Virus record (IMG/VR): IMGVR_UViG_3300049215_000771
Location: 434,001 to 498,000 of that record
Length of the DNA stretch: 64,000 nucleotides
Reading direction: 5' to 3' (one strand)
Below are positions 1 through 64,000 of this stretch, in pieces. Below the pieces are notes generated by a model. The model worked only from the letters and a program-made list of their open reading frames with translations, was not told where the DNA came from and ran no database searches. The translations under genes were made by a program, and so were the position numbers. Numbering within the stretch: the stretch's first letter is position 1; each line of letters opens with the position of its first letter.

Positions 1-240
1 CCTGTGGTTCTTGTCCCTTTTGTTGCGAGGACGGCCATACTCATCTACGCCGTACTCGTCATCTTCACCACAATTGTTGTCATTGATTTGCGTGTTATCT
101 CCAGCCTGACTGCCGTTCAAAGTTGGGGTCGGCTGAGAAGTGGTGTTTGGAGCAACAGTTTCCTGGATACAACTAATGCAAGAAGTAATCAACAGGAAAA
201 ACAGAACACCGAAAATGATGGAAACGATTAGGTTCCTCAT
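1..240 (-). CDS. Partial small membrane/secreted protein, running off the window edge
   Basis: ATG at 240 preceded by AAGGAGG. Frame is open to position 1, with a hydrophobic N-terminus (MRNLIVSIIFGVLFFLLITSC). Not in the ORF track. Confidence 0.55.
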   Translation of the reverse strand, partial: MRNLIVSIIFGVLFFLLITSCISCIQETVAPNTTSQPTPTLNGSQAGDNTQINDNNCGEDDEYGVDEYGRPRNKRDKNHR

Positions 241-302
241 ATATCCCTCCTTGGGTAGTGTGCGTGCGTACTTGCACGTCTACTGTATATATGCGGCAAC
301 AC

Positions 303-1475
303 TCATTTCTCAATGATCGAGTAGGTGCCCTCCAAGTCCTTGTGTACATTATCCAGGCTGTCGATGATCTCCTGGAAGTCTTCCGGCTTGATAGAACTCT
401 CCTGCGCCAAATTCATAGCTGTAGCAATGATGTTGGCAACCAACTCCTTGATCTCCTGGCCCTTTGTTTCCAACTCCTGGACGTTGTAAGTTTCTTCTTT
501 TTCCTCGTGCTGCTTCGACCGGAAACCAGCCGAGCCAAGTTCATCGAGGTCGTTGAGTGATGTTACAATATCGCACTTTGGATTACGTTTGGTAATTTCA
601 CAACGCTTGCCATCGAACGTCCAGGGGGTAGAAATTTTGTCCTTGTTGACTTCAAATCTATGTGCAACAGTCGGCGAAGGTTCACCCTTGTCAATTTTCA
701 AGAACCAAACTTCATCGTTTGGTAGTTCAATTAGTTTCTGTGTTTGTACAAGGCGGGCGACTGAATTACACTCACGAACGCCATCTTCCCAAATCTTGGG
801 TTCCGACACAAAAAACACCTGGCCCAATGCCTCTCTCATGTCAACAATCCAAAGGGGCCGATGCCTATTGCGGAACAACCACAGCTTCCGGTCGTTGTTG
901 ACCGTGGTGCCCCGCTCGCCAATGGCAACTGCCATGTGGCCATCATTGATGAGAGAGAAGATGTCCCGGATGCCGGCCATCCTGTGGGACTCAACCATGC
1001 TGAATAATTCGCCTAAACTTTGAGGGGTTTGATTTTCAGCGGCTTCTAAGATGCGGAGTAAAATCTCAGAATCACATTCCGACTTGACTTCGTACTTCTG
1101 TTTGAGCGGCCCGTACTCATGGTCCTCGATGCGGCCATTGTGGACTAGGCCGATCATTTTGTCGGTGCTGGTGAAAGGGTGATTGTTCTTGTTGCAAGTA
1201 GGTTCGCCGACGCCTTTGGATGCGCCACGAGCATGTACGAGAAGGAGATTCGGATTGTAGCGAGCTACCTTTCGCCAGGCGTCTTTCTTCACGAATACGC
1301 TCGATTTGCCTGGCTCCTTGTGATAGAGAATCTTGCCACTATCCCCGGACTCGACTCCCCAATACCCGGCAGCGTCTACGCCCCGAATCTCACTCTTCTC
1401 GAACAACTTGGAGATTAGTTGAAATGTAAGTACCGGCTTTTTTGCTTCACCGATAAACCCCGCAATACCACACAT
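303..1475 (-). CDS. Class II (Ntn) glutamine amidotransferase domain protein
   Basis: N-terminal MCGIAG with catalytic Cys2; HARGAS, HNG and DSE motifs of the GATase-II fold. Confidence 0.85.
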   Translation of the reverse strand: MCGIAGFIGEAKKPVLTFQLISKLFEKSEIRGVDAAGYWGVESGDSGKILYHKEPGKSSVFVKKDAWRKVARYNPNLLLVHARGASKGVGEPTCNKNNHPFTSTDKMIGLVHNGRIEDHEYGPLKQKYEVKSECDSEILLRILEAAENQTPQSLGELFSMVESHRMAGIRDIFSLINDGHMAVAIGERGTTVNNDRKLWLFRNRHRPLWIVDMREALGQVFFVSEPKIWEDGVRECNSVARLVQTQKLIELPNDEVWFLKIDKGEPSPTVAHRFEVNKDKISTPWTFDGKRCEITKRNPKCDIVTSLNDLDELGSAGFRSKQHEEKEETYNVQELETKGQEIKELVANIIATAMNLAQESSIKPEDFQEIIDSLDNVHKDLEGTYSIIEK

Positions 1476-2005
1476 TACTCAATCCCATCTTGGTGACTCC
1501 ACAGCACTTCCATGCGTTCTCGGAAGGGTTTGCCGAAAACCTCTTCGATCAGGCTCCAGTCCCGCTTCTCCAACTCCTCGTATTCTTCAATAGTCGGCCC
1601 GATGCGATTTTTCACCGGAAAATGTTCTTCCATGAAAGCCGCCATCTTCTGCCTTTCTTCCTCCGAAGGCGGTCCCGTCCAGTAACGATGACCGGGAACC
1701 ATCGCTTCCTGCTTGGCTTCATCTTTTTCCATCTCCGGGAAAATCTTCAGTGCCAGGCTGTGGTCGATGTAGCGAAGATCATGGAGCAAACCACAAGTAC
1801 AAGGGGCGTACTTGTACATTTCCATCGCACGATGCGTCTCACAATCGCCAAAGTGAACCAGGTGCCCTTCCGGGTAAGCAATCACAGCCCGAAAATAGCG
1901 ATCCCGAATCTGCTCCAGCCTCGACCGCATCTTGTGGATGTTGTAGAGCCAGGGTTTGGCATCGGCTGGGGGTTCGCCGCCGACGCAGTGAAACTCCCGA
2001 TTCAT
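1475..2005 (-). CDS. Hypothetical protein
   Basis: 176-aa ORF tightly coupled to the downstream gene; no motif recognised. Confidence 0.6.
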   Translation of the reverse strand: MNREFHCVGGEPPADAKPWLYNIHKMRSRLEQIRDRYFRAVIAYPEGHLVHFGDCETHRAMEMYKYAPCTCGLLHDLRYIDHSLALKIFPEMEKDEAKQEAMVPGHRYWTGPPSEEERQKMAAFMEEHFPVKNRIGPTIEEYEELEKRDWSLIEEVFGKPFRERMEVLWSHQDGIE

Positions 2006-2014
2006 GGAGACTCC

Positions 2015-2542
2015 TTAGAAGGCTTGTAGCGGCCCGGCATTGCCTCCCAGCGGTGCCTGAGCGTCAGGCGGTGGGCCTCCTGGCGCTGGGGGCGGCGGGC
2101 CGGCTGGCTGCTTCATTGTACCAGGCATTGTATCAGATTTCTTTTTTTCTGGCCCTGCCGTGCCCTTCATTTCTTCCTCACCCTCGGCCTTGTCGTCACC
2201 AGCCAGCTTGTGCAGCGGAACGCCTAGCTTGCCGCTCAATTGCTCTAACTCACTGGCGGCAGAAGAAATAACATTGGGCAGATCATCACGCTCGTCAATA
2301 GCCTTCATGATGGCGACCCCGATCTTCTGGAGATGAATCAGATGTTTCTTCTCCTCACGGGGCCACTGGCTATGCAAAATGCGCCGGATTTGATTGACAA
2401 TTTTCTCCGAGAAGCGGGTCAGGTCACGAGTACCCATGTGTTTGGAGTCGTCTCGCAACTCCTGGGCTGCCGTGAGAATATCACCGATCTTCTGTCCAAG
2501 ATACGCACGTTGTTCAATCAGTAGGAATTCTTTGAACCTCAT
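2015..2542 (-). CDS. Putative internal virion protein with a capsid-targeting-like N-terminus
   Basis: Starts MRFKEFLLIE, resembling T4 internal-protein targeting sequences; Pro/Gly-rich tail; TAAATA 5 nt upstream of the ATG. Confidence 0.5.
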   Translation of the reverse strand: MRFKEFLLIEQRAYLGQKIGDILTAAQELRDDSKHMGTRDLTRFSEKIVNQIRRILHSQWPREEKKHLIHLQKIGVAIMKAIDERDDLPNVISSAASELEQLSGKLGVPLHKLAGDDKAEGEEEMKGTAGPEKKKSDTMPGTMKQPAGPPPPAPGGPPPDAQAPLGGNAGPLQAF

Positions 2543-2546
2543 GCCC

Positions 2547-4175
2547 TTATTTAGAGTTATCTGGCGATATTCTCGTCAAAGCAGCAGCAATCAGCCCACG
2601 AAACAACGGCGCAGCCGCCGTCAGCCGACTTTTGAACTCCGGGTGAGCCTGCGTACCGATGAAATAAGGGTGTAGATTCCTGTCCAATTCCATCATTTCG
2701 ATGAGATCACTGCCTGGGTTTTTCCCACTTACCTTGAAACCTTTCGCCTCGAACTGAGAGATGTATTCCGGGTTGACTTCGTAGCGATGACGATGCCTCT
2801 CCTTCACCAACTTGGTTCCGTACAACTCCATCGCCAAGGAATCTTTCACCAAATCACAATCATAAGCCCCCAGGCGCATGGTGGCAGATTTCTTCTCCAG
2901 ACCCTCCTGGCCCTCTACGAAGTGAATAACAGGGTTCTTGGTGTCCTTGTTGAATTCCAGGCTGTGGGCGTCAACATGCCCCAGCACATTCCTGGCAAAC
3001 TCGATCACGGCGCACTGGAGGCCCAAGCAGATGCCCAGGAAAGGTATTTTCTTCTCTCGGACATACTGAATGGCTTTGATCTTCCCCTCGATGCCCCGAC
3101 TGTCAAAACCTCCGGGAACGATGATGCCATGCAGCCCTTCAAAGTGCTTGGCGAGTCCACGATTGTCTTTGTATTTCTCCAGGTCTTCGGCCTTGATCCA
3201 GCGAACATTCACCTTCACGTCATTGGCAATACCAGCGTGGATCAAAGCCTCCTTCAGCGACATATACGCTTCGTCACAGTTGTCATACTTGCCGAATACG
3301 CCAATCTCAACGCCCTGAAGGTGATTGTTGACGTACTTCTCCACGACTTCCCGGTACTTGTGGATGCTGCACCGGGAACGATTCAGGCGAAACAAATCAA
3401 CAAACATATCATCAACTTGACGTTCGTAGAAGCAAATAGGGACTTGGTAGATCGAGGAAACGTCGGGAGCGTCAAAAACTTGGGTTCGGGGCACGTTGGT
3501 CGTTCGAGACACTTTGTCGATGATTTTTTCCGGTAGCTGGCGGTCCACTCGGCAGAAAATCACATCGGGTTGAAGGCCGTGCCGTTGAAGTTCCTTGACG
3601 GAATTTTGCAAGGGCTTTGTCTTGAACTCCTTGATGGTATTCACCCACAAAATGGGAGCCACCAAAGCAACAAGAACATCGTCCCGGTACTCACCCTTGA
3701 ACTGCCTCATGGCCTCGTAGAAGGCGAAAGACTCACTATCGCCTACCGTCCCGCCAATCTCGGCGATGACTATATCGTTGGATTTTCCCAACTCCAGAAG
3801 CCGGTCCTGAATTTTGTCTGTCAGATGCGGCATGAGTTGGACGGTCTGGCCCAGGAACTTGCCCTTCTCCTGCTCGTCGATCAGTTCCTTGTACAATGTG
3901 CCAGACGTGGCGATATTGTCTTTTGACACAGTGATGCCACAGATGCGCTCGTAGTGGCCCAGGTCCAGGTCTGTTTCTGTACCATCATCGCACAAGAAAC
4001 ACTCGCCATGCTCACGAGGGGCGAGAATGCCGGCATTGACATTGAGGTAGGGGTCGAACTTGATGATGGTGACAGTGTGCCCACGCAGCTTGAGCAGCAA
4101 CCCAAGGCTTGCAGCCGAGACTCCTTTCCCTGTTCCACTGATTACACCGCCAGCCACAATGACGAATTTTGCCAT
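2547..4175 (-). CDS. pyrG: CTP synthase
   Basis: GGVISGTGKG, KFDPYLNV, GICLGLQ (catalytic Cys), RHRHRYEVN and QAHPEF motifs. Start taken at MAKF (4175). Confidence 0.97.
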   Translation of the reverse strand: MAKFVIVAGGVISGTGKGVSAASLGLLLKLRGHTVTIIKFDPYLNVNAGILAPREHGECFLCDDGTETDLDLGHYERICGITVSKDNIATSGTLYKELIDEQEKGKFLGQTVQLMPHLTDKIQDRLLELGKSNDIVIAEIGGTVGDSESFAFYEAMRQFKGEYRDDVLVALVAPILWVNTIKEFKTKPLQNSVKELQRHGLQPDVIFCRVDRQLPEKIIDKVSRTTNVPRTQVFDAPDVSSIYQVPICFYERQVDDMFVDLFRLNRSRCSIHKYREVVEKYVNNHLQGVEIGVFGKYDNCDEAYMSLKEALIHAGIANDVKVNVRWIKAEDLEKYKDNRGLAKHFEGLHGIIVPGGFDSRGIEGKIKAIQYVREKKIPFLGICLGLQCAVIEFARNVLGHVDAHSLEFNKDTKNPVIHFVEGQEGLEKKSATMRLGAYDCDLVKDSLAMELYGTKLVKERHRHRYEVNPEYISQFEAKGFKVSGKNPGSDLIEMMELDRNLHPYFIGTQAHPEFKSRLTAAAPLFRGLIAAALTRISPDNSK

Positions 4176-4250
4176 GACATTCCCGCTTTCTTCACACAAT
4201 AGATAAGTAATATCCTACCGTATTTAGGGTGAACCCGCCAGGTGTGAAAA

Positions 4251-4285
4251 GGAAAACGGCGGGTCTAAAAACCCGCCGTTTTTCC
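4251..4285 (-). terminator. Intrinsic terminator hairpin after nrdA
   Basis: GGAAAACGGCGGGT-CTAAAA-ACCCGCCGTTTTTCC inverted repeat with T-runs. Confidence 0.8.
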
Positions 4286-4331
4286 TTATAGAAACGCCTC
4301 CGCAGGCCCGCTGGCAATACAACGAAGGACG

Positions 4332-5975
4332 TTAGCTTTCACAATTAGTACAAGCCAGGATGTTGCGACTAAATGCCTGTGCAGCATTGATGGAAATCTG
4401 GTAGTACAACGACTTGATTCCCATTTGCCACGCTTCGATGATGAGCGCATTCACATCCTTGATGGGAATCGAGGGATGAATCATCAAGTTGAGTGACTGC
4501 GATTGGTCAATGTACTTCTGCCGGCTTGCCGCCTGCATAATGACTTCCTTCGGGCTGATCTCGGCGAAGGTTTTGAACACATTCTTCTCCAACCCGGAAA
4601 GAAAATCCAGATGTTGAACGCTTCCTCCGTGTTTCAGAATGTCGGCCCACACTTCATCCGTGTTCTTTCCTTTCGCTTCAAGAACCTGCTCCAGATGCGG
4701 ATTTTTGACGGTCCACTTCCCCTTCTGCAAATCCTTGATGAAATAATTGGTTTTGTGTGGCTCGATACCTTCCGACACCTGCCCCAAAATAAAAGCCGAC
4801 GACTTGGTGGGCGCAATGGCAAGCAACGTGGTGTTACGCCGACCATATCCCTTCAGGACTTCTGGTTCGCCATATTCCTCGGCCATCTTCGCAGAAGCGG
4901 CGTAAGCCCTCTCCTTGATGTTCTTGGCGACTTCGACGTTGATCTGTTTCGCCTCCAGGCTCTCGAAGGCGATCATCTTGCTTTGAAGGTAGCTGTGCCA
5001 ACCAATCCAGCCAATACCGAGCGCACGGTGACGCTGGGCGAACTTGACAGCCCGCTTCATGAACCCGATCTTGCTGGCTTTCTGGATGAATTCCGTCATC
5101 ACAGCATCCAGGAAGTAAGTCAGCAACTCGACGGCGTTGGTATCTTTCCACTCGTCATACCGGAAGATATTCATGCTCGACAAATCACACACGAAGGACT
5201 CGTCACACGAGTCAGGAAGCATGATCTCGCTGCACAAATTCGAGTGCGAGATTCGCATCTTCTTGTTCTTGTAGCAGTCCACCGTGTTGTTGTTCGCATT
5301 GTCGCCGAACATGATGTACGGGAAGCCGATGTTGGCCCGGCATTCAAGTACCTTGGCCCATACTTTCCGCTTCTCGGCGTCCCCAGCAATCATCTCCTTC
5401 ATCCACCAGTCGGGCACGACCACCCCAAAAGACAAATCTTGAATGGGATTGCCCTCGCTCCGCATGGCGAGGAATTCCATGATGTCTTTGTGGTCGATGT
5501 CCAGGTAAGCGGCGAAATTGCCACGTCGGGTCCGACCCTGGGACACCACGTTGATGAGAAGGTCGAACAACTGCATGAAGTGAACACTGCCAGATGACTC
5601 GCCATTACGACGAATCTTAGAACCACGCCCACGCAGGTTGCCGAAGTAGCCAGACGTACCGCCGCCGTGCTTCGTCATCATCATGACTTCGGCGTGCGTG
5701 TAGGCAATGTCTTCGGTGTCATCAGCCATGTAGCTGCCGAAACACGAGATCGGCAGGCCACGGTCATTGCCAAAGTTCGTCCAGATGGGCGTACTGAGGC
5801 TGTACCAACCTTTCTGAATGTTTTCCTTGAACGCCTGGGCAAAACCAGGTTTGTTGAGAAGTTTTTCTGCTGCCCCGCAGATTTCATTTACCCGTTCATC
5901 GACGGTCTGCCCGTCCAAGTAGTCCCTTTCGAGAAACTGCTGAGACGCTTCTGTTAGCCATGTGTAACCTGTCAT
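4332..5975 (-). CDS. nrdA: Ribonucleotide reductase class Ia alpha subunit (short, no ATP cone)
   Basis: PISCF, SNLCSEI, APTKSSAFI, SQSLNL and KSLYY motifs. Confidence 0.95.
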   Translation of the reverse strand: MTGYTWLTEASQQFLERDYLDGQTVDERVNEICGAAEKLLNKPGFAQAFKENIQKGWYSLSTPIWTNFGNDRGLPISCFGSYMADDTEDIAYTHAEVMMMTKHGGGTSGYFGNLRGRGSKIRRNGESSGSVHFMQLFDLLINVVSQGRTRRGNFAAYLDIDHKDIMEFLAMRSEGNPIQDLSFGVVVPDWWMKEMIAGDAEKRKVWAKVLECRANIGFPYIMFGDNANNNTVDCYKNKKMRISHSNLCSEIMLPDSCDESFVCDLSSMNIFRYDEWKDTNAVELLTYFLDAVMTEFIQKASKIGFMKRAVKFAQRHRALGIGWIGWHSYLQSKMIAFESLEAKQINVEVAKNIKERAYAASAKMAEEYGEPEVLKGYGRRNTTLLAIAPTKSSAFILGQVSEGIEPHKTNYFIKDLQKGKWTVKNPHLEQVLEAKGKNTDEVWADILKHGGSVQHLDFLSGLEKNVFKTFAEISPKEVIMQAASRQKYIDQSQSLNLMIHPSIPIKDVNALIIEAWQMGIKSLYYQISINAAQAFSRNILACTNCES

Positions 5976-6949
5976 TAGAAAATATCCTCCGCTTTGATCG
6001 CTTGCACTTTCTTGGAATATGTAACTGGCTTCTTATGGAAGAAGTCAGTGTTGACTTCGGCGTAGATTTCGTCCTCAAACCACTTCACCGACTTCAACTT
6101 CTCGACATCCACATCGAAAACTTTGGTGCCGCCGATCATAGTGAGGCTATCATTGAACCTGTTCTTCACGAATTCCACCACGACATCCTTTGGCAAGAAC
6201 TCCAATTCGCCCGCCTCGAATATCCAGTCAATGATCCGGCATTCGGCGTCGAAGGCTTTCTTGCACGCACGGTACAACTTGGCGTAGAAATCGTCGTTGA
6301 ACCACTCAGGGAATTCTTTCTGAATCTGCTTGATGACATACATGCCGAACAGCGCATGGATGACTTCTTCCTTCTGCGTGGCCTGCACCACGTTGTCAAT
6401 GTCCTTCAACGCATTCATGTGCTTGTTGAAAGATTTGATGACAAGGAACTGAGAAAACAAACTGACGTTCTCAATGAAAATAGAAAACAACGTCAGTGTC
6501 AGGGTGTATGCTTCGTTGCTGTTGTCGGATGCCCCCTTCAGATATTTCTGAAGGTAATCCACTCGACCTTGAATCCACTCGTTCTCCAACAAATCGTTGA
6601 AATCGTCGTTCAGGCCCAAAACCTGAAGCAAGTGCGAGTAAGCGTCCGAGTGGCGCACTTCCGATTCGCCAAATGTCACGCCCACCTGCTCGAACTCGGC
6701 CTTTGGGAACCTGTCCCCCAGCTTCGTCCAGAACTTCTTGACGGAAACTTCGATCTGTGAAATTGCCAACATAGCGTTCTTGATGGCGCTTTGCTGGACT
6801 TTGTTCAACTTCACATGAAAATCATGGATGTCGGACGTGAAATTCCATTCACTCACCAGCCAATAGCTGTGATTGATTGCGTTCTTGTACTCCAAGATGT
6901 CAGGGTACTCGAAGGGTTTGAACGCAACCCTCTTGTCAAAAATGCTCAT
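5975..6949 (-). CDS. nrdB: Ribonucleotide reductase class I beta subunit
   Basis: ESEVRHSDAY (E-x-x-H plus radical Tyr), ENVSLFSQF and EEVIHA di-metal ligands; directly upstream of nrdA. Confidence 0.95.
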   Translation of the reverse strand: MSIFDKRVAFKPFEYPDILEYKNAINHSYWLVSEWNFTSDIHDFHVKLNKVQQSAIKNAMLAISQIEVSVKKFWTKLGDRFPKAEFEQVGVTFGESEVRHSDAYSHLLQVLGLNDDFNDLLENEWIQGRVDYLQKYLKGASDNSNEAYTLTLTLFSIFIENVSLFSQFLVIKSFNKHMNALKDIDNVVQATQKEEVIHALFGMYVIKQIQKEFPEWFNDDFYAKLYRACKKAFDAECRIIDWIFEAGELEFLPKDVVVEFVKNRFNDSLTMIGGTKVFDVDVEKLKSVKWFEDEIYAEVNTDFFHKKPVTYSKKVQAIKAEDIF

Positions 6950-7044
6950 TCGTCTCCCTTACCTTCTGTTTGCTGGGGGAGTATCTAACACTTATGAGCC
7001 GAGATTTTCGGCTATTACTTCTGCCGCCTGGTGAGAGAAAGCTA

Positions 7045-9069
7045 TTAGTTCACCAGCTTGGTAATTCCCTGCTCGTGACGCAAGCTAAGTGTGTCCGCCC
7101 CATTCAACATGCGGATCAAATCCGGGTCATGCGTGGTGACAAAAACCTGTTTTTCTTCGGCCAACTCGCCAATCATGTTGTAGATTCCCTGCACTCCCAG
7201 GGGGTCTATATTCGTAGTCACTTCGTCCAGGAAAACAAGTGAGGGTACGTTCCCCGTAGTAGTCATCATAATGTTGGCAAACGCCTGCGAAACCGCCAGG
7301 TTGATGCGCCGCCGTTGACCAGCAGACATGGCATGATAGACATAAGGATCACCATCAGGCGGATTCCGCTCGATGACTTCGTTCAACTGGTTGTCGAACT
7401 GAATGGTAATCTTGTTGTCAATGAGAAACTGCAACCAATATGCGATACGGCTGTTCAGTGATGGGATAATTCCATCAATGACCCACTTCCTGATGCCATT
7501 ATCGCCATTGGCAGTCATCCAGTAGACATAGTAGGGAATCAGCTTCTCGGCGTTTTTAACCTCAATTTCCTTGTTGGCACAGATGTTCGTAACCTTCTCC
7601 AATTCGGCCCGGTCATTGGTAAGAATGTCCACGAACGGACTTGGCCCTTCTGCCTCGGCTTTCTTCTGCTTGGCTCGTTCCTTCAACTCCTCGATTTGTT
7701 GTTGAAGGAGCAGTTCGGCGCTGTCGGCCTTTGGTTCCCGCACCTGGGAAGCGGCAACCAATTCACTACGAAGTTTTCGCAGTTGGTTCTCGCCATCAGC
7801 GACTTTCGCCTCGCCATCCGAGATAAGCTGCTTGATTTTTTCCTGTTTTGCTTTGATTGGGACAATGCGAGCCTCGAAATCCTTCATCTTGGTCATTTCG
7901 GCGTTGATAAACGTCGTGAACTCGTCGATTTCTCTGCCGGCATCTTTGCAAACGTGTTCGTAATTGGCCTCGTCGATGACGCCATAGCACTGCTCGCAGC
8001 GTGCCCCCTGTTGCTTGTTGTTCAGGTTTTTGACGAAGTGCTTCCTGTCCTTAATCCGCTCCTGGTATTCCTTGATGAGTCGCTGGGATTGATTGAATTC
8101 GTCCGTCAGGGTCCGAGCTTCTTCTCGAATCGCTGCTTCCCTGTTGGCGGCTTCGCTCAGGGCACGCTTACGATCCTCCTGGCGGGCCTCCAGAGCCTCG
8201 ATCTTGGGTGTAAGGGTCTGGATGTCGTCCTGAGCCTTCTGGTACGCCAGGAGAGCCATTCCTGTGTCCGTAGACTTGAGTTCCTTGGTCTTCAGCTTGA
8301 CCAATTCCACCATCTTGGCAGCTTCGGTCAGTTTGGTCTGGACCCAATCTTTCTCCTTCTGGATGGTCTGCTCCAGCCGGCGTTGCGCATCCTGCTTAGT
8401 GCCCATCAAAATCTCGAACTCACGGGCGAGTGTGGCGATGTTAATCTTCAGTTCTTTCAACTCGTTTTTGGCTGTCTCGTGACGGCCCCTGTAGACCCCA
8501 AGGGACAGAAGATTCTCGACAATCTCACGCTTGGCTTTGGCGTCACATTCCAGGAAACAAGAAGATTGGTCGTCAGTGAAAACGCAGATGTTGACAAAGG
8601 CTTCGTAGGAAAGCCCAATGATTTCCTCGATCTTCTTCTGCGTGATCCGCATGTCGCCCAGGGTCAACTCAGTGGAATCGTTCCACTCATGCTTCTCGCT
8701 TTCCCACAGGCGCAGGTAATTGGGCTTCCGGCCCCGCTCAATGCGGTATTTGTCAACAATAATCGCAGTACGGCAGTTCTTCCCCATCAAGTTATGGATT
8801 ACATCGTCCACCTTGATCTTGCTGGGTGCCTTGATGGTCTTGCCGTACAAAGTCCAACACAGAATCTCCTGCAAGGTACTTTTGCCAGTACCATTGCTGG
8901 AGATTTTCACTTCGTCGGATGGGAGATTGTTGTCTATGGGCTTTACATCCAGATTTTCGCCTTTGACGAATATGATGTTGCCCAGCTTATCGAAAAACAA
9001 CTCGATGCCTTGTGGCCCAAAAGGAATGAAGTTCCAGGCACCGGCGTAATAGAATTTGAGTGTTCGCAT
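7045..9069 (-). CDS. SbcC/Rad50-like (T4 gp46-like) recombination ATPase
   Basis: Walker A NGTGKST, long coiled coil with CEQC zinc hook, signature MSAGQ, Walker B LVFLDE, H-loop TTH. Confidence 0.92.
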   Translation of the reverse strand: MRTLKFYYAGAWNFIPFGPQGIELFFDKLGNIIFVKGENLDVKPIDNNLPSDEVKISSNGTGKSTLQEILCWTLYGKTIKAPSKIKVDDVIHNLMGKNCRTAIIVDKYRIERGRKPNYLRLWESEKHEWNDSTELTLGDMRITQKKIEEIIGLSYEAFVNICVFTDDQSSCFLECDAKAKREIVENLLSLGVYRGRHETAKNELKELKINIATLAREFEILMGTKQDAQRRLEQTIQKEKDWVQTKLTEAAKMVELVKLKTKELKSTDTGMALLAYQKAQDDIQTLTPKIEALEARQEDRKRALSEAANREAAIREEARTLTDEFNQSQRLIKEYQERIKDRKHFVKNLNNKQQGARCEQCYGVIDEANYEHVCKDAGREIDEFTTFINAEMTKMKDFEARIVPIKAKQEKIKQLISDGEAKVADGENQLRKLRSELVAASQVREPKADSAELLLQQQIEELKERAKQKKAEAEGPSPFVDILTNDRAELEKVTNICANKEIEVKNAEKLIPYYVYWMTANGDNGIRKWVIDGIIPSLNSRIAYWLQFLIDNKITIQFDNQLNEVIERNPPDGDPYVYHAMSAGQRRRINLAVSQAFANIMMTTTGNVPSLVFLDEVTTNIDPLGVQGIYNMIGELAEEKQVFVTTHDPDLIRMLNGADTLSLRHEQGITKLVN

Positions 9070-9126
9070 GACGAGAGTATATACCCCGCCAGCCTATTCA
9101 GCAATATCGACCGGCTGCGAAAATAT

Positions 9127-9867
9127 CTACTCTGGCTTTACAGCCTCAACATGATGAACTCGCTTCAAGAAACTGTGCGTGACCCCCTTGGTCATTGTTG
9201 AATGCCAACGACTGTACAATCCGGGTTGCTGCTCCGCAAAGAAGAAAGATTTGGCTTCAGGCATTGTCTTGTAGATTCCTGTTGGGTGTACAACCCGAAC
9301 AGGTTTACCTTTGTAGGCCAGTTTGCCTTCAATATGACGAAGGGAAGGGAGGGCTGTGAAATTCCAGGTATTGTCCTGAACCGACACCATCTTTGGGAAG
9401 TGAGTGATGAATGCACCGACAATATCTTGGGGCTGAGTGCCAGGACTGAGATTATTCACTGCTTCATAGAACTGAACGAAGAACTTCCACAAATGTTGTG
9501 GACCGCCAACCATGCCGGCGTCCAGGTTCTCCGTGAACACCATCTTCTTCTCAGCAGCCTGGAACAAAGTGTAGACATTATCTTGGAAGTAGGAATCGCC
9601 GTCCCAATAGACAAATGTGCCATCATGATGGTATTCGCTGATAGCTTTCCAGGTAAGATAACGAATATCACCTTCCCCGGAGGCAGGGATCAAAATAACG
9701 TGTTCATCGAGCAGTTTTTTCTCGGCAACAGGCGGCAGCGGCCCGTCATGAACCAATATCAGCCTGCTAGAATCACCGGCAAATTCCTTCCAAGAAGCGA
9801 AGAAAGATACACCCGAAGCATTCCAATATGCTGGGGTGTATCCCGTAACAGTGTATATAAAACCCAT
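9127..9867 (-). CDS. Putative glycosyltransferase-like protein (GT-A, DxD)
   Basis: FVYWDGDSYF DxD motif, WN motif and VVHPTG; family uncertain. Confidence 0.45.
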   Translation of the reverse strand: MGFIYTVTGYTPAYWNASGVSFFASWKEFAGDSSRLILVHDGPLPPVAEKKLLDEHVILIPASGEGDIRYLTWKAISEYHHDGTFVYWDGDSYFQDNVYTLFQAAEKKMVFTENLDAGMVGGPQHLWKFFVQFYEAVNNLSPGTQPQDIVGAFITHFPKMVSVQDNTWNFTALPSLRHIEGKLAYKGKPVRVVHPTGIYKTMPEAKSFFFAEQQPGLYSRWHSTMTKGVTHSFLKRVHHVEAVKPE

Positions 9868-9873
9868 ATTACC

Positions 9874-10941
9874 TCAAGAAATTGTTTTTTCGCAGATTTG
9901 CTTCCCAATTTGAAGCAACAGGTCACGGTCCAAACCGTCCGTTCCGACTTCATCAACGTACCGGGCCAGCATCTCATCTTCCTTGTATAAGATAGCTTTG
10001 GCGTCCTGGATTACATGCTCCTCCAGTTTCTTTTTCTGCTGCTTGATCTCCAGACTCCCGAAGTTGTGTTTTTCCGACAACTCCTTGCGCATCTGAATCA
10101 GGTCCGTCGCTCCAATGTCGTCCACCACCAGCCGAACGAAATCGCCATCCAGCTTCATCTTCTTCTTCACATCTTTCTGCCGCAAGATGACGTGTTTGGG
10201 GCTGAAGTCGTTCTCGATATAGGTTTTCTTGCCCGTGTGGACGTTGAAGGCCAAGATATGCTTCTTCTGGTTGGCCTCACCGAAAGAAAGTTCCAGCGGC
10301 GACCCAACATATTCCACAATATCGTTGAGTTGCTGGGCAGCGTGGTAATGTCCCAAAAATACGTTCTTGTAATAGTCGAACAGATCGGGACTAATACGCA
10401 TCATATCTCCGTCATGCTCAATCACCACGTCCGCCGTGTGTTCTCCGTGCAGCACGGCTCCGTCGATGGCAATATGCCCCAGGCAGTATTGGGGCTTGCC
10501 AGGACTCTTTTTCAGTTGCTCCAGCGCACTGATGGGGTCGTGAGTAAAGGGAATGAAGTCCCAGGTGCTACCGGAGAACAACTGGTGCAAACGAATCGGC
10601 TTGTCGATGATCGTGACACCGGGCAGTGACGAGAACGGGATCACACTACTGATGCTGGTATTGTCGTTGAACCACAAATCATGGTTTCCCAGCAACAACC
10701 ACAAGCGAATGTCACCCAGGAGGTTGCGGGCCAAAGTTTCGTAGAGCCGCTGGTAGGTGTAAACCTCGATCTTCTGCCGGTCGTGGAGAAGGTCGCCGCC
10801 GAAAAGGATGTCTGTGATATTTCGCTTGCGGGCTGTCTTGAATACCCAATCGACCACCTTCAGACAATCCTCCATGCGCTCGACCTTGCGCTTATGGGGG
10901 TGGACATGGGCATCAGTGAATATCAAAACCTCATCAGACAT
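9874..10941 (-). CDS. SbcD/Mre11-like (T4 gp47-like) metallophosphoesterase nuclease
   Basis: DAH, GDLLH, GNHD, GHYH and YVGSP motifs; start taken at MSDEV. Confidence 0.92.
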   Translation of the reverse strand: MSDEVLIFTDAHVHPHKRKVERMEDCLKVVDWVFKTARKRNITDILFGGDLLHDRQKIEVYTYQRLYETLARNLLGDIRLWLLLGNHDLWFNDNTSISSVIPFSSLPGVTIIDKPIRLHQLFSGSTWDFIPFTHDPISALEQLKKSPGKPQYCLGHIAIDGAVLHGEHTADVVIEHDGDMMRISPDLFDYYKNVFLGHYHAAQQLNDIVEYVGSPLELSFGEANQKKHILAFNVHTGKKTYIENDFSPKHVILRQKDVKKKMKLDGDFVRLVVDDIGATDLIQMRKELSEKHNFGSLEIKQQKKKLEEHVIQDAKAILYKEDEMLARYVDEVGTDGLDRDLLLQIGKQICEKTIS

Positions 10942-11218
10942 GATATTTCTCCAGAAGTTCCACCAAGATGTCTCCATGACAGGTTTTGGGTTTACACCAG
11001 CAGCCCAGCACCTTGTCTTTGAGTTCCGGCAAAGCCGCCATCAGGTCAGGTTGAGTGAGTATCCATTCTCGATATTTGGCGAGTGCTTCCTCCCTCGAAG
11101 TCACCCGATATTCAGCCAAAGTATTGGACAGGTGACTGAACGGGTTTCCCCATTTCGACGGGCGACCGATATAGACATCGTATTCGGCCCGTTTGCAATG
11201 AACAACTTTCGTCGCCAT
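10934..11218 (-). CDS. DUF4326-like protein
   Basis: YIGRPSKWGNPF ... LGCWCKP..CHGD pattern. Confidence 0.8.
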   Translation of the reverse strand: MATKVVHCKRAEYDVYIGRPSKWGNPFSHLSNTLAEYRVTSREEALAKYREWILTQPDLMAALPELKDKVLGCWCKPKTCHGDILVELLEKYHV

Positions 11219-11266
11219 TTTGATCTTCCTTTCGCAATATCAGGAAGATAACATATACCCCGTTGG

Positions 11267-12079
11267 GTGTCACCATCACATCTGAAGGAGATGATGGAAA
11301 TGTTCAAAACTTTCTGCTTTCTCGCCTTGACTATGGCTGCACAGCCACAACCTGAAGTGAAGGGTCCGCCTCCACCAACGGATGAGATCAAGGCGCTCGT
11401 CAAAGACCTGGGCGATGACAGTTTCCCGACCAGAGAAGCTGCATCTGCCAAACTCAAAAAGCTGGGGTACAAGGCTCTTTCTGCCTGTATTGCGGCACAG
11501 AAAGATAGTGACCTGGAGCGTGCAGCACGGGCTGGGCGAATTGTCGAGGCGTACTACAACGTCTACTACAACGGCAAAGAAAAAGATGTGCCACCTTGCC
11601 CAAGCATCTGGATGCTTGATGAGAAGCATCGCTTCCCGAAAGGCGTCAAGATCGTCAAAGACACGGACCCGCCTGACGCAAATCAGGGGCAAGTCACCGG
11701 GCCGAAAGGCTGGTGCAAGGAAATGACGGGCTACGACCTGTCAGCCTACTACTTCAAAAAAGCCCGCAAGAAGTTCAACGATGGTTTGAAAACAGCGCAA
11801 CTGGCAACTGGCTGGCGGGTTGACGAAGGCGTTTGGATCAACGATCAGATTGAAAAAGACGCCATGCGCATGTACATCCAGGACCAGTTGAATCAAGGCG
11901 TTGATCGTGAAGAAGTACAAAAACTCGTCAACATCAGCGCCAAGATGTGTGTTACCCACAAGCTAATGCACAGACACTACGGCGGCGGTAGTCCTGGCAC
12001 GGTAATTCCTGGCCCGGCAGTGCCGAAAGAAGAAGTCCCCGACAACTCGGAATACCGATTCCAGCAATGGGGCGGCTGA
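11267..12079 (+). CDS. Secreted protein with a planctomycete-type HEAT-like repeat
   Basis: Signal-like segment FCFLALTMAAQ followed by LVKDLGDDSFPTREAASAKL. Confidence 0.55.
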   Translation: MSPSHLKEMMEMFKTFCFLALTMAAQPQPEVKGPPPPTDEIKALVKDLGDDSFPTREAASAKLKKLGYKALSACIAAQKDSDLERAARAGRIVEAYYNVYYNGKEKDVPPCPSIWMLDEKHRFPKGVKIVKDTDPPDANQGQVTGPKGWCKEMTGYDLSAYYFKKARKKFNDGLKTAQLATGWRVDEGVWINDQIEKDAMRMYIQDQLNQGVDREEVQKLVNISAKMCVTHKLMHRHYGGGSPGTVIPGPAVPKEEVPDNSEYRFQQWGG

Positions 12080-12118
12080 CTTTGTTTCTTCGGATGCGGT
12101 CTGCGTCCTATGGCCGGT

Positions 12119-12475
12119 TTAGCCCTTCGTGCCAGCGGACTTCTTCTCGCTAGATGATGGCTTACCTTCTTGTTGGGCGGAATCGCCCCCGCCCAACAAA
12201 GTTTCCAACACATCCCACACGTTTGTAGCTTTCAATTTCTCAGCAGGCGTTCCGCCACCTGGGGCTGGCGCTCCGGGCATTCCACCCATTCCACCACCAG
12301 GCGGCATTCCACCCATCGCTCCACCAGGAGGCGGCGCACCAGCACCACCAGGCGGGGCACCAGGCAACGCTCCAGGCGCACCCAACCCACCAGGCGCAGG
12401 GGCACCACCTGGGGCCGGGGCAGGCCCGACCTCCATCAACATCTTCTGCTCAAGGAATGACTTGAAAGTATTCAT
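12119..12475 (-). CDS. Pro/Gly-rich putative internal virion protein
   Basis: Start MNTFKSFLE at 12475; TAAATA 8 nt upstream; APPGG/PGG low-complexity repeats. Confidence 0.55.
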   Translation of the reverse strand: MNTFKSFLEQKMLMEVGPAPAPGGAPAPGGLGAPGALPGAPPGGAGAPPPGGAMGGMPPGGGMGGMPGAPAPGGGTPAEKLKATNVWDVLETLLGGGDSAQQEGKPSSSEKKSAGTKG

Positions 12476-12483
12476 ACTACTCG

Positions 12484-12489
12484 TATTTA
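12484..12489 (-). promoter_or_regulatory. T4 late-promoter-like TAAATA box (also at 2548, 4221, 28065 and 55836 on minus, and 19814 on plus)
   Basis: Recurring (C)TAAATA just upstream of gene or RNA starts; core of the T4 gp55 consensus TATAAATA. Confidence 0.55.
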
Positions 12490-12549
12490 GGTTTGCCATC
12501 CAGAATTTGTTGTCTTCCAAGGGGGTATATAACTGTCCCAAGGAGGAAA

Positions 12550-13335
12550 ATGAGAAGGATTCTGATTGTAGGATGCCACAGAAGCGGGACCACGCTCATG
12601 CGCTTGGTTCTCGACTCGCACCCCCTGATTCACTGTTTCGACGAATGGAAGGCATACGACGCCCTGAAGAATGACGAATTCGCAAATGCTAAGAACGCCG
12701 AAATACTCGGCTTCAAAATCCCCAACTGGACCGAATATCTGGTTGATTGCGACGACTTCAAAAAATACTACCAGGATGATGATTACATTATTTTCATGCT
12801 GAGAGATGTGCGTGCCGTCATTGCCTCAATGCTCTCCCTGCGCACCAAACCAGACCGAGTTTGGTTCCAGGGAGCCGTCAACGCCGTCACCAAGAAATGG
12901 CCCATCGACCCCAAACGAAAATTTCTACAAACCTGTGGGGACGAACTCGCCAAAATAGAAACTATGCCCCTGGCCGATTACAGAAAAGCTGCTTTGTACT
13001 GGAGATACAAAACCTCCAAATACCTGGAGATGGTGGCTCTCGGCTGGCGTGTTGTACCTGTGTTCTACGAGAAGTTCGTAGACAGGCCCGAATCACACAT
13101 GCGTATTTTGATGAAAACTCTAAATATACCGTGGAGTGATATGCTCATGCAACACCACCAACTGGCCCATGACGAAGTAACCAATGGCATGGCTGTAGGT
13201 AACACCAATGCCCAGCGTGCAGTAGACACGGGGTCTGTAAACAAATGGGAAGATATTTTGACCGCCGATCAGCAACAAGCCATCATGGAAACAGCGGGCG
13301 AGTTGAATGACTACATTTCCCATCTAAGGAGATAA
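12550..13335 (+). CDS. Sulfotransferase family protein
   Basis: GCHRSGTT 5'-PSB loop, RDVRAVIAS 3'-PB motif, YEKFV..PE; AAGGAGG RBS before ATG 12550. Confidence 0.85.
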   Translation: MRRILIVGCHRSGTTLMRLVLDSHPLIHCFDEWKAYDALKNDEFANAKNAEILGFKIPNWTEYLVDCDDFKKYYQDDDYIIFMLRDVRAVIASMLSLRTKPDRVWFQGAVNAVTKKWPIDPKRKFLQTCGDELAKIETMPLADYRKAALYWRYKTSKYLEMVALGWRVVPVFYEKFVDRPESHMRILMKTLNIPWSDMLMQHHQLAHDEVTNGMAVGNTNAQRAVDTGSVNKWEDILTADQQQAIMETAGELNDYISHLRR

Positions 13336-15492
13336 ATGGCAGTTAGCTACGCACAACGAGTTCGGGAAAATACCACGACAACCGGCACAGGGACAATCGA
13401 CCTGGGCGGTGCATCAGCAGGCTACCAGGCTATTTTGGGGGCCGCTGATGACTTTGGCACGATCAATTCCGGCGATACCATCTACTATCTCATTCTCGAT
13501 CAAGTTCACGGCGATTGGGAAGTTGGGCGTGGCACTGTTACATCGGGCAGCCCAAACACCCTCAGTCGAGATGTTGTTTCAGCCAGCAGCAACAGCAACA
13601 GCTTGGTAGACTTCAAATCTGGCACTAAATTCGTTCAACTCCGACAACCAGAACAATACGCCTTCACTCAGCCAGGCAACTTGGTTTTCGCCAGCCCAGC
13701 AGATGGCAGTACAGGCTCGCCCGCCTTCCGTGCCCTGGTAACTGCCGACTTCCCTGCCAGCGGCGCTTCGGCTGCCAGCTATGGTGATGCTACCGACGTA
13801 CCTCAAATCACGGTAGATGCAACAGGAAGGATCACGTCAATAACCACCACGGCCATAACTGGCGTTCCACCAGGAGGGAATGCGGGCGGCGATCTAACAG
13901 GAACTTATCCTAATCCAACACTTATCACCACTGGTGTTGGTGCTGGAACCTACGGCGATGCTACTGATGTACCGCAAATTACTGTCGATGCCAACGGACG
14001 CATTACGTCCGCAACTACTGTAGCTATTTCTGGTGGTTCTCCCACGGGCAGCGCCGGCGGTGACTTGTCGGGAACTTACCCAAACCCAACTGTAGCTCAG
14101 TTGCAAGGCTACCCGGTGTCCAACACAGCCCCAACAGATCAGTATGTACTAACCTGGAGTGCTGGTGGTGGTGCATGGCAACCTGCTGCGGCAAGCGGCG
14201 GTGGCGGAAACACATCTGTAGGCAGCTTGTTGAACGTACAAATTTTCGCCACCAATGGCAGCTATACCTACACGCCAACTACCGGCATGTCTATTTGTAT
14301 TGTTGAATGTGTAGGTTCTGGTGCGGGTGGTGGCGGTGCAACTAGAGGCTCCAGCCAATGTGGGGCCGGTGCCGGTGGCGGTGGTGGCGGGTATTCGAGA
14401 TCGACACTTACTTCTTCTGCAATTGGCAGCAGTCAAACCATCACGGTAGGAGCAGGTGGCAGTGGTGGAGCCAATACAGGCGGCACAGGTAGCAACGGAA
14501 ACCCTTCATCGCTCGGAAGTCTCGTAATCGCCAACGGCGGCACAGGTGGTGCTGGGCAAACAACAGGCTCGGCAGTTGGCATCGTCGCAGGTGGCGCAGG
14601 AGGAACAACAGGTACGGGAGATTTGGCTATCGTCGGTGGCTATGGAGGCCAAGGCATCAGACTTTCTGGTACGGTATGCACCAGCGGACCCGGAGGCGGG
14701 GGTTTTTATTCTCGTTCTGGCCAAAGCCTGAACACCAACGCACAAGGAACAAATGGAATCGGACCTGGAGGCGGGGGCAGCGGCGGCTGCGCCACATCTG
14801 CGAACCAATTGGGTGGCACTGGTGCTGATGGTCTTGTAGTTATTTGGGAATATGGCAATCTGCTGAACGTGCAAATCTTTAACGTCAATGGAAGCTACAC
14901 CTACACACCAACAACCGGCATGAATACTTGTGTTGTTGAATGTCTAGGCTCTGGCGCTGGAGGCGGGGGTGCAACAAGGGGATCAAGTGCTTGTGGTGTT
15001 GGTGCCGGTGGGGGCGGTGGCAGTTACAGCCGGTCTAAACTAACAGCACTACAAGTTGCAGGAGGCCAAACCGTCACAGTAGGAGCAGGTGGCAGCGGTG
15101 GAGCTAACACGGGCGGCACGGGCGGTAGCGGCAATACTTCTTCATTCGGCAGTTTCGTCAGCGCCAACGGCGGTACAGGCGGTGTCGGTATGACAACAGG
15201 CTCCACGGCGGCAATCTCGGCGGGCGGTGCTGGCGGAACAGCAGGCACAGGAGATTTCGCTATTGCTGGCGGCTATGGCGGCAATGGCATTCGGCTCTCC
15301 GGTAGCGTTTGCACAAGTGGTGGTGGCGGCGGCACGGTGTACGGCCCGATTGGTCGTAGCCTAAACGCAAATGCTGTCGGAAGCAATGGCGCTACACCAG
15401 GAGCCGGGGGCAGCGGTGGTTGTGCCATATCTGCCGCCCAGCTAGGAGGAAGCGGCGCTGATGGAATGGTGGTTATTTGGGAATACAGCTAA
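13336..15492 (+). CDS. Glycine-rich tail fibre/structural protein with a duplicated C-terminal domain
   Basis: N-terminal [12 protein letters not shown] motif, GGDLxGTYPNPT repeats and two tandem Gly-rich domains. Confidence 0.7.
14227..15486 (+). repeat. Tandem duplication of a ~209-codon domain (14227-14853 and 14860-15486)
   Basis: Both copies run LLNVQIF...TYTPTTGM...VIWEY, with high amino-acid identity and many synonymous differences. Confidence 0.9.
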
Positions 15493-16097
15493 TGTACTTC
15501 AGTCCGAAACCAAGAATTCTTTGTCCAGGTGCGGCTCGTTACCAGAAGTACCTGCCAGACCTGGAAATTGATACCTTCAGAAAACATCAAAACTACGATC
15601 TGGAGTTGGAACATGAACCAGAAGGTTACGACGGTCTTATTTTCGGCCCTGACATCCGATTCAAAAACAGGGGCTTTGCCGTAGTTTACACAGACCCGGA
15701 TTTGAAGAAATACTACATCTGGTTGAAAGTGCGGGAAGCGTTAGAACCACATGGGGTTCACTTCACGGAGTTGACTGAAAATTGTTCGCCAGAAGATCGC
15801 AACGACATCTACAACCAATGTAAGATCGTAATCCCATTCAACATTGAAGCTGCGGCGTGTGGACTCATTCCACTTTCAGACAAGAAAGAAAAACTAAAAA
15901 ATGTGTTCACAGTTGAAGCAGACCCGCAGGCGTACATCAACCATATTCTCTACTTGAGAGATAACCCCGAAATAACCAAAAATATGCACCGGGGATTGCT
16001 CAAAGAAGTGTACTTCTGGCAAGATCGCTACATGGCGGAATGCTGGGCGGCGTCCGTCGAGAAAGAGTTATTGAAGCGACGGGCATACATATTGTGA
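15492..16097 (+). CDS. Hypothetical protein, possibly a glycosyltransferase-1-like fragment
   Basis: TAATG coupling to the fibre gene; EAAACGLIPL resembles the GT-B 'EA.A.G' motif. Confidence 0.4.
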   Translation: MYFSPKPRILCPGAARYQKYLPDLEIDTFRKHQNYDLELEHEPEGYDGLIFGPDIRFKNRGFAVVYTDPDLKKYYIWLKVREALEPHGVHFTELTENCSPEDRNDIYNQCKIVIPFNIEAAACGLIPLSDKKEKLKNVFTVEADPQAYINHILYLRDNPEITKNMHRGLLKEVYFWQDRYMAECWAASVEKELLKRRAYIL

Positions 16098-16168
16098 GGT
16101 TTTGAGGGATCAAAACCCCGGCCAGGCTCATGAAGCGAAAGCAACAAAAAGCCCAGCCGGGCATGATT

Positions 16169-17644
16169 TCACGGTAGGCCCAATTCCTTGCGGGCAACTT
16201 TGTCAATCGGCAAAGGAGCGCCCATCACAGCCGTTCGTCCGCTCGTCGTCGTGGGGAAGGCGATAACTTCCTTCATCGAGTCCTCCTTGCACGCCAACAT
16301 CACCAGTCGGTCAATACCGAGAGCAATCCCTGCGTGTGGTGGAGTGCCGTAGTCGAAGGCTTCCAGCATATGCCCCACGCTGCGTTCGATCTCCGGTTGA
16401 GAATATCCCATTACCTTGTACGTTGCTTCCAGCATCGCCCTGGTATGTGCCCGAACGCTACCTGACCCGATCTCCATGCCGTTGCACACCAGGTCGTACT
16501 GATGAGCAACGATGTCACCCACGTTCTGACCCTGGAGTAGCCAATCACTGTGTTCTTCCAGCGGGGCCGAAAACGGGTTGTGCATGAAGGTCCACGAGGA
16601 CTTGCTGTCCAGCTTATCAACATCTTCCTTCGCCGGCTTGAACATTGGGAAGCGGACGATCCAGCAAAACATCAATGCGCCGGCGTCCTTCTGTGCCTGC
16701 GTCCTGATGTCGGGCTTGTCCGTGCCCCACCGATTCATCGCTTCTTCGTAGGTGAAGATCGGGAAGCTGTTGCCGATGCCGCCGAGATAGGGATAGCGTT
16801 TTAACTGCCCGCCTTCATAGGTCCACGGCTCGTAGAGTTCTTTTTCTTTCTCGTAGTCCCAAATCTTCAGCTTGTAGAAAATAGAACGAACAACTTCCGT
16901 AGCTGTGTGCAACACGCTACTTTCGGTGCCGAAAGCCATTTCCAGGTCAACCTGGGTAAACTCGAAGCCCCGGTCGGAACGAGGAGTCTCGTCCCTGAAG
17001 CACCGAGCAATCTGGTAGTAGGCCGGCACGCCACCCGTCATCAACAATTGCTTGTACTGCTGCGGGCTTTGTGGCAGGGCATAGAACTCGTTGTGGTAGA
17101 GCCGAGAAGGAACAACGAAGTCCCGTGCCCCTTCCTTTGTGGGAGCCGCCAAGATTGGCGTCTCGATCTCCAGAAAACCTCGCCCGTCCAGACACTCACG
17201 GATCGCCTGAAGGGTCTTGGCACGAACCCGAAGGTTGCGTGCCATACGCTTGCGGCGAAGGTCGATGTATCTGTAGCGAAGGCGCTTGTCGATGTCGGTT
17301 TCGTATCCGTCCGACTGAACTGTGATCGGCAGCGGCTTCGTGGCGTTGAGAACTTCGACGTTCCCGACCACGAACTCCACCTTGCCCGTGTACATATCGG
17401 GATTTTCCATGTGTTCAGGGCGGGCTTTCACCTGGCCATGAAACCTCACAACATCTTCGAGATTCAACCCGGCAAGGGTTTTGTTGCGACCGACACACTG
17501 CACGATGTAACCTTCACCATCCCGAAGGTCAATGAAGGTCATTTTGCCGTGGTCACGCTTGGCGTCCACCCACCCCTGGATGGAAAAAAGAGTCGAAGAC
17601 CCCGCCAAACGGACTGTGGACTCAATGCTTGTGTGTTGAGACAT
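16169..17644 (-). CDS. aspS: Aspartyl-tRNA synthetase, compact (GAD domain absent), non-discriminating signature
   Basis: OB fold GWV..KRDHG..FIDLRD; motif 2 QIARCFRDE; GTDKPDIR joined directly to FCWIVRFPMF; motif 3 GIDRL. Start MSQH at 17644. Confidence 0.93.
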   Translation of the reverse strand: MSQHTSIESTVRLAGSSTLFSIQGWVDAKRDHGKMTFIDLRDGEGYIVQCVGRNKTLAGLNLEDVVRFHGQVKARPEHMENPDMYTGKVEFVVGNVEVLNATKPLPITVQSDGYETDIDKRLRYRYIDLRRKRMARNLRVRAKTLQAIRECLDGRGFLEIETPILAAPTKEGARDFVVPSRLYHNEFYALPQSPQQYKQLLMTGGVPAYYQIARCFRDETPRSDRGFEFTQVDLEMAFGTESSVLHTATEVVRSIFYKLKIWDYEKEKELYEPWTYEGGQLKRYPYLGGIGNSFPIFTYEEAMNRWGTDKPDIRTQAQKDAGALMFCWIVRFPMFKPAKEDVDKLDSKSSWTFMHNPFSAPLEEHSDWLLQGQNVGDIVAHQYDLVCNGMEIGSGSVRAHTRAMLEATYKVMGYSQPEIERSVGHMLEAFDYGTPPHAGIALGIDRLVMLACKEDSMKEVIAFPTTTSGRTAVMGAPLPIDKVARKELGLP

Positions 17645-17897
17645 CGTATTCCTCGGTTTCCAAAGGTTCTGTATGTGTTGCCAAAGGCGGCGCAGGGTAG
17701 TGTTCGCACGGAGAAGGCCACCACACAAGTAGCGGCCCCATGACGTTGACTTCCCACCTTCCCCATCGCCCGCCCAAGGCTCGTCTGTAACCACGATACT
17801 CCCAAAAACGACTAGGTTCGCTCGCCTTGCCACGGAGTTTCTTCCAAAGCAAGATCAGGGACCACATGATTGTACTCCGTTTGTTTGAGGTTGTAAA

Positions 17898-19343
17898 TCA
17901 AAAATCAATACCATCTTTGATGATAACCTCGTGACCCTGCTCCTGCAAGATGCGAATTCGTTTCTTGGAGTGATCCAGCAGGTAATCGTTGATGTCGAAC
18001 ACGAAATCGTAGTAATTCAAGCCAGCCTTATCTTCCGCCTTGCGTAGACCTCGGCCCATGCGCTGAACGATTAGGTGATCTGCTTGCCCGCCAGCGGCGT
18101 TGATGAGATTGTGAATGAAAACATTGATGCCTGTGTTGAAGATTTGCTGCGTTGCAATTGCAACAACATCCTGGCTCGATTTCTGAAGCTGCTTGATGAC
18201 ACTTTTCCTGGTTGTCGCATTGTCCTTGCCCTGAACCCACAAGCTGCCAGGAATCAAGCTGTGCAAGGCATCTCCGTGAGCGATGCGATCCACTAAAATC
18301 AACGTCCGGCCTGTTTGTTGGGTCGCCAATCGCTTCACGATGTCGTGGAAGTAGTAGCTTTCAGCAATGCCACGGGTCACGGCATCCATGTAGATGTCAT
18401 GAGGAATTTTTGGTTCGTCGATTGGGTAGAAGATACATTTCGAGGCCGACAAGATGCCACGATTCTGCAATTCCTGTGTTGTCAGGATTCCAGTCGTCGT
18501 AGATTTCTTCAGCTTCAGAACCGGCCCGAAGAAACCTTTGACGTAGAACTTCTGTACTGTGTCCGTCTCGCCAAACTTGAATGGCGTGGCGGACATGGCG
18601 ATCCGTACCGACGCCAACTTCATACGCCTGTACACAGCTTTGGGCATGGCCGACATCATGTCGTGAATTTCGTCAACAATCAAAGCCTTGAACTTTGGCA
18701 GGAGGCGTTCGATTTTCTGTGCCGACTGGACTGTGGCGACTGTGATAAGATTGGGTTTGAACGTACCACCCCAAACCGCCCCGACACCAGGAAACCCCCA
18801 CTGGCAGATTTCATCGTAGTTTTGCTGCGCCAGACCCGCTCGGTTTTGAAGGATCAAAGTAGGAGTGCCTGGAGGCAAAGCCTTCAAAATACCAACCATG
18901 ATGTTGGTTTTACCAGCCGAAGTAGGGGCAAAAACCACGCCTCGGTGGTGTTTGTTGACTAAGTTGATGAATTCAACCTGGTAATCATGGAGGGTGATCG
19001 GGTCTTTGCCTTTCTGGAGCCAGCGGTTGAGAAACTGGTCATCTACCGACTCGATTCCTGTGTTGATACGCTGGCGCTCGTCGATGACCTGGTATTTGAC
19101 TCCCAGCTTATCATCAAGAATAAACTGAACTTCAGGCAGAAGCCCCGTCAGAAACTTTCCTGTCTCGATTTTGAAGAATTCGGTGTAGCCATCCCATAGT
19201 CGTTGTTTGTAACGTCGATTGTGGAAGTAATTCCTTTCACGAAATCGTAGCTTGTCCCACAAGACATGCTTGATACCCATATCATCGGAGATGAAATACG
19301 AGTAGTCATTGCTGATCTTGAGGAGGTTGTTGCTGTTGCTCAT
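17898..19343 (-). CDS. Superfamily II helicase, UvsW-like
   Basis: APTSAGKT, VDEIH, SAT, NTGIN and QRMGRGLR motifs; N-terminal UvsW-like domain. Confidence 0.88.
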   Translation of the reverse strand: MSNSNNLLKISNDYSYFISDDMGIKHVLWDKLRFRERNYFHNRRYKQRLWDGYTEFFKIETGKFLTGLLPEVQFILDDKLGVKYQVIDERQRINTGIESVDDQFLNRWLQKGKDPITLHDYQVEFINLVNKHHRGVVFAPTSAGKTNIMVGILKALPPGTPTLILQNRAGLAQQNYDEICQWGFPGVGAVWGGTFKPNLITVATVQSAQKIERLLPKFKALIVDEIHDMMSAMPKAVYRRMKLASVRIAMSATPFKFGETDTVQKFYVKGFFGPVLKLKKSTTTGILTTQELQNRGILSASKCIFYPIDEPKIPHDIYMDAVTRGIAESYYFHDIVKRLATQQTGRTLILVDRIAHGDALHSLIPGSLWVQGKDNATTRKSVIKQLQKSSQDVVAIATQQIFNTGINVFIHNLINAAGGQADHLIVQRMGRGLRKAEDKAGLNYYDFVFDINDYLLDHSKKRIRILQEQGHEVIIKDGIDF

Positions 19344-19497
19344 TAGTACCTTTGCTCAGTGATGCCAACTGGTTGCGTATCGGGTTGGCGAGGGATATTT
19401 TACCCGATTTGTGCCCCCGGCGTCGAGTCTTCTTCTTGGGTTTTCTTCCACAACACATATTGCCTCCAGGGTATATATGGTCGGGTATAATTACTTC

Positions 19498-19812
19498 ATG
19501 ATCCAGCCGATTCTCGAACTTGATCCTTTGGTGGTGTGCAACCAGAACCGGAAGTTGAAAGCTGTCTGGTCGATGGAAGCACAGCAAGATGTTCGTGCCA
19601 TGCACAACATCCCGGCAGCCAGTGCGCTCGCTGCGCAGATAGCGGCAGAAATCAACGCCGAGATCGACCAGGAAATACTCAACGACTTGAGGAATGCTAT
19701 AAATCCATTCCCACAGTACATCCCACCACCCGCCCCGAAACCTGAAGTGTGGGGCGTCAAGAAGAAAGCCCGCAAGCAGTACCGTTCGATTGATGATCCG
19801 TGGGAGAAGTGA
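19498..19812 (+). CDS. Small protein containing an internal segment of a T4 gp23-like major capsid protein
   Basis: RKLKAVWSMEAQQDVRAMHNI...AEINAEIDQEILNDL matches the recalled gp23 segment R.LKA.(Y/W)S.E.AQDLRA.HG......EI..EI.REI; ends with the RSIDD motif. Confidence 0.65.
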   Translation: MIQPILELDPLVVCNQNRKLKAVWSMEAQQDVRAMHNIPAASALAAQIAAEINAEIDQEILNDLRNAINPFPQYIPPPAPKPEVWGVKKKARKQYRSIDDPWEK

Positions 19813-19917
19813 ATAAATACTTTACTGGAGGTATATGGACATACAGAAGAAAATCTACTTGTTGAACAAGTTCCCCAACATTGGGAACGTCATACCCGGC
19901 ATGAGGGTGGTGAAGGT

Positions 19918-20265
19918 ATGAATTACCAATGTGTCGGAAGTGGCGGGGTAAGTGTAGGCGGCTGTGCCCCAACTGAGAAATTCATATTCTTGTACTTCAA
20001 GTACGGCGAGGGGTCCATTGTTTTTAACGCCGCCAAAGCCGCTAAAGGTGTGTTGGAAGCCATAGCAATAAAACACGTCCGCCTGGTAAACAACAAGCGG
20101 ACGTATGGGAAAACTCTCCCTTTGTATCAAGACACCCTGAACGGTCTGTGGAACGAAAATGAACTCATTCCCGAAGACGAGGCCCGTACCATTGCAGGAA
20201 TGTACCTGGCACAGCAAATGGCCCTGCTCAAGCAGGGCCAACTTACCTGCCCAACTTCTTCCTGA
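19918..20265 (+). CDS. Hypothetical (probably late) protein
   Basis: Lies downstream of TAAATA at 19814-19819. Confidence 0.5.
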   Translation: MNYQCVGSGGVSVGGCAPTEKFIFLYFKYGEGSIVFNAAKAAKGVLEAIAIKHVRLVNNKRTYGKTLPLYQDTLNGLWNENELIPEDEARTIAGMYLAQQMALLKQGQLTCPTSS

Positions 20266-20839
20266 CAAGTTGAACGACCAGCAGGGCATCTTCGACGGCG
20301 GTGTGCGGAGACTCGCCGCCGAGTCCGGCCCGTTCAAGGCACGTTTTGGTATCAGGCAATCCATCATCCTTGCTGGGGTCGAAGTAGAGGATGGACGGGT
20401 CGATGACCCGATGCTTGAAATAAACCTCGTGGTAGTTCTTCTCATCCGGCCAGCGACCGGGGATGTGTTCCTTCAAGAACGGGATGTCGAATCCGGCAGC
20501 ATTTTTGCCGGCGACGTTGACTTCGTACCGCTTCTTTTTCTCGTTGAAAGGGTAGTGAATCTTGTCGAGCCAGTTGACGAGCGACCACATTAGGCCACTG
20601 AGAGGGATCACGTTGTCGCCATCGCCCGGTTTGGCGATTTTCTTGAAAATCGCCGGGTGCATGGACAAAGCATAGGGGTCGCCCCGGTAGACAGACTTCT
20701 TGATATACGCATGGAAGCGAGGAAGTTGGTCGAGCGGCAGCGGGTTGGCAAGGTCGTCGAAGACGGCACCGAACTCGATAATGTCATGAAGTTTGGGTTC
20801 GAGGCCAGTTGTTTCAATATCAAGAGCTATGTAATGCAC
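20243..20839 (-). CDS. DEDDh 3'-5' exonuclease
   Basis: LDIETTGL, AGFDIPFL and HTAVED motifs. Confidence 0.85.
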   Translation of the reverse strand: MHYIALDIETTGLEPKLHDIIEFGAVFDDLANPLPLDQLPRFHAYIKKSVYRGDPYALSMHPAIFKKIAKPGDGDNVIPLSGLMWSLVNWLDKIHYPFNEKKKRYEVNVAGKNAAGFDIPFLKEHIPGRWPDEKNYHEVYFKHRVIDPSILYFDPSKDDGLPDTKTCLERAGLGGESPHTAVEDALLVVQLVRKKLGR

Positions 20840-21504
20840 AAAACACCTTCTTTCGCAGATTTGAACAGTCTCTCGGCTTCCTTCTTATCCAACACCACGA
20901 CCCGCACCGGCTTGATGTGGTCGTTGGTGTAGCATATCTTCTTCCACTGCTTGTCGCAATAGATACCTTCACTTGTTTTGTATCGTCCTTGAGCAACACG
21001 GAGCGTAAATTCGCTTTTGATTTCTATGAAACTTTCTGATTCCTCGAAGTCTGGCTTGTAAGTTCCATGAGGGGTGCGCAGCCGGCGACGACATAAACTA
21101 GGCAAAGGCATCTGATTCTCGAAAAGATGTTGCAAATACGCCACTTCGTACTTGCCGAGAACCTTACCAACGACTGTTTGATAGGTTCTTGACTTGCCAA
21201 TGATCGCTTCTCGATTGCCTTTTCGCCATGATTTCCGGCCAGAAGCAGCGATTTGTTTCTTTGAGGCCGCTGTGTGATGGCGACCACTAAACCCTGGAGT
21301 CGAGCCGTATACCTGCCTTATTGTCTTGCTTATATCCGACCTGGATATAGAATCAACACCCCACTTAGCAAGCCAGTAGGCGATATTGTAATCCGAGCGT
21401 CCAAACAACGATCCGATATATTTCTTCCCCCGGTGTTCTACAGTGTAGAGTCTAATGATTTCAGCTTTTTCCTCTTCGGAGAAGCCGCCTTTGTGTGCTG
21501 CCAT
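20827..21504 (-). mobile_element. Free-standing putative homing endonuclease (HTH + NUMOD3-like + PD-(D/E)XK)
   Basis: FSGRHHTAASKKQI NUMOD3-like motif; YKPDF...FIEIK nuclease motif; more AT-rich than neighbours; own TATAAT and GGAGG. Confidence 0.65.
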
Positions 21505-21656
21505 GATGTCCTCCAGAACATTATAGGGCAGCCACAATAAGTTTCAATATCAATAGATGAAACCAATATCAATGGATACATACTTCATTGAAGTTACTCC
21601 TGTGTATAGGCGACCTCGCTATGTTATATTTTCCTCACAACGAAGGGAATACCAAA

Positions 21657-22463
21657 ATGAAGAAGAAGTTGGGTGGGTCGGTATTCATCCATAACGGTAT
21701 CGAATTCGACTACTGCCTCGAAGCATCTGTATCCAGTCTGGCGGCGCTGTGCGATGAAGTAGTCCTACTTGATGCTTCTAGCACCGATGGGACAACTGAC
21801 TTATGCCTTCAGTTGGCGCAACGCCTTCCCATCAAAGTAATTACGGGCGTGCCGTGGGAACAAGCCCCGAACCATGTACGACTCCCAATCCTTGCCAATA
21901 TCGCAAAATCCCATCTCAATACCGAGTGGCATTTCATGCTCCAGGCCGACGAAGTTATCCACGAAGATAGTTTCGATACAATCCGCCGTGTTATTCATGA
22001 CCCCACCAAGAAGTCTTACTTCAATCGTCGCCTGAACTTCTTTGGCGATTTTAACCACTACATCAAACTTAACCAGGATGGTGCCAACAAGCCTTGTAGC
22101 GACGTGATTATTCGACTGGCGACCATTGAGAACCCGGCTGTTGGTGATGCGGAGTCCCTGGGTGTGGACCCGGCCTTCTGCTCCGAGAGGTACATTGACG
22201 ACATCGTGATCTTCCACTACGGCATGGTGCGACAGGACGAGAAACACATCCAGAAGATTTTGTCAATGCAAAGTTGGTTTTGGGGACCGGGCAGTAACCC
22301 GGACCACAGGGTTCAGGAAATGCACAAGAAAGGCGACGGAATCTTCGATTGGCGCACGATGAAAACCCTGGAGATGTTGGAACCACTCACCAGAAGTCAT
22401 CCGAAGTTTGCTAAGGAATATGTCGAGTCAAGGCAGGCGTTGAAGAAAATCCCGGTGAATTAA
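21657..22463 (+). CDS. Glycosyltransferase family 2-like protein
   Basis: CDEVVLLDASSTDGT and WHFMLQADE (xDE) motifs; HYG. Confidence 0.8.
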   Translation: MKKKLGGSVFIHNGIEFDYCLEASVSSLAALCDEVVLLDASSTDGTTDLCLQLAQRLPIKVITGVPWEQAPNHVRLPILANIAKSHLNTEWHFMLQADEVIHEDSFDTIRRVIHDPTKKSYFNRRLNFFGDFNHYIKLNQDGANKPCSDVIIRLATIENPAVGDAESLGVDPAFCSERYIDDIVIFHYGMVRQDEKHIQKILSMQSWFWGPGSNPDHRVQEMHKKGDGIFDWRTMKTLEMLEPLTRSHPKFAKEYVESRQALKKIPVN

Positions 22464-23003
22464 ATGCTTGACGAATGGTTCAAATGCGCAGTGTGCGGAT
22501 CGAAAGAAGCACCCATCATGAGCATGGGGTACATTTCCCAATGCTATTGTCGAGATTGCGCCGACAACAAAAAAGAAGATTGCAACGCAGCCTTCAAGAA
22601 GGTCCACGACGAAGCTGTGCTTGAAGAAGCCTTTCGCCCCAAAATCAAACACGATGAAATTGACGTGAGAGATGATTACTTTCAGTACATCGTACAAAAC
22701 AAACAAGAACCAGAACTGGAGATGTGCTTCAGGAGAATTGCCGAGCAGGTGTACCTTCTAAAAACTACCACCAAGAAAGATTGGCATAACAACTGGCGCT
22801 GGATTCCTTTCATCGAAAACGTCGATAAAGGGACGTGGCAAGAAGTCCCCAAAGATTTTGTGGAGGCGGCGATCCCGTATTGTTACGACAGGTTGAAAAC
22901 ATACGATGCAGGCAGGGCCACAGCGAAAGATTACTTCACTGCGGCCTGCTGCGGTTTGTATGAGTATGCAAAACTGCACAACTGGCGAGATTGGGCGTAC
23001 TAA
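22464..23003 (+). CDS. Hypothetical protein with an N-terminal CxxC...CxxC
   Basis: CAVC...CRDC zinc-finger-like pattern. Confidence 0.5.
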   Translation: MLDEWFKCAVCGSKEAPIMSMGYISQCYCRDCADNKKEDCNAAFKKVHDEAVLEEAFRPKIKHDEIDVRDDYFQYIVQNKQEPELEMCFRRIAEQVYLLKTTTKKDWHNNWRWIPFIENVDKGTWQEVPKDFVEAAIPYCYDRLKTYDAGRATAKDYFTAACCGLYEYAKLHNWRDWAY

Positions 23004-24421
23004 TACAACTTCCGGTCTTCCGCCTCAAGAATCTTGCCCAAGTTGGGAAAGAAAATTTCCCACCACTCCGTCATCTCGTGCATGATGTCCTGGAGAGTGT
23101 CATAGATTGGGGTTTTCTTGCACTCCTCAATCCACTTGTCACAGTAGGTGTGCCAGAAGAAGTCCGTGAGGGTCTTCAAACCCAGCGGCCAGTTCAGGTC
23201 GTGTTCGATGTAGGTTTGTAATCTCCCAGCGGTCTTGATCCACTCCAGGTAGTATTCCTGGTTCTCTCCCCCAGGACAACCTGGCTCCCAATCCTCCAGC
23301 CCCCACTTCCCATTGCCGTGGATGAACCTGTAGGCATTGACCAGCTTGTTGAGCAGGGCTTTGCCTTTCTTCATGACGGCTTCATCACAGCGGGTGTCCG
23401 TGCCGACCTGGTTGCACGCCGCCCAATAACGAACACCCTCCATGCCGTACTTCTCAACGTAGACGTGCGGCTCGACGAAGTTGCCCGCCGTTTTGCTGAT
23501 CTTGTGGCCGTGCTTGTCCAGGGCGTGGCCGCTGATAATGATTTTCTTCCACGGAACCTGATCGCTGTGATAGAGACTTTTGACGATGGTGAAGAATGCC
23601 CACGTCCTGATGATGTCGTGCGCCTGGAACCTGGCGTCGAAGATCGGGGGATGAAGGGTAGGAATCTTCGTGTGTGCCGCCCACGTCATCTGCGGCGACA
23701 AGCTGGAAGTAAACCAGGTGTCAAAAACGATGTTGTCGGGTTCCCCCGGAATGTGGATGCCGTAGTTACGCTCACGGGAAATAGACCAATCCATCGTGAG
23801 GCCATCCAGCCAGCGATGCAGCCGCTCCTGAAAGACCTTGGGATGCCACTGGATCAGGTCGATAGCCTGCCTGAGACGGTCCAGGTGGTCACGGATGTTG
23901 ATGAACCAGCCCTCGCCTGTCCGTAGCTCGACTTTCTCACCAGAACGCTCGTAGCGGCCTTCCTCGTCGATCTCGGCCTGAGAAACGGAGACACGGGTTT
24001 TGGGGCACCAGAAATAGTCCCTGACGGCTTTGTAGGCGTAGCCCTTCTTGACCAGATCGTGGAACGACATCTCGGCCAAGGCGATGGCGTGGCGGTCATA
24101 GGTGTGGTAGTGATGCTTGCTCCAGCCCATGCCGATTTGTTGGAACAAGTCGGAGTACATCTTCGACGTATTCTCGGCAAACCTGACGATACCGGGCGTA
24201 TCGAAGATTTTGTCCTTCTGTGCCAACTTCTCGGTCGGCAGGCCGTTGCAATCAAAACAGAAAGGGTACAGAAGGGGGTCTTCCTTCTGGCCATCTTCGG
24301 TGAGATGGAAACGCTTGGCCCTGGCAACAAAGTCCATGTGGCAGTACGAGAAAACATGGCCCATATGCAACAGGCCAGAGATCGTCGGCGGCGGAACGTC
24401 GATAAGGTATTTTGGGTCCAT
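23000..24421 (-). CDS. valS: Valyl-tRNA synthetase-like, minimal (CP1 editing domain and C-terminal coiled coil absent)
   Basis: PPPTISGLLHMGH (HIGH), DCNGLPTE, DWSISR, QAHDIIRTW and KISKTAGN (KMSKS). Start MDPK at 24421. Confidence 0.85.
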   Translation of the reverse strand: MDPKYLIDVPPPTISGLLHMGHVFSYCHMDFVARAKRFHLTEDGQKEDPLLYPFCFDCNGLPTEKLAQKDKIFDTPGIVRFAENTSKMYSDLFQQIGMGWSKHHYHTYDRHAIALAEMSFHDLVKKGYAYKAVRDYFWCPKTRVSVSQAEIDEEGRYERSGEKVELRTGEGWFINIRDHLDRLRQAIDLIQWHPKVFQERLHRWLDGLTMDWSISRERNYGIHIPGEPDNIVFDTWFTSSLSPQMTWAAHTKIPTLHPPIFDARFQAHDIIRTWAFFTIVKSLYHSDQVPWKKIIISGHALDKHGHKISKTAGNFVEPHVYVEKYGMEGVRYWAACNQVGTDTRCDEAVMKKGKALLNKLVNAYRFIHGNGKWGLEDWEPGCPGGENQEYYLEWIKTAGRLQTYIEHDLNWPLGLKTLTDFFWHTYCDKWIEECKKTPIYDTLQDIMHEMTEWWEIFFPNLGKILEAEDRKLY

Positions 24422-24604
24422 GCCAGATGATACTACGATTTTGTGAGTTTGTAAGGTCGCAATTGTTTTTCGGTGAGCGGTATCCACGGCAAATCGGGAC
24501 GATTTTCCATGCACCCGCCACAAGGACGAGAAACGTCCTTGTGGCAGGGATGGACTCTATCTTCCGGGAGGAAACCCACGTCCTTGGCGTATCTCCAAGG
24601 ACAT

Positions 24605-25000
24605 TTACTGCATTGGCTCATTTTTCCCTCCCGTTTGATAGTGATGCCGATGTCCGTTTTTGCATCGGATGGAGGAAGTAATCGGCTTGTTGTAGACACG
24701 AAGTTCAATCTGTTGGTCGCAGCCTTCTTCCTTGCAAGGTACGGCGATCTTCTGTTGAACTACCAGGTCTTTGCCCAGGGCTTCACTGGACCAGTCGAGG
24801 CGATTCTTCTCTCCATCTTCAGATTCGTAAAGGGCCAGACCCCCTGCATGAATCGTTACTTCGATGTCTTCGGCACACACCTTGTAGTCCGTGAACTTGC
24901 TACGGTCCTTCTCGTCATAGACACGGAAGAAGTGTCGCTTCGTGAAAGGGTTGTAGAGAAAGAAACCACGGACACCTGTTGCGGACTTCTCATTCATCAT
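24605..25000 (-). CDS. Hypothetical protein
   Basis: ORF overlaps its neighbours in operon fashion. Confidence 0.5.
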   Translation of the reverse strand: MMNEKSATGVRGFFLYNPFTKRHFFRVYDEKDRSKFTDYKVCAEDIEVTIHAGGLALYESEDGEKNRLDWSSEALGKDLVVQQKIAVPCKEEGCDQQIELRVYNKPITSSIRCKNGHRHHYQTGGKNEPMQ

Positions 25001-25394
25001 TCACCCGCCTTTTATGAAGGCGTTCGATAAGGATGGGGTACTTGTCGGAAATGATGTCGAAAGCCAGAATGTAGTAGTACCCAGGTTTCAGGTTTCCAGC
25101 TTCTCGACGTTGCTCGAACACCTTGACGGAGCAGTAGTCCCGGCTCCTGTACTCGACGTAGTAGGCTTCCGGGTGTTTGCGCCGCCAAAGCATGGGTTGT
25201 GGGACACAGATATTGGCGAGATTCAGGTGTTTCTCCAGAAACTCCACCATCGGGCCTTTTTCGGTCATCACAACTCCGTTATAGCCATCAGCCAAAGGCA
25301 GGCCATTGGGAGTCATGAAGCGGACATTTTCTTCGGTCGGGTAGAGCGGCAGATGAAGTCGCTCCATATATCGAGTAGGCATTGTTGACTCCAA
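24990..25394 (-). CDS. Hypothetical protein
   Basis: ORF in the co-oriented run. Confidence 0.5.
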   Translation of the reverse strand: MESTMPTRYMERLHLPLYPTEENVRFMTPNGLPLADGYNGVVMTEKGPMVEFLEKHLNLANICVPQPMLWRRKHPEAYYVEYRSRDYCSVKVFEQRREAGNLKPGYYYILAFDIISDKYPILIERLHKRRVNDE

Positions 25395-25468
25395 CAGTTA
25401 CGTCTTGGGGGCTTGTTCAGTTTAGCATATCCGATGAGGATGTCCATATCAACAGGGTATATATTGGC

Positions 25469-25861
25469 ATGAATTTCCGTCAATTCCTTGAACATGAATT
25501 CCGCTTCCAGGGAGAAACTGTTGGTATCATTACGGCATATAACCCCAATGGTGAAACAATATCCTCCCGTGAGAACCGTAAACTGAATAAACGGCTCTGG
25601 AACGATCTGCGGGCCACTGGATATGACCCGTGGGCGATCAAAGGCAACTACAAAGGAGCCGCAGAACAGTCGTTCTTGGTTTCTGATATTTCTCGTGCGG
25701 ATTTGATCCGCCTGGCTAAGAAATACGACCAGGAGGCCGTCGTGTGGGGCAGGAAAACAGACAATGGCTATGACGTTGAATGGATTGAAGGCGAAGAAAC
25801 AACAAAACGTGACAAGGTGTCCAACATCAGGTCGTTAATTTCGCAGTCAACGAAATTCTGA
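25469..25861 (+). CDS. DUF3293-like protein with a capsid-targeting-like N-terminus
   Basis: IITAYNP..E...N...N..L pattern; starts MNFRQFLE. Confidence 0.6.
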   Translation: MNFRQFLEHEFRFQGETVGIITAYNPNGETISSRENRKLNKRLWNDLRATGYDPWAIKGNYKGAAEQSFLVSDISRADLIRLAKKYDQEAVVWGRKTDNGYDVEWIEGEETTKRDKVSNIRSLISQSTKF

Positions 25862-26435
25862 CCTCGTTGGCATCTGCCTTGCCCTTCAGTTCCTTCATCA
25901 CCTGGCCGACCAAGGAGTTGAGCGCCGCCTGTTTGCCCTTCTTGAAGTCGGCTACCGCTTTGGCGTTTCCTGCAATCACCTTGTCAACGGCATCGGCCAG
26001 TGCGTCCCCGCCCTCGCCAAAAAATCCGTCTCGGCAAATTACATCGAAAGCCGCCACGCCTTCCCAGCATTCCTCGAAAACATCTCGCACTTGCTTCGCA
26101 GAAAGTACGCCGTGGTGACGCAGAAACAACAGATATGCGATGTCTTCTTGGAGCCAGGGGCGATATTCTTTCACTTCTGCAATGGACTCGCCCGCTTCAT
26201 CCATCTTGACCTTGAACTCGTTCGTGAGAAACTTGGCGATAGAAACAGCAAACTGCGCTCGCTCCAGCTTCTCACGCACTGTGTCTATTATACCCAAATT
26301 GGTCAGTCCCCAAGGCCAGCAGGACATGAATTCACATAAAAAAGCAGCGGCATTCAGCCTTCCCTGGGGAGTCTTCAGGTCTTTCTGAAACTCGAACCAG
26401 TAGTGCCGAACGACGGCCAGTTCTTCGTTTGTCAT
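25827..26435 (-). CDS. GatB/YqeY C-terminal (tRNA-binding) domain protein
   Basis: VIAGNAKAVADFKKGKQAALNSLVGQVMKELKGKADAN matches the GatB C-terminus; the catalytic GatB N-terminal domain is absent. Confidence 0.85.
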   Translation of the reverse strand: MTNEELAVVRHYWFEFQKDLKTPQGRLNAAAFLCEFMSCWPWGLTNLGIIDTVREKLERAQFAVSIAKFLTNEFKVKMDEAGESIAEVKEYRPWLQEDIAYLLFLRHHGVLSAKQVRDVFEECWEGVAAFDVICRDGFFGEGGDALADAVDKVIAGNAKAVADFKKGKQAALNSLVGQVMKELKGKADANEVRISLTAKLTT

Positions 26436-27031
26436 TCTTGATCGAGGCGGTACACGATGTCTGATCGCAGGACGGTTTTGACGCCCTTTGTGACCATCAT
26501 ACCTTCGTGACGTAATTCGTGCGGGAAGATCAACGCCGTTCCCAGCTTCGGCTTTACGATACCCAGCCCCTCAAAACGTGTCTCGCCACCCTCGAAGTCA
26601 TCATTGAGATAGACGATGAACGTCAAGAACGTCCTAGTAATGTCGTCGATCCTGAACATGATGTCGAAGTGCGTGGCGAACCGATGCCCAGGCTCATATT
26701 TGTAATATCGCAACCGCTCATTGAGGCCAATAGGGTTGTGGAACTCGTGTTTCTCTTCCCACAACTTATCGAAGTCCACGAAGGGGTCCGGGCGCAAGTC
26801 TTTATAGAACTGCTCAAGGGATGGGAAGAAGCGAACCCGGTCCCATATCTGCGCAGCCCGTATTGGGTCATCTTTCACAGCCCTGTATCGGGCTTCGGGT
26901 TGACCTTGGCTTGTGTATCGTTGTTCTTGCCAGCCGGCAGCGTCGGCGTATTCCAACTCAGCCTGGCATTCTTCAGGTGTGTAGAAACCGTGGAGCAGAA
27001 GGACATTGGGGAAAACATCTTCGTAGATCAT
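26432..27031 (-). CDS. 2OG-Fe(II) oxygenase, prolyl-4-hydroxylase-like
   Basis: H-x-D (HFD), TFIVYLNDDFEGGET, distal H (HEG) and a K..LRSD strand. Confidence 0.85.
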   Translation of the reverse strand: MIYEDVFPNVLLLHGFYTPEECQAELEYADAAGWQEQRYTSQGQPEARYRAVKDDPIRAAQIWDRVRFFPSLEQFYKDLRPDPFVDFDKLWEEKHEFHNPIGLNERLRYYKYEPGHRFATHFDIMFRIDDITRTFLTFIVYLNDDFEGGETRFEGLGIVKPKLGTALIFPHELRHEGMMVTKGVKTVLRSDIVYRLDQE

Positions 27032-27759
27032 TCTTCATCTTCCTTGAAGATTTCATCGGCGGGGATCAGTTTGGCGGTGCCGTCTTTGATGGAATCAACA
27101 CGCTCCATCAACTCCCCCAACTTCTCACGTTTGTCCTGGGGATCGCCGTGGAAGCTAATCTCCCAATAAATAGCGTCCAGTACGTCCTGGAGGCTGAAGC
27201 AGCGTTCACCTGCCACGATGGGCTTGCGGCCAACCTTGTAGTCCTTCGGCTTGAAAAACTCTACAGTTTTGTCAAGTTTAACCGGCAAATCGGCCAACTT
27301 GTACATCGGGCTGAAGTCGATGGCCCAGCGCATGATGCCATCGCTGCTGTGTTCGGCGTTCTTGCCAAGGGCGGGGCCAACACCGTGGAAACTGGGGCTA
27401 AGTTCGATGTAGGCAGGGTCTTTGGTGAACTTGCTGTAGTCGGCGTGCCAGTAAATTTCCAGGTGAGTCATCTTCTCATCCGGGTCTTCTTCCTCGCCGC
27501 TCAGGTCGGGTTCCTCGGCCTGAGCATGGAAAGCGTCGATGGCCCCACACCAGGAGTATTGGGCAATGAACATCTTCAGCGCTTTGTACTGATCGACAAT
27601 GCGGAAGATGTCGAGAAGGGTAACGCCATCCTCGATCTCGCAGGCGTCACGCAGATGGCTCCAGACCGACAGCTTCTTCACCCGGCGACGGATGTATTTC
27701 TGCTTGTCGCCGTTCCATTTCTCATAGAACAAGCCAGCCTTGTTGAAGAATACAGTCAT
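27028..27759 (-). CDS. Hypothetical protein
   Basis: 243-aa ORF coupled to neighbours. Confidence 0.6.
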   Translation of the reverse strand: MTVFFNKAGLFYEKWNGDKQKYIRRRVKKLSVWSHLRDACEIEDGVTLLDIFRIVDQYKALKMFIAQYSWCGAIDAFHAQAEEPDLSGEEEDPDEKMTHLEIYWHADYSKFTKDPAYIELSPSFHGVGPALGKNAEHSSDGIMRWAIDFSPMYKLADLPVKLDKTVEFFKPKDYKVGRKPIVAGERCFSLQDVLDAIYWEISFHGDPQDKREKLGELMERVDSIKDGTAKLIPADEIFKEDEE

Positions 27760-27760
27760 G

Positions 27761-28057
27761 TCAGTCCCCTGTAGGAATCAATCTCGACTTCGTATGCAGA
27801 ATTCTAGCCTTGAATGTGTCACAAACAAGGCTCGAAACCGGGATGTACTTGCGGTCGTACATATGTTTGTTGAACATATGTTCGAGCGTTTGTGGGTCCA
27901 GGTTCTTGTAGGAGCCTACAAAATCGTGCATGTCCTTCTGGAAATCGGCCTCAGTCTTGCCTTTATTGGCCCAATACAGCGTGGTATTTTCTATCTGGAC
28001 CGCAAATATGCGGTAGGAGGATTTTCCGTCATTCCCATGACGTATAGGGTGCATCAT
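27761..28057 (-). CDS. Hypothetical (late) protein
   Basis: TAAATA box at 28065-28070 just upstream. Confidence 0.5.
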   Translation of the reverse strand: MMHPIRHGNDGKSSYRIFAVQIENTTLYWANKGKTEADFQKDMHDFVGSYKNLDPQTLEHMFNKHMYDRKYIPVSSLVCDTFKARILHTKSRLIPTGD

Positions 28058-28072
28058 ACACCCTTATTTAGC

Positions 28073-28558
28073 CTACGTCCCCTCAATCTCCCGAATGTAG
28101 TGGCGAGCCATTTCAATGCCGCTGGGGTTGGGAATCATTGCCGCCTTCTGTCCCAGGAGGCAGGCGGCGATGAGGGCCGCATCCAAAGGCGGAACCGCCG
28201 CAAAGGTCGGCCCAGGCCCGGTGATCCTCACCATGCTGATATGATACCGATGAGGCGTGCAGTAGGTATCTTTCGACATCTCCACCGAGATGATGCAGTG
28301 GTCATCACGGCGACGGTCGATCACCCGGCACAAACCAACCTCAACCTGCCACATGCCGTTTCGAGGGCATTTGTCGGGATTCTCCACCTGCCATCGACTG
28401 CGCTCCACTGCTTCGCATTCGGTGTTGGAGTACACCGGGCTTTCTTCAGCCGGGTACTTGTCCGCAGCTTCCCTCATCTCGACGCCCATCTGAATCATGG
28501 CGGCGATGGTGTAGGGAACGAAATCATCAGGACTTCGCTTCTTCGTTTCCATAGTCAT
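28073..28558 (-). CDS. Hypothetical protein
   Basis: Start trimmed to MTMETKK to limit overlap with thrS. Confidence 0.5.
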   Translation of the reverse strand: MTMETKKRSPDDFVPYTIAAMIQMGVEMREAADKYPAEESPVYSNTECEAVERSRWQVENPDKCPRNGMWQVEVGLCRVIDRRRDDHCIISVEMSKDTYCTPHRYHISMVRITGPGPTFAAVPPLDAALIAACLLGQKAAMIPNPSGIEMARHYIREIEGT

Positions 28559-29753
28559 ACCCGAAATCGAACTCGTTGAGGTAAGCTGCCTCGGCGAAGA
28601 AATCTCGCTTCGGCAAGGTCTTGTTAGTTCCGTCCCGCTCTCGAACAGTGACGGTTTCGGCTTCCACTTCCCGGTCCCCGATGATGAGCATTCGGGGGAT
28701 GTATTTCTCCTGAGCGATGGCAACCATCTGCGCCACCCGTTTGCCGGAAAGATCAACCATCGGACGAAGTTTCCAGTTCTCCAGCTTCACCTTCAGATCG
28801 AAACAGTAGCCCCTGGCCTTGTCAGTAACAGGCAGGATGGCGTACTGAATGGGGGCGAGCCACACAGGAAGGTGCCCCTGGTAGTGTTCGAGCAGGATGC
28901 CGATGAACCGCTCGAAGCTGCCATAAATGGCACGGTGTACAACCACAGGGGTTTTGCGGGCGTTGTCATGGTCAGTGTACTCCAAACCGAACCGAATGGG
29001 AAGCTGGAAATCCAACTGAATCGTTGCGGTCTGCCATTCCCGGCCTTGGCTGTCTTTCACGAAGAAGTCGATCTTGGGGCCGTAGAATGCCCCTCCACGG
29101 GGGTCTTCGGTGTAATTGGCGTAAGAACCCTGGAGCGAGGCCCGAAGATCGTCTTCAGCCTTGTCCCAGGTCGCCACTTCGCCCATGAAGTTCACCGGCC
29201 TGGTGGACAGCACGGCCCGGAGTTCCATGCCCAGCTTCCAATAGACACGCTGGACCATGACACAAAGCATGGTGATTTCTTTGTCGATTTGATCGGGAGC
29301 GAGGAAGATGTGAGCGTCGTCCTGGCAGAAGGAGCGACAGCGAGTGAGGCCGCTGAGAGCGCCGGAAACCTCGTCACGATGCAGAACACCTTGGTCGGCG
29401 ATGCGGAGGGGAAGTTCTTCGATGGAGCGAGCGCCTTTGGCCTTGTAGATTTCCATGTGGCCGGGGCAGTTCATTGGTTTCGGGATCAACAGGACATCTT
29501 CATCTTTGCCGTGGACCCCGAACATATTCTCTTTGTAGTGTTCCCAATGCCCGGAGATTTCGTACAACTCACGCTTCCACAGGATCGGAGTGCGTACTTC
29601 CTGGTAGTTCCATTGCTTCTGGATGGCCCGAATCTTGTCCTGGAGGATGGTGTAAACGATGTTGCCGTTGGGAAGCCAGATGGGGCAGCCGGGGGCCAGG
29701 TCGGAGAACATGAACAGGTCCATCTCACGACCGATTTCACGATGATCTTTCAT
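28527..29753 (-). CDS. thrS: Threonyl-tRNA synthetase lacking N1/N2 (editing) domains
   Basis: Begins at DHREIG; KPMNCPGH, HRDE.SGAL.GLTR.R.F.QDDAHIF, GGAFYGPKID, IHRA-type VVHRAIYGSFERF and an anticodon-binding domain. Confidence 0.95.
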   Translation of the reverse strand: MKDHREIGREMDLFMFSDLAPGCPIWLPNGNIVYTILQDKIRAIQKQWNYQEVRTPILWKRELYEISGHWEHYKENMFGVHGKDEDVLLIPKPMNCPGHMEIYKAKGARSIEELPLRIADQGVLHRDEVSGALSGLTRCRSFCQDDAHIFLAPDQIDKEITMLCVMVQRVYWKLGMELRAVLSTRPVNFMGEVATWDKAEDDLRASLQGSYANYTEDPRGGAFYGPKIDFFVKDSQGREWQTATIQLDFQLPIRFGLEYTDHDNARKTPVVVHRAIYGSFERFIGILLEHYQGHLPVWLAPIQYAILPVTDKARGYCFDLKVKLENWKLRPMVDLSGKRVAQMVAIAQEKYIPRMLIIGDREVEAETVTVRERDGTNKTLPKRDFFAEAAYLNEFDFGYDYGNEEAKS

Positions 29754-29769
29754 GGTTGTCTCGCAAACG

Positions 29770-29799
29770 AGAACGTCCGGCGAAGTTGCCGGACGTTCT
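29770..29799. terminator. Perfect 12-bp hairpin just upstream of thrS (terminator or operator)
   Basis: AGAACGTCCGGC-GAAGTT-GCCGGACGTTCT. Confidence 0.5.
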
Positions 29800-29818
29800 G
29801 TGTGACACGAATTCCTCG

Positions 29819-30319
29819 CTAAAGGTTCACGACCAATCCCAATTTTTGCGCCACATCCATCAGGGCTTCGTTGACCATCTCGACCTCAGCCAGCGATAGA
29901 ATGATCGGCGGGCGTTGGTACATCTTGGACGGGGCGGTGGCAGCCACAGCCACGGTTTTCTGTTTCTTTGGCTGTTTCTTGGGTTTGGGAAACTCCAAGA
30001 TTTCCTTCTGTTCAGGCACAGGCTTCTTCGCCCGCTTCTTCGGCGTCATCTTAGCGCCGTGTTCGTCGGTGATGACTGTCACCAAACGATACTCAGTGAT
30101 TGTTACGGACTCCAGCACAAACAGGATTTCGTCCTTGACTGTGTATACGGAGTAAGGAAGGCGGGGCATGGGATAGGGAAGAAGTTCCTTTTTCTTCACC
30201 ACCCTCGATTCCTTCACGGCCTTGACGATTTCATTGACTCCTTCATTTGCGTGAACCGCCGCCCGCTGTCGCCAGCGGAGCAGTGCATGGTCGGTCACAT
30301 GCACGATTTCGGCCCTCAT
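29819..30319 (-). CDS. Hypothetical protein with a T-x-HA-x-x-RW-x-x-R motif
   Basis: HVTDHALLRWRQR; AAGGAGG RBS; similar motif in 40428-40955. Confidence 0.6.
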   Translation of the reverse strand: MRAEIVHVTDHALLRWRQRAAVHANEGVNEIVKAVKESRVVKKKELLPYPMPRLPYSVYTVKDEILFVLESVTITEYRLVTVITDEHGAKMTPKKRAKKPVPEQKEILEFPKPKKQPKKQKTVAVAATAPSKMYQRPPIILSLAEVEMVNEALMDVAQKLGLVVNL

Positions 30320-30340
30320 CGTGGTCCTCCTTCAAGTTCA

Positions 30341-30578
30341 GAGAACCATCCCCGTAGCCTGGATTCTGTTCTATGTCGTCATTTATCTCAGGTTTCCCTG
30401 GCCTTGCGGCTGCACCAACCAGACCGTCACAGCCCTGCTCACCGGCTAGGTCAAATTTGGCTTGCACCCTCCGAAGTGCGAACGATACTTCCCTTGCGGG
30501 TGTCTCTCCTTCGTTAAGCAGTAGTGTCCAGAACTTCCTCTAAGGATTACTCCCCAGCGACGACTCGGAATGGTTCTC
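30341..30578 (-). ncRNA. rnpB: Minimal type-A RNase P RNA
   Basis: Helices paired by hand: P1 GAGAACCATTCC/GGGATGGTTCTC; P2 GTCGTCG/TGACGAC; P3 GTAA hairpin; P4 AGT(T)CTGGA/TCCAGGCT with bulged U; P6 CTGCTTA/TGAGCAG; P15-P17. Conserved GAGGAAG, GCAAGCCAAAT, AGATAAATG and AACAGAA..C.GGCTA. Confidence 0.88.
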
Positions 30579-30923
30579 CGTCCCTGATTGTACCACGATT
30601 TTGGCCGGTTTGCTATACTCCTCCCCACGATATTTGTCACAGCCCGCCTTGAATTCTTCTTCTGGCGGTAGGGCCGGCTCCACGGTCATCTTGACACCGT
30701 AGATAGCGGCCAGCTTCCTGAACAAGTCCGGGTAATACCAGCAGCGATTATGCCCCTGCTGATCCACCCATTCCTGCAAGATAGACCGTGCAATCCGCTC
30801 ACGGTTCACAGTTTCTTCCAGTTTCTCGAAGTTTTCCTGCGCCCAATGCCAGGTTTCGTCATCGCAGGTGTGCGGGGAATCCCCGAAAACTTGCTGGAGG
30901 AAATCAATGAAAGTCTGATCCAT
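30540..30923 (-). CDS. Hypothetical protein; its 3' end overlaps the RNase P RNA 5' end
   Basis: ORF from MDQTF. Confidence 0.5.
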   Translation of the reverse strand: MDQTFIDFLQQVFGDSPHTCDDETWHWAQENFEKLEETVNRERIARSILQEWVDQQGHNRCWYYPDLFRKLAAIYGVKMTVEPALPPEEEFKAGCDKYRGEEYSKPAKIVVQSGTENHSESSLGSNP

Positions 30924-31593
30924 TCGTAGCTCTCCGGTTCTGCCCATCTTGAACGGGCTGCGACCCCAGCGCCATTTTGCGCCAGCAAACGATGCAAATG
31001 CCGTCCATCAGGCTGCCGTTGTCGATAATGCCGTTACAACCCTTGCACAAACTTTCGTTCTTGCGTGGCGAAGCCGCCCGCATGTCTTCACGATTGGGAA
31101 CGTAGTGGCCGGCTTGCTTCAGAATGGCAACGGCCTCCTCGTCAGTTTTGTGCAGCGACAGGACGACACGGTTGAAGGGAATGCCACCTGTCTGTCGCTC
31201 ATCAACAAACTTGGTGTTGCCCTGGCGCATGATCTCGATGTCTTTCTCGGAAAGCATCAAAAACATCGAACCATCTTTGCCGGTGACGAAGATCATTTGA
31301 ACTCCTTCTTCACGGGGTCGTAGGAATCGTCTTCTTGAACGAATTGTCGCATGAGGGTGCGAAGAGGTTCCGGCATCTGCTCCGTGATCTCGTAGTACAT
31401 TCCCTGTCCAAGAATACCTAGCACGACACGCACAGTGTTCTTGGCATGGCCACTATTGTCAGCGAGGCCAACCGAAAGATGCCAGGCTTGTTTGTCAATT
31501 TCGGGCGTGAAGTATTCGTAGGTCAACATGATGTTGAGCAATTCATCATTGAACTCAACATTCTCCCACAGACAGATTTCCGGGGCAAAGGGG

Positions 31594-32502
31594 CTACGAC
31601 ACGGATTGTGCGGGTTGGCAAGTGCTGTTTCCCGCATCTTCTTGACGAGTTCGATGTCCAGCTTCATGATGTACAAACCTCGGTCTAAATCCCTTCTTCA
31701 GTTGGTTTGCCGAGAACACTTCGGCAATTCTGTCCACCATTTTGGCCTGCGTCAGATGCTCCAAAGCATATGCTTGCCCGGCGCTGCCGATTTCTCTAAC
31801 TTTCTTCGGGTTCATCAAAGCCCACTTGATGGTTGGAATCAAATCCGCCAGGCTCTCCTTCGCTGGAATGTAATGAACCCAAGGCTTCAACGACTCGAAA
31901 TAAAACCCCTGCTCGAAAGAACGGTCAATCACCACCACTGGCCTGCCAGTTGCCAACAGGAATGGTAATCTTCCACTAAACCCCCAACCTTGGATGTCTA
32001 CAAGTAGACAAAATTTGCAGAAATCAACAAGGGGCACAAACTCCGACTCATCCGAAGACCGAAAATCACAAACATCCTTTCCCCGCTTCCAGCCAAGGTA
32101 AATCATCTGGTTGCGACTTGGATGCGAGCCAGGCGTGCCGATCCAGAAAGCCTTCTCAACAGTAGGGTCTTGTTTGCCAGCCTCCACCAGCGACGTTATC
32201 ATGGTTGGATAATCGTCTATCTTACCCTCAGCCCACTTGTCAAAAAAAGGAGAAGGAAACCACCAGTTGGCATCTTCCTTCTTTGTGGAGAAAGCATACA
32301 TCCTTTCTTCTACATCGCCCCTATCAGCAACACTAACACCGAAATTGGCGCTAATGTCAAGTTTTTCAGCAGCTTTACTTGCCAGGGCGATAACAGACCC
32401 ATGCCGGCCCTCCTGGGTATAAGTTTCGACTATCAGGCGGTTGTTAGCCAAGGTGAAGAACAAGCGCCGGGCATTATCCAGTGGTTTGAATTCGATCTCC
32501 AT
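31594..32502 (-). CDS. Glycosyltransferase family 90 (CAP10)-like protein
   Basis: KAFWIG, LVDIQGWGFSGRLPFLL and LKPWVHYIP motifs. Confidence 0.75.
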   Translation of the reverse strand: MEIEFKPLDNARRLFFTLANNRLIVETYTQEGRHGSVIALASKAAEKLDISANFGVSVADRGDVEERMYAFSTKKEDANWWFPSPFFDKWAEGKIDDYPTMITSLVEAGKQDPTVEKAFWIGTPGSHPSRNQMIYLGWKRGKDVCDFRSSDESEFVPLVDFCKFCLLVDIQGWGFSGRLPFLLATGRPVVVIDRSFEQGFYFESLKPWVHYIPAKESLADLIPTIKWALMNPKKVREIGSAGQAYALEHLTQAKMVDRIAEVFSANQLKKGFRPRFVHHEAGHRTRQEDAGNSTCQPAQSVS

Positions 32503-32519
32503 GTACTAAGAAAGTAGCT

Positions 32520-33635
32520 TCACGCCAAATACGAAGGAATGTACCTTGCCGATTCGATCCAAATCAAACCACGCTTGGCTCGGCTGGCGGCTGTGTAGGC
32601 CCAGCGGCGGTGGTCCCACTTGTCACAAACCTGTTCATACACAATCACGTTGTCCCACTCGTCACCCTGGGCTTTGTGACAAGTGATGGCATAGGCGTAA
32701 TCGAATGGATTGGCGGATTGCGTGAAGTTGAAATCGTTGGTTTCCCTGCCGAACTGTTCAGGGTCGTATCGAATCTTCTCGAACTTCTCGCCATCACAAA
32801 CAAAATCGAAGTAAAACTTGTCTTCATCTCCACCCGATTCTTCAAGTGTCCATACACGGGTCACGACACCTTGCATCCCGTTGAACAACCGCTCACGCCG
32901 ATTGTTGCGGAGGCACATGATCTTGTCGCCCACGGAGATGTAGGCGAAGTTGATCTTCTTCTCGGCTCGAACTTGTTCGTTGATCTTCACCCTGGTCCGG
33001 TTGTAGGCACAAATCACCTGATCGGTGCTTGCCAGGTGTCGAGGTTGGACGGCTTTCTCACCGATGATCTGGACGCTTTTTGTGCCGGCGAACTTTCTTG
33101 GCACACCACCAGTGCGAAGATGCTGGGCGAAGTGGGCGATCTCGCCTGCATTGCGATGAACTTCCTCCAGCCTGTGCATCGGCTTCGCCATCAAGTTGAA
33201 CTTGGTGCCACCAACAGGTTCAAGTTGTCCGTGGTCCCCGACATAAATGATGGGCAATCCGAAACTACGAAGATCGGCGTCGATTTCCTGATTCACCATC
33301 GAGGCTTCGTCGATGATGAAACCTCCGATCCTTTCAAGCCACGGATCGTACTTGGACGCCAGGTTCCAGACCGTTTGTCCGTCCTTGTCCTGGAACGGGC
33401 GGTAAATGTAGCTGTGAATGGTCGAAGCGCCACCGAGTCCCTTCTTCCTCATCACGTTGGCCGCTTTGCCGGTGTACGCTGCACAAGCAAACATCGGTTT
33501 CATCTTCGCCAGGGTGCGAATCAACGTCGTTTTGCCGGTGCCTGCAAATCCGCCGAGTGTTTGAATTTGATTGTTGTCAAGGTCTTTGACAATCTTGCGA
33601 AGGACATCTTTCTGTTCCGTGGTAAGCTGCATCAA
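32520..33635 (-). CDS. Dda/RecD2-like superfamily 1B helicase
   Basis: GFAGTGKTT, ASTIHS, IIDEASMV, VGDHGQL, AITCHKAQG and YTAASRAK motifs. Confidence 0.9.
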   Translation of the reverse strand: MMQLTTEQKDVLRKIVKDLDNNQIQTLGGFAGTGKTTLIRTLAKMKPMFACAAYTGKAANVMRKKGLGGASTIHSYIYRPFQDKDGQTVWNLASKYDPWLERIGGFIIDEASMVNQEIDADLRSFGLPIIYVGDHGQLEPVGGTKFNLMAKPMHRLEEVHRNAGEIAHFAQHLRTGGVPRKFAGTKSVQIIGEKAVQPRHLASTDQVICAYNRTRVKINEQVRAEKKINFAYISVGDKIMCLRNNRRERLFNGMQGVVTRVWTLEESGGDEDKFYFDFVCDGEKFEKIRYDPEQFGRETNDFNFTQSANPFDYAYAITCHKAQGDEWDNVIVYEQVCDKWDHRRWAYTAASRAKRGLIWIESARYIPSYLA

Positions 33636-34141
33636 TATCTCCCCTTGCCATATAGCAAAATGTTGGGATCAGTCTCACCGGCTTCTTCGCAAGCCAACTC
33701 CCAGGTGACGCTGCTTGGTCCTTCGTTGAGTTCAAGAACCAGCCGCCGCTCAACCTTCTGGACTGCTGTGAGACGATTCCAACTATCTAGTGATCGGGCC
33801 TTCTCGTCATCTGGATCGAGGCCAAACGACATTTGCACAGCCCAATCATAACTCGAACTGACCTTTGCGTATAGATCAGACGGGCTATATCCTGGGTGAG
33901 CTACGCCGGTCACATGATACAACTCGGCCAACTCGTGGCATTGGGGGCAAAGACTGATGCCGTTCTGAGGTACATAACCCCCGAACGGCATCAAGCTACG
34001 GTCGGTAATATGGTGGGCGTCCAGTGGTAACTTCTCACACTTCCAGTCTTCCGCTGTAGGCGTGAACCCACACATTCGACAACGGTGCTTATCACGCTCG
34101 AAAGTTCGAGTACGAAACCGTTCTCGGATTTCCTTCTTCAT
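33632..34141 (-). CDS. HNH endonuclease family protein
   Basis: RDKHRCRMCG...DAHHI...NGISLCPQCH; start MKKEIR. Confidence 0.75.
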   Translation of the reverse strand: MKKEIRERFRTRTFERDKHRCRMCGFTPTAEDWKCEKLPLDAHHITDRSLMPFGGYVPQNGISLCPQCHELAELYHVTGVAHPGYSPSDLYAKVSSSYDWAVQMSFGLDPDDEKARSLDSWNRLTAVQKVERRLVLELNEGPSSVTWELACEEAGETDPNILLYGKGRY

Positions 34142-34404
34142 AGTTCGACGCCACTCAGCCTGAGTATCCAGATCATCAGCCCGACAAACAGGCCGATGAT
34201 GGTCCCGGTGGTGACGGCCCAAAATGTCCGGTAAACAAGCGTTCGTTCTTTCCGTTGCTTCAGATACCAGAACTTGAACCGCCGCCACTGCGAAGTCTGA
34301 TAGTATTCGATCTTGCGAACAACAGCGAGGTTCCTATCCAACAGTTCCTCGGCGTGTTCTTTGTCTACTTCCTGCTTCGATTTTGTTTTGGGACGCTGTT
34401 TCAT
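34138..34404 (-). CDS. Small membrane protein
   Basis: C-terminal hydrophobic helix. Confidence 0.5.
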   Translation of the reverse strand: MKQRPKTKSKQEVDKEHAEELLDRNLAVVRKIEYYQTSQWRRFKFWYLKQRKERTLVYRTFWAVTTGTIIGLFVGLMIWILRLSGVEL

Positions 34405-34790
34405 CGGGTTTTCCTCTCCGTTTTGATGTCGTCCCTGGTGTCGAACACGCCGTCAGGTCCGGCTGAAACCACAATCACCCGCTCGCCGGTACGGATGATG
34501 CCGGTCGATTGGTAGGTGATTCGGAGAGCATTTCCCCAGGGATCAATCGGCACTTCTCCGTGGAAGTGATGGTATTTGTAATTGTTCTTTCCGTCTCGAT
34601 CTCCGTGAAGCTGGTCGGCGAAAGATTCAACTTGTCTGTTGGCTTCTTGCTTCTGCCGTTCCAGTTCCGCCCATCTCTCGGCATTTTGTTGGACATAGGC
34701 ATTCCACCCGAACCAGCCCAGCCCGCCGAAAACAACAAGGCCCAGGAAGAAAAGCCCGATAATCCAAGGATGCTTCACTGTCATGACCAT
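34401..34790 (-). CDS. GspG (type II secretion pseudopilin)-like domain membrane protein
   Basis: N-terminal TM helix, then DPWGN...VSAGPDGVFDTRDDI, the GspG C-terminal motif. Confidence 0.65.
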   Translation of the reverse strand: MVMTVKHPWIIGLFFLGLVVFGGLGWFGWNAYVQQNAERWAELERQKQEANRQVESFADQLHGDRDGKNNYKYHHFHGEVPIDPWGNALRITYQSTGIIRTGERVIVVSAGPDGVFDTRDDIKTERKTR

Positions 34791-35398
34791 TTCCCTTCAA
34801 GGTAGGATTGGATGACCTGCGGGTACATGATCCTTTCGGCTTCTTGCACCCTAGAGGCCAGGGAAACCAACGTATCGTCCTCACGCACTGGCACCCTGGT
34901 TTGCGCCAAGATCATTCCGTGGTCATACTCGTTATCCACAACATGAACGGTACTACCAGTCCATTTTTCTTTTGCCGCCATTACAGCCTGGTAGACATGA
35001 AGGCCATACATGCCCTTGCCGCCGTATTTGGGGAGCAAAGAAGGGTGGATGTTGAGTATTTTTCCTTCCCATTCAGGAGTCACGACCAGTTTGCAAGTTT
35101 TCACGACCAGACTTGGTGATTTGTGCCGGTTACGTTTGGCATGGCCGAGTATCTTGCCGCTGTGTTCTTCGTCGCTGTACTTGCCGTACCAGTCGGTATC
35201 GTGGCCGAAGTCCTTCGGAATGATGACGTAGGGAACCAGTCCATTCCGCTTGGCAACTTCCGACGCCCCACATTCCCGCTTATTGGTGATTACAGCGTCG
35301 ATCCGGGCGTTTTTGATGATACCAGACTCAATCGCCTTGGCGATGGCGTTCAAAATCGTGCCAGCGCCGGAAACGAGAACCACCAATCGTTTCTTCAT
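34781..35398 (-). CDS. purN: Phosphoribosylglycinamide formyltransferase-like
   Basis: VLVSGAGT, LNIHPSLLPKYGG, GSTVHVV and YDHG motifs; the usual LAGxM segment is replaced. Confidence 0.8.
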   Translation of the reverse strand: MKKRLVVLVSGAGTILNAIAKAIESGIIKNARIDAVITNKRECGASEVAKRNGLVPYVIIPKDFGHDTDWYGKYSDEEHSGKILGHAKRNRHKSPSLVVKTCKLVVTPEWEGKILNIHPSLLPKYGGKGMYGLHVYQAVMAAKEKWTGSTVHVVDNEYDHGMILAQTRVPVREDDTLVSLASRVQEAERIMYPQVIQSYLEGKWS

Positions 35399-35954
35399 GT
35401 CACCTTTGCGAACATCGGCTTGTCTTCCAGCCATTCCCGTTGAAACTTGTTCAGGGCGTAGATCATTTCCTTCTTGTCGGCAATGTCCTCCCCTGTCTCC
35501 AGGTACTTCGTCAGCACCCGGCGAACCTGTGATCGCTTCCCGTACAGGCCGTTGTCCTTCGTTCTGTACCAATGTGCTGTCTCATTAAGAAATAAGTCAA
35601 CCAGGTCTTTGGCACTGAACACAAACCTGCCCTGATACTCAGGGGTCAGTCGGTACGTCGGCTTTTTCTTCTTTGCGCTCATCTTCAAACACCTTCTTGA
35701 AGGCGGCGAACAACTTCTCCGACACCTTGTCGGTATGATGCGTTGCACGAAGGAAGTTGTACAACATCGCCCGCATGTCGCCAATGTCCATGATGAGATT
35801 CACATCAACCCTGTCTTCCTCGTCGTTGCCGACGCTCAGACAAGTCACGACAGTCTCATCGCCTTCCGGCCCGCCGATGCGTCCCAGGTACGTTTCCTTG
35901 TACTTGGCGTAGGTCAGCTTCAGGTTGATTAGGGCGTTCACCGGGCGTCCGTCA

Positions 35955-37100
35955 TCACTTGCCATATTTATGTCTGCTCCCGTAAACATGGGGCACAAAC
36001 CGAGAAAGATTGCCGGTGATGATGGAGTCGTCTTCTCGGATGCCGACGCCACAAGCCCATCCGTTGATGATCCAGCTTCCAATGCAGGGGTGCTTGCCAT
36101 CGAAGTTGGGCAATTCCCAAATCTGCTGGTAGATGCCGGGTCCGTCGTATGGTCCCTCAGTTTTCAGGTACAACTTGCCATGCTCGAAAATCTGAATGTT
36201 CGCTCCCTCCCGGCTGAAAATCGGCTTCTTGACGTAGTTGCCGTCAGCGGGTGGGTCGAAAGTTGTACGAAGCAGGTTCGGATGGTCAGGGAACAACTCC
36301 CAAAGGACAGGAAGGATCGCCTTGTTGGAAAGGATGGCTTTCCACGGCGCTTCCAGCCAATTCGTAGTTCGCTCCAGGACCATCGGGCCAAACTGCTCCC
36401 GTTGCATCCATTCCCAGGGATATAACTTGAAGCAGTTGGTGATTTCGTTTTCGTCCAGGTCAGTGAAAACCCGGCGTTCGGGATGCCAGCCGATGTTCTC
36501 AACGTCGATGTAAGCCGTCTCCCAGCCCGCTTGCGTGGCGACATCACGGAGATAGTTGACGTTCATGTAGTCTTCGACGTGGCCGGCAAGGGCGGCGAAG
36601 TACATGATTCCAGGGCGTTGAGTCTTGACGGCTTTCCAGGCTTCGATCAGCCGCTCGTGAATGCTGTTGAACTGGTTCCTGGTGGGGAATTTGTCGTTCA
36701 ACCAAAACCACTGGCCCACGGCGGCTTCCAGCAACCCGGTTGGAGTATCTGCGTTGTACTCCAACATCTTCGGCTCGTAAGACCCATTGAACACAAGATC
36801 GAACCGACCGTAGATGGTGTGTTCGTCGTTCTCCCAGGAGTCCCGAATGTACTGGCGAAACTCACGAGGAATGAGGAACTGATCGAAACGGTCTTCGTCG
36901 ATGACGTGCTGAATCGCCTCCAGGCAGATACGATTCAACTCGTAAGTTGCGGCTTCAAGCTGGTCCACTTCCTGTGGCGTGAACTCGTAGTAAACACTCT
37001 CGTCCCAATAAGGCACGCCGTCTACCGTGTGGTAGTACATGCCCTGGGATTCGACTGTTTTCTGCCAGTCGGGACGAACATCCGTTGTGTGCCGTTGCAT
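35955..37100 (-). CDS. Glutathionylspermidine-synthase-like ATP-grasp protein (YgiC/YjfC type)
   Basis: YWDESVYY, YGRFD, KMLEYNADTPT, KLYPWEW, EAPWKAILSNK, VKKPIFSREG and IGSW...G.GIRED motifs. Confidence 0.92.
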   Translation of the reverse strand: MQRHTTDVRPDWQKTVESQGMYYHTVDGVPYWDESVYYEFTPQEVDQLEAATYELNRICLEAIQHVIDEDRFDQFLIPREFRQYIRDSWENDEHTIYGRFDLVFNGSYEPKMLEYNADTPTGLLEAAVGQWFWLNDKFPTRNQFNSIHERLIEAWKAVKTQRPGIMYFAALAGHVEDYMNVNYLRDVATQAGWETAYIDVENIGWHPERRVFTDLDENEITNCFKLYPWEWMQREQFGPMVLERTTNWLEAPWKAILSNKAILPVLWELFPDHPNLLRTTFDPPADGNYVKKPIFSREGANIQIFEHGKLYLKTEGPYDGPGIYQQIWELPNFDGKHPCIGSWIINGWACGVGIREDDSIITGNLSRFVPHVYGSRHKYGK

Positions 37101-37433
37101 TTAGTCCTCGCCAGCAATCGCCAACTCCGGGTAACGCTCGTTGTCACCATCGAAGTTTTCGATGAATTTCACGACGGCGGCGGGCGGCTTCACACTGAAA
37201 ATTTCATCACCGAATTCGATGTCGATAGTATCGCTATCGACAGCGATCTCGGTTGCGCTCCTGAAAAGTTTCTTCACGAACTTCGCCGTAGGACAGTCGG
37301 TAGCACTGCCACGCTCTCCCATGCACTTCTTGGCAAGAAGCGCCTCGGCGACCTTGTTGGGACCAGTGCCCAATTCCTTCAACGCAGGCAGAAGCCGTTC
37401 TTCCACCTTCTCCTGGGTCCATTTTGTTGCCAT
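37101..37433 (-). CDS. Hypothetical protein
   Basis: ORF inserted within the lipoprotein/GSP-synthase module. Confidence 0.55.
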   Translation of the reverse strand: MATKWTQEKVEERLLPALKELGTGPNKVAEALLAKKCMGERGSATDCPTAKFVKKLFRSATEIAVDSDTIDIEFGDEIFSVKPPAAVVKFIENFDGDNERYPELAIAGED

Positions 37434-37444
37434 TCCGAATCTCC

Positions 37445-37747
37445 TTATGCGCCCGCCGTGGCCGCATGGCCCATAGAGCCAAAACCGCCACGAACCGAGC
37501 TAACTGATGGTGACGAACTGAAACCCCTAGACGATCCTCCTGCTGTAACAGTCACGCCGGATGGCGTTGTTGGAACATAACCGCCGTGCCCGCCTTGAAA
37601 ATACCACCATGATGGTGCAGTCTGAACAGGCGGGGCCGATTCTTCTTTTTCTTCTGAGTGGCTAGAGCATCCACTCAAGATTAGCGACGAAGAAATCAAC
37701 ACGAGGCCGATCTTCTTCGTCAACCTTGACGGACGTAATAGTTTCAT
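37445..37747 (-). CDS. Lipoprotein of the GSP-synthase-associated type
   Basis: Lipobox LSGC; low-complexity linker; C-terminal SSVRGGFG motif. Confidence 0.7.
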   Translation of the reverse strand: MKLLRPSRLTKKIGLVLISSSLILSGCSSHSEEKEESAPPVQTAPSWWYFQGGHGGYVPTTPSGVTVTAGGSSRGFSSSPSVSSVRGGFGSMGHAATAGA

Positions 37748-37905
37748 GGCCCACCAGGACAAAATACACTGACCGGGTATAACCGCTCAACCCTTCCGAA
37801 CTCGGCAAGCCGGTGGCCGGAAGTCGTTTGTCCCTTGGTTTGAAATGCTTATAAGGCATTAACCGAACCTAGCGGGAAGGCAAAGCCTTGCATACCCGGC
37901 CAGTG

Positions 37906-38160
37906 TTAATGGATCACGTTGGCAGCGATGTAAGCGATGCCGCCGATGAGAGCGAGCATCGTCACCGACACCACGATGGCGACGGCGATGTTGCCCTTCT
38001 TCAGTTCATCGGTGAAATGCAGATCGGGAAGCAGTCGGTCGAACACCTTGTAACCGATCACCATTCCCACGATAAGCAGGAACAGCCCAATCAGCCCGAA
38101 GATGCCGGAACCGGCAGCCCCGACCCAAAAATTGTCAGGAATGGTCAAGTCTGCGAACAT
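37906..38160 (-). CDS. DUF350 family membrane protein
   Basis: Two TM helices with FDRLLP...DELKKGNIAVAI. Confidence 0.85.
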   Translation of the reverse strand: MFADLTIPDNFWVGAAGSGIFGLIGLFLLIVGMVIGYKVFDRLLPDLHFTDELKKGNIAVAIVVSVTMLALIGGIAYIAANVIH

Positions 38161-38232
38161 GGTTGAACTCCTTGAATCAGTTGAACCGCAGCACACAGGA
38201 AGATGATACTACCTTCCCCCTCGGTTGTAAAG

Positions 38233-38832
38233 TCACTTCAGAACATAACGCTTCTTGTCAGGGTCGTACTGAGCGAACAGACGTAACTCCTTGAGTCCCT
38301 TCCTGTTCCAGATACACCCGGAGGCACAATCCCACCCGTAATACCAGATAGATTCAAGCCGGCGCTTCCACTGATACGGAGTAATTTCCAGTGCCGAGTA
38401 TTGCTTGGACAATTTCGGCCAGTCGATATGCAAGCTGAGACGGCGCATCATATCAGGCATGGCCGGCAGCATAAAATCCAGGCCAGCATTTTTAGCCCGA
38501 AGCATGTATGCCGGCAGGCTCCCATATTCATCCTCGAACTCGTCGAACTCATCCAGATTGGAAATACGAAGCACCCTTTCTTCATCCACGACGACTTCGT
38601 AGATGTAGGGCTGGAACCAGTTACACCCAGCTTCCATCATCCAGTCGAACCAGGAGTCATTGAATCCATACCAAATACCCGTGGGCTTCATCTCAATACG
38701 CTGGCGCTTCGAGATGAACTTCTCGATGGGGTCTTTGGAAATATGCAAACGCCGGGGCTTGTCGTCGAACAGGTGATCGGCGATGAAGTCCTTGATGGCA
38801 GGGATCAGTGGAATCTTTGCGTCTTTCGGCAT
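38233..38832 (-). CDS. Hypothetical protein
   Basis: GGAGG before MPKD; KP.GIWY and WDCASGCIW motifs. Confidence 0.6.
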   Translation of the reverse strand: MPKDAKIPLIPAIKDFIADHLFDDKPRRLHISKDPIEKFISKRQRIEMKPTGIWYGFNDSWFDWMMEAGCNWFQPYIYEVVVDEERVLRISNLDEFDEFEDEYGSLPAYMLRAKNAGLDFMLPAMPDMMRRLSLHIDWPKLSKQYSALEITPYQWKRRLESIWYYGWDCASGCIWNRKGLKELRLFAQYDPDKKRYVLK

Positions 38833-38851
38833 CGGTCCCTCCATGAAAACG

Positions 38852-38877
38852 AAAAAACCCGCACGATGGCGGGTTTT
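38852..38877 (-). terminator. Intrinsic terminator at the end of the tRNA-Ser pair
   Basis: AAAACCCGC-CATCGT-GCGGGTTTTTT on the minus strand. Confidence 0.85.
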
Positions 38878-38882
38878 ACAAG

Positions 38883-38967
38883 CGGAAGGTGAGGGAATCG
38901 AACCCTCTTCCCTTTCGGGAAACGCTTTTCAAGAGCGCCGCAGCCAACCAATATCTGCCTACCTTCC
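38883..38967 (-). tRNA. tRNA-Ser(TGA)
   Basis: GGAAGGT/ACCTTCC acceptor, G73, loop CTTGAAA, long V arm; CCA not encoded. Confidence 0.92.
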
Positions 38968-39022
38968 AAAACCCCTGGTTGATTATGCCATAACATAAGA
39001 GCAATAGCCAGAGGACTGCAAG

Positions 39023-39111
39023 CGGAAGGTGAGAGAATCGAACTCTCGGCCCCCGTTAGGGGGCACCACCTTTCCAGGGTGGCGTGACGAACCAACAGTC
39101 ACCTACCTTCC
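39023..39111 (-). tRNA. tRNA-Ser(GGA)
   Basis: CCACC-CTGGAAA-GGTGG anticodon arm, long V arm, G73. Confidence 0.92.
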
Positions 39112-39406
39112 ATCGACCGTGAAGGGAACTGCTCTTATGGTAGTATAGATGCCGCCAATTTTTCCTTCAAGGCCAGAACCTCTGCCTCGGCGTCAGAATC
39201 CAGCAGTCCCTCCGCAAGATAGACATCGACAAAGACGAGAAGGTTCGCTTTTTCTTCGATAGAAAGTGGCTCATTTCTTTCCAGCTTATCACGCATATTC
39301 CAGGCCACCTTGCCCTGCCATCGGTCTTCAATGGCTGGGTAGGTGGCTTTGATGTAAGCGTAGCAAGCGTCAGCGAGGTATTCGACCTCTTGCGGCGTAA
39401 ACTCCA

Positions 39407-40051
39407 TCACTGCGTCCCGCTTTCCACACTCGGCTCGGCAGCATGGACCCCAGCGATCCCTGCGAAGTTGATGGGAACCTCGCTGTCCACGACCAGCGTG
39501 CCCACGGCGTCGTGCAGCACGATATTGCGAGCGCCCAGGGCGGCGATGGCGTCCTGAACGGCCTGCGGGTTGGCGTCATCGGTGAGGGTCACGATATACT
39601 GGTACTGACCAACTTCCTTCACTTCCTGGCTGTTCTCAACGCCACTGATGGCGGCGAAGTTGAGGGGAACCTCGCTGTCAACGGTCATGAGGCCCATGCC
39701 GTGAATCTCGATGTTGCGAGCGCCCTGCGCCGCCACAGCTTGTTTCACGGCCTCCAGGGTAGCCGTCGAGTCGAGGGCTTCCGCCGTCAGGGTCAGGACG
39801 TACTTCTTCATCTTCGTCTTGCCTTTCTTCTTGCGTGCTTCGTACTCGGCGATTTTGTTCGACATGAGGACCATGTGGGTCAAACCGCCAACAAACCCCA
39901 GCACTACGGATATGATCGTGATCCAGGGCATAGTTCCTAGACGGGAATCTAGGAATATGCCCAGGATCATCGGGGCGACCATTTCCATGCCGCACTGAGC
40001 AAGGGCCATATACATGCCCATTTCTTTGCGATCACCGTCGTTCGGGATCAT
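39407..40051 (-). CDS. AtpI/AtpZ-like membrane domain fused in frame to a duplicated small alpha/beta domain
   Basis: ALAQCGMEMVAPMILGIFLDSRLGTMPW...GFVGG, then two ~60-aa repeats (Y.(L/V)TLT...GARNI...VDSEVP.NFA.I.GV). Confidence 0.6.
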   Translation of the reverse strand: MIPNDGDRKEMGMYMALAQCGMEMVAPMILGIFLDSRLGTMPWITIISVVLGFVGGLTHMVLMSNKIAEYEARKKKGKTKMKKYVLTLTAEALDSTATLEAVKQAVAAQGARNIEIHGMGLMTVDSEVPLNFAAISGVENSQEVKEVGQYQYIVTLTDDANPQAVQDAIAALGARNIVLHDAVGTLVVDSEVPINFAGIAGVHAAEPSVESGTQ

Positions 40052-40431
40052 TGCTTGCCCGCCGCCACCCGTTGTGCAGACATCAGGATATTGTAGTTGC
40101 TCATGCGCTGCTGCGCTTCAGCATTCGCTGCCGCTCGATTCTGTGCCCGCTGGATATTGATGGCCTTGTGCGCCGCCCAGGTCTGCTGTTGAAGCATGAG
40201 TCGCTGATTGTAGTAATCGAGCGGCGTCATCAACGTCTTGGTCGGCAACGGAGTCGTGAGTGTCGAAGGCAGCGTCGGCAATGCCTTCATCAGATCGGCA
40301 CGGGTCGGCGCACATTGCGCCGTACATTTTCCGTTCTTGCAGGAGAAGGTCGGTGGTCCGCCGATCACCGGCGCTTGCCCGAAGGCAGTTGCGGAAAATA
40401 CCAACACGGCGAGCAAAGACAGAATTCTCAT
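40048..40431 (-). CDS. Secreted hypothetical protein
   Basis: Signal peptide MRILSLLAVLVFSATAFGQ. Confidence 0.6.
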   Translation of the reverse strand: MRILSLLAVLVFSATAFGQAPVIGGPPTFSCKNGKCTAQCAPTRADLMKALPTLPSTLTTPLPTKTLMTPLDYYNQRLMLQQQTWAAHKAINIQRAQNRAAANAEAQQRMSNYNILMSAQRVAAGKQ

Positions 40432-40955
40432 AGCTTCTTCCTCCGGTAATGGGAACGCTGGCGGTTTTCAAACGCCCAGCACTTGAACACTGTTTTCAGT
40501 TCTTCAGGTGAGGAAGCCCGGCGAAGCACGGTCCCGTCGATCATTTCTTCAGTCAAAACCGTAATCAGGATGGGAGGTTCGCCTTCTCTGTCATTCTCTC
40601 CAATGCAAAAAACAGCCCTACCAGATTGGTAGAACTCAAATTCCTCGCCCTCGGAGCGCTGCTCTTTCTTGAATGCTGCCAAGAACAACGGATCGACAAC
40701 CCTGGCCCCTGCTTCCTTGGCCTCCCGATACCGCTGAACAATTGAACGGTCGATGTACCTGGCCCCGATGTAAATGGCCTCTCGAATGTCCCGCTGAAGA
40801 TTGGCACAAGTCACACAACCTGGACACTTCCCCAGGTGTTCGTAACGCTTGGGATCAGCGATGCGCTCGATCCAGCGTTCACGAGCATGAGGCGTAATGA
40901 TGATAAGGTATGGCTTGCGAACAGGCACATCAGGGGTTGGAGGCTGCTCGTCCAT
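40428..40955 (-). CDS. Hypothetical protein with a T-x-HA-x-x-RW-x-x-R motif
   Basis: IITPHARERWIER; similar to 29819-30319. Confidence 0.55.
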   Translation of the reverse strand: MDEQPPTPDVPVRKPYLIIITPHARERWIERIADPKRYEHLGKCPGCVTCANLQRDIREAIYIGARYIDRSIVQRYREAKEAGARVVDPLFLAAFKKEQRSEGEEFEFYQSGRAVFCIGENDREGEPPILITVLTEEMIDGTVLRRASSPEELKTVFKCWAFENRQRSHYRRKKL

Positions 40956-40964
40956 ACCCCCATC

Positions 40965-41459
40965 TTACCCTGAAAAATCCTGGTTGTAAAGTCCCTTGCG
41001 AAGATACCACCGATTTGCTTCAAGGTACTGGAGGGTTCCGTTAAACTCCTCCTGCGGCACCCGGCTGAAATACTGGTTGATCCAGTTTTGCGCCTCGACG
41101 TTACTGGCCGGCATTGTCGGCACGGGAATGAAGTACAAGGTGATTGTGGTCGGGTTGCATAGCTCGAACAGTTCGCCTTCGGGAATCTCCTCGAACTGGT
41201 CGAGCAGCATCATGAAAGCACAACAAACTCGATGCTCCTCGTCGATGCCGATGAGAAACATCCCTTCCGGCCACTTATTGGGAGGAAGATACATCTGATG
41301 CGTTCGCATGTAGCGAACGCAATTCGCCATCCGACTCAGGGTCGGATCATCCTCGAAGAAACCTTCGTCACGTTTGAGTGGGTTGTCGGGATCGACGAGT
41401 TTGTGAATAGGAACAAGAATCGGCTTCAACGCTCCAAGTTCCCAATCAGGACTGTCCAT
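40965..41459 (-). CDS. Hypothetical protein
   Basis: Start trimmed to MDSPDW, immediately after the upstream stop codon. Confidence 0.5.
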   Translation of the reverse strand: MDSPDWELGALKPILVPIHKLVDPDNPLKRDEGFFEDDPTLSRMANCVRYMRTHQMYLPPNKWPEGMFLIGIDEEHRVCCAFMMLLDQFEEIPEGELFELCNPTTITLYFIPVPTMPASNVEAQNWINQYFSRVPQEEFNGTLQYLEANRWYLRKGLYNQDFSG

Positions 41460-41460
41460 G

Positions 41461-41757
41461 TTACCATCCAGCTTGATAGAAGTAGTGACATCCAGGACAC
41501 TGCATCCGTACAGGGTCGCCGGCCTCAACGAAATACGGTTCTTTCTTCTCAAGAACCGTGCCGCATCTCGGACAAAACGTACTTCTGGCAACTGGAAGGT
41601 CTTTGGTGCATTGCTCATTCATAAGCCGCTGACTTTCCAGCAAGACCGCCGTGGTTTGTCGGGACCACTTATCGGAGATGCCTTTCAGCAAGCCATGCTT
41701 ATTCCACCGTGCCTCCAGTTGTTTTGCTTCTTCGAGGAAACGATGATTCGGGTTCAT
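41461..41757 (-). CDS. Small protein: gp23-like capsid N-terminal segment fused to a zinc ribbon
   Basis: EARWNKHGLLKGISDKWSRQTTAVLLESQ resembles the T4-like MCP N-terminus (EKW..L....I....R..TA.LLENQ); then CPRC...CPGC. Confidence 0.6.
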   Translation of the reverse strand: MNPNHRFLEEAKQLEARWNKHGLLKGISDKWSRQTTAVLLESQRLMNEQCTKDLPVARSTFCPRCGTVLEKKEPYFVEAGDPVRMQCPGCHYFYQAGW

Positions 41758-42257
41758 TTCACTATCACCTTATTCCCATCAACAACGATCAACTTCTCAC
41801 CTTCGACGATCTCGATGGGTTTTTCTTTTTTCTTTTTTTCTGGTGGCGGGTCATCGGGGAACATCTTCTTGTAGACTTTGATGTACACAATGTACAAAGT
41901 CAACGAAATGATGAGGAAGTCCAAGAATGCTTTTATCAGGTGGCCTATCTCAACATTCATGCCGGCGACCGGATGGATCACCATATCCCGCCAGTTCCCA
42001 GCAGAAGCCCCTCCGTTGACAAAATAATTGACGACTGGCATCAGGGCGTAGTCGCAAATTGCAGTCACGACCTTGTTGAAAGCAGCCGCCATAATAAGAC
42101 CCACAGCGACTTGCATCATATCTTTGTTGAAAGCGAACTTCTTGTATTCCTCCAACTCCTTGCTTGGGTCAATGACTATCGGGCCGAGCATTTTCTGTGT
42201 TGCATTGCCCGGCTCAGGTGGTGTAGGTTGTGGAGGAAGCGGCGTCACGTTGTTCAT
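41754..42257 (-). CDS. mscL: Large-conductance mechanosensitive channel
   Basis: EYKKFAF...MQVAVGLIMAAAFNKVV...MP, G.LIKAFLDFLII; ATG lies just after the tRNA-Leu 3' end. Confidence 0.85.
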   Translation of the reverse strand: MNNVTPLPPQPTPPEPGNATQKMLGPIVIDPSKELEEYKKFAFNKDMMQVAVGLIMAAAFNKVVTAICDYALMPVVNYFVNGGASAGNWRDMVIHPVAGMNVEIGHLIKAFLDFLIISLTLYIVYIKVYKKMFPDDPPPEKKKKEKPIEIVEGEKLIVVDGNKVIVK

Positions 42258-42259
42258 AG

Positions 42260-42342
42260 TGGCCTGGGTGGGAGTCGAACCCACATGGTCTTGCGACCGG
42301 CAGATTTTGAGTCTGCTGCGTATACCGTTTCGCCACCAGGCC
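42260..42342 (-). tRNA. tRNA-Leu(CAA), long V arm
   Basis: GGCCTGG/CCAGGCC, A73, GCAGA-CTCAAAA-TCTGC. Confidence 0.93.
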
Positions 42343-43630
42343 AACCATCATGTGGTATTGTAGAATGACGACATGATGAGTCCAATCTGGATTGGTTTTG
42401 CGCCACCAGCCTTGGTAACTTCCAACCACGCCCGCTCGCACGCTGCGACTTCCACGGCATTGTCGGTCCAAGGTTCAAGCGGAACTTCCACTGTCATCTT
42501 CGTCCAGGTTCCGTCTTTCCACAGTAGGTACACTTCCACCTTCTTCATTTTTCTTCCTCAGTGTGACCTTCACCCCGCCGTAACTTAACGACATCTCGGA
42601 GATGAAGGGGAAGTCCGCCAAAATTCCCGACGCCTGTTTCATCACTTGCCTGACGATTTGCAGGTCGTCGGCTGGGTTCTCGCTCCCTTTCATGCAATTC
42701 TCCATCCAAATACGCCTTGAGGATCACCAGCACGTCAGCTTGTTTCATCCCCATTTCTTTGGCGACTTCTGCCAGAGCTACTTCGTGATCCCTCGGATAG
42801 AGCCTGGTTTTCAAGTAGATCAGAAACAACACTTGCCAGGGACGTTTTTCTTTACTGTACTCCCTTTTGAGAAAGAAATCCGTGCCCTGCTTGCCAGTAA
42901 TCTCCGGGAACCTGAAAACGAGCGGTTTTGGTTTTTCCTTCACCGGCTTTGCCTTCGGCATCCCTTTCTTGTAGTTTCTGATGTTCCTGTAAACTTCAGG
43001 CACAGGAACTTTCGCCATCTCAGCAACTTGTTCCGGCTTGTAGCCCAGGCGAAGATACAACAAACATTCGAGGAACTTGTTGCCTGGCTTTGCTTCGAGC
43101 AGCGTCCGAATCTCGGCAGCTTCGTGTTGCCATTCAACCTTGGGGGCGAGTTTTTTCTTTCTCCATCGCCAGCGCCATGTCATCGTGTAGTCCACCAGCG
43201 TTTGAGTCGTTGCCACCAGGTATGGTAAATGCGTTGATGATGCTGATGTTCCTTCATCCTTTCGAGGGCCAAAGTCTTGAACCCACAATCGACACACTGG
43301 TACTCAATGTCAAGTTCACTACCATCCAGAACTTGACCATCCTTCAGGCCAATGGTCGGGATCAGGATATTTGCCGCAGTCCTGGGCGGTATCTCGCCCA
43401 GGTTGTCGATATGAACGCTCATGTTCATGGTGGTTGATCCGGGTATACCCGGTCCAGTTCGTGTTCTTCTTCAATCAGCTTGTTCAACTTTCGGAAGTAG
43501 GCGATGGCGTCCTCAACATTGCCGGTCGTGGGGACTTTGAGCGCCACCCTGCGGTCGGCAAGGTCTTGCAATCGCCTCATCTTCTCGGCCTCGGTGATCT
43601 GGTTGGGCGGCGTGCCCAGCAGGATATTTC

Positions 43631-44236
43631 TCACTTCGGGGCCACCTTCCTGAACTCGGTAGCCAACTCATTGTAGATGGGTTGGTACTTGGTTTTGAAG
43701 TAAGCCCAATCATAATGCGGGTCGTTCAGGATGTCAAACCAGAATTGGTTCGCCGCCCCGAAATCCAAAATCTGCCCATGATCGGCGATTTGCTTGCCGA
43801 AGTTGAGTATTCTCAACGAGTGGAATAGGCTTTTCCAACCGATGTAGAAGTCTTTCTCAACCTCGATCTTCTTCTTCGCCTTCACGAAACTGTGAGACGC
43901 CTTCGCCGACAACTCGTTGCGAAGGCTGCCCAGGTTCAGCTTGAACTTGAATCGCTTCTTCACCTGACCGTCAGGATGGAAATATCCCTCCAGGGTGTGA
44001 ATCTTGTGCAGGTCCAGTTGTTGCTGCCAGTCCCGCTTGTTGTAAATGTGAATGTTCACATTGTCGTGGCGGAACTCAGTCCCGGTATCGGCACGACGAT
44101 TCTCAGGCACGATAGCCATGTAGTCGTAGTCCGACTTGTCGCTATGCGTACCATAAACCCGGCTGCCGTAGGGGACAAGAACCACATCCCTGTCCGACAG
44201 CCCGTAGGTCGCCTTGAAATAGTCAATGCCGTTCAT
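43631..44236 (-). CDS. Pol-beta-superfamily nucleotidyltransferase
   Basis: YGSRVYG...SDYDY (GS...DxD); start MNGID. Confidence 0.75.
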   Translation of the reverse strand: MNGIDYFKATYGLSDRDVVLVPYGSRVYGTHSDKSDYDYMAIVPENRRADTGTEFRHDNVNIHIYNKRDWQQQLDLHKIHTLEGYFHPDGQVKKRFKFKLNLGSLRNELSAKASHSFVKAKKKIEVEKDFYIGWKSLFHSLRILNFGKQIADHGQILDFGAANQFWFDILNDPHYDWAYFKTKYQPIYNELATEFRKVAPK

Positions 44237-45960
44237 GACATCACTGAGGGCAGGCCGGACTAATATGGTCGAACCACAACGGGGCCGGCTCACAATTCCC
44301 GATATTGACGAGACGCTGAACTGCACCGTCATCTTTGTGGATCGAAAAACTCACACCGCAAACCAGCGACATGGCTGTATACTCAATGCCAGTCGTATCC
44401 AGGTAAGCCTTCACACCTTTCTGTTGCTCGTCGGCGTGATCCTTGCGCCATTGTCTTTTGTCGTAAACGCCTGCGGGCACGTCATCCGGGTCGTCGAAAT
44501 GAAGGTACACGTCAAGCCGATCACCATCATCCTCGACATGCCTCCGCAGATGCGGCGTACACCGCTTTTCCTGGGCTGCCCATTCAGCAAGTGTCATGTT
44601 GGCCTCAGTTTCATCCTCGCCCGTAATGCCAGCCTGCTTTTCAGCAACGGGCTGTCCTGGCGAGTCTTCCTTTCGTCGTTATCGTCGATGCTCCTGTGTT
44701 GCTTCTCTCCGACAACCACCAAGTCATCGGGATTGTAACCATAACGAAGGTTACTCGGCTGCCACCGCACATCCACTTCCGGCCCCTGGAAGGTTCCGTA
44801 GTCCAGAAGCCCATCCACAACGCCGATGCAATCACCAAACTCTTCAATATGTTCAGCGCAACCATTGCCGATCATGGCCTGCTTGAGTTCTTCCGACATT
44901 CTTACTAGGGTGCCAGGTTTCATAGCTTCTCAATCTGCTTACAAAGGTCACGAAGGAACCTGTTCCTCCTGGCTTCGATTGCCTCCCGAAGCATCGACAC
45001 GAGTGCGCCGCCGTGATCCTGAACCGTCACCCGCCCCATCTCCCAGCCTCCCCTGGAGAGAATATGGAAGCTGTCGTCTACACTAAAAGACGCCTCAGCC
45101 CGCTCAAGGTTCAGATTAAAAACTTCCGGCTCGCCCCCGCTGGTGTGCCAGATGAAGCGGTCTTCGTTGGTTGCGTGGACCAACTCTTCGAGGATGACGG
45201 AAACTTTCTCGGTGTCAAGTAACGGCATCTTGCGTCTTCTCGTGCTTCAAGCAATGGTAGTGTTCCAGACCACGGGTCGGGAAAACGTAGTACCCACAGT
45301 GTTCCGTGAAGACAGCAATTTCTTCTCGCTGCTCGTCACGCACCAGGAAAGCGTAGTTGAAGAACATATTCGAGCCGTCCTCAAACTGGATCGACACGAA
45401 CGAATTGAACTGGCTCAGGTCGAACCAGTTGTTCTTCTTGATGTAGTCCTGCCAGTGTTTGGGCAAGTTGTTGAAAAACTTGTCAATGACGTTCATTTCT
45501 TCTTCCTGTATCGACCGTCGATCTCTTCTTCCCGGAACTCATCCACCACGTTTTTCTCGACGTGATGGAGTTTGTACCAGTGTTCCTTATGGATTCCAGT
45601 TGTGTAGCGACCGACGACCACGGCAATTGCGCCATTCCAGTAGTAGGGCGTCTGGCCGTCCTTGGATCGTCCCTTCAGGACACGAACTTTCTGACCTGGC
45701 TCGTACAAATAGGGTTTAGGGTCCGGGCGGTTGTATGCTTTCACCAACAGGTCCATGAAGGTGTCGCTCATACCTCAGTCAACTCCAATCCAAGGTCTTC
45801 ACACAACTCGCTGGCAGCCTCCATCGAGCGGTTGTAGACCGTTTTACCTTGCCGATCATTGATGAACAATTCACCGCCGTTGTAGTAGCCAGCAAGTCCA
45901 TGATCGGATTTCTTACAGGCTTCACGCAATTGTTTCAGCGCCAACATTATCTTCTCCTTG

Positions 45961-46041
45961 TGACCGGGGAGGGAGTCGAACCCTCACGCCTTTCGGCACA
46001 GCGTTCTAAGCGCTGCGTGGCTGCCATTACACCACCCGGCC
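45961..46041 (-). tRNA. tRNA-Leu(TAG)
   Basis: CAGCG-CTTAGAA-CGCTG, V arm, A73. Confidence 0.92.
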
Positions 46042-46473
46042 ATATTGACTATGACAATTAGGACATCTGAATTCCAAATTTCCCAACCTGTTGTCAAGCC
46101 AGTTCCCATTTTTGTGATTGACTTCCAACACAATCGGAAGTCCGTTCCAAGTGTCTCTGACAGGACAACAGGCACACTTGTACTCCACGCCACTTTCAAT
46201 CATCGCCCGCCGTAATCGGGCGGCTGCTTCCCTTGATCCACTCTCACGCAACACCAGGATGTCTTCTGCATCCTTCCGGTTCAATCCGGGCTGCAAGAAA
46301 TCGGTCGGCTTTTTGAAATGCGAAACATCAATCTTATACTCAGCCAATCGCCGTTTGATATGACTGAAGTTTCCACCAGCCTCCCTAAGCCCTAGTTTTC
46401 TGATTACATCGGCGACCGATTCACTATCAGAAACAATCGCCTGGAGCATGTCACGAGTATATTTGATTCTCAT
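46027..46473 (-). mobile_element. Free-standing HNH endonuclease whose ORF ends inside tRNA-Leu(TAG)
   Basis: CACC...LEVNHKNGNWLDNRLGNLEFRCPNCH; own TACAAT 5 nt before the ATG. Confidence 0.85.
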
Positions 46474-46938
46474 GACATATTGTAGTAGCCTGGCTGTAGA
46501 AAACTACGGCGTGTCTTCCTTTTTTTCTCGTTCCTTCTGGATCGACTCCATAATGGAGTTGGTGAAAGCATACCCGCATCTGGTACATTTCCACATGCGC
46601 TCGCTTTCTGGAGCCTTGTACGGATCGGCGTACCGATCTTCCATGTATTCCAGGTCCAGTTCACAATCACCGCCGCAGATGCAACAAGTCGTGTCATGTA
46701 GCATCGTCGATGCTCCTGTGTTTCTTGTTGACCACCACTTCGATGGGATCAACACAAACAACACTCCCATCTGCCAGTTCCACAATTATACAAAGACCGT
46801 GGGAGTCGTGGTACTCTCGAACGTACCCGACTCCCTCCACCGGCTCTCCGTGATGTTCTGTGTCGTATTCGTTGCCGTTGGTGCCTCGGAAGTATACCGT
46901 TTTACCAACGGCATCACGACACTTCTCCCACAAATTTC

Positions 46939-48141
46939 TCATTTCTTCAACACCACCGAAGAACCATCGCTCCGATCCCGAATCTCACAACCCAGGTCGA
47001 TGATCCTTCTTTTCAGGGCATCGGCCCCAGCCCAATTTCGCTGCCGCCTGCATTCCTCTCGGAGTTTGGCAAGCTGGATGGCGTCGTCGGGAGCATCCTC
47101 ATCCGAGAACATCTGGAAACCGAGTAATTCGGCTTGCTCCAGGCTGGGATTCACGAAAGTCGCTGCGATGGCTTCCGAAGTATTCAGGTTGGCGTCCATC
47201 GCCTTGGCGAAATCTTCCGAAACTCCATGTTCTGGTGCCGACTTCAGCCGATTCCTCAAAGCCTTCCACTGTTGCGCCGAAGTCCCATCCAACAACCCTT
47301 CAACGGATAAAGGTTTGGCATAACTGGCCGAGAGAATCCAGAAGCGAATCACGTTGGGGTCCGTGCCATTCGCCCGATAGTCCCGGATGTTGACGGCGTT
47401 CCCCTCGGATTTTCCCATCCTCCTGTCGCCGATCTGAACCATCCCATTGTGGAGCCAGATGTCCGCCAAGGGCGATCCGGCATGAAGGCATTCGGACTGA
47501 GCGATCTCATTCTCGTGATGCGGAAACTTCAAATCGTCGCCGCCCACATGAATATCCACCGTGAACCCAATGGTCCTTTCAATCATGATGGAGCATTCAA
47601 GATGCCAACCAGGTCGCCCCTTGGGGAATTCAGACTCATTGGCCTTCGGCCCCTTCCACAAAACGAAATCTTCCGCCGTTTTCCGACGTGAAAGTTTCCC
47701 ATATCCAGGGAACGTCTTCGTTTTGAAGCGAATGTCGCCATCTTTGTGGTAAGCATGGCCACTTTCGACAAGCGCCGTAGCTGCAACCTTCATCGGGATC
47801 ATGTAGTCCGTCACACGGGGGTACAAGTCCGCCTTCTGGACGTTCAGCCAGCCCATGTCATTGAAATAGTCGTCGATGAAGCGGTCAGCCAGTTCTTTGC
47901 TGGTCACGCCCTCCTTTGCCGCCCGATCCACGATTTTGTCGTCCACGTCCGTAAAATTCTGAACGTGGTAGACCTTCTGCCGGCGTTTGAGCCAGCGTTT
48001 CAGCACGTCCCACACAACATAGCTCCTGGCGTGTCCCAGGTGGCAGTAGTCGTAGACCGTTACACCACAAGCGTACATAGTGATCGGGCGGTCACTAGGG
48101 ACTTCTTTTTCACGCCGGGTTAGGGAGTCGTGCAGTTTCAT
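46939..48141 (-). CDS. cysS: Cysteinyl-tRNA synthetase (compact)
   Basis: YACGVTVYDYCHLGHARS, NFTDVDDKI, GRPGWHLECS, FPHHENE and MGKSEGN motifs; start MKLHD at 48141. Confidence 0.95.
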   Translation of the reverse strand: MKLHDSLTRREKEVPSDRPITMYACGVTVYDYCHLGHARSYVVWDVLKRWLKRRQKVYHVQNFTDVDDKIVDRAAKEGVTSKELADRFIDDYFNDMGWLNVQKADLYPRVTDYMIPMKVAATALVESGHAYHKDGDIRFKTKTFPGYGKLSRRKTAEDFVLWKGPKANESEFPKGRPGWHLECSIMIERTIGFTVDIHVGGDDLKFPHHENEIAQSECLHAGSPLADIWLHNGMVQIGDRRMGKSEGNAVNIRDYRANGTDPNVIRFWILSASYAKPLSVEGLLDGTSAQQWKALRNRLKSAPEHGVSEDFAKAMDANLNTSEAIAATFVNPSLEQAELLGFQMFSDEDAPDDAIQLAKLREECRRQRNWAGADALKRRIIDLGCEIRDRSDGSSVVLKK

Positions 48142-48177
48142 GCGCCCATAGTACCCCGATTTAGAAGAAGTGTAAAG

Positions 48178-48256
48178 TAGCCTCGGTGGGAGTCGAACCC
48201 ACATCCTTTCGGCACCGGGTTTAAGCCGGCTGCGTATACCGTTCCGCCACGAGGCC
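48178..48256 (-). tRNA. tRNA-Leu(TAA)
   Basis: GCCGG-CTTAAAC-CCGGT, V arm, A73. Confidence 0.9.
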
Positions 48257-48301
48257 ATTCAACCAAATCGGTTGAAAGTTGGTGTTTTCAACCGATTTGG
48301 T

Positions 48302-49369
48302 TTATCTAATCTCGACCTTCAATTCCTTCATCCGGTCACGAAGCTGTTGCTGACGGGCGTTGATTTCCTCGTTCGTCAGCACCCGATCCATCGACCTGTA
48401 GGTGATGCGGTAGCAATGAGATTCCCGCTCACCTTTTTTGAAAGAATCCAGCAGCTTGACACTTTCAACCAGATCGCCGTGTAGATCACGAACAATCTGG
48501 TAGAAATCGTTCTCGCTGTAGCCAGCCGGAATCCAGAACGCCATGTCTTTGACACACGGCGGCTGGACCGAGAATGGCTTGAATTTAGAGTCCAGGTCTT
48601 TGAACTGGTTGAGGAAGCGTTCGTCCTCACTCCAGAACAATCGGATGTCCGGGATGTCGAAAACAAGCATTGCCAGCCGCTCCAGGCCAACACCGAACGC
48701 CCAGCCCTGGGTGTAGTCACTGTAGTTGTCACCAAGAGGCCCAAGGGCTTCACAGCGCTTGATAACATCGGGATGGACGATGCCACAACCCGCTACTTCC
48801 AGCCACTCGCCATTCCATTCGATCTCCAACTCCCAAGAAGGGTTCGTGAACGGGAAGTAGGAGTCCACGAATCTGTAGTTCAACTGCCGGTTATGTGGGC
48901 TGTACGGGATGTTGAGAACTCGTTCTATCATGTCGAACATATGTTCCTTCAACATCCTCTCAAGGTCCAATGTCTGATATTTCGCCTTGTGAAAAAGGCC
49001 CACGCCTTCAACCTGGTGGAACACCGGGTAATGCGTGCGATCAATGGTGTCTCGCCGGTACACGTCGCCACAGACCAGGAACTTCATGTGTCCCTTGTTG
49101 ATGAGCATGTGCTGATGGGCGCTGGTATGCGTCCTCAGAACGTGCTTCTCGTCAACGTAGTAGGTGTCAGAAGGCCGGCGAGAGGGATGGTCGGGTGGAA
49201 TCAGCAGATGGTCGAAGTTATCTTCCACTGTCACCACCGGCCCGAACGTCTCGTAGATTTCGTGGCCGGGGAAGGCCATATAGATAGCCTTCTTGACAAT
49301 TTCGAGCGGGTGTCGTTCCTTCAGATGGAGGTTACGCCCCATTTTTTCTTTGATGCTCGGCGGGATCAT
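48302..49369 (-). CDS. pheS: Monomeric (mitochondrial-type) phenylalanyl-tRNA synthetase
   Basis: HPSR..SDTYY, LRTHTSAHQ, YRRD.ID.THYPVFHQ, YFPFTNPS and GWAFGVGLERL motifs, fused to a C-terminal FDX-ACB (KDMAFW...SHCYRITYRS..R.LTNEEIN). Confidence 0.93.
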   Translation of the reverse strand: MIPPSIKEKMGRNLHLKERHPLEIVKKAIYMAFPGHEIYETFGPVVTVEDNFDHLLIPPDHPSRRPSDTYYVDEKHVLRTHTSAHQHMLINKGHMKFLVCGDVYRRDTIDRTHYPVFHQVEGVGLFHKAKYQTLDLERMLKEHMFDMIERVLNIPYSPHNRQLNYRFVDSYFPFTNPSWELEIEWNGEWLEVAGCGIVHPDVIKRCEALGPLGDNYSDYTQGWAFGVGLERLAMLVFDIPDIRLFWSEDERFLNQFKDLDSKFKPFSVQPPCVKDMAFWIPAGYSENDFYQIVRDLHGDLVESVKLLDSFKKGERESHCYRITYRSMDRVLTNEEINARQQQLRDRMKELKVEIR

Positions 49370-49536
49370 GGCTTACCGTCCTGATCGACCCAAATCATGC
49401 GGAAGTTTTTGCCGCTCCACTCCATGTGGTAGCCTTGGCTTTTCATGTAGGCGTAGTGCATGGCGGCAATGCCAAAAACCACGGCGAACAACAAAACATA
49501 CCAACGAATTTCTTTCCACATATTTCACCCTTTCAG

Positions 49537-49627
49537 CGGAAGAGAAGGGAATTGAACCCTTGCCGGACAATTAAGCCGGGCCAGTTTTCGAGACTGGTGC
49601 AGCAATCACAACATCTGCCTCTCTTCC
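49537..49627 (-). tRNA. tRNA-Ser(CGA)
   Basis: CCAGT-CTCGAAA-ACTGG, V arm, G73. Confidence 0.9.
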
Positions 49628-49629
49628 TT

Positions 49630-50207
49630 GGAGCCGCACTACGACCATCGTGGCCCCCACGCCTATCGTAGTTTTCGCAACCGGGCCTGAGAACGGCTTT
49701 TGACGGCCAACACAGGACTTAACTGGTGCTGGATGCGGCATAAATAGGGACCGTGCTGCGACCATCATAGTCCTCGACGAATGTATCGCAACTTTTCCAG
49801 CCGGACTTACCGAACGTGTTTTCGTTCTTGCCCCCGGCGCTCCAGGCGAAGGTCTTTTTCAACCATAGGAGTCGGTAAGGCAGCTTGAACTATTCACTCG
49901 GATACTGTTTGGATACGGCCCTCGTCGAACAGTCCTCCCAGGCTTGTAGGATTTCTCGTTCGGGCAAGGTTGTGCGCACAACCTTGTCGGGTCCAAAGCG
50001 ACTCAGCCAGTGTGCTATTACGCCAAAAGGATTGCACACCAGGTAGCCTAACCTGGGTGCGTTTACTCCCACTCTTTGAATGGTGGCTGCCTCTAAGCCA
50101 ACATCCTGGCTATCTCCGTTTAGCTTTGGCGGCGAGTTTATACAGCCCGCCGTGATATATCCCGATTCCTTCATCCTGGTGGATGCCCAACCATTTCGAT
50201 GAAGGAA
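49630..50207 (-). ncRNA. Candidate large structured RNA between two tRNAs
   Basis: No convincing ORF. Many hairpins: TTCCTTCATC/GATGAAGGAA, a 22-nt palindrome at 49965-49986, and ACTACGA/TCGTAGT enclosing CGTGG/CCACG. Contains the 23S-like domain. Confidence 0.6.
49998..50115 (-). ncRNA. 23S rRNA GTPase-associated-centre (H42-H44)-like domain with a 47-nt hairpin insertion
   Basis: AGATAGCCAGGATGTTGGCTTAGAGGCAGCCACCATTCAAAGAGT-[47 nt]-GCGTAATAGCACACTGGCTGAGTCG aligns with recalled bacterial 23S nt ~1046-1115. Confidence 0.85.
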
Positions 50208-50208
50208 G

Positions 50209-50291
50209 TGTCCAAGGTGGGAGTCGAACCCACAAGTCCTTGCGGACGCCAGCCCCTCAAGCTGGTGCGTTTACCGTTTCGCCACTTGGAC
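50209..50291 (-). tRNA. tRNA-Leu(GAG), long V arm
   Basis: CCAGC-TTGAGGG-GCTGG, A73. Confidence 0.92.
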
Positions 50292-51477
50292 AAAAATCGT
50301 CGTCTATGCTTCTCCAATCTTTCGGTTTTGCTGGTGGAAGTTTGCGAGCAAACCTCCCGTAATGCCTTTCGTCTACCACAAGACCGCCCCAGCCTTTACC
50401 AAACCATCGCTTCCCGGTCCATTCTTTGTCTTCCGGTCGGACGGTTTCACCAACTTCAAGAAACCGATACCCTGGAGGCGGTTTTCTCATCTTGCACCTG
50501 AACAAAACACGTCCCTGGAGGCAAGTAGAAACTTTTCACCCTCCATGTCATTTCCGGCAGGACGTATTCGATCTCAATGATCCTACCTTCTTTCACCAAC
50601 TCATCCAGTAAGTCGGGCACGTCGATGTCGTTCATCGACAGCTTCGTGACCACTTCCTCGTCCGCAGCAAGCTGCGTTGCTTTGCACCCCTGAAGGGAGA
50701 TGATCTTGTCCACAAGAAACTGCTTGGCCTCGTCCCTATTCATCGTCGATACTCCGGTACTTGCGTTGCTTTGGTGTTGGTTCGGGCTTCTTCCGAATCA
50801 ATTCTATATCAACTTCCCAACAAGTACCAGGACTACCATCACGAATTGACTTGACGTTATATGCCGCCATCGGCTCCCCGCCACGACCATCCAGACCGCA
50901 TCCATATCCATTGCACGGAACATACCTGTCCGTGATCTCACATTCGCTGTAGTCACGGCCCGACGCCAGTTCGGGACTGGCCCATTTTCCTGATGATGGC
51001 AAAATCCGAATGATGTCGCCTACCTCGAACTTGTAGAGGTAAAACGGCGGGTTATTGTGCGGGGGATACGGGTTGGGTGGCACTGGCATTGTCTTGTCTC
51101 CTTGCACAGACAGGACAAAGCATAACATAATGCTTGGACTTTGGCAACCTCACCATTTTCCAGCCATCTTTTTCGCCCCAACCGCCACTTTTCTTACTGC
51201 CCCCAAGCGGTTGCTTCCGTGTGCAGGTGTGACACTTGAGCGTGCTATGTTTCTTGAAGCCCATCTAACCACTCCCTGAACGAGAGTTTCTGAAACGTGT
51301 TGATCGGGCGGCTGGGGTCTTGAAGTAACTTCTGAACCTCACGCTGCCCCGTGCTGCCCGTCAAATCCTTCCAGGCTTTCTCCCTGGTTTGTCGGGCGTA
51401 TTTCTTGAAGACACCAGACAGGCTCGACGCCATGTCCACGATAGCCTTCTTGATATTTGTGTCAGGCGTTTTCTTCG

Positions 51478-51969
51478 TCATCCTACCCCCGTTGGCGGAT
51501 TGACCGGGGGCTTAACTTTCTTCGGCTTCGGCAAGCTGGGAGCGTCAGGTTTGTCCTGCCCACTACCACGAGCCTTTGTCTGGACGTAAAACACGAAAGA
51601 AGTTTTGTTCTCGAATGCCTGGGACGGCGAGTCGGTTTCCCGGTAAACCAGTTGTAGTTTTGTCTGAGGCGTCTCAAAATTGAGAAATTCCTTCAGACGA
51701 GCGAGTACCGAGCCAATGAACTCAGGTGAGCCGGTGATCCGAACGCCGTCCTGGGCATACGTCGTACCTTGGTGATCGTACCGAATCGGCGACATCTGGA
51801 TCGGCGTATCTGGCCGAAGATTTCGCCAATACTGTACAATCTGGTCCTTAGTCGCCTTCCATTTCTTCTGGACAGGCTTCTTCGAGGGCGTTCCCTGGAC
51901 CGGCTGTGCTGTCGGTTTTGGTTGTGCCTCCCCAGGTTGTTCGTTCATCCACTCGCTGAAACTCTTCAT
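51478..51969 (-). CDS. Putative internal virion protein with a capsid-targeting-like N-terminus
   Basis: Start MKSFSEWMNE at 51969; Pro/Lys-rich ends. Confidence 0.5.
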   Translation of the reverse strand: MKSFSEWMNEQPGEAQPKPTAQPVQGTPSKKPVQKKWKATKDQIVQYWRNLRPDTPIQMSPIRYDHQGTTYAQDGVRITGSPEFIGSVLARLKEFLNFETPQTKLQLVYRETDSPSQAFENKTSFVFYVQTKARGSGQDKPDAPSLPKPKKVKPPVNPPTGVG

Positions 51970-52493
51970 ACCAAGTATGTAGAGCGTGCGAGTTGTTTTC
52001 ACGGCGGATTCGGCGGCTCATGCACTTCTTGACGTAATGCCAACGACCGGCATTTTTCGCCATGCAATCCCGCCAACGATGCGGAGGCGAACCAACACAG
52101 TCATGTTCGTCGCCATTCCGGGCCTTGTAGCGATGTCCCATCATGTAAGACTCCTTGGTTAGAGACTTACATTGGACACCTTGCCTTTCCTCTCATGGGT
52201 TCCTCCCGCACACTGACTGTGCGTATTTGTCACAAGTCTTCGAGCATCGGGATGGGTGGGCCGAGAAACTTCAGCGGCATCCTCTCACCCTTCATCTCAA
52301 ATTCGCACGGATCGTTGTAGTGTTTTCGCCTCTCATCAAGGCATTTTCCGTCTTTATACCATTGGCAGCCAGGGCAGGCAGCGAAAATTTGCCAGTCGGT
52401 TGCAATGATGGGCAGCTTCTTCAGTTGTTTGCAGTACATATAGCACCTTCTTTCAGGAAGGTATACTGCAAATAACACGCCAAAGGACTGTAG

Positions 52494-53084
52494 TTAGTGG
52501 CTTACCTCCGACTTGTTCTTGGCATCTCGCTCGGCCTGGACCTTGGCAAAATCCCATTCGGCATCCATCAGGTCTTCGACCAGGCGCTCCGTTCCGGCCA
52601 GCATATCATCGCCTCGCTCCAGCAATTCCCACCACTTGGGAACCTTCTTCAGCTTCTTGTCGAACTCCTGGGCCAGCCAATGAGAGTTTGCTTCCTCGCC
52701 AGGCGGGTTGAAACCCATCAATTCGACGCCATGAATCGTCCAAAGTGTCACGACCCGACCGGGAACCGGCCCACGTTCATATTCGTCCTGATGCGGCGGA
52801 TCGTAGGGTTCCTTCTTCGTGAGCCAGTTTATGTACTCAGCGGTGTTATGCCTGTCGTCGGCGAAATCGCCACGGTTCTTGACTTCGCCGGTCGGATAGC
52901 CGTCGTGGTCGATGCCATAGAACTCGACGAGGAACCACCGCTTGTCATCTCGATACTTCGCCGGTTGACGATGCTCCCAATAACAGATAACCCCATAGGG
53001 TCGCTCATGTTTGGCTGGTTCTGCTTGGGCTTGAACCTCAGTCTGAGGCTCACCCTGATAGTGATGTTTCTCTCGCTTCGGCAT
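52494..53084 (-). CDS. Hypothetical protein
   Basis: GAGAGG RBS just after the atypical tRNA-Tyr. Confidence 0.6.
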   Translation of the reverse strand: MPKREKHHYQGEPQTEVQAQAEPAKHERPYGVICYWEHRQPAKYRDDKRWFLVEFYGIDHDGYPTGEVKNRGDFADDRHNTAEYINWLTKKEPYDPPHQDEYERGPVPGRVVTLWTIHGVELMGFNPPGEEANSHWLAQEFDKKLKKVPKWWELLERGDDMLAGTERLVEDLMDAEWDFAKVQAERDAKNKSEVSH

Positions 53085-53098
53085 GACAACCTCTCAAG

Positions 53099-53184
53099 TG
53101 GGCACTGAGGGAGTTGAACCCCTCGACGACCGCCTGGATGTTTAACGTCACGAGTTTTACAGACTCGCACCAGGAACAGCGCCC
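53099..53184 (-). tRNA. Atypical tRNA-Tyr(GTA)-like gene without a normal D arm
   Basis: GGGCGCT/AGTGCCC acceptor, A73; only 10 nt before CGAGT-CTGTAAA-ACTCG; ~26-nt variable region; T arm with one extra G. Confidence 0.65.
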
Positions 53185-53241
53185 AAATCATACCCCAATT
53201 TTAGGGCATTGTAAACCAGGTCTTGCTAACTACAATTCACC

Positions 53242-53673
53242 ATGCACAAAAACTCCAAGAAACAAGGTGATGCCTGCCTCGGTGGTGCAATCGCTTATTT
53301 CACTCACAAGGGCTACGGCGTATCAATACCATTAACCGACAGTCAGGATTATGACCTGATCGTAGACATTGACGACACGCTCAATCGTGTGCAAGTCAAA
53401 ACTACTTATTTCGCTCGCCCAAACAGCAAGGGACAATTGGAATACTACGTTTCTCTTTCTACCAAGGGCGGCAACAAATCACGCCAAACCATCAAATACT
53501 TCGATCCGAACCGTGTCGAAATACTGTACATCGTCACGCACGGCGGGGATCACTACTGTATCCCGATGAAGGATGGTTTCAGCGCCAAAAGCACACTTAG
53601 GTTGTCCTCCAAATACGACCGTTACAAAGTGCATCCGGCAGGAATCGAACCTGCAAGTCCCGAAGGAAGCTGA
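53242..53673 (+). mobile_element. PD-(D/E)XK homing endonuclease, I-Ssp6803I-like, antisense between two tRNA-Tyr genes
   Basis: QGD...AIAYF..KGY.VSIP..DSQDYDLIVD.....RVQVKT; own TACAAT 5 nt before the ATG; 3' end overlaps tRNA-Tyr. Confidence 0.8.
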
Positions 53674-53713
53674 TTTACAGTCAGCTAGGCCCACCACACT
53701 GCCCAACGGATGC
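53630..53713 (-). tRNA. tRNA-Tyr(GTA)
   Basis: GCATCCG/CGGATGC, GCTGA-CTGTAAA-TCAGC, V arm. Confidence 0.9.
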
Positions 53714-54213
53714 GTTCGTAGCCAACACTCATTTACACGGTTCAACGACGACGGCGACATGCGCCGGCGTTTCCATCGGCCTCCAGTTCATGGCCTTGTA
53801 GTCGAAAAACATATCGACAAAACCCAGGACCAGTTCCTTCTCCAACGGCAGTTTGTAATTGTCCACGATGGTCAACTGCCCTACCCGCCCCATCTGCGGA
53901 ACGTCCATCTCATAATAGCACAACTGGAGAGCGTGCAGTCCGAGACGGATGTACTTGTTGTACTCCTTGCAAGCCGAAGTAGCGTCCGGCCCATGAATCC
54001 TCAACATCGGGCCGACCATTTCTTTGTCCACTGTCTCGTCTGCCTGAGCAGTTTTGCACGCCTTCAGGAAGTCGAATGGCGGATCAGCCTTCGCCTTTGC
54101 CTTCATCTGTTCGACCAGCGACTCCAATTCCTCCCAAGAAACTTCCTTGTAAAACAAGTCGCCGTTTTCGTCTTTCAGGTTGAAACCAAACATTTCAGGT
54201 TCTCCAAGGCGAG

Positions 54214-54289
54214 TAGCCGGGAGGGGACTCGAACCCCTAAGACTCTAGGTTTGAGCTAGAGATGTCTGCCAAGATTGCATCACCCGGCC
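54214..54289 (-). tRNA. tRNA-Leu(CAA) with a short variable loop
   Basis: TCTAG-CTCAAAC-CTAGA; variable region GTCTT (5 nt); A73. Confidence 0.85.
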
Positions 54290-54658
54290 AAATCTTCCAA
54301 CAACTGATCCACACAACTTTCCAGGTCCACCAGCGATTCACCCTCGAAAGTGAATTCCAACAAATGTTCCGCTTCAACATCCCTCATCTCAGGCATGAAT
54401 GGATACGCCTTCAAGAAGGCTCTCGTCTTGTCGGGATATTCCTCGTCCCAAAACAAGTGCAAGTTCGTCTTGCCGAAGCGACCAACATGGGTCACACACT
54501 GACACTTCTTCTGGCAGAACTCCTTGATCTCCTTCAGAATCTCGAAACTGAGCAGCTTGAACTGGAACGTCACAGCCCTGGTCTGGACCTGAACCTCCAG
54601 GTCGTCACCCAGCATTACATCCCAATTGTCAGTATGGGCCACCGCCGCCACGCCAGAC

Positions 54659-54904
54659 TCAGCCATCTTTCGTTACCACCGTTCCTTCTGGAATCTCAAC
54701 ATCTTGAATGTTGCGAAACATCAAGGCCACTCCCTCGCCGGCCTTGGCGGACTCCCTCAAGCGAGCGTAGTTTTCGATGGCGGACAGGACGGCGGTGTGC
54801 GAGCCGATGGTCAGTTTCTCACCAACCCGCACATCGCATTCCAGTCTGCCAACAAGCTGTGTGCCCTTGACTCGGTACACACGCTCAACGGTCATCACCT
54901 TCAT
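54659..54904 (-). CDS. Stand-alone EF-Tu domain II-like protein
   Basis: RVYRVKG..LVGRLE..VRVGEKL...AIE......SAKAGEGVALMFRNI...EIPEGTVV parallels EF-Tu domain II. Confidence 0.7.
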   Translation of the reverse strand: MKVMTVERVYRVKGTQLVGRLECDVRVGEKLTIGSHTAVLSAIENYARLRESAKAGEGVALMFRNIQDVEIPEGTVVTKDG

Positions 54905-55187
54905 TGAATTCCTTCAACTGTTCCTTGAAGGACAATTCCGACAAGATTTCGTGTTCGTGTTTGCTCCGCTTGGGAAACTTGTCACTGTGGCAGACTCCAC
55001 ACTGAGTATTGCCGCAGTCCCAGGCGTCCTTCTTGCGGAACCGACCGATCTGTTCGTCGCATTCACAATCAACGACGTAGGGATCAGCGCCGATCTTGCC
55101 TCGGTCCTTGTTGCTCTCGACGTGCATACGCCGATGTTTCTTCCACTCACGACGAGCAATCCGCTCATCTTCGTGCCATCGTTTCAT
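54885..55187 (-). CDS. Hypothetical basic Cys-rich protein
   Basis: GRFRKKDAWDCG..QCGVCH. Confidence 0.55.
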   Translation of the reverse strand: MKRWHEDERIARREWKKHRRMHVESNKDRGKIGADPYVVDCECDEQIGRFRKKDAWDCGNTQCGVCHSDKFPKRSKHEHEILSELSFKEQLKEFNEGDDR

Positions 55188-55678
55188 CAGTACCTCCGTA
55201 ATGGGAATAGAAGTTAGGCTTCTGTTCCCCGGAGATACGAACGAAATTACACATGGCTACTCCTGCATGTAGGGCAAAGAACTGTCCAATCTTCCCAGGA
55301 ATGGCCCCCTTCAGTCCTGGTGATGTCTTCAACCAGCCACCCCGCATCTTTGGCTACTTGTGCCATACTTGCCCAGGTAGCTCCCGGCTCGTGCTGTTTG
55401 CCGTCCTCGTAGGTGTTGCATTTCTCGCAAATGAACCCGGCATAAACCAGCGCCACAAGTTCATATGGGTCGTCAGCATTAGTCGCTTCCATCGCCCTCG
55501 CTCTCCTTAACATGCTTGTCGAATTCTTCCATCAACATCTCGGTCTGAGCGACCAATTCCGGTGATGGCTCCGTTGTCCAGGGGATAGAAGGAACCTTCA
55601 TTCGCCACTTGCGACAAGTACACCAGTGAGTTTCCGTTTTACGGGTGAACTTCATTTCGTGTCTGATCTTACCCATAG

Positions 55679-55755
55679 TGCCCAGGGTGGGACTCGAACC
55701 CACAAGACCCTCGTTCTGAGCGAGAGATGTCTGCCTATTTTTGCATCACCTGGGC
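55679..55755 (-). tRNA. tRNA-Leu(CAG) with a short variable loop
   Basis: TCTCG-CTCAGAA-CGAGG; variable region GTCTT; A73. Confidence 0.85.
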
Positions 55756-55759
55756 ATAT

Positions 55760-55834
55760 TGTAGGGACGTATTCGATGACCTTTGCTCCCCGTAGTTGAG
55801 AACAGCTTTCGCTTGGGGTCATCTAGCCCCTACA
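55760..55834 (-). ncRNA. Candidate small three-way-junction RNA between tuf and tRNA-Leu(CAG)
   Basis: TGTAGGG/CCCTACA and GATGACC/GGTCATC helices enclosing AGC-GAAA-GCT and a second hairpin; TAAATA immediately upstream. Confidence 0.45.
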
Positions 55835-55870
55835 GTATTTAGACGCACCTGCGTCCAAGAGGTTCGCAAT

Positions 55871-57052
<1,182 letters not shown>

Positions 57053-57151
57053 TTCAAACTCCTAGTTGGTTCCAACGAGGAACCGTTCAGGGCCATTAGT
57101 CCCGCCAACCCAACCCTTTCGAGTCTTTTCACCACAACGAGTGAATGCCAG

Positions 57152-57165
57152 AGTTGTCAAAGAAC
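57152..57165 (-). promoter_or_regulatory. boxA-like antitermination element in the tuf leader
   Basis: GTTCTTTGACAACT a few nt after the tRNA-Leu 3' end; resembles rrn boxA (GCTCTTTAACAA). Confidence 0.5.
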
Positions 57166-57173
57166 CGATGCAG

Positions 57174-57256
57174 TGCGGCGGGTGGGAGTCGAACCCACAA
57201 GGGCTTTCGCCCGCAGCGTTCTGAGCGCTGTGCGTTTACCGTTTCGCCACCGCCGC
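57174..57256 (-). tRNA. tRNA-Leu(CAG), long V arm
   Basis: CAGCG-CTCAGAA-CGCTG; GGGC-GAAA-GCCC V arm. Confidence 0.93.
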
Positions 57257-57735
57257 AACTTACTTCTTCATTTCGTCGTACACTTGCAAGGCAAAATCAA
57301 CCCACTTCGCCTTGACATCAGGAGGCATCCCCTTCTCGTCGGCCTTCGCCTCGCAGAGATGTTGATACGCCTCACGGGAGTCAGCTTGTTGGTAAAAAGC
57401 CAACAGCGTGTTCTGCATGTCGTTGAGAACTTCGTCTTCGCTGGGAACCGCATTCCAGGCCATTATTCTCTCCTTATCCACACGCTCCATCTTCGATCTT
57501 GACGATCACCTTGTCAGTTTTCACCGCATAGGTCAGCATCGTCCAGTCGGCGTCCTTTTCCTTCACCTTCGCCGCTTGCAAGGCCACCTTCTTAAACCTC
57601 TCCACGACGGCGAGGGCAGCCCGCAACTCGTCAGTTTCCTGCTTCGTTGCCGAGATCACCACCGAGCGTTCGCCACGCACGGCCCCGTCGTAACCCTTGA
57701 TGACTTCTTCAGCTTTCATAGTTGCCTCGCAGAAA

Positions 57736-57826
57736 TTGGCAAGGTGGGATTCGATACCCACACGGTAGATTCGTCAACCTACCAACCCCCTCTAGCGGGG
57801 GCTGCGTCTTCTTCCGCCACTTGCCA
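57736..57826 (-). tRNA. tRNA-like RNA with an aberrant anticodon loop (GCTAGA) and 8-nt T loop
   Basis: TGGCAAG/CTTGCCA, A73; CCCCC-GCTAGA-GGGGG; 8-bp V arm; GTGGG-TATCGAAT-CCCAC. Confidence 0.6.
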
Positions 57827-57827
57827 G

Positions 57828-57903
57828 TGTCCAAGGTGGGACTCGAACCCACAAAATCACCAGATTCTCAACCTGGCGGCTTTGCCAATTTGCCTACCTG
57901 GAC
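57828..57903 (-). tRNA. tRNA-Leu(GAG) with a short variable loop
   Basis: CCAGG-TTGAGAA-TCTGG; variable region TGATTTT; A73. Confidence 0.85.
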
Positions 57904-58347
57904 AATTCTCTGGCTATGACAATTAGGACATAGAAACTGCAAGTTTTCTTTCCTGTTGTCGAGCCAGTTATCGTTCTTGTGGTCAACTTCCAACACCAAC
58001 GGTTTGCCGTTCCATACATCCGTTTGACCACAACACGCACATTTATACTCAACTCCCGATTCGATCAATGCCCGCCGCAGCATATACCCGTGAGTTCTGC
58101 GGTCGCCCTCGGACAACACCAGTATTTCAGACCAGTGCTTCTTCAGTCCGTTCGTCAATCCCTTCCGTGACGCTTGCCCCAAAAAATGAGTCGTATCAAT
58201 CTCGTATCTTTTGAGAAGAGCCTTAATATGCGATTGACTCCCCCCGGTCAGCTTGAGGCCCAACATTCGCAAAACATCACGAATGCAAATGGACTCCTTG
58301 GCAATTTCCCCAAGCAACTCTTTGGTGTATTTCGTCTTGTTTCCCAT
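57868..58347 (-). mobile_element. Free-standing HNH endonuclease whose ORF ends inside tRNA-Leu(GAG)
   Basis: Paralogue of 46027-46473; LEVDHKNDNWLDNRKENLQFLCPNCH; TGcTATAAT 6 nt before the ATG. Confidence 0.85.
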
Positions 58348-59198
58348 GAAGACATTATAGCAAACATATCTGTCATTTGCAAGTAATGTCTTCCAGTCTC
58401 GTGTACTGCCAGAAGTAAATGCTACCCTTGTCGCTGTTCAACTTGTTCAGCCGCTTCACTTCCGCTTCTGCCCGTTCCGGCGTCGGAACTACCTTCTTCA
58501 CCGTGAGTCGCATCTTCAACTCGTCCGGCGTCAGTTTCACCGCTCCCGACGCTATCTCGGTTGGTTCTAAGTCCAGCCTCAGTACGGCGTAAGCAGGGGC
58601 TAGGGGAATCATCGAACAACAACCTCATGTAATTGTCCACTGTTCTCGTCTGAATCTGACCGCCTCTCTCGAAGCGGTCCCACTGTTTTTCAGAGATACC
58701 AGTAAACTCATCGCTCGTCATCGCCGACTTCCCGGAGGGTGCGGTCGGCTTTTTCGATCTTGTCGAAGTCTTCGTTGTAGAGGGCGAACCGGATTTCTTG
58801 CGTTTCGTCATTGGAAAGTACCGCCCGGATTGGGAAGTCAACCACAATGGTCGTCGGTTCCTCCAGTTCCACGCTGGCCTCGTCGCCTTCTTCCTCCGCA
58901 GGCATGTCGATCCGCATGAACTGAGAAAGATTGATGGTATAATCCAACAAGTGCGGCTCGGCTTCCGCCATCTCAACCAAATCACGCAGTTTCATGTTTT
59001 TCCTTATCGTGGATGCGCCACCCAGGACGTTCCTTGTAGAGAATGTCGTTGATGGCATCGCCGTAAACAAACCCCGCCTTCGCCTCGGTCGTCATCAGGC
59101 TGTGGGAAAGTTCTTCCAACTCGCTCACCATCTCCTGATAGTCCTGAACGACTGCGATCAGTTCTTCCTTGGTCAGTTCGTGCAGTTGTCGTTGCATG

Positions 59199-59540
59199 TT
59201 AGTTCGCCGGCTCGATCTCACACTTCATGCTCCCCTTGCAGCGTGCCACACGCTTGTCAGGGCCGAAGCTGTGAACTTGTTCTTGTTTCAGTTCCGCCAG
59301 TTCCTTGCTGCAAGTCTTCAAAATGGCCCGGCCTTTGTGATGGACCGTTTCGGCAACCTTCTTCCCGTGCTGTACCGAGTGTCCAAACACCTTCTGGCAC
59401 AACTCGATAACATAGTCAACCGTGTGATCGTCGTCATTGACCAAGATCACATTGTACGGAGGAAGAATCTTGTTCTTCGTCTCGTTGTCGGTTTGATCTT
59501 CCACGTCGATGCCCAAGTCGGGCAGAGTCGTTGTACTCAT
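59199..59540 (-). CDS. clpS: ATP-dependent Clp protease adaptor ClpS
   Basis: PPYNVILVNDDDHTVDYVI...VHHKGRAI...AELKQEQ. Confidence 0.9.
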   Translation of the reverse strand: MSTTTLPDLGIDVEDQTDNETKNKILPPYNVILVNDDDHTVDYVIELCQKVFGHSVQHGKKVAETVHHKGRAILKTCSKELAELKQEQVHSFGPDKRVARCKGSMKCEIEPAN

Positions 59541-60717
59541 TCGTCTGTTTCTTCCTTTCAAGAACTTCTTCAAAGTGAGCGATGACCTTGGCTCCACGCA
59601 CCGGGCAGAAGCGGCCCTCGTTCACTTCTCTACGGTAGTAAGCGATCCAACCTTCCAGTTCTTTGACACTCCCCTGCTTCCGCAGGTTCATGTGCCCGCC
59701 GTAGATTCCCCGTCGCTGGGCGAGTTGTTGTCCCGCCCGATGTCGGGACTGCATTTCCCCTCGGATGATTCCGATTCTTGTTGATTCTGACATCGGTACT
59801 TTCCTGGTAATGGCCCTATCCAACCCTTTGGCAAACCATCGCCAACCGGAATATACCATCCGGTCGCCGTTTCGGGATGCCCTGTCTGTTGAAGAATCCC
59901 GATCAGTTCGCCGTTGAACTCACAGCCTTCGGGATAATCATCCGTACTGTATTTCGCCAGTACACCCTGAATGGCCTCGTTCAGTTCCTTCTTGATTTTC
60001 TCGATCACACTCATTTCTGCGCCCCACGCCTTATGCCCGCCAACTTCTTGCAAGATCGGCTCGTAGTATTTCCAGGCCGTAGCGTAAGGAATGTTGGTGT
60101 CACACCCTTCACAATCTTCTTCCAGCAAATGATGCCCAACACCTTCTTCAGCACAAGCCGGGTCCGGGCAATGCCTCATTGGAGCATGACAGTTCGGACA
60201 AACGTAGTAAAACTTCCTGCCACTGGCGTCGGTACTCCATTCAATCGACCGGGCCTGAAACTCCCTCCAAGTGATCGCCCCATCTTCGTACAACTTGCGA
60301 AGTCGGCGGGGGTCCATCTTCTTGTATGGTCCAGCCGGGCCGTTGATGGTTATGAGCCGTCTCAGGTATCTTTGAGCGCCTTCATCACGGCGTTGAACGC
60401 TGCTGTCGCCCGTTCCTTGTCCCCGATCTTGTTGACCGCCCATAACATCAACCTCAAGTCGTTCGCTTGAGCCTCCAGCGCCGTTTGCGGGATTGGGAAA
60501 GCATCTCCATTGCGGTCATGCTTGCCGTACCTGTCGATTTTTCGAGCCTCGGCGATGGCTTCTTCGTCGCCTTCGAGGATGCGTTGCACCAGACCACGTT
60601 CGTTGAGAGCCGCCAGGAAATTGAAAACTTCACCTTTGCTGATGGTCAACTTCTCGGCCAGCATTTCACACAGCTTCCAGCGATCCTTCATCGACATCGC
60701 CATAACTGTTCTCCAAG

Positions 60718-60799
60718 TGCCTCCCCAGGGGATTGAACCCTAACCTTCTGCTTTTCAGGCAGATGTGCAGACCAAATGGAACCACTACACCAGAGAGGC
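60718..60799 (-). tRNA. tRNA-Phe(GAA) with an enlarged D loop
   Basis: TCTGC-CTGAAAA-GCAGA; D region GTGTAGTGGTTCCATTTGGTCTGCAC. Confidence 0.75.
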
Positions 60800-61542
60800 A
60801 ATCATTCATCCCACAACTGATACCGCCAATGCTTTGGGATAGAAGCAAGGGGGATTTTCGTCGGTTTGTCACACGCCGCACACACGCAATAGGCTCCCAC
60901 TTCCATCGCATCCTTGATGTCTTCTACCGTCACCGCCAGAACCGACTTGCAGTGTTCGCATACCACCCGAATGGTGTTGTTATTTTCAACAATTCTCATG
61001 GAAGCCTCAATCTTCCGGTCGTCCCCACCGATGATGGTCGTGATCGTCCCTGGCGTAATCATCCGGGTTGAAGTATTGCAAGTTGCCGGACCAGTGATCG
61101 ACTTGCTCCACGAATGCCCGCAGGCTGTTATAAACTTCCAATATCCCGGCTTTCTGCATCTTATTGTAGTTCCGAGACTCGCCCTTGGTTGCCGTGGTTT
61201 CCTCGATGAACTTCACTAACGTCCGTGCTTCGTCCACAGTAAGCACTGACCACTGAAAAGGCAATAGCATTACAACTCCAAACCACCGTTGACCAGAATT
61301 TCTCGAACCTCAGCAGAACTACCGATGGGTTCCAGGGCGGCATACAACTGCTCGGCGACATAAACCTCGCTTGCGCCCTCATGGTTGACCACCCGAACCT
61401 GAGTCGGGTCCGCCTCAACCGGAAACGCCTCGTACTCACCTGTGACGAAAACCAGGAAGCAGTGATTGATCTGCTTGATCCTTTCTTCGTCATCGAGAGC
61501 AGGCGGAAGAAACTCGTTCCAATAACCCATGTTTTTTTCTCC

Positions 61543-61632
61543 TGGCGGTAACGAAGGGAATTGAACCCATAAGGCGGTTTCCCGCTCGGCGGCTCTTGTG
61601 CCGTTGCCTTCTCCACTTAGGCTTGCGCTACC
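61543..61632 (-). tRNA. Ser-like tRNA-like RNA with a 6-nt anticodon loop and encoded CCA
   Basis: GGTAGCG/CGTTACC, G73-CCA; CGGC-ACAAGA-GCCG; GCGG-GAAA-CCGC V arm; weak T stem. Confidence 0.55.
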
Positions 61633-61698
61633 AGATTTCGCCATTTGCTCCGCTGTTGATGGCATTGATCGACTCATCATCCATCCTTGCTCTACCAG

Positions 61699-61772
61699 TG
61701 CCCAGGGTCGGACTTGAACCGACGACCTTCTGCTCTTCAGGCAGACGCTACTACCAACTGAGCTACCTGGGC
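61699..61772 (-). tRNA. tRNA-Phe(GAA)
   Basis: Canonical cloverleaf; TCTGC-CTGAAGA-GCAGA. Confidence 0.93.
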
Positions 61773-61790
61773 CAAACCATTCAGTAAAAA

Positions 61791-61900
61791 AGGGCGTGCA
61801 GGATGATGGGACTCGAACCCACCTGTACCTACCTTGCACGGCTTGCGCCGCTTGGGGACTCGCTGCCAACTGCTCATTACGGTCACACCCTGCACGCCCT
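61791..61900 (-). ncRNA. T-arm-containing RNA closed by a 15-bp helix
   Basis: AGGGCGTGCAGGGTG/CATCCTGCACGCCCT; GTGGG-TTCGAGT-CCCAT; GCGGC-GCAA-GCCGT; followed by a T-run. Confidence 0.55.
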
Positions 61901-62505
61901 TGGTCCTTAGCCCCTCACTCGCCCGTGAACCGTTCGCTTCCTGCGACGGTTGAACCGGAAGTTATTCCAGTAGGCTTTTCGCCTCCAGACGCCTTGGGAC
62001 TTTTTCTTCTTCCTTTGTTTCAACTTTGCCTCCGCAGTTGAGGAATTGGTAGTTTCCAACGCCGTTGCAGAGGACGCAGATGACCATTTTATTTACTCCC
62101 AGGTTGCGGCCTTTTCTTCAACCAAGGCGTATGCCGCTTCGCCTGACACTCGGCTGTGCAGAAATGCAGCAGCCGCCTTTTGCCACGAACCGTGTGATAT
62201 GGGCCTTCAATCACTGTGCGGCAACCGTCGCACACAACTCCACCCATTTTTAACACGACTCGTCTCCCGAACGCTCGAAAAGTGAACCCTTCACTTCATG
62301 TCCGATGCCGACACACTTGACGCCAGCCTGGACAACGTGACTTCCCAGCCGCCCCTTGTGGACCTTCACGACCTTGCTACACCAGGGACATTTGACTTCC
62401 TTCAGCTTCGACAAATCTTTCTTCTCATAGCCCCTGTGAACCTTCTTTCGTTCAAGGTGCTTGCCGGTATTTGTCGGAATGTTCTTGTTTGCCATGTTAC
62501 ACCAG

Positions 62506-62623
62506 CGGATCAGAACGGGACTCGAACCCGCAACATGAATTTGGGTAGCGATTTTGCTACAAGACCCCCATGTACCTTACCTTTTTAGGGCTTAGTGCTT
62601 CTGCCGTTTCTGCCACCTGATCC
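62506..62623 (-). tRNA. Oversized Ser-like tRNA-like RNA (8-bp acceptor, AAA-type loop, ~41-nt V arm)
   Basis: GGATCAGG/TCTGATCC, G73; GCGGG-TTCGAGT-CCCGT; ACT-AA-GCC-CTAAAAA-GGT-AA-GGT. Confidence 0.55.
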
Positions 62624-62625
62624 AG

Positions 62626-62713
62626 CGGAAGGTGCGGGAGTCGAACTCGCAACACCCCTTTCAGGGTGTGTCCCGTTTCGAGCGGGGTGGGCCTGCCAAT
62701 GCCCAAACCTTCC
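62626..62713 (-). tRNA. tRNA-Ser(CGA), second copy
   Basis: CCCG-CTCGAAA-CGGG, V arm, G73; one T-stem mismatch. Confidence 0.85.
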
Positions 62714-62991
62714 AGTTACATTCTTGCTCTGACATCACACCATCGAATCCGACGAACGGTGTAAGCACCACGAAGTTCACCATCTTCAATCGCCGCCAGC
62801 GCCTCTTCTTCCGTATCATACGACATCGTGTATATCGACGCCGTGTTGAGGTTGAGAATTCGCCATTCCTTCGACCGACCATCAAAAATAGCCGTCTCGA
62901 AGATGAGAGTACCAGTCCTTCGGACACCCTTCAACCACTCCATGTCTTCAGGACCGCCAGTGATGAAATCACCCATAACAAATCCTCCAAG

Positions 62992-63080
62992 CGGAAGGTG
63001 AGGGAGTTGAACCCTCAGCCCCCTTGCGGGGGCACCAACTTAGCAGGTTGGCGTGACGAACCGATAGTCACCTACCTTCC
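62992..63080 (-). tRNA. tRNA-Ser(GCT)
   Basis: CCAAC-CTGCTAA-GTTGG, V arm, G73. Confidence 0.92.
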
Positions 63081-63435
63081 AAACATCACTCAATCTCACT
63101 GACAAATTCTACACGTCGCCCACGTCGTTTAACATCCTTGTTCAAATCAATTCTCATCCAGCAGTATTGCCCGGTCGATATTCCCATTTCAGCCAGGTAC
63201 TTCTGGCACGCTTCGACGATTTCACTTTCCGTCAGGGTCACGACCGCCTTCTTATTGCCCTTCGCTTTGCGGAATCGCATCGTCGTCAATGCTCCGGTAC
63301 TTCGGCTTCTTCAGCAGCGGCTTGCCATCCCACAATCGCTTCAGATTTTCCCACTCCCACACAGTCCTGGCTCGTAGCTCGAAGGCTTCTTCCAGGTTCC
63401 AGCCCGCCGCCCGAAGGTTGGCGATTTCTTCCTCG

Positions 63436-63921
63436 TTAAATAGCATCGAGCATGTCCTTGATCTTGGCGTACTTCTCCCACACGATCTGAGCGTCGTGCT
63501 TGTTGATATAACCGAACGAGAAAAAGCAAGGATAGCCATTCACCCCACGAGGACCAGCTTTGTCGTAATACTCGTAGATCATGCCGATGTCTTGCTTGTA
63601 CTCGTCCGTGGCGTCGGCAAACGCTCCCAGGACGAGCGGCATGAAAATCATGCCCAGGTGCGTGATGTCAAATTCCCGAACATGCCGGTCAGTAAACACC
63701 AGGTTCATGGCGATGTCTTTCGCCAATTGCGTCAGGTACTCCGATGGCTTGTTGTCGATTGCCTTGGGCTTCAACGCCCCGACAGCCCAATCTCCCTTCA
63801 TGGGGGCTTCTGAAACTTCTTCTTTCACCATCATTGCCTCAGTACAGCGTTCACAGTCGCATTCACAACCACCCATGCGCCAGCTTGTCTGACACAACCC
63901 CTGGCGACAATGTTCTACCAT
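63436..63921 (-). CDS. Hypothetical protein
   Basis: 161-aa ORF in the co-oriented run. Confidence 0.55.
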   Translation of the reverse strand: MVEHCRQGLCQTSWRMGGCECDCERCTEAMMVKEEVSEAPMKGDWAVGALKPKAIDNKPSEYLTQLAKDIAMNLVFTDRHVREFDITHLGMIFMPLVLGAFADATDEYKQDIGMIYEYYDKAGPRGVNGYPCFFSFGYINKHDAQIVWEKYAKIKDMLDAI

Positions 63922-64000
63922 GAAGACACCGAAAACGCTGCAAGGTTCGTGTTCCGGGCGGATTTTGGCGAGGAATCCGCCCGGATCACGTTTCGACCTT

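Follow-up and report, generated by a model that had tools for sequence, protein, structure and literature searches.

The window analysed here is a 64,000-nt stretch comprising bases 434001-498000 of the 532,729-bp IMG/VR virus record IMGVR_UViG_3300049215_000771, which derives from an uncultured huge phage in a moss metagenome and which IMG/VR labels 'provirus'. Within the window, a small gene that we refer to as F2 encodes a 104-aa protein and lies in the order AspRS, DEAD/ResIII helicase, F2, a 115-aa ORF and an RNase T-like exonuclease, i.e. among replication and translation genes rather than in the head module. An identical protein is encoded on a 673-kb contig. The F2 protein has three parts: a segment matching the T4-type major capsid protein (MCP), a variable Pro-rich linker, and a short C-terminal tag that is shared with many other ORFs of the same phage. 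The positions of these and other features are listed in Table 1.

Table 1. Positions of the features described in the text (W, window coordinates; G, coordinates in the 532,729-bp record; L153, a relative carrying type B tags).
Position	Strand	Frame	Feature
13336-15492	+	W	718-aa glycine-rich repeat protein (Pfam Gly_rich_2)
16169-17833	-	W	Aspartyl-type (class II) aminoacyl-tRNA synthetase
19306-19458	-	W	50-aa very basic ORF (MCCGRKPKKKTRRRGHKSGKISLANPIRNQLASL...) with a perfect GGAGG-N4-ATG
19483-19491	+	W	-10-like promoter element GGGTATAAT, 6 nt upstream of the F2 ATG
19498-19812	+	W	F2 ORF, stop included (ATG at 19498, TGA at 19810-19812)
19534-19695	+	W	F2 capsid-derived segment ('bait'), residues 13-66; MCP 257-310, 32/54 identical
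19696-19758	+	W	F2 Pro-rich linker, residues 67-87 (NPFPQYIPPPAPKPE...)
19759-19809	+	W	F2 C-terminal tag: basic run KKKARK followed by QYRSIDDPWEK (tail KKKARKQYRSIDDPWEK)
20827-21537	-	W	236-aa ORF between the exonuclease and the glycosyltransferase; no Pfam match
23000-24523	-	W	Class I (Met/Ile/Leu/Val-type) aminoacyl-tRNA synthetase
28234; 40955; 48141	-	W	ATGs preceded by a promoter-like GG(G)TAnnAT, as at 19483-19500
44594-44929	-	W	ORF with the tag motif internally (HRSIDDND..., about 28 residues from its end); uncertain
46694-46984	-	W	Tagged ORF (...NKKHRSIDDAT, stop); stop-to-stop coordinates; no Pfam match
50257-50505	-	W	ORF with a tag variant 13 residues from its end (...KPKDWRSIDDDFCPSGETVNAPA, stop); no Pfam match
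50736-51149	-	W	Tagged ORF (...KQRKYRSIDDE, stop); stop-to-stop coordinates; no Pfam match
57736-57826	-	W	tRNA with anticodon CTA
63252-63539	-	W	Tagged ORF (...KKPKYRSIDDDAIPQSEGQ, stop); no Pfam match
13759-14031; 18099-18464; 36315-36992		G	Pieces or truncations of a gp32-type SSB
58150-58437		G	F1; MCP 55-102, 42/48 identical
338843-340279		G	Full Gp23-type MCP gene, 478 aa
351369-351617		G	F4; MCP 403-448, 28/46 identical
517817-518062		G	F3; MCP 318-368, 41/51 identical
518270-518509		G	F5; MCP 438-463, 18/26 identical
524328-524810		G	160-aa Cys-rich paralogue covering MCP 307 to the C-terminus
2444-3457	-	L153	Actin-like protein (Pfam Volactin / MreB-like) next to the terminase

Residues 16-66 of F2 match positions 146-196 of the 376-position Pfam profile PF07068 (Gp23), with an E value of 1.1e-12 and a score of 48.5 bits against a cut-off of 24.4, and they match PHROG 138 (major head protein) with an E value of 3e-12. 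The initial annotation, which described a mini-protein of this length with its own -10 element, about 50 gp23-like residues, a Pro-rich linker and a terminal RSIDD, is confirmed as an observation. One correction is needed, because that annotation took the capsid-like segment to be the most conserved part of gp23; by position, the block usually given that description is the Gol region, a conserved 29-residue block in the first quarter of gp23 (PMC3014915), whereas F2 aligns to residues 257-310 of the 478-aa MCP, and it is F1, a sister mini-protein elsewhere in the genome, that carries the Gol-equivalent block. By homology to T4 gp23, the F2 segment corresponds to the strand plus spine-helix region of the P domain. 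Since only this part of the HK97-type fold (N-arm, P and A domains) is present, F2 is a fragment and not a capsid protein. An AF2 model made with the family alignment has predicted helices at residues 10-35 and 38-68, followed by an unstructured linker and tag (mean pLDDT 75.5).

Partial gene duplicates are common in large phage genomes, and we considered whether F2 is a chance ORF or a decaying partial copy of the capsid gene, neutral decay having been named beforehand as an outcome that would overturn the original reading. This possibility is refuted. A length-restricted search of 5.8 billion proteins returned 14 other proteins of 85-116 aa with 40-88% identity to F2, and their alignment shows a conserved N-terminal capsid-like block, conserved start and stop, a linker that varies in length and sequence and is absent from three orthologues, and a conserved tail in which Y95, R96, I98, D99, P101 and W102 are each retained in at least 90% of sequences. 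Against the 88%-identical orthologue, dS is 0.76 and dN/dS is 0.09 (0.05 in the capsid-like block), and against a 63%-identical orthologue dN/dS is 0.19; the linker has the highest dN/dS of the gene's regions against orthologue P0005, at 0.30, and a value of 0.12 against orthologue P0002. The gene order around F2 is conserved in a relative whose F2 is only 61% identical. Hence, F2 is a real gene under purifying selection.

The -10-like element upstream of F2 is invariant in four orthologous loci, and the 180 nt upstream of the gene are highly conserved, including GG(G/A)TATAAT-N6-ATG. There is no Shine-Dalgarno sequence, so the mRNA is probably leaderless or nearly so. A generic sigma-70 scan did not call this element because no -35 is present. 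Nonetheless, the same arrangement, GG(G)TAnnAT-N5-7-ATG, precedes about 14 ORFs of 40 aa or more genome-wide (Table 1, and about 10 sites elsewhere in the genome), as compared to 1-3 in shuffled sequence, suggesting a class of promoters that give leaderless or near-leaderless transcripts. Metatranscriptome contigs (runs X5-X8) hold only sparse, read-sized pieces of neighbouring genes and none over F2, which is too little to bear on its expression or 5' end. The 50-aa basic ORF upstream of F2 diverges from it and overlaps the start of the helicase gene; this ORF is conserved in four relatives, its DNA is more conserved than the F2 coding sequence, and it has no Pfam match.

The initial annotation did not recognise that F2 is one of a set. 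The genome has one full Gp23-type capsid gene, next to an S77 prohead protease gene and a putative scaffold gene, together with four small Gp23-matching ORFs, and a fifth such ORF and a tagged paralogue of the C-terminal half of the MCP were found by BLAST. By local alignment, at least five scattered mini-genes (F1 to F5) carry different, nearly abutting segments of the capsid protein (Table 1), and together these cover the best-conserved blocks of the family while leaving out the variable regions 103-256 and 369-402. One reading of this arrangement is that the fragments constitute a second capsid gene in pieces, re-associating non-covalently with the help of the tags into a capsid-like fold such as a special vertex protein. 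Indeed, the segments barely overlap (257-310 and 318-368; 403-448 and 438-463), the 160-aa tagged paralogue extends from MCP residue 307 to the C-terminus, and there is no separate gp24-like vertex gene. However, we consider this reading very unlikely, since two regions of the MCP have no fragment, relatives carry different subsets, duplicates (two F1 copies in tandem) and permuted fusions, minimal family members keep only 18-25 residues, and the pieces are scattered over 460 kb. T4-like phages also have genes split by homing-endonuclease insertion, such as nrdA and gene 43, in which separate ORFs cover consecutive segments of a gene. In the present genome, by contrast, an intact full-length gene coexists with pieces that are scattered, incomplete, and duplicated or permuted in relatives, and each piece has acquired a linker and a tag. 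We reject a homing-endonuclease origin because the 236-aa ORF near F2 has no Pfam hit and is missing from the syntenic locus of a relative that keeps F2 (L149); this ORF is present in the near-identical contig L150, and hence represents an insertion/deletion, possibly of a mobile gene.

All five fragments end in a basic run followed by YRSIDDPW[ESQ]. Genome-wide, the core motif [YWFH]R[STN]ID[DEA] occurs 41 times, and 36 of these occurrences lie within 12 residues of the C-terminus of an ORF; the reversed motif does not occur, and five shuffled genomes gave 0-1 occurrences. On average, 3.4 of the eight residues preceding the motif are Lys or Arg, and 13 tags continue with P[WF]. Five tag-bearing ORFs other than F2 lie in the window, one of which is uncertain because the motif is internal. 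Tagged genes often stand in tandem with ATGA stop/start overlaps. All synonymous codons for R, S, I, D and P are used, and the DNA downstream of the stop codons is unrelated, which shows that conservation is at the protein level and that the tail is not a DNA repeat or mobile-element end. A 12-mer shared upstream of two tagged ORFs (TTGCCTCCAGGG) is not a general motif.

Profile scans of 35 tagged proteins against Pfam and PHROG found only pieces of Gp23, S77, PrkA and SSB, with the remainder being ORFans. The tagged S77 protein is a 156-aa copy of the prohead protease core, 39% identical to the real enzyme, in which a Pro replaces the His of the DHP motif and Lys-Met replaces the Ser-Ser of the SSRG motif; these His and Ser residues are the catalytic residues in T4 gp21, and we infer that the copy is catalytically dead. 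The gp32-type SSB exists in this record only as three tagged pieces or truncations, including a 225-aa SSB-like protein, and one ORF strings together a gp32-tail-like peptide (DNIDDLLKDLY), the tag, and a middle SSB segment; relatives have a normal 350-363-aa SSB plus a short tagged paralogue. Two tandem ORFs are fragments of the PrkA C-terminal domain (E value 3.6e-10), whereas relatives have a full-length PrkA. We found no full-length SSB or PrkA in the 532-kb record, although these may lie in the roughly 140 kb of the 673-kb contig that is not in the record. Lastly, two tagged proteins have a transmembrane helix and a zinc ribbon.

Pattern scans and protein searches identified tagged F1-, F2- and F4-type proteins on many metagenomic contigs of up to 477 kb. 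A protein-pattern scan of IMG/VR was dominated by full-length capsid genes and served only as a source for the MCP alignment, and a homologue search with F4 returned only F4 itself because too few words were shared; F4 orthologues were found with a DNA pattern instead. F1 alone has about 100 small homologues, and the 44 that we read share the bait FKRISIPLVRRIYPQLIANKIVSVQP..., followed by a linker and one of two tag types. Type A variants include YRSIDDPWE, WRDITEPWEPS and WRPIDDPFEP, whereas type B is xNWxxEGF at the very C-terminus. A related 158-kb record (G008) has three overlapping capsid-fragment genes ending in DVDWVKEGF, one of which carries the F5-like segment before the F4-like segment; this record has eight ORFs ending in W[VI]KEGF-stop and no type A tag, and the present genome has no type B tag. 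Another relative has a zinc-ribbon protein that simply ends in the capsid motif FFDAGYFYCPFVPLS, and read-through of TAG after the fragment in the genome designated G006 gives no tag. The baits are therefore portable modules, and each genome uses one tag type.

The capsid proteins of three genomes are 90-96% identical and are identical in the F4-equivalent segment, yet their F4 proteins are only 53-64% identical in the bait. In a tree of the 69-residue segment, 13 of 16 F2 proteins form one clade (support 85/83), with branches roughly ten times longer than those of the capsid segments. The fragments are therefore old, are not homogenised by gene conversion, and evolve fast. Even so, the 13 invariant positions of the F2 family all carry the capsid residue, and they include R262, L264, A266, D275, H280, L288 and E299, which are seven of the eight columns invariant across the whole Gp23 alignment in this stretch.

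What the analysis itself establishes is that the architecture is conserved and under purifying selection, that the tag closes at least 36 ORFs of this phage, that at least four other tagged mini-proteins carry other MCP segments, that further tagged proteins are truncated or dead copies of other self proteins, and that a related lineage uses the same baits with a different tag. Everything that concerns mechanism, i.e. binding of the bait to capsid protein, binding of the tag to a receptor, and any presence of tagged proteins in proheads or virions, is inferred from sequence alone. We reason that a bait keeping exactly the residues that the capsid family cannot change most simply contacts what the parent segment contacts, which would make F2 a binder of capsid protein, either unassembled or at subunit interfaces; a fragment of a self-assembling protein is a cheap binder for that protein, and the same logic would apply to the SSB, protease and PrkA pieces, since all derive from self-associating proteins. 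A single co-fold of the MCP (39-row alignment) with F2 (15 rows) gave an ipSAE of 0.01, a score that counts neither for nor against an interaction. A tag that is uniform within a genome but replaced in a sister lineage behaves like a sorting or docking signal for one co-evolving, probably phage-encoded, receptor, most likely part of the prohead core or shell. We tentatively propose, as the most likely of several possibilities, that F2 is an internal-head or head-assembly-modulating protein that bridges capsid protein to this receptor. The tag would then be a C-terminal functional analogue of T4's capsid-targeting sequence, or of the C-terminal tails of HK97 protease, herpesvirus scaffold and encapsulin cargo.

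The nearest precedent is the capsid-targeting sequence of T4. This phage shares with T4 a Gp23 MCP and an S77 prohead protease, and the T4 internal proteins (IPI-III, Alt) are likewise many small, otherwise unrelated, fast-evolving proteins that share only one short terminal peptide (PMC3012670; PMC5694885). However, the T4 sequence is N-terminal, 10-20 aa long, and ends in a Glu site cleaved by gp21, whereas the tag described here is C-terminal with a basic run and an aromatic-RSIDD(PWE) core; some family variants read I-T-E-P or I-D-E-P, but Pro follows, and there is no evidence that the tag is cleaved. F2 is thus not a protein with a capsid-targeting sequence in the strict sense, and no T4 internal protein is known to be a capsid fragment. 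A speculative extension is that the core I-x-[DE]-P resembles a T4-type protease site, with cleavage after Glu (PMC5694885), made uncleavable by Pro, in which case the prohead protease itself would be a candidate receptor. Short C-terminal peptides that follow a flexible linker, are shared by several proteins and direct them to the inside of an HK97-fold shell are found in HK97 protease, herpesvirus scaffold/protease and encapsulin cargo; there is no sequence similarity to the tag, and the number of tagged proteins here is far larger. We note that encapsidation alone does not explain why capsid fragments should be cargo, that F2 sits among replication and translation genes and not in the head module, and that the transmembrane proteins and the 225-aa SSB-like protein fit a general docking or degradation signal equally well.

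Indeed, an alternative possibility, less likely in our view, is that the tag is a hub-docking signal or degron unrelated to the capsid interior, recruiting about 40 small proteins to one phage machine, such as an unfoldase/protease, a cytoskeletal or factory scaffold, or a replisome hub. The self-fragment baits would then tether or time-limit MCP, SSB, protease and PrkA, for example by holding them inactive until the tagged inhibitor is removed. The diversity of tagged proteins, the co-variation of tag type with lineage and the replication/translation neighbourhood of F2 are consistent with this model. Moreover, SSB C-terminal tails are acidic-aromatic motifs that dock on partner proteins, and the type B tag DVDWVKEGF-COOH resembles the tail of the relatives' full-length SSBs (ADDDFMKELG...). 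On the other hand, this similarity extends over only a few residues, the type A tag has a basic run, does not need a free C-terminus (0-12 residues follow it) and occurs on dozens of proteins that are not SSBs, no candidate receptor was identified, and degrading or tethering one's own capsid protein has no obvious benefit.

The initial annotation proposed that F2 is a capsid-epitope decoy or an assembly modulator, citing anti-phage systems that sense capsid protein. This interpretation is partly supported, in that F2 is a selected mini-protein built from an internal capsid piece, but no result separates a decoy from an assembly modulator. In a decoy model, the mini-proteins would display the most conserved linear segments of phage proteins recognised by bacterial immune sensors, occupying or mis-routing the sensors, with the tag sequestering the complex or sending it to degradation. 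The baits come from classes of phage protein reported as immune triggers, namely capsid (CapRel, PMC9712102; Lit/Gol, PMC3014915) and prohead protease (CBASS, PMC12991175). SSB has also been reported as a trigger. Lit is activated by a short linear gp23 peptide, so linear capsid peptides can be sensor ligands, but Gol is neither a separate gene nor tagged, and the analogy fits F1 rather than F2. The roughly ten-fold faster evolution of the fragments relative to the MCP is expected in an arms race, and permuted or concatenated baits fit epitope display better than fold reconstitution. Nonetheless, a free copy of an activating epitope should trigger a sensor rather than block it, we found no homology to defence or anti-defence systems, the low dN/dS gives no sign of positive selection, PrkA is not a known trigger, and the model does not explain the roughly 25 tagged ORFans, the membrane proteins, or the need for a tag. 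We consider a decoy function possible but unlikely, on a par with the hub or degron model. Even less likely is that the fragments are weapons against co-infecting relatives, poisoning assembly or replication as dominant negatives. Truncated subunits of self-assembling proteins are classic dominant negatives, and the baits are the blocks shared by the whole MCP clade, but the phage's own MCP is the closest target (the F1 bait is 88% identical to it), such that self-poisoning would have to be avoided, and nothing in this model explains the tag.

In searches of 8.4 million papers and preprints for the tag motifs and for capsid-fragment decoys, we found no description of capsid-fragment mini-proteins or of this tag, and the phenomenon appears new in kind, although its mechanism is inferred only. 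The broadest reading, which we consider possible but somewhat less likely than not, is that huge T4-related phages run a proteome-wide 'bait-and-tag' system, in which short fragments of self-assembling proteins are re-used as affinity handles and fused through flexible linkers to a lineage-specific C-terminal address tag read by one receptor. This would be a natural analogue of engineered adaptor/degrader or cargo-loading designs and a new class of phage regulators, with capsid-fragment proteins such as F2 as its founding members. If so, phages would build binders for their own machines by copying pieces of about 50 residues; a single short tag would sort roughly 5% of the ORFs of a half-megabase phage, giving an experimental handle on an unknown sorting, packaging or degradation machine; capsid assembly, or capsid sensing by bacterial immunity, would be modulated by dedicated capsid-derived peptides; and such tags could be used to load cargo into phage heads or to recruit proteins in engineered phages. 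This reading also gives a rule for annotating the many small 'Gp23' ORFs in metagenomes, about 100 for fragment F1 alone, that are now labelled capsid protein or hypothetical.

A scan of bacterial genomes found no host protein with the tag, returning only chance internal hits and phage-like contigs binned into Acidobacteriota MAGs. The latter carry tagged capsid-fragment genes and include contig CAVSYW010000005.1 (933 kb) and loci in a Chloracidobacterium MAG, hinting that the hosts are Acidobacteriota or that huge-phage contigs are mis-binned. The phage encodes the aminoacyl-tRNA synthetases listed in Table 1, and a relative also has GatB nearby. The window contains 14 tRNA genes, including one whose CTA anticodon reads the TAG stop (labelled 'Pyl' by ARAGORN); stop-codon use among long ORFs (TGA 306, TAA 187, TAG 112) shows no obvious recoding. 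A relative that carries type B tags, L153, encodes an actin-like protein next to its terminase.

What the first reader, a model, noticed from the sequence alone, without database searches (positions are those of the whole stretch)
23000..24421. ValRS with a clean deletion of the CP1 editing domain
WCPKTRVSVSQAEID runs within a few residues into YERSGEKVELRTGEGWF. In normal ValRS these two segments flank the ~200-aa CP1 domain that hydrolyses Thr-tRNA-Val (established). The C-terminal coiled coil is also missing, leaving 473 aa versus the usual ~900.
Basis: partly seen in the sequence, partly recalled or inferred. Interest (0 to 1): 0.7.

Follow-up and report, generated by a model that had tools for sequence, protein, structure and literature searches.

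The report
Huge-phage valyl-tRNA synthetase without proofreading domain
A 533-kb bacteriophage from a moss metagenome encodes a half-size valyl-tRNA synthetase that keeps the catalytic core and anticodon-binding bundle but has no proofreading (CP1) domain, and this trimmed form is a conserved family in huge phages rather than a broken gene.

Summary
Window 23000-24421 (- strand) is an intact 473-aa ORF. It aligns with ValRS on both sides of the CP1 editing domain, and 6 residues (DEEGRY) replace the 145-194 residues that the nearest cellular ValRSs carry there. Also missing are the N-terminal ~30-45 aa, a 35-46-aa insert after residue 226, and the last 90-129 aa. The HIGH (HMGH) and KMSKS (KISKT) motifs, the ValRS-type amino-acid pocket and the helical anticodon-binding domain are kept.

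It is not a one-off deletion. More than 120 sequence clusters (43-80% identity, 423-492 aa) share the junction, many on 0.5-0.67 Mb phage contigs. None turned up in a pattern scan of one genome per 185,579 prokaryote species (best 80 of 583 relatives examined). Stenotrophomonas jumbo phage RAS14 lost CP1 independently from a bacterial-type ValRS.

The same phage encodes four tRNA-Val genes, a ThrRS without its editing domain, and an IleRS with CP1 intact. It has no YbaK/ProX-type or AlaX-type trans-editing domain.

Most likely this is an active, proofreading-free ValRS that belongs to a phage translation module. I found no earlier description in the literature I could search. Activity and error rate are untested.

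The parts
23000..24421 (-). Gene for the 473-aa CP1-less valyl-tRNA synthetase (stop codon TAG included)
   Evidence: ORF list; Pfam tRNA-synt_1 151 bits; NCBIfam PRK13208 ValRS 353 bits; AF2 model pLDDT 92; best structural match 1GAX at Z 34.1
24374..24394 (-). PPPTISG, residues 10-16: ValRS-type start of the amino-acid pocket, leading into HIGH
   Evidence: Aligns to Tth ValRS P41-P42-P43-N44. P10, P11, T13, I14, S15 and G16 are invariant in 34 family members. The same motif occurs in the nearest cellular ValRSs
24356..24367 (-). HIGH motif (HMGH, residues 19-22)
   Evidence: H19, G21 and H22 are invariant in the family alignment; positions
23951..23968 (-). Six-residue linker DEEGRY (residues 152-157) that takes the place of the CP1 editing domain
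   Evidence: 145-194 residues of the nearest cellular ValRSs fall in this gap. Tth ValRS 194-345 is unmatched. The junction motif is conserved across the family
23714..23761 (-). Second junction (GIHIPG / EPDNIVFDTW, residues 221-236), where a 35-46-aa insert of cellular ValRS is absent
   Evidence: Tth ValRS 415-448 is unmatched
23600..23623 (-). AHDIIRTW (residues 267-274), pocket segment equivalent to Tth ValRS D490-I491...W495
   Evidence: alignment; H268, D269, I270 and W274 are invariant
23489..23503 (-). KMSKS motif (KISKT, residues 307-311)
   Evidence: K310 invariant; K307 and S309 nearly invariant
23003..23383 (-). Helical anticodon-binding domain (residues ~347-473), ending without the C-terminal tRNA-binding domain
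   Evidence: Helices 347-472 in the model. Aligns to 1GAX up to residue 696. F422, W423, C427, I431, E432 and K435 are invariant. Pfam Anticodon_1 is recorded for many family members
28527..29753 (-). Companion gene: 408-aa threonyl-tRNA synthetase made of the catalytic and anticodon-binding domains only (no N-terminal editing domain)
   Evidence: TIGR00418 452.7 bits, above its cut-off, matching profile positions 171-549 of 565. No tRNA_SAD domain anywhere in the genome. More than 50 clusters of 385-413-aa relatives, while cellular homologues of 580-650 aa carry PF07973

Best explanation
The gene belongs to a 532,729-bp tailed phage that has a T4-type major capsid protein and a large terminase, recovered from a moss metagenome. 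It encodes a streamlined valyl-tRNA synthetase derived from an archaeal-type (PRK13208-like) ValRS.

Shown:
- The Rossmann core with HIGH and KMSKS is intact.
- The amino-acid pocket matches that of cellular ValRS.
- The helical anticodon-binding bundle is intact and under purifying selection across a large phage family.
- CP1, a second small insert, the N-terminal extension and the C-terminal tRNA-binding domain are gone.

Inferred:
- The enzyme activates valine with ATP.
- It recognises the NAC anticodon of tRNA-Val through the retained bundle. The phage encodes four tRNA-Val genes, all with A73, covering the anticodons GAC, CAC and UAC.
- It transfers valine to the tRNA 3' end.
- It cannot carry out CP1-dependent hydrolysis of Thr-tRNA-Val.

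Accuracy would then rest on three things: discrimination in the synthetic site, possible re-sampling of mischarged tRNA by the host's full-length ValRS, and the phage's tolerance of some Thr-for-Val substitution during a short infection.

The gene lies in a translation island with tRNA genes and other trimmed synthetases, including a ThrRS without its editing domain and an AspRS. The likely benefit is that phage tRNAs stay charged independently of the host, with compact and possibly faster enzymes.
For: ValRS identity:
- NCBIfam PRK13208 scores 353 bits, well above ileS, leuS and metG.
- VIA-align gives 1GAX ValRS as the best match: Z 34.1, rmsd 2.5 A, 454 of 473 residues.
- A close Atlas relative of the same family superposes on full-length ValRS models at TM 0.92-0.95.

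Catalytic competence:
- HMGH and KISKT are present and conserved. P10, P11, T13, D57, N59, W236, D269, I270 and W274 are invariant in 34 sequences of 43-80% identity.
- The same motifs occur in the nearest cellular ValRSs and in 1GAX.

tRNA-dependent function:
- The anticodon-binding bundle is retained with invariant residues.
- The phage has four tRNA-Val genes with A73 and NAC anticodons.

Not a broken gene:
- More than 120 clusters of 423-492 aa share the architecture, many on contigs of 0.5-0.67 Mb.
- The Atlas clusters are 95-97% viral.
- No further ValRS piece or free CP1 exists in the genome.
- Only 22 codons follow the TAG stop before the next stop.

No phage-encoded editing: PF04073 and PF07973 are absent from the genome.

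Precedent:
- Mycoplasma mobile LeuRS lacks CP1, which is replaced by a nonapeptide. It aminoacylates and mischarges Ile (PMC3643597). Its structure matches the model at Z 31.9.
- Loss of the C-terminal D-loop contacts in prokaryotic IleRS is non-essential and can raise turnover (PMC13752280).
- Huge phages are known to carry tRNA synthetases, proposed to charge phage tRNAs (PMC7162821).

Recurrence: cultured jumbo phage RAS14 has a 449-aa CP1-less ValRS that groups with bacterial-type ValRS.

Possible expression: contigs 100% identical to the gene and its 5' flank occur in a moss metatranscriptome.
Against: - No biochemical data exist for any member.
- The score is below the curated ValRS cut-off (353 against 738 bits).
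- The C-terminal tRNA-binding domain, which supports aminoacylation in canonical ValRS (from memory of the T. thermophilus work, not checked here), is missing, so activity could be weak or need a partner.
- The metatranscriptome signal is sparse and DNA carry-over is not excluded.
- The protein-tRNA complex could not be modelled.
- The phage keeps an IleRS with CP1 motifs intact, so it has not discarded proofreading in general.
Confidence: 0.65

Rival explanations
1. The enzyme charges tRNA-Val, but proofreading is supplied in trans. The supplier would be the host's full-length ValRS re-sampling released Thr-tRNA-Val, or an unrecognised phage factor such as the small conserved neighbour ORF at 24605-25000. 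In that case fidelity is not really relaxed.
For: The host ValRS is presumably present in the infected cell (inference). A 131-aa ORF with an ~85-aa conserved core and no known family lies next to the mini-ValRS in the window and in relatives L092-L096 and L103, sometimes upstream and sometimes downstream.
Against: No YbaK/ProX or AlaX-type domain is present in the genome. The small ORF lies next to MetRS, not ValRS, in other phages, and next to no synthetase in one contig. It has no detectable similarity to any editing domain. The complex prediction was not folded.
Confidence: 0.2
2. It is a synthetase-like paralogue whose product serves something other than ribosomal translation. Examples would be supplying Val-tRNA or Val-AMP to a tRNA-dependent transferase or a modification pathway, or binding tRNA-Val as a regulator.
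For: Truncated synthetase paralogues with non-translational roles exist (reviewed in PMC9437257). Phage enzymes can use aminoacyl-tRNA for DNA modification (Mom, PMC13219725). The score is below the ValRS equivalog cut-off.
Against: The gene lies among tRNA genes and other synthetases. It keeps the anticodon-binding domain and all catalytic motifs. No partner transferase is conserved next to it.
Confidence: 0.12
3. Substrate specificity has shifted. The enzyme would charge only phage tRNA-Val variants (an orthogonal pair), or prefer another small amino acid such as Thr or alpha-aminobutyrate.
For: The domains that contact the tRNA elbow and acceptor arm are lost, so recognition must differ from canonical ValRS. 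The phage carries its own complete set of tRNA-Val isoacceptors.
Against: The pocket residues cannot be told apart from those of cellular archaeal-type ValRS. The phage tRNA-Val genes carry the usual A35, C36 and A73, which to my knowledge are the main E. coli identity elements.
Confidence: 0.1
4. It is a decaying remnant of a captured host valS with no function.
For: About half of the ancestral protein is missing.
Against: The frame is intact. More than 120 clusters down to 43% identity keep the same boundaries and invariant catalytic residues. The fold prediction is confident. The same architecture arose independently in RAS14.
Confidence: 0.03

Closest known systems
Archaeal-type valyl-tRNA synthetase (NCBIfam PRK13208; e.g. 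those of DPANN archaea, Alphaproteobacteria and Chloroflexota found)
   Same: Best HMM match. 32-37% identity over the shared core. Same PPPT(V/I)SG, D.NGLPT, DTW.TSS and QAH(D/E)IIRTWA motifs and the same FFW..CD..IE..K motif in the anticodon-binding bundle. In the tree the phage clade groups with them (98).
   Different: The cellular enzymes have 776-923 aa. They carry the N-terminal extension, CP1 (145-194 aa), a 35-46-aa insert and a C-terminal domain of 90-129 aa, all absent here.
Thermus thermophilus ValRS in complex with tRNA-Val (PDB 1GAX)
   Same: Top structural match: Z 34.1, rmsd 2.5 A, 454 aligned residues. HIGH, KMSKS and the P41, P42, W456, I491 and W495 equivalents are conserved.
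   Different: About 215 residues within 1GAX 28-696 have no counterpart, most of them CP1. Residues 697-862 are absent.
Mycoplasma mobile LeuRS (PDB 3ZIU), a natural class Ia synthetase without CP1
   Same: CP1 is replaced by a short peptide (9 residues there, 6 here). Minimal architecture; the structure matches at Z 31.9. That enzyme aminoacylates and mischarges (PMC3643597).
   Different: It is a LeuRS of a reduced bacterial genome and the cell's only LeuRS. The protein here is a ValRS, phage-encoded, acts beside a host enzyme, and also lacks the C-terminal domain.
Methionyl-tRNA synthetase core (e.g. PDB 2D54, 5XET)
   Same: Same overall domain plan and size: Rossmann fold with a small connective stub plus a helical bundle. 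Foldseek TM 0.79/0.75; Z 30-33.
   Different: Sequence and pocket are ValRS-type. metG scores only 73 bits against a cut-off of 336. The phage has a separate true MetRS.
Stenotrophomonas jumbo phages RAS14 / CM1 'valyl-tRNA synthetase' (WAX21612.1, 449 aa)
   Same: Phage-encoded, CP1-less, C-terminally short ValRS of similar size.
   Different: Only 25% identical. The best model is bacterial-type PRK05729 (314 against 173 bits), and it groups with bacterial ValRS (99). This is an independent loss. It also lacks the small hairpin stub that the window protein keeps.
Yeast mitochondrial minimalist ThrRS (PMC4267643), for the neighbouring phage ThrRS
   Same: Catalytic core plus anticodon-binding domain, with no editing domain.
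   Different: Organellar, not viral. This concerns the companion gene, not the ValRS.

Membership tests
Valyl-tRNA synthetase (class Ia) | Rossmann-fold catalytic domain with HIGH and KMSKS signature motifs | tested here: met
   HMGH at residues 19-22 and KISKT at 307-311, conserved in the family; Pfam tRNA-synt_1 151 bits
Valyl-tRNA synthetase (class Ia) | ValRS models score better than IleRS, LeuRS and MetRS models | tested here: met
   PRK13208 353 bits and TIGR00422 229 bits, against ileS 159, leuS 88 and metG 73
Valyl-tRNA synthetase (class Ia) | Score above the curated equivalog cut-off (full-length architecture) | tested here: not met
   353 against 738 bits for PRK13208, and 229 against 612 for TIGR00422. 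Profile positions 191-343, 415-446 and 663-863 are unmatched
Valyl-tRNA synthetase (class Ia) | ValRS-type amino-acid pocket (PPP motif, Asp, Trp, Ile and Trp equivalents of Tth P41/P42/D81/W456/I491/W495; residue list recalled from the 1GAX literature) | tested here: met
   P10, P11, W236, I270 and W274 align to the Tth residues. D57 lies in the conserved D.NGLPT motif shared with the nearest ValRSs. All are invariant
Valyl-tRNA synthetase (class Ia) | CP1 post-transfer editing domain inserted in the Rossmann fold | tested here: not met
   Six residues stand in place of 145-194. No CP1 piece is encoded elsewhere in the genome apart from the IleRS's own
Valyl-tRNA synthetase (class Ia) | Helical anticodon-binding domain | tested here: met
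   Helices 347-472 align to 1GAX up to residue 696. Anticodon_1 is recorded in many members
Valyl-tRNA synthetase (class Ia) | C-terminal tRNA-binding domain (junction domain or coiled coil) | tested here: not met
   90-129 residues of the nearest ValRSs, and 1GAX 697-862, have no counterpart. Read-through of the stop adds only 22 codons
Valyl-tRNA synthetase (class Ia) | Valine-dependent aminoacylation of tRNA-Val | not testable with these tools
   Needs enzyme assays. The complex prediction with tRNA was not folded
Naturally CP1-less class Ia synthetases (type: Mycoplasma mobile LeuRS) | CP1 replaced by a short linker while the catalytic core and anticodon-binding domain remain | tested here: met
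   description of MmLeuRS in PMC3643597
Naturally CP1-less class Ia synthetases (type: Mycoplasma mobile LeuRS) | Retains aminoacylation and mischarges near-cognate amino acids | not testable with these tools
Methionyl-tRNA synthetase | Score above the metG cut-off; MetRS-type pocket | tested here: not met
   metG 73 bits against 336. A true MetRS is encoded elsewhere in the genome (477 bits)
Synthetase-like paralogues without a tRNA anticodon domain (type: GluQRS/YadB) | Loss of the anticodon-binding domain | tested here: not met
   The anticodon-binding bundle is retained and conserved

The most novel reading that the evidence does not exclude
Huge phages of this lineage run a self-contained, proofreading-free charging module for the easily confused Val/Thr/Ser group. 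It consists of a ValRS without CP1, a ThrRS without its editing domain, and the phage's own tRNAs. The module would be selected for speed, compactness or independence from host control. Phage proteins would then be made with measurably raised Thr-for-Val and Ser-for-Thr substitution. The trimmed enzymes might also form natural orthogonal pairs with phage tRNAs.
Probability: 0.25. Interest if true: 0.8.

Novelty: new variant of a known kind. Interest (0 to 1): 0.62.

Why it matters
ValRS is a textbook case of obligatory proofreading, because threonine is isosteric with valine. As far as I know, and as far as eight full-text searches show, no natural ValRS without CP1 has been described.

Here it is a large, conserved viral family, and it evolved at least twice. 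One occurrence is in a cultured jumbo phage, which makes it directly testable.

It bears on three questions:
- Why do huge phages carry synthetases at all?
- How much translational accuracy does a virus need?
- How small can a working class Ia synthetase be? That last point is useful for minimal or orthogonal translation systems.

Tried and rejected
1. Split gene or hidden domains. A six-frame search of the whole phage genome with the protein and with TIGR00422 found no extra ValRS piece. Only 22 codons follow the TAG stop. Rejected.

2. Cellular origin of the short form. A single-protein scan of 185,579 species genomes found nothing. The profile scan reported 583 relatives and kept the best 80. 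Nearly all span 1.8-2.1 kb for the same residues, so they keep CP1, and the open frames I checked were 776-994 aa. The short matches were partial alignments, or genes cut by a contig end, such as L012.

3. The GatB/YqeY-domain neighbour as a trans tRNA-binding helper. It is not found within 6 kb of the gene in 12 related loci. Left as a mere note.

4. The small neighbour ORF (24605-25000) as a partner. Adjacency is conserved in some relatives, but the ORF lies beside MetRS or no synthetase in others, and it has no family. Unresolved.

5. Complex prediction with ValRS, tRNA-Val and the small ORF was not folded because of the RNA chain. This is no evidence either way, and the single job is spent.

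6. Trans-editing domains (PF04073, PF07973) are absent from the genome.

7. PHROGs has only a full-length (903-position) family of unknown function that matches in three pieces.

8. Literature. Eight full-text searches found no description of a CP1-less ValRS or of editing-less phage synthetases. Subscription journals are not covered.

9. The trees are quick searches with SH-aLRT support only and contain long branches. I did not run the AU test.
Full report
**What is there.**
Window 23000-24421 on the - strand is an intact ORF of 473 codons, with ATG at 24421 and TAG at 23002-23000. A longer TTG-initiated frame exists, but homologues start at the same MxP.YLID N-terminus.

Pfam finds the class I synthetase core (tRNA-synt_1, 151 bits). 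The best NCBIfam model is the archaeal-type ValRS PRK13208 at 353 bits. That is well above ileS (159), leuS (88) and metG (73), but below the curated cut-off of 738.

**What is missing.**
- HMMER against T. thermophilus ValRS (1GAX) aligns residues 3-156 to 34-193, 159-226 to 346-414 and 229-435 to 449-654.
- The TIGR00422 profile is covered at 31-190, 344-414 and 447-662 of 863.
- I aligned the protein with eight of its nearest cellular relatives, taken from a scan of one genome per 185,579 prokaryote species. Five segments are absent:
  - 29-46 residues at the N-terminus.
  - 145-194 residues between residues 151 and 158. This is CP1, replaced by DEEGRY.
  - 35-46 residues after residue 226.
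  - 10-13 residues after residue 436.
  - 90-129 residues after the C-terminus.
- An AlphaFold2 model built on 34 family members is confident (pLDDT 92, pTM 0.90).
- Foldseek ranks MetRS structures first, because they have the same compact plan (TM 0.79/0.75). 1GAX gives the highest query-normalised TM, 0.83.
- VIA-align puts 1GAX first: Z 34.1, rmsd 2.5 A, 454 of 473 residues aligned, spanning chain residues 28-696 of 862. The naturally CP1-less Mycoplasma mobile LeuRS follows at Z 31.9.

**What is kept.**
- HMGH (19-22) and KISKT (307-311) are conserved.
- The ValRS-type pocket elements are invariant in 34 sequences of 43-80% identity. They are PPPT (10-13), D57/N59 in the D.NGLPT motif, W236 in DTWF, and D269-I270...W274.
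- These elements align to P41, P42, W456, I491 and W495 of 1GAX and to the same motifs of the nearest cellular ValRSs.
- The helical anticodon-binding bundle (about residues 347-473) is retained, with invariant F422, W423, C427, I431, E432 and K435.

These facts argue for a tRNA-dependent, valine-specific enzyme. They argue against a pseudogene or an adenylating paralogue.

**Where it lives.**
- The window is part of a 532,729-bp virus record.
- The record encodes a T4-type major capsid protein (289 bits) and a large terminase.
- The DNA comes from moss metagenomes.
- The genome has 56 tRNA genes. Four are tRNA-Val (GAC twice, CAC, UAC), all with A73.
- It also encodes a set of synthetases:
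  - IleRS, 922 aa, full length, with the CP1 motifs WTTTPW and GTGCVH intact.
  - MetRS, 585 aa.
  - TyrRS, 390 aa.
  - LysRS, 517 aa.
  - AspRS, 491 aa.
  - A ThrRS of 408 aa that starts at the catalytic domain and lacks the editing domain.
  - A SerRS of 334 aa that lacks the N-terminal arm.
  - Two class II fragments.
- There is no second ValRS and no free CP1.
- There is no YbaK/ProX or AlaX-type editing domain.
- Reading past the TAG stop gives only 22 codons.

**It is a family.**
- The 5.8-billion-protein search returned more than 120 clusters of 423-492 aa at 43-80% identity. Many are on contigs of 0.5-0.67 Mb, among them the 634,780-bp uncultured phage LR745206.1.
- The junction motif SQ(A/S)E(I/L)D..G.(Y/I)ER(S/T)G...E.R.GEGWFI is conserved.
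- The ESM Atlas clusters of this form are 95-97% viral.
- Twelve IMG/VR contigs carry it.
- No short form was found in cellular genomes.
- A 645-aa phage relative (P0216) lacks CP1 but keeps the complete C-terminal part, so the two losses are separable.
- In trees rooted with the phage IleRS, the 23 huge-phage sequences form one clade (98) that groups with archaeal-type ValRS (98).
- The 449-aa ValRS of the cultured Stenotrophomonas jumbo phage RAS14 groups with bacterial-type ValRS (99). Its best model is PRK05729 (314 against 173 bits).
- CP1 was therefore lost at least twice in phage ValRS lineages. The trees are quick searches with long branches, so the exact sister group is uncertain. A cellular 861-aa ValRS is the nearest at support 83.

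**How it most likely works.**
The shown and inferred steps are listed under Best explanation. In short, the intact synthetic site should make Val-AMP. It should also make Thr-AMP at the low frequency intrinsic to ValRS; that is established knowledge, not measured here. The amino acid would then be transferred to tRNA-Val, which is bound mainly through the anticodon bundle. Without CP1, the enzyme itself cannot clear Thr-tRNA-Val after transfer.

Two precedents make activity plausible. M. mobile LeuRS without CP1 charges tRNA and mischarges Ile (PMC3643597). Removing the C-terminal D-loop contacts of a prokaryotic IleRS is tolerated and can speed turnover (PMC13752280).

Huge-phage synthetases have been proposed to charge phage tRNA variants (PMC7162821). 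The parallel loss of the ThrRS editing domain suggests a lineage-wide relaxation of proofreading for this amino-acid group. That loss is itself a family of more than 50 clusters on huge contigs. The intact IleRS CP1 shows the relaxation is selective.

Short contigs 100% identical to the gene and its 5' flank occur in a moss metatranscriptome. This fits expression but does not prove it.

**Rivals.**
- Editing in trans, by the host ValRS or an unknown phage factor. This is possible. A conserved 131-aa neighbour is a weak candidate.
- A non-translational role. The genomic context and the retained anticodon domain argue against it.
- A shift in specificity. The pocket is unchanged, which argues against it.
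- A decaying remnant. Family-wide conservation argues against it.

**Novelty.**
Synthetases in huge phages are known (PMC7162821), and a CP1-less LeuRS is known (PMC3643597). Eight full-text searches found no description of a natural ValRS without CP1 or of editing-less phage synthetases. Public annotations simply call these proteins valyl-tRNA synthetase. I rate it a new variant of a known kind, of solid interest to synthetase and phage biologists, and directly testable in RAS14.

Noticed in passing
window 28527-29753 (-): The 408-aa ThrRS consists only of the catalytic and HGTP anticodon domains; the N-terminal editing and TGS domains are absent. More than 50 similar clusters of 385-413 aa lie on contigs up to 670 kb, whereas cellular homologues of 580-650 aa keep tRNA_SAD. 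Three related phage loci have it within about 5 kb of the mini-ValRS.
   Followed up: partly
window 16169-17644 (-): The 491-aa AspRS passes the bacterial aspS cut-off but matches in two stretches. This suggests the bacterial insertion (GAD) domain is missing.
   Followed up: no
G000:C1:46690-47694, 60043-60660, 499480-500247 (outside the window): The 334-aa SerRS lacks the N-terminal coiled-coil arm (serS profile 151-397 of 418). A 205-aa HisRS-like and a 255-aa GlyRS-like ORF look like fragments.
   Followed up: no
G000:C1:37029-39797 (outside the window): The 922-aa IleRS is full length and keeps CP1 with the WTTTPW and GTGCVH motifs. The phage therefore retains proofreading for Ile/Val while dropping it for Val/Thr and Thr/Ser.
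   Followed up: partly
window 38882-63080 (-): Fourteen tRNA genes are spaced 0-4 kb apart. Nearly all are long-variable-arm types (Ser x4, Leu x7, Tyr), plus Phe and a CUA-anticodon tRNA that abuts tRNA-Leu(GAG) at 57826/57827. The other 42 tRNAs of the genome, mostly short-arm types, lie on the + strand at 0-121 kb.
   Followed up: no
whole genome; window 57736-57826: The genome has three tRNAs with a CUA anticodon and one with UCA. TAG still ends many long ORFs, including the ValRS gene, though it is the rarest stop among ORFs over 500 aa (4 of 59). Stop-codon reassignment was not examined further.
   Followed up: partly
window 24605-25000 (-): This 131-aa ORF has an ~85-aa conserved core and a Cys/His-rich tail and matches no Pfam or PHROG family. 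It has 21 homologues, some on huge contigs. It lies beside the mini-ValRS in several phages and beside MetRS in others.
   Followed up: partly
window 25827-26435 (-): A stand-alone 202-aa protein carries a GatB/YqeY domain (82 bits). To my knowledge this domain helps tRNA binding in some synthetases. It is not a conserved neighbour of the mini-ValRS.
   Followed up: partly
window 19543-19695 (+) and G000:C1:58177, 351378, 517826: Four short ORFs each match a different piece of the T4 Gp23 major capsid family. They are additional to the full capsid gene at C1:339008-340213. Similar small Gp23-like ORFs lie near synthetase genes in related phages.
   Followed up: no
window 25382-25861 (+), 26432-27031 (-), 21588-22463 (+): The neighbours include a DUF3293 / SAM-lyase-like protein, a 2OG-Fe(II) oxygenase and a family-2 glycosyltransferase.
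   Followed up: no
window 21716-24781: Contigs of 151-194 nt, 100% identical to the window, occur in a moss metatranscriptome that appears to be filed twice. They cover part of the ValRS gene, its 5' flank, the small neighbour ORF and the glycosyltransferase gene.
   Followed up: partly
L118 8001-9938 (protein P0216): A 645-aa phage ValRS relative lacks CP1 but keeps the N-terminal extension and the complete C-terminal part (PRK13208 profile matched to position 788 of 801). It looks like an intermediate architecture.
   Followed up: partly

What the first reader, a model, noticed from the sequence alone, without database searches (positions are those of the whole stretch)
23000..49369. A systematic set of stripped-down, editing-less synthetases
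ValRS lacks CP1, ThrRS starts at the catalytic core (no N2 editing domain) and PheRS is the monomeric form with no beta-subunit editing site. AspRS lacks GAD and CysRS is compact. All three enzymes here that normally proofread have lost that module while keeping their catalytic motifs. Inference: a speed-over-fidelity charging system, deliberate mistranslation, or reliance on trans-editing.
Basis: partly seen in the sequence, partly recalled or inferred. Interest (0 to 1): 0.78.

Follow-up and report, generated by a model that had tools for sequence, protein, structure and literature searches.

The report
Domain-stripped tRNA synthetases of a huge phage
A giant bacteriophage from a moss metagenome carries its own tRNA-charging enzymes in cut-down forms, several without their proofreading modules, and these short forms are conserved across many huge phages, so they appear to be working enzymes of a kind not yet described in the papers I could search.

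Summary
The window belongs to a 532.7-kb phage record with 56 tRNAs and 15 synthetase or synthetase-like genes.

- ValRS (473 aa) has the roughly 200-aa CP1 editing domain replaced by about 11 residues, and its C-terminal domains are gone.
- ThrRS (408 aa) equals E. coli residues 242-614, so it has no N1 or N2 domain.
- PheRS (355 aa) is the mitochondrial-type monomer.
- AspRS is bacterial-type with the 123-aa GAD insert excised. It lies at 16169-17644, outside the stated range.
- CysRS is only mildly short, and CysRS never has an editing domain.

Each short form belongs to a large family of equally short proteins. Many sit on 0.2-0.67 Mb contigs, which I take to be huge phages. These are therefore not artefacts or pseudogenes. 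No known editing domain was found in the record, and none of the two families tested was found in two complete relatives.

The same genome keeps a full IleRS with an intact-looking CP1. Non-editing modules are stripped as well (GAD, the SerRS arm, the ValRS C-terminus). The pattern is general domain economy with selective retention, not a programme of mistranslation. Proofreading is probably dispensable or supplied by the host; this was not tested.

Side finding: the phage monomeric PheRS family is the sister group of eukaryotic organellar PheRS.

The parts
16169..17644 (-). AspRS, bacterial type, with the GAD insertion excised (491 aa from Met64 of the ORF 16169-17833)
   Evidence: NF001750 scores 522.7 bits against a cut-off of 443. 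Pfam finds tRNA_anti-codon and tRNA-synt_2 but no GAD. Against 4o2d, 123 residues (309-432) are replaced by 5.
23000..24421 (-). Compact ValRS (473 aa): Rossmann core, SC fold and helical bundle; no CP1 editing domain and no C-terminal stem-binding or coiled-coil domains
   Evidence: It is ValRS by profile (NF009687 at 355 bits against IleRS at 159) and by tree (clade with full-length ValRS, SH-aLRT 98). CP1 is replaced by about 11 residues.
25827..26435 (-). Stand-alone GatB/YqeY-domain protein (202 aa), a possible trans-acting tRNA-binding helper (inference only)
   Evidence: PF02637 at 5.7e-23. It matches only the C-terminal part of the GatB models. It is not syntenic with ValRS in relatives.
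28527..29753 (-). Compact ThrRS (408 aa): catalytic plus anticodon-binding domains only; no TGS (N1) and no N2 editing domain
   Evidence: It equals E. coli ThrRS 242-614. Zn ligands C96, H148 and H273 are invariant in the family.
38882..46041 (-). tRNA genes Ser(tga) 38882-38967, Ser(gga) 39022-39111, Leu(caa) 42259-42342 and Leu(tag) 45960-46041, interspersed with small ORFs
   Evidence: ARAGORN. Rfam confirms the two Leu genes.
46939..48141 (-). CysRS (about 400 aa), mildly compact; a family that never has an editing domain
   Evidence: PF01406 at 7e-91. TIGR00435 scores 335.6 bits against a cut-off of 340, covering model positions 1-365/466. PDB alignment.
48177..48256 (-). tRNA-Leu(taa) between CysRS and PheRS
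48302..49369 (-). Monomeric, mitochondrial-type PheRS (355 aa): alpha-like catalytic domain fused to the FDX-ACB anticodon-binding domain; no beta subunit in the genome
50208..63080 (-). Further tRNA genes: Leu(gag) 50208-50291, Tyr 53629-53713, Leu(caa) 54213-54289, Leu(cag) 57173-57256, Leu(gag) 57827-57903, Phe(gaa) 61698-61772, Ser(cga) 62625-62713, Ser(gct) 62991-63080
   Evidence: ARAGORN. Rfam confirms most and adds 55679-55755 and 60726-60791.

Best explanation
The window is part of the translation-gene island of a huge bacteriophage. The record held is 532.7 kb, and its proteins also occur on a 673-kb contig. It comes from a moss metagenome and is related to the 635-kb 'uncultured phage' LR745206.

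The phage encodes 56 tRNAs and 15 synthetases or synthetase-like proteins. Most have been reduced to the parts needed to activate an amino acid and hold the tRNA, namely the catalytic core plus an anticodon-binding module. ValRS lost CP1 and its C-terminal domains. ThrRS lost N1 and N2. PheRS is a one-chain enzyme without the editing beta subunit. AspRS lost GAD.

Proposed working (inferred): these minimal enzymes add charging capacity for phage and host tRNAs during infection. Post-transfer proofreading for Val, Thr, Phe (and Ala) is not phage-encoded. It is either dispensable over a short lytic cycle or supplied in trans by the host's full-length synthetases and free editing factors. CP1 is kept only in IleRS.

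Shown: the domain architectures, family conservation, intact motifs, and the absence of known editing domains in the DNA held. Inferred: tRNA charging activity, error rates and the host contribution.
For: - Architecture.
- Genome inventory of 15 synthetase or synthetase-like genes and 56 tRNAs.
- The short forms are conserved families, not accidents. For ValRS, the best 120 clusters at 43-100% identity are nearly all 423-492 aa. Many sit on 500-673 kb contigs, and HIGH, KMSKS and even the CP1-replacing linker are conserved. For ThrRS, about 60 clusters of 385-411 aa lack tRNA_SAD and rank ahead of full-length bacterial ThrRS at about 49% identity. Their Zn ligands and class II motifs are invariant.
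- Relatives: all five related IMG/VR records carry the compact ValRS. Three also carry a CP1-less LeuRS-like protein of 424-427 aa. IleRS keeps CP1 in the two where it was found.
- ValRS sits in a conserved neighbourhood in relatives.
- No editing factor was found.
- The phage tRNAs carry canonical identity marks (A73 in tRNA-Val, G3:U70 in tRNA-Ala, G1-C72/A73 in tRNA-Phe) and no encoded CCA. There is a CysRS and a LysRS but no tRNA-Cys or tRNA-Lys, so host tRNAs must be usable.
- The sequence is confirmed in independent DNA runs of other samples. A metatranscriptome holds five small 100%-identical contigs in 23000-28999, a weak hint of expression.
- Precedents show that such enzymes work. 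M. mobile LeuRS lacks CP1, and a nonapeptide linker can replace CP1 in E. coli LeuRS (PMC3643597). Yeast mitochondrial ThrRS lacks the editing domain, charges tRNA, and forms Ser-tRNAThr in vitro (PMC4267643). Human mitochondrial PheRS charges bacterial tRNAPhe (PMC4394434).
Against: - There is no biochemical evidence that any of these proteins charges tRNA or how accurately.
- The most reduced genes elsewhere in the genome may not be synthetases at all: SerRS core 334 aa, HisRS-like 205 aa, GlyRS-like 270 aa, AlaRS-like 332 aa.
- About 140 kb of the original 673-kb contig is not in the record and could not be reached.
- In relatives only tRNA_SAD and YbaK were searched.
- The host is unknown, so host trans-editing is an assumption.
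- Retention of CP1 in IleRS shows that the phage does care about fidelity in at least one case. This sits awkwardly with 'editing is dispensable'.
- The RNA-library contigs may be DNA carry-over.
Confidence: 0.6

Rival explanations
1. Fidelity is retained without editing domains. The compact enzymes have unusually selective synthetic sites or use pre-transfer editing in the synthetic site. Loss of the modules then costs little accuracy.
For: Yeast mitochondrial ThrRS without an editing domain has tRNA-dependent pre-transfer editing in the aminoacylation site (PMC4267643). The phage ThrRS keeps the zinc site that excludes Val. The compact families are old and conserved, which gives time for the pocket to tighten.
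Against: In the same paper, pre-transfer editing did not prevent Ser-tRNAThr formation in vitro. No pocket change that would exclude Thr from ValRS or Ser from ThrRS could be identified from sequence. IleRS keeps CP1, which suggests the lineage did not find a general substitute.
Confidence: 0.15
2. The proteins serve something other than bulk translation. They might supply aminoacyl-tRNA or aminoacyl-adenylate for another pathway, keep tRNAs charged to shield them from host anti-phage tRNA-targeting toxins, or resist host or competitor inhibitors of synthetases.
For: Phage enzymes that use charged tRNA outside translation exist, for example Mu Mom using Gly-tRNAGly on DNA (PMC13219725). Several synthetase-like genes in this genome lack any tRNA-binding module. 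NCBIfam has a 'PheS-related mystery ligase SrmL' family that the PheRS hits at 244 bits, below its cut-off of 300.
Against: The four enzymes of the finding keep anticodon-binding domains. They sit among tRNA genes. PheRS scores higher on pheS_mito (386 bits, above cut-off) than on SrmL. No partner enzyme was seen next to them.
Confidence: 0.1
3. Deliberate mistranslation. The phage gains from a statistical proteome or from corrupting host proteins, and selection removed the editing modules for that purpose.
For: Editing is missing in four of five proofreading-type families, and no trans-editing gene was found. Natural editing loss with measurable mistranslation is reported for Mycoplasma (cited in PMC3643597).
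Against: IleRS keeps an intact-looking CP1 here and in relatives. Non-editing domains are removed just as often. The phage's own large proteome, about 700 ORFs, would suffer from the errors. Nothing in the sequence distinguishes purpose from tolerance.
Confidence: 0.07
4. Artefact or decay: truncated ORFs from mis-assembly, frameshifts or pseudogenisation.
For: One related contig (L009) shows the homologous genes broken into several pieces.
Against: The same lengths recur in more than 100 clusters from many samples and sources. The deletion junctions are conserved. The ValRS model folds with pLDDT 91. An independent sample's contigs match with no differences.
Confidence: 0.02

Closest known systems
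Mycoplasma mobile LeuRS, naturally lacking CP1 (PDB 3ziu), and the editing-defective LeuRS/ThrRS/PheRS set of Mycoplasma
   Same: It is a class Ia synthetase in which CP1 is replaced by a short peptide linker yet aminoacylation persists. Several proofreading-type enzymes are affected in one genome. The compact ValRS model matches 3ziu at TM 0.77 (PMC3643597).
   Different: Here the enzyme is ValRS. I know of no natural CP1-less ValRS and found none described in the papers searched. It has also lost the C-terminal domains. The carrier is a phage with the host's enzymes alongside, not a reduced cellular genome where the enzyme is the only copy.
Mitochondrial minimalist synthetases: monomeric mt-PheRS (FARS2, PDB 3cmq/5mgu) and yeast mt-ThrRS (MST1, PDB 3ugq)
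   Same: PheRS has the same two-domain one-chain architecture, about 50% identity to organellar enzymes, and scores above the TIGR00469 cut-off. ThrRS has the same catalytic plus anticodon-binding layout.
   Different: It is encoded by a bacteriophage and has no transit peptide. The phage ThrRS is closer to bacterial and cytosolic ThrRS cores (E about 1e-97) than to yeast mt-ThrRS (9e-83), so it is an independent truncation.
E. coli delta-N ThrRS (residues 242-642, PDB 1evk/1evl), a laboratory truncation
   Same: The boundaries are almost exactly the same: query 2-376 matches 1-373 of 1evk.
   Different: It is natural and conserved as a family. From my own knowledge, not checked here, the laboratory construct is reported to mischarge Ser.
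Synthetases of huge phages (Al-Shayeb et al. 2020, PMC7162821), e.g. LR745206.1
   Same: Same kind of genome: up to 15 synthetases and dozens of tRNAs. LR745206 carries a 43%-identical compact ValRS.
   Different: The text I could read of that paper treats the synthetases as an inventory with trees and does not mention lost domains.
'Valyl-tRNA synthetase' of cultured Stenotrophomonas jumbo phages RAS14 and CM1 (OP752703, OP883945)
   Same: It is 449 aa. ValRS profiles match in two stretches (model about 10-178 and 440-679 of 860), so it too lacks CP1.
   Different: It is only 25% identical to the window's enzyme. It is closest to a different ValRS model (NF004349 rather than NF009687), so it may be an independent loss. 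It is annotated without comment.

Membership tests
Valine-tRNA ligase (class Ia) | HIGH and KMSKS signature motifs in a Rossmann-fold core | tested here: met
   HMGH and KISKT are present and invariant or near-invariant across 22 family members. PF00133 scores 2e-44.
Valine-tRNA ligase (class Ia) | Closer to ValRS than to IleRS, LeuRS or MetRS by profile and by tree | tested here: met
   NF009687 ValRS scores 355 bits, against IleRS 159, LeuRS 91 and MetRS 73. It forms a clade with full-length ValRS at SH-aLRT 98, apart from phage IleRS and compact LeuRS.
Valine-tRNA ligase (class Ia) | Score above the curated whole-protein cut-off of a ValRS model | tested here: not met
   355 bits against a cut-off of 738. 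This is expected, because about half of the model has no counterpart.
Valine-tRNA ligase (class Ia) | CP1 post-transfer editing domain | tested here: not met
   About 200 residues are replaced by about 11. The model is MetRS-sized.
Valine-tRNA ligase (class Ia) | C-terminal anticodon-stem-binding and coiled-coil domains | tested here: not met
   The alignment to 1gax stops near residue 654 of 862. TMt is only 0.46. There is no Anticodon_1 hit for the window's protein, though some family members have one.
Valine-tRNA ligase (class Ia) | Valylation of tRNA-Val | not testable with these tools
   The complex prediction with phage tRNA-Val was not folded by the tool.
Threonine-tRNA ligase | Class II core with the zinc site, plus the HGTP anticodon-binding domain, above the curated cut-off | tested here: met
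   TIGR00418 scores 452.7 against 383.65. PF00587 and PF03129 both hit. C96, H148 and H273 are invariant.
Threonine-tRNA ligase | N-terminal TGS (N1) and N2 editing domain (tRNA_SAD) | tested here: not met
   The protein starts at the equivalent of E. coli residue 242. There is no PF07973 match anywhere in the record.
Monomeric (mitochondrial-type) PheRS, TIGR00469 | Alpha-like catalytic domain and FDX-ACB domain in one chain, above the curated cut-off | tested here: met
   385.7 bits against 258.35. PF01409 and PF03147 both hit. Human mt-PheRS matches at 9e-94.
Monomeric (mitochondrial-type) PheRS, TIGR00469 | No beta subunit or B3_4 editing module | tested here: met
   PF03483 is absent from the record.
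Monomeric (mitochondrial-type) PheRS, TIGR00469 | Nuclear-encoded organellar enzyme of eukaryotes | tested here: not met
   It is encoded on a virus record. Phage-type sequences form their own clade beside the eukaryotic one. Full-length monomeric hits occur in only 2-3 of 185,579 prokaryote species genomes, on contigs that are likely phage.
Bacterial-type AspRS | OB-fold anticodon domain plus class IIb core above the curated cut-off | tested here: met
   NF001750 scores 522.7 against 443. PF01336 and PF00152 both hit.
Bacterial-type AspRS | GAD insertion domain | tested here: not met
   123 residues of 4o2d (309-432) correspond to 5 residues here.
Naturally editing-deficient translation systems (Mycoplasma, mitochondria, microsporidia) | Editing modules missing or dead in several synthetases of one genetic system | tested here: met
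   Val, Thr, Phe and the Ala-like gene lack them. IleRS is the exception.
Naturally editing-deficient translation systems (Mycoplasma, mitochondria, microsporidia) | Measured mischarging or mistranslation | not testable with these tools
   This needs enzyme assays and proteomics.

The most novel reading that the evidence does not exclude
The one-chain PheRS of mitochondria and plastids shares its origin with this huge-phage family. The enzyme may have been invented in, or passed through, large phages and then been acquired by early eukaryotes for their organelles, as is accepted for the phage-type mitochondrial RNA polymerase.

Evidence so far:
- Phage and organellar enzymes are about 50% identical, against 33-38% to bacterial PheS alpha.
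- Together they form one clade with SH-aLRT 100.
- Within it, a phage-type clade and a eukaryote clade are sisters with support of about 90.
- The type is essentially absent from 185,579 prokaryote species genomes.

The direction of transfer is unresolved.
Probability: 0.25. Interest if true: 0.85.

Novelty: new variant of a known kind. Interest (0 to 1): 0.62.

Why it matters
Proofreading by ValRS, ThrRS and PheRS is usually regarded as important for cells. Known natural losses come from reduced genomes such as Mycoplasma, mitochondria and microsporidia.

This work points to a large, conserved, environmentally widespread set of natural minimal synthetases in huge phages:
- a CP1-less ValRS, for which I found no described natural precedent;
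- a CP1-less LeuRS-like protein in relatives;
- a natural equivalent of the laboratory delta-N ThrRS;
- a bacterial AspRS without GAD.

These are ready-made test cases for three questions. What do the accessory domains contribute? How much error can a virus tolerate? Can host enzymes proofread for a parasite's synthetases? They may also interest people who design small orthogonal synthetases.

A CP1-less ValRS is present in cultured Stenotrophomonas jumbo phages, so the questions are experimentally tractable. The sister relationship between phage and organellar monomeric PheRS bears on how the organellar enzyme arose.

Tried and rejected
- Looked for phage-encoded trans-editing factors with Pfam models PF07973, PF04073, PF02580, PF03483 and PF08915, and with the phage's own CP1 as a query. 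Nothing was found. The best match was a 12-bit, E = 0.07 YbaK-like hit at genome 179339-179467, which I dismissed.
- Tried to reach the roughly 140 kb of the 673-kb contig that the 532.7-kb record lacks. The protein look-up returned only Logan and ENA contigs. An exact-match scan of metagenome contigs with the record's last 30 bases found nothing.
- Complex prediction of compact ValRS with phage tRNA-Val: the tool did not fold it, so it is not evidence either way.
- Stop-codon recoding as an explanation for short ORFs was rejected. Coding density is 0.90 under the standard code.
- MetRS identity for the 473-aa protein, which its fold resembles most closely in overall shape, was rejected on profile scores and the tree.
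- Looked for T-box or other regulatory RNAs near the synthetase genes. Only tRNAs were found.
- Pfam scan of ten further ORFs in the region for hidden editing or tRNA-related domains. It found only HNH endonucleases, a nucleotidyltransferase-like hit and a small membrane protein.
- Five literature searches for a prior description of domain-stripped phage synthetases or a phage monomeric PheRS. None was found. The library does not cover subscription-only papers.

Full report
**What the window is.** The 64-kb window is positions 434001-498000 of a 532,729-bp virus record, which IMG/VR labels 'provirus' and CheckV rates 100% complete. GC is 0.53. Under the standard genetic code the coding density is 0.90, with about 700 ORFs. 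The record has 56 tRNA genes. The window's compact ValRS protein is also recorded on a 673,178-bp contig, so about 140 kb of the original contig is not held. Near-identical DNA occurs in moss-metagenome runs. The closest GenBank phage is LR745206.1, a 634,780-bp uncultured phage. Its size matches the largest genomes described by Al-Shayeb et al. 2020 (PMC7162821). That paper reports up to 15 synthetases per huge phage.

**The observation.** All four architectural claims hold.
- *ValRS* (23000-24421, minus strand, 473 aa). Aligned to IleRS 8c9e, residues 37-188, 200-259 and 265-404 match 48-202, 405-463 and 522-657. The roughly 200-residue CP1 domain is replaced by about 11 residues, and a second 59-residue insert by about 5. 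Alignment to T. thermophilus ValRS stops near residue 654 of 862, so the C-terminal stem-binding and coiled-coil domains are also missing. An AlphaFold model built on 22 family members has pLDDT 91. It superposes on 500-aa MetRS structures over nearly their whole length (TM 0.78/0.74). It covers less than half of ValRS 1gax (TMq 0.82, TMt 0.46). It also matches the naturally CP1-less LeuRS of Mycoplasma mobile.
- *The ValRS assignment.* The protein is ValRS rather than MetRS or IleRS. ValRS profiles score 355 bits, against IleRS 159, LeuRS 91 and MetRS 73. In a tree it joins full-length ValRS (SH-aLRT 98), apart from the phage's own IleRS and from compact LeuRS-like proteins.
- *ThrRS* (28527-29753, 408 aa). 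It matches E. coli ThrRS residues 242-614 and model positions 171-549 of TIGR00418, above the curated cut-off. It has the HGTP anticodon-binding domain but no TGS or tRNA_SAD.
- *PheRS* (48302-49369, 355 aa). It carries the catalytic and FDX-ACB domains in one chain, passes the pheS_mito cut-off, and matches human mitochondrial PheRS at 9e-94.
- *AspRS*. It is bacterial-type with the 123-residue GAD insert reduced to 5 residues. It lies at 16169-17644, outside the coordinates given.
- *CysRS* (46939-48141). It is about 60 residues shorter than solved CysRS. This is a minor point, since CysRS has no editing domain.

**Are these real, working genes?** Each short form is a family.
- The best 120 clusters for ValRS (43-100% identity) are nearly all 423-492 aa. 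Many lie on contigs of 0.5-0.67 Mb.
- HIGH, KMSKS and the short linker that replaces CP1 are all conserved.
- For ThrRS, about 60 clusters of 385-411 aa without tRNA_SAD precede the first full-length bacterial ThrRS, which is about 49% identical. The zinc ligands and class II motifs are invariant.
- Five related IMG/VR records, two of them complete with terminal repeats, all carry the compact ValRS. In several of them it sits in the same neighbourhood.
- Contigs from another sample match the window without differences. A metatranscriptome contains five short identical contigs in 23000-28999, which is a weak hint of expression at most.
- Artefact and pseudogene readings can be set aside.

**The wider genome changes the interpretation.** The record encodes 15 synthetases or synthetase-like proteins.
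- Full or nearly full in length: IleRS (922 aa), MetRS (585), LysRS (517), TyrRS (390) and GluRS.
- Reduced: ValRS, ThrRS, AspRS, PheRS, a SerRS core without the N-terminal arm (334 aa), a HisRS-like core (205 aa), a GlyRS-like core (270 aa), an AlaRS-like core (332 aa, with no editing or C-terminal domain) and a divergent ArgRS-like protein (431 aa).
- No LeuRS or ProRS is present.
- IleRS has CP1, with the TTTPWT and GHGEDD signatures.
- In relatives, IleRS also spans the CP1 region, while a LeuRS-like protein of 424-427 aa lacks it.

So four of the five proofreading-type families lack their editing module, but one keeps it. Modules unrelated to editing are removed at least as often. The pattern is domain economy with selective retention, not targeted abolition of proofreading.

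**Trans-editing.** Searches of the whole record for tRNA_SAD (AlaX and ThrRS editing), YbaK/ProX, D-Tyr deacylase, the PheT B3_4 domain, the archaeal ThrRS editing domain and a free CP1 found nothing. tRNA_SAD and YbaK are also absent from the five relatives. Ten further ORFs in the region have no relevant domain. The caveats are the missing 140 kb, which I could not reach, and possible unrecognised folds.

**How it most likely works.** The four enzymes keep the catalytic and anticodon-binding parts and sit among tRNA genes. The phage tRNAs carry canonical identity elements and lack an encoded CCA. There is a CysRS and a LysRS but no tRNA-Cys or tRNA-Lys, so host tRNAs must also be substrates.

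Published precedents show that such minimal enzymes charge tRNA:
- CP1-less M. mobile LeuRS, whose linker can replace CP1 in the E. coli enzyme (PMC3643597);
- yeast mitochondrial ThrRS, which nevertheless forms Ser-tRNAThr in vitro (PMC4267643);
- human mitochondrial PheRS, which accepts bacterial tRNAPhe (PMC4394434).

I therefore favour, at about 0.6, an auxiliary charging system made of minimal enzymes. Its errors would be tolerated over a short infection or corrected by the host's own full-length synthetases and free editing factors. The charging activity, the error rates and the host contribution are all inferences. The rivals are intrinsic selectivity or pre-transfer editing (0.15), a non-translational use (0.1), adaptive mistranslation (0.07) and artefact (0.02).

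**Comparison with what is known.** Phage-encoded synthetases are known, and so are natural editing-less synthetases. The following appear to be new as far as five full-text searches could show. The huge-phage and jumbo-phage papers I read also do not mention them.
- A natural CP1-less ValRS family.
- A CP1-less LeuRS-like family in phages.
- A natural delta-N ThrRS family in phages.
- A bacterial-type AspRS without GAD.

A 449-aa protein annotated as 'valyl-tRNA synthetase' in the cultured Stenotrophomonas jumbo phage RAS14 also lacks CP1. It is only 25% identical to the window's enzyme and is closest to a different ValRS model, so the loss may have happened more than once. That phage offers a laboratory system.

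**Side finding on PheRS.**
- The phage enzyme's relatives are equally short metagenomic proteins, several on contigs of 0.16-0.52 Mb, and eukaryotic organellar PheRS at about 50% identity.
- A scan of one genome for each of 185,579 prokaryote species found full-length monomeric matches on only two or three contigs, which are probably mis-binned phage. Otherwise it found ordinary PheS alpha at 33-38% identity.
- In a tree rooted on bacterial PheS alpha, the monomeric enzymes form one clade (SH-aLRT 100).
- That clade holds a phage-type clade and a eukaryote clade, each with support of about 90, plus a few unresolved basal sequences.
- The two groups are sisters. Who gave the gene to whom is not resolved. 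Most metagenomic rows in the tree are unlabelled, and only a few of the 'phage' rows were verified as virus records.

**Verdict.** This is a new variant of known kinds, of good interest to synthetase and phage specialists, and it is testable.

Noticed in passing
window 48302-49369 (-); loci L027, L031, L032: The phage monomeric PheRS family is the sister group of eukaryotic mitochondrial and plastid PheRS (about 50% identity). It is nearly absent from prokaryote genomes. The direction of transfer is unresolved.
   Followed up: partly
window 38882-63080 (-) versus genome positions 145-55586: The window's tRNA genes are almost all long-variable-arm types (Ser, Leu, Tyr) plus one Phe, all on the minus strand. 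The short-arm tRNAs (Gly, Pro, Ala, Val, Arg, Thr and others) cluster at the other end of the record. There are 8 tRNA-Leu genes but no LeuRS, and the SerRS-like gene lacks the arm that normally reads the long variable arm.
   Followed up: no
window 57736-57826 (-); genome 121393-121540 and 80837-80930: ARAGORN calls three tRNAs with a CUA anticodon and one with UCA, which would be suppressor-like. Yet the genome reads well in the standard code (density 0.90). The window's CUA call is not confirmed by Rfam.
   Followed up: partly
window 55679-55755 (-) and 60726-60791 (-): Rfam finds two more tRNA-like genes that ARAGORN did not call. Conversely, the four Ser tRNAs and one Leu(caa) called by ARAGORN do not reach the Rfam gathering score.
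   Followed up: no
window 25827-26435 (-): A stand-alone GatB/YqeY-domain protein (202 aa) lies between ValRS and ThrRS. This domain helps tRNA binding when fused to some GlnRS (NCBIfam NF011291). It might act as a helper for enzymes that lost tRNA-binding parts. It is not adjacent to ValRS in relatives.
   Followed up: partly
loci L111, L112, L115 (records G003, G005, G001): Related huge phages encode a 424-427-aa LeuRS-like protein. TIGR00396 scores 380-418 bits, and the first stretch matches model positions 30-221 of 843. It therefore appears to lack CP1. This genome has no counterpart.
   Followed up: partly
genome 30065-31063, 46690-47694, 60043-60660, 499480-500292 (outside the window): These are core-only AlaRS-like (332 aa), SerRS-like (334 aa), HisRS-like (205 aa) and GlyRS-like (270 aa) genes without recognisable tRNA-binding domains. 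Whether they are synthetases at all is open.
   Followed up: partly
window 33632-34288 (-) and 46027-46473 (-): HNH endonuclease-like ORFs are interspersed among the synthetase and tRNA genes.
   Followed up: no
window 26432-27031, 31594-32502, 34781-35572, 35955-37100 (all -): 2OG-Fe(II) oxygenase, family-90 glycosyltransferase, formyltransferase and glutathionylspermidine-synthase-like genes sit between the synthetases. The last has a strong match, PF03738 at 2e-145. Their roles are unknown.
   Followed up: no
window 46939-48258 (-): The longest CysRS ORF runs 39 codons upstream into tRNA-Leu(taa) at 48177-48256. The real start is probably the Met at 48141.
   Followed up: yes
window 13336-15492 (+): A 718-aa glycine-rich protein has two near-repeated halves and is probably a fibre-like structural protein.
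   Followed up: no
whole record: IMG/VR labels the record a 532.7-kb 'provirus', but the same protein is on a 673-kb contig and relatives are 635-670 kb. The record starts in a tRNA array. The trimming may have cut off true phage DNA.
   Followed up: partly
locus L009 (IMGVR_UViG_3300045125_000119): In this 146-kb relative the homologues of ValRS, the RecD-like helicase, the formyltransferase and the GSP synthase are each split into several ORFs. This indicates either a poor assembly or a decaying copy.
   Followed up: no
locus L117 (OP752703.1, Stenotrophomonas phage RAS14): A cultured 320-kb jumbo phage has a 449-aa CP1-less ValRS annotated simply as valyl-tRNA synthetase.
   Followed up: partly

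Follow-up and report, generated by a model that had tools for sequence, protein, structure and literature searches.

A miniature RNase P RNA encoded by a huge phage, with homologues in over a hundred other phage contigs

RNase P, the RNA enzyme that trims transfer RNAs, is among the few ribozymes universal to cellular life. In the bacterial type A form (Rfam RF00010; E. coli M1 RNA, rnpB) the RNA is 377 nt long in E. coli and combines a catalytic domain with a specificity (S) domain, P7-P14, whose CR-II and CR-III elements bind the tRNA T loop. Natural reduction of the S-domain appears to have occurred in the archaeal type T RNA of Pyrobaculum and relatives, a cellular RNA of about 200 nt that works with archaeal proteins (Lai et al. 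2010), and laboratory constructs indicate that a type A or B catalytic domain with little or no S-domain can still cleave pre-tRNA, especially with the protein subunit (Waugh et al. 1989; Green et al. 1996; Loria and Pan). The only virus-encoded RNase P-like RNA found in the papers searched is a camelpox candidate (PMC3001073), which belongs to a virus of eukaryotes, has only loose structural similarity, and showed no pre-tRNA processing activity in vitro; no covarying family was described for it. Theta (HDV-like) ribozymes (PMC10879173) are phage-encoded, genetically linked to phage tRNA genes and proposed to mature them, but they are small self-cleaving ribozymes acting in cis at tRNA 3' ends, and not a trans-acting RNase P homologue acting at 5' ends.

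The locus considered here lies in a 64,000-nt stretch (the window) of a 532,729-bp IMG/VR contig, IMGVR_UViG_3300049215_000771. A preliminary description had proposed a minimal RNase P RNA at 30341-30578, much shorter than E. coli M1 RNA, and this is confirmed. No report of a phage-encoded RNase P RNA was found in the open-access literature searched, and neither the DLP6 paper nor the huge-phage paper mentions RNase P in its main text.

The RNA and its covarying fold

The RNA lies on the minus strand between two minus-strand ORFs, 30540-30947 and 29819-30319. At curated gathering thresholds Rfam 15 reports only tRNAs, ten in the window, but with E-value thresholds the bacterial class A model matches over model positions 1-367, at 53.4 bits and E 2.8e-15. 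This is below the gathering score of 100 bits only because the S-domain is almost absent, about 115 nt of the model having no counterpart. RF00010 was the best match of its clan, although one lower-scoring overlapping clan match was left out of the scan output and not named. Unlike type T, the phage RNA has a bacterial type A sequence and fold, and keeps a conserved mini-domain. Folding of the single sequence gave an unremarkable z-score of -2.26, a method that cannot show the pseudoknots.

The helix assignment was projected onto plain MAFFT alignments, made without structure information. With 106 sequences, 86.1% of cells form a standard pair, against 35-44% (about 37%) when the 3' partners are slid by 1-3 columns, and the covariation score is 0.616 against about 0.1 for the slid controls; with 32 sequences the values are 83.4% against about 36-43%, and 0.594 against 0.10-0.16. 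In both alignments 0 of 500 shuffles reach the observed score. Values for individual helices are given in Table 1; P1 varies in sequence and is poorly aligned. Compared with P4 of E. coli (AAGUCCGGG/CCCGGCUU), that of the window (AGUUCUGGA/UCCAGGCU) keeps every pair and the bulged U, while four pairs are changed in a compensating way. Several positions that were not imposed by the search pattern are invariant or nearly so: the J5/15 adenines, the GGU of the P15/16 loop, and the A after the P4 3' strand. In the bacterial holoenzyme these parts form the active site and dock the acceptor end.

Most of the elements in the preliminary description are supported by this covariation, namely P4 with its bulged U, the P6 pseudoknot, P15-P17 with the GGU loop, and the CCC-GCAA-GGG hairpin. 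The exception is the AACGA/UCGUU stem that had been proposed to close the reduced S-domain, which pairs in only 54% of cells, no better than chance (427 of 500 shuffles reach it). Comparative data give a different closing helix, CGAAG/CUUCG, followed by a conserved GA, a hairpin of variable length whose three basal pairs covary, and a conserved strand GUU(N)3A. This 42-nt element replaces a span of 156 nt in E. coli (P7 5' strand to P7 3' strand), and P8-P14, CR-II and CR-III have no alignable counterpart. In two family members, L340 and L322 (viral loci in Table 1), the variable hairpin contains a sequence that looks like a tRNA T arm (GGGTTCAAGTCCCACC; AAAGTTCGAATCTTT).

Table 1. Positions of the miniature RNase P RNA, its parts, and other features. 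Coordinates are those of the window unless a locus (L number) is named; nt n of the RNA corresponds to window coordinate 30579-n. Percentages are cells paired in the 106-sequence alignment.
Feature	Position (strand)	Partner or content	Support
Whole RNA	30341-30578 (-)	238 nt	RF00010 match at 30339-30576 (-); aligns with 105 homologues
P1 5' strand	30567-30578 (-)	Pairs with 30341-30352	12 bp in the window RNA; 70%; all 12 pairs change on both sides
P2 5' strand	30559-30564 (-)	Pairs with 30375-30380	95.7%; 5 of 6 pairs change on both sides
P3 hairpin	30540-30557 (-)	7 bp with a GUAA loop	86.6% for the six basal pairs, 5 of them with changes on both sides
Conserved region I and P4 5' strand	30527-30540 (-)	GAGGAA; AGUUCUGGA; bulged U at 30533; P4 pairs with 30356-30363	97.3%; 5 of 8 pairs change on both sides
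P5 5' strand	30523-30526 (-)	Pairs with 30465-30468	99.3%; all 4 pairs covary
P6 pseudoknot 5' strand	30515-30521 (-)	CUGCUUA; pairs with UGAGCAG at 30435-30441 in the P17 loop	70-86%; all 7 pairs change on both sides
Miniature S-domain	30472-30513 (-)	42 nt; 5-bp closing helix CGAAG/CUUCG; GA strand; hairpin at 30484-30506 that includes CCC-GCAA-GGG; GUUCGCA strand ending in an A at 30477	Closing helix 92%, 4 of 5 pairs compensatory; hairpin base 88-91%, covarying; A at 30477 nearly invariant (at least 90% of 106 sequences)
J5/15	30462-30464 (-)	CAA	Both adenines (A116, A117) invariant in 106 sequences
P15-P16-P17 arm	30414-30461 (-)	P15 30459-61 with 30414-16; P16 30449-52 with 30422-25; P17 30444-47 with 30431-34; GGU loop at 30418-30420	P15 95.6%, P16 90.5%, P17 77.5%, all covarying; G159 and U161 invariant, G160 over 90% conserved
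Two small hairpins in the P18 position	30389-30410 (-)	GCC-GCAA-GGC and CAGG-GAAA-CCUG	Can be drawn in the window RNA; variable, absent from the shortest family members
Conserved region IV, P2 3' strand, conserved region V	30356-30388 (-)	AGAUAAAUG; ACAGAA plus the P4 3' strand	Aligned to the model consensus with high posterior probability; used as search anchors, so invariance is partly imposed
166-aa ORF	29819-30319 (-)	Just downstream of the RNA	Weak structural leads to RelE/DUF4258-type RNase toxins in the N-terminal part (TM 0.35-0.44); lysine-rich tail
Translation island	16169-17833, 23000-24523, 28527-29753, 46939-48258, 25827-26435 (all -)	Class II Asp/Lys/Asn-type, class I Ile/Leu/Met/Val-type, Thr/Pro-type and Cys aminoacyl-tRNA synthetases, plus a GatB/YqeY-domain protein	
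tRNA genes	38882-63080 (-)	14 tRNAs	Ten match the Rfam tRNA model
Suppressor-like tRNA	57736-57826 (-)		Odd T arm
DLP6 homologue	L241 2305-2553 (+)	KU682439.2 about 105774-106022	RF00010, 54.7 bits, E 1.1e-14
735-kb phage homologue	L242 3987-4211 (+)	LR756501.1 about 181314-181534	Found by BLAST
Family member	L340 746-1017 (-)		
Family member	L322 791-1058 (-)		
tmRNA	L147 2547-2924 (+)		
tmRNA	L159 6227-6635 (-)		

Homologues in phages and their genomic context

Viral contigs were scanned with a pattern anchored on conserved regions I, IV and V, with a spacing too short for a normal bacterial RNA (257 nt in E. coli). Three spacing ranges gave 43, 60 and 42 loci, and a profile built from the first alignment confirmed 87 of the 101 loci in the two later scans. 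After removal of duplicates there are 105 distinct homologues, of about 195-290 nt by their anchor spacing, and many lie on contigs of 170-500 kb. As the family search rests on anchored patterns plus a sequence profile, rather than a family-specific covariance model, divergent members are missed and the anchor motifs look more invariant than they are. An exact 15-mer from conserved region I gave mostly chance hits, and these loci (about 1.08 Mb) served as a negative control in which only the window's own contig (two loci) and the loci L046 and L090 matched the family profile. No RNase P RNA occurs in the flanks of two relatives of the neighbouring synthetase (L002, L003).

BLAST found copies independently of the pattern in deposited phage genomes: the 735-kb LR756501/LR756503 and the 635-kb LR745206 huge phages (LR756501.1, LR756503.1 and LR745206.1, records without annotation), and the cultured Stenotrophomonas phage vB_SmaS-DLP_6 (DLP6). 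The 735-kb copy has ACAGGA where the others have ACAGAA. In DLP6 the RNA lies in an unannotated 258-nt gap directly upstream of tRNA-Arg-CCG, inside a tRNA cluster of 30 genes as counted by the DLP6 paper. BLAST of the 2-kb region, and of family members L127 and L133, against deposited phages gave nothing.

The same pattern in one genome per prokaryotic species gave 74 hits, of which only two match the phage profile strongly (E 1e-39 to 1e-45). One is a 546-kb contig binned as Bacteriovoracaceae, the other a 3-kb contig with 13 tRNAs binned as Roizmanbacteria, and both are probably misbinned phage DNA. Other hits are short RNase P RNAs (about 250 nt) in bins of Elusimicrobia, some Gammaproteobacteria, a Dojkabacteria bin and DPANN archaea. 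These look cellular, give weak or no hits to the phage profile (E 1e-10 or worse), and have a different layout that keeps recognisable CR-II/CR-III-like strands (ACAGAAAC ... GUGAAA..AAAC).

The genes sit among tRNAs. Of the 105 homologues, 78 have at least one tRNA in the DNA examined (844 tRNAs in 979 kb overall), with the nearest tRNA within 100 nt in 47, within 500 nt in 58, and on the same strand in 77 of 78. In several loci (L125, L133, L158, L159 and L164) the RNA is bracketed by tRNAs, and its ends would then be made by ordinary tRNA processing. Two related phage loci also encode a tmRNA, another known RNase P substrate, within a few kb of the mini RNase P gene. The window copy is different, being flanked by ORFs and about 8 kb from the nearest tRNA, and no sigma-70-like promoter or terminator flanks it. 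The order RNA, 166-aa ORF, threonyl/prolyl-type synthetase recurs in L046, a second phage contig. A 135-aa ORF that overlaps the 5' end of the RNA is not conserved in relatives, so the overlap is probably meaningless.

The window is phage DNA. Apart from the translation island it encodes CTP synthase and ribonucleotide reductase, and has matches to a tail-fibre protein, an SbcD-like nuclease, an HNH endonuclease and, in one ORF of 95-165 aa, the T4 Gp23 major capsid family (E 1.9e-12), which may be a piece of a capsid gene split by an in-frame stop codon. Suppressor-type tRNAs that read stop codons occur in the window and in related loci (L124, L132, L134 with CTA; L125, L139 with TTA), hinting at stop-codon reassignment in these phages. 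None of the 14 window tRNAs encodes CCA, although the CCA-binding GGU is conserved, but 13 of 14 have a C right after the discriminator base. Across the family, phages encode CCA either on nearly all tRNAs (for example DLP6 12/12 and L133 28/28) or on almost none (window 0/14, L144 0/21, L326 0/24).

Probable function and alternatives

The most likely account, held with fair confidence, is that the locus encodes a working RNA subunit of RNase P that belongs to the phage. The RNA would be made from the long minus-strand transcription unit, most likely bind the host RnpA protein, and cut the 5' leaders off the many phage-encoded pre-tRNAs, and perhaps off tmRNA in relatives that carry one, giving the phage its own supply of tRNA-maturing activity. 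Homology, selection for the fold and linkage to tRNA genes are well supported, whereas catalysis, the protein partner, the substrates and the benefit to the phage are inferred; no cleavage, expression or end-mapping data exist. Since the T-loop-binding elements could not be aligned, substrate affinity might be poor. No rnpA gene was found, with no Ribonuclease_P Pfam match among 99 window ORFs of 95-165 aa, but the window is only 64 kb of the contig, and host RnpA could serve.

The preliminary description inferred that the reduced S-domain could suit non-canonical tRNA-like substrates nearby. A ribozyme that no longer checks the tRNA elbow might process atypical tRNAs, tRNA-like structures that punctuate polycistronic mRNAs, or its own precursor, and would not simply duplicate the host enzyme. 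The conserved strands of the replacement element, the scatter of window tRNAs among ORFs on one strand, and the suppressor-like tRNA with an odd T arm are compatible with this, and it remains possible but unlikely. It has no support here, since most neighbouring tRNAs are canonical, and in relatives the gene sits in ordinary tRNA arrays. Conservation of the small element could equally mean that a compact elbow-binding module is retained.

A catalytically dead decoy, soaking up host RnpA or competing with host M1 RNA to shut down host tRNA maturation, is very unlikely. The regions that, from the T. maritima structure, probably bind the protein in bacterial holoenzymes (P2-P3, conserved regions IV and V) are kept, and the poxvirus RNA was once discussed as a possible decoy (PMC3001073), but the most conserved residues are those needed for chemistry and substrate docking and not for protein binding, and a decoy would also starve the phage's own tRNAs, encoded next to it. 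A decaying fragment of a host rnpB gene, or cellular DNA misfiled as viral, might be suggested by the low Rfam score and the two bacterial bins, but is all but excluded. A pseudogene would not keep this pairing through hundreds of compensating changes in 106 lineages, the same architecture is present in a cultured, fully sequenced phage and in curated huge-phage genomes, and the window has tail-fibre and capsid matches.

It is more likely than not that this is the first family of virus-encoded catalytic RNase P RNAs, a distinct, natural minimal class in which a conserved element of about 40-60 nt replaces the whole bacterial specificity domain, spread through huge phages and present in at least one cultured T4-like phage, and which may use a new way of recognising substrates. 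Curated score cut-offs hide this class from routine annotation. The family offers more than 100 natural experiments on how small an RNase P RNA can be and on what can replace the S-domain, and the copy in DLP6 provides a system that can be tested at the bench. Such a lineage would add tRNA 5' maturation to the translation functions that huge phages carry for themselves (tRNAs, synthetases, tmRNA, ribosomal proteins).
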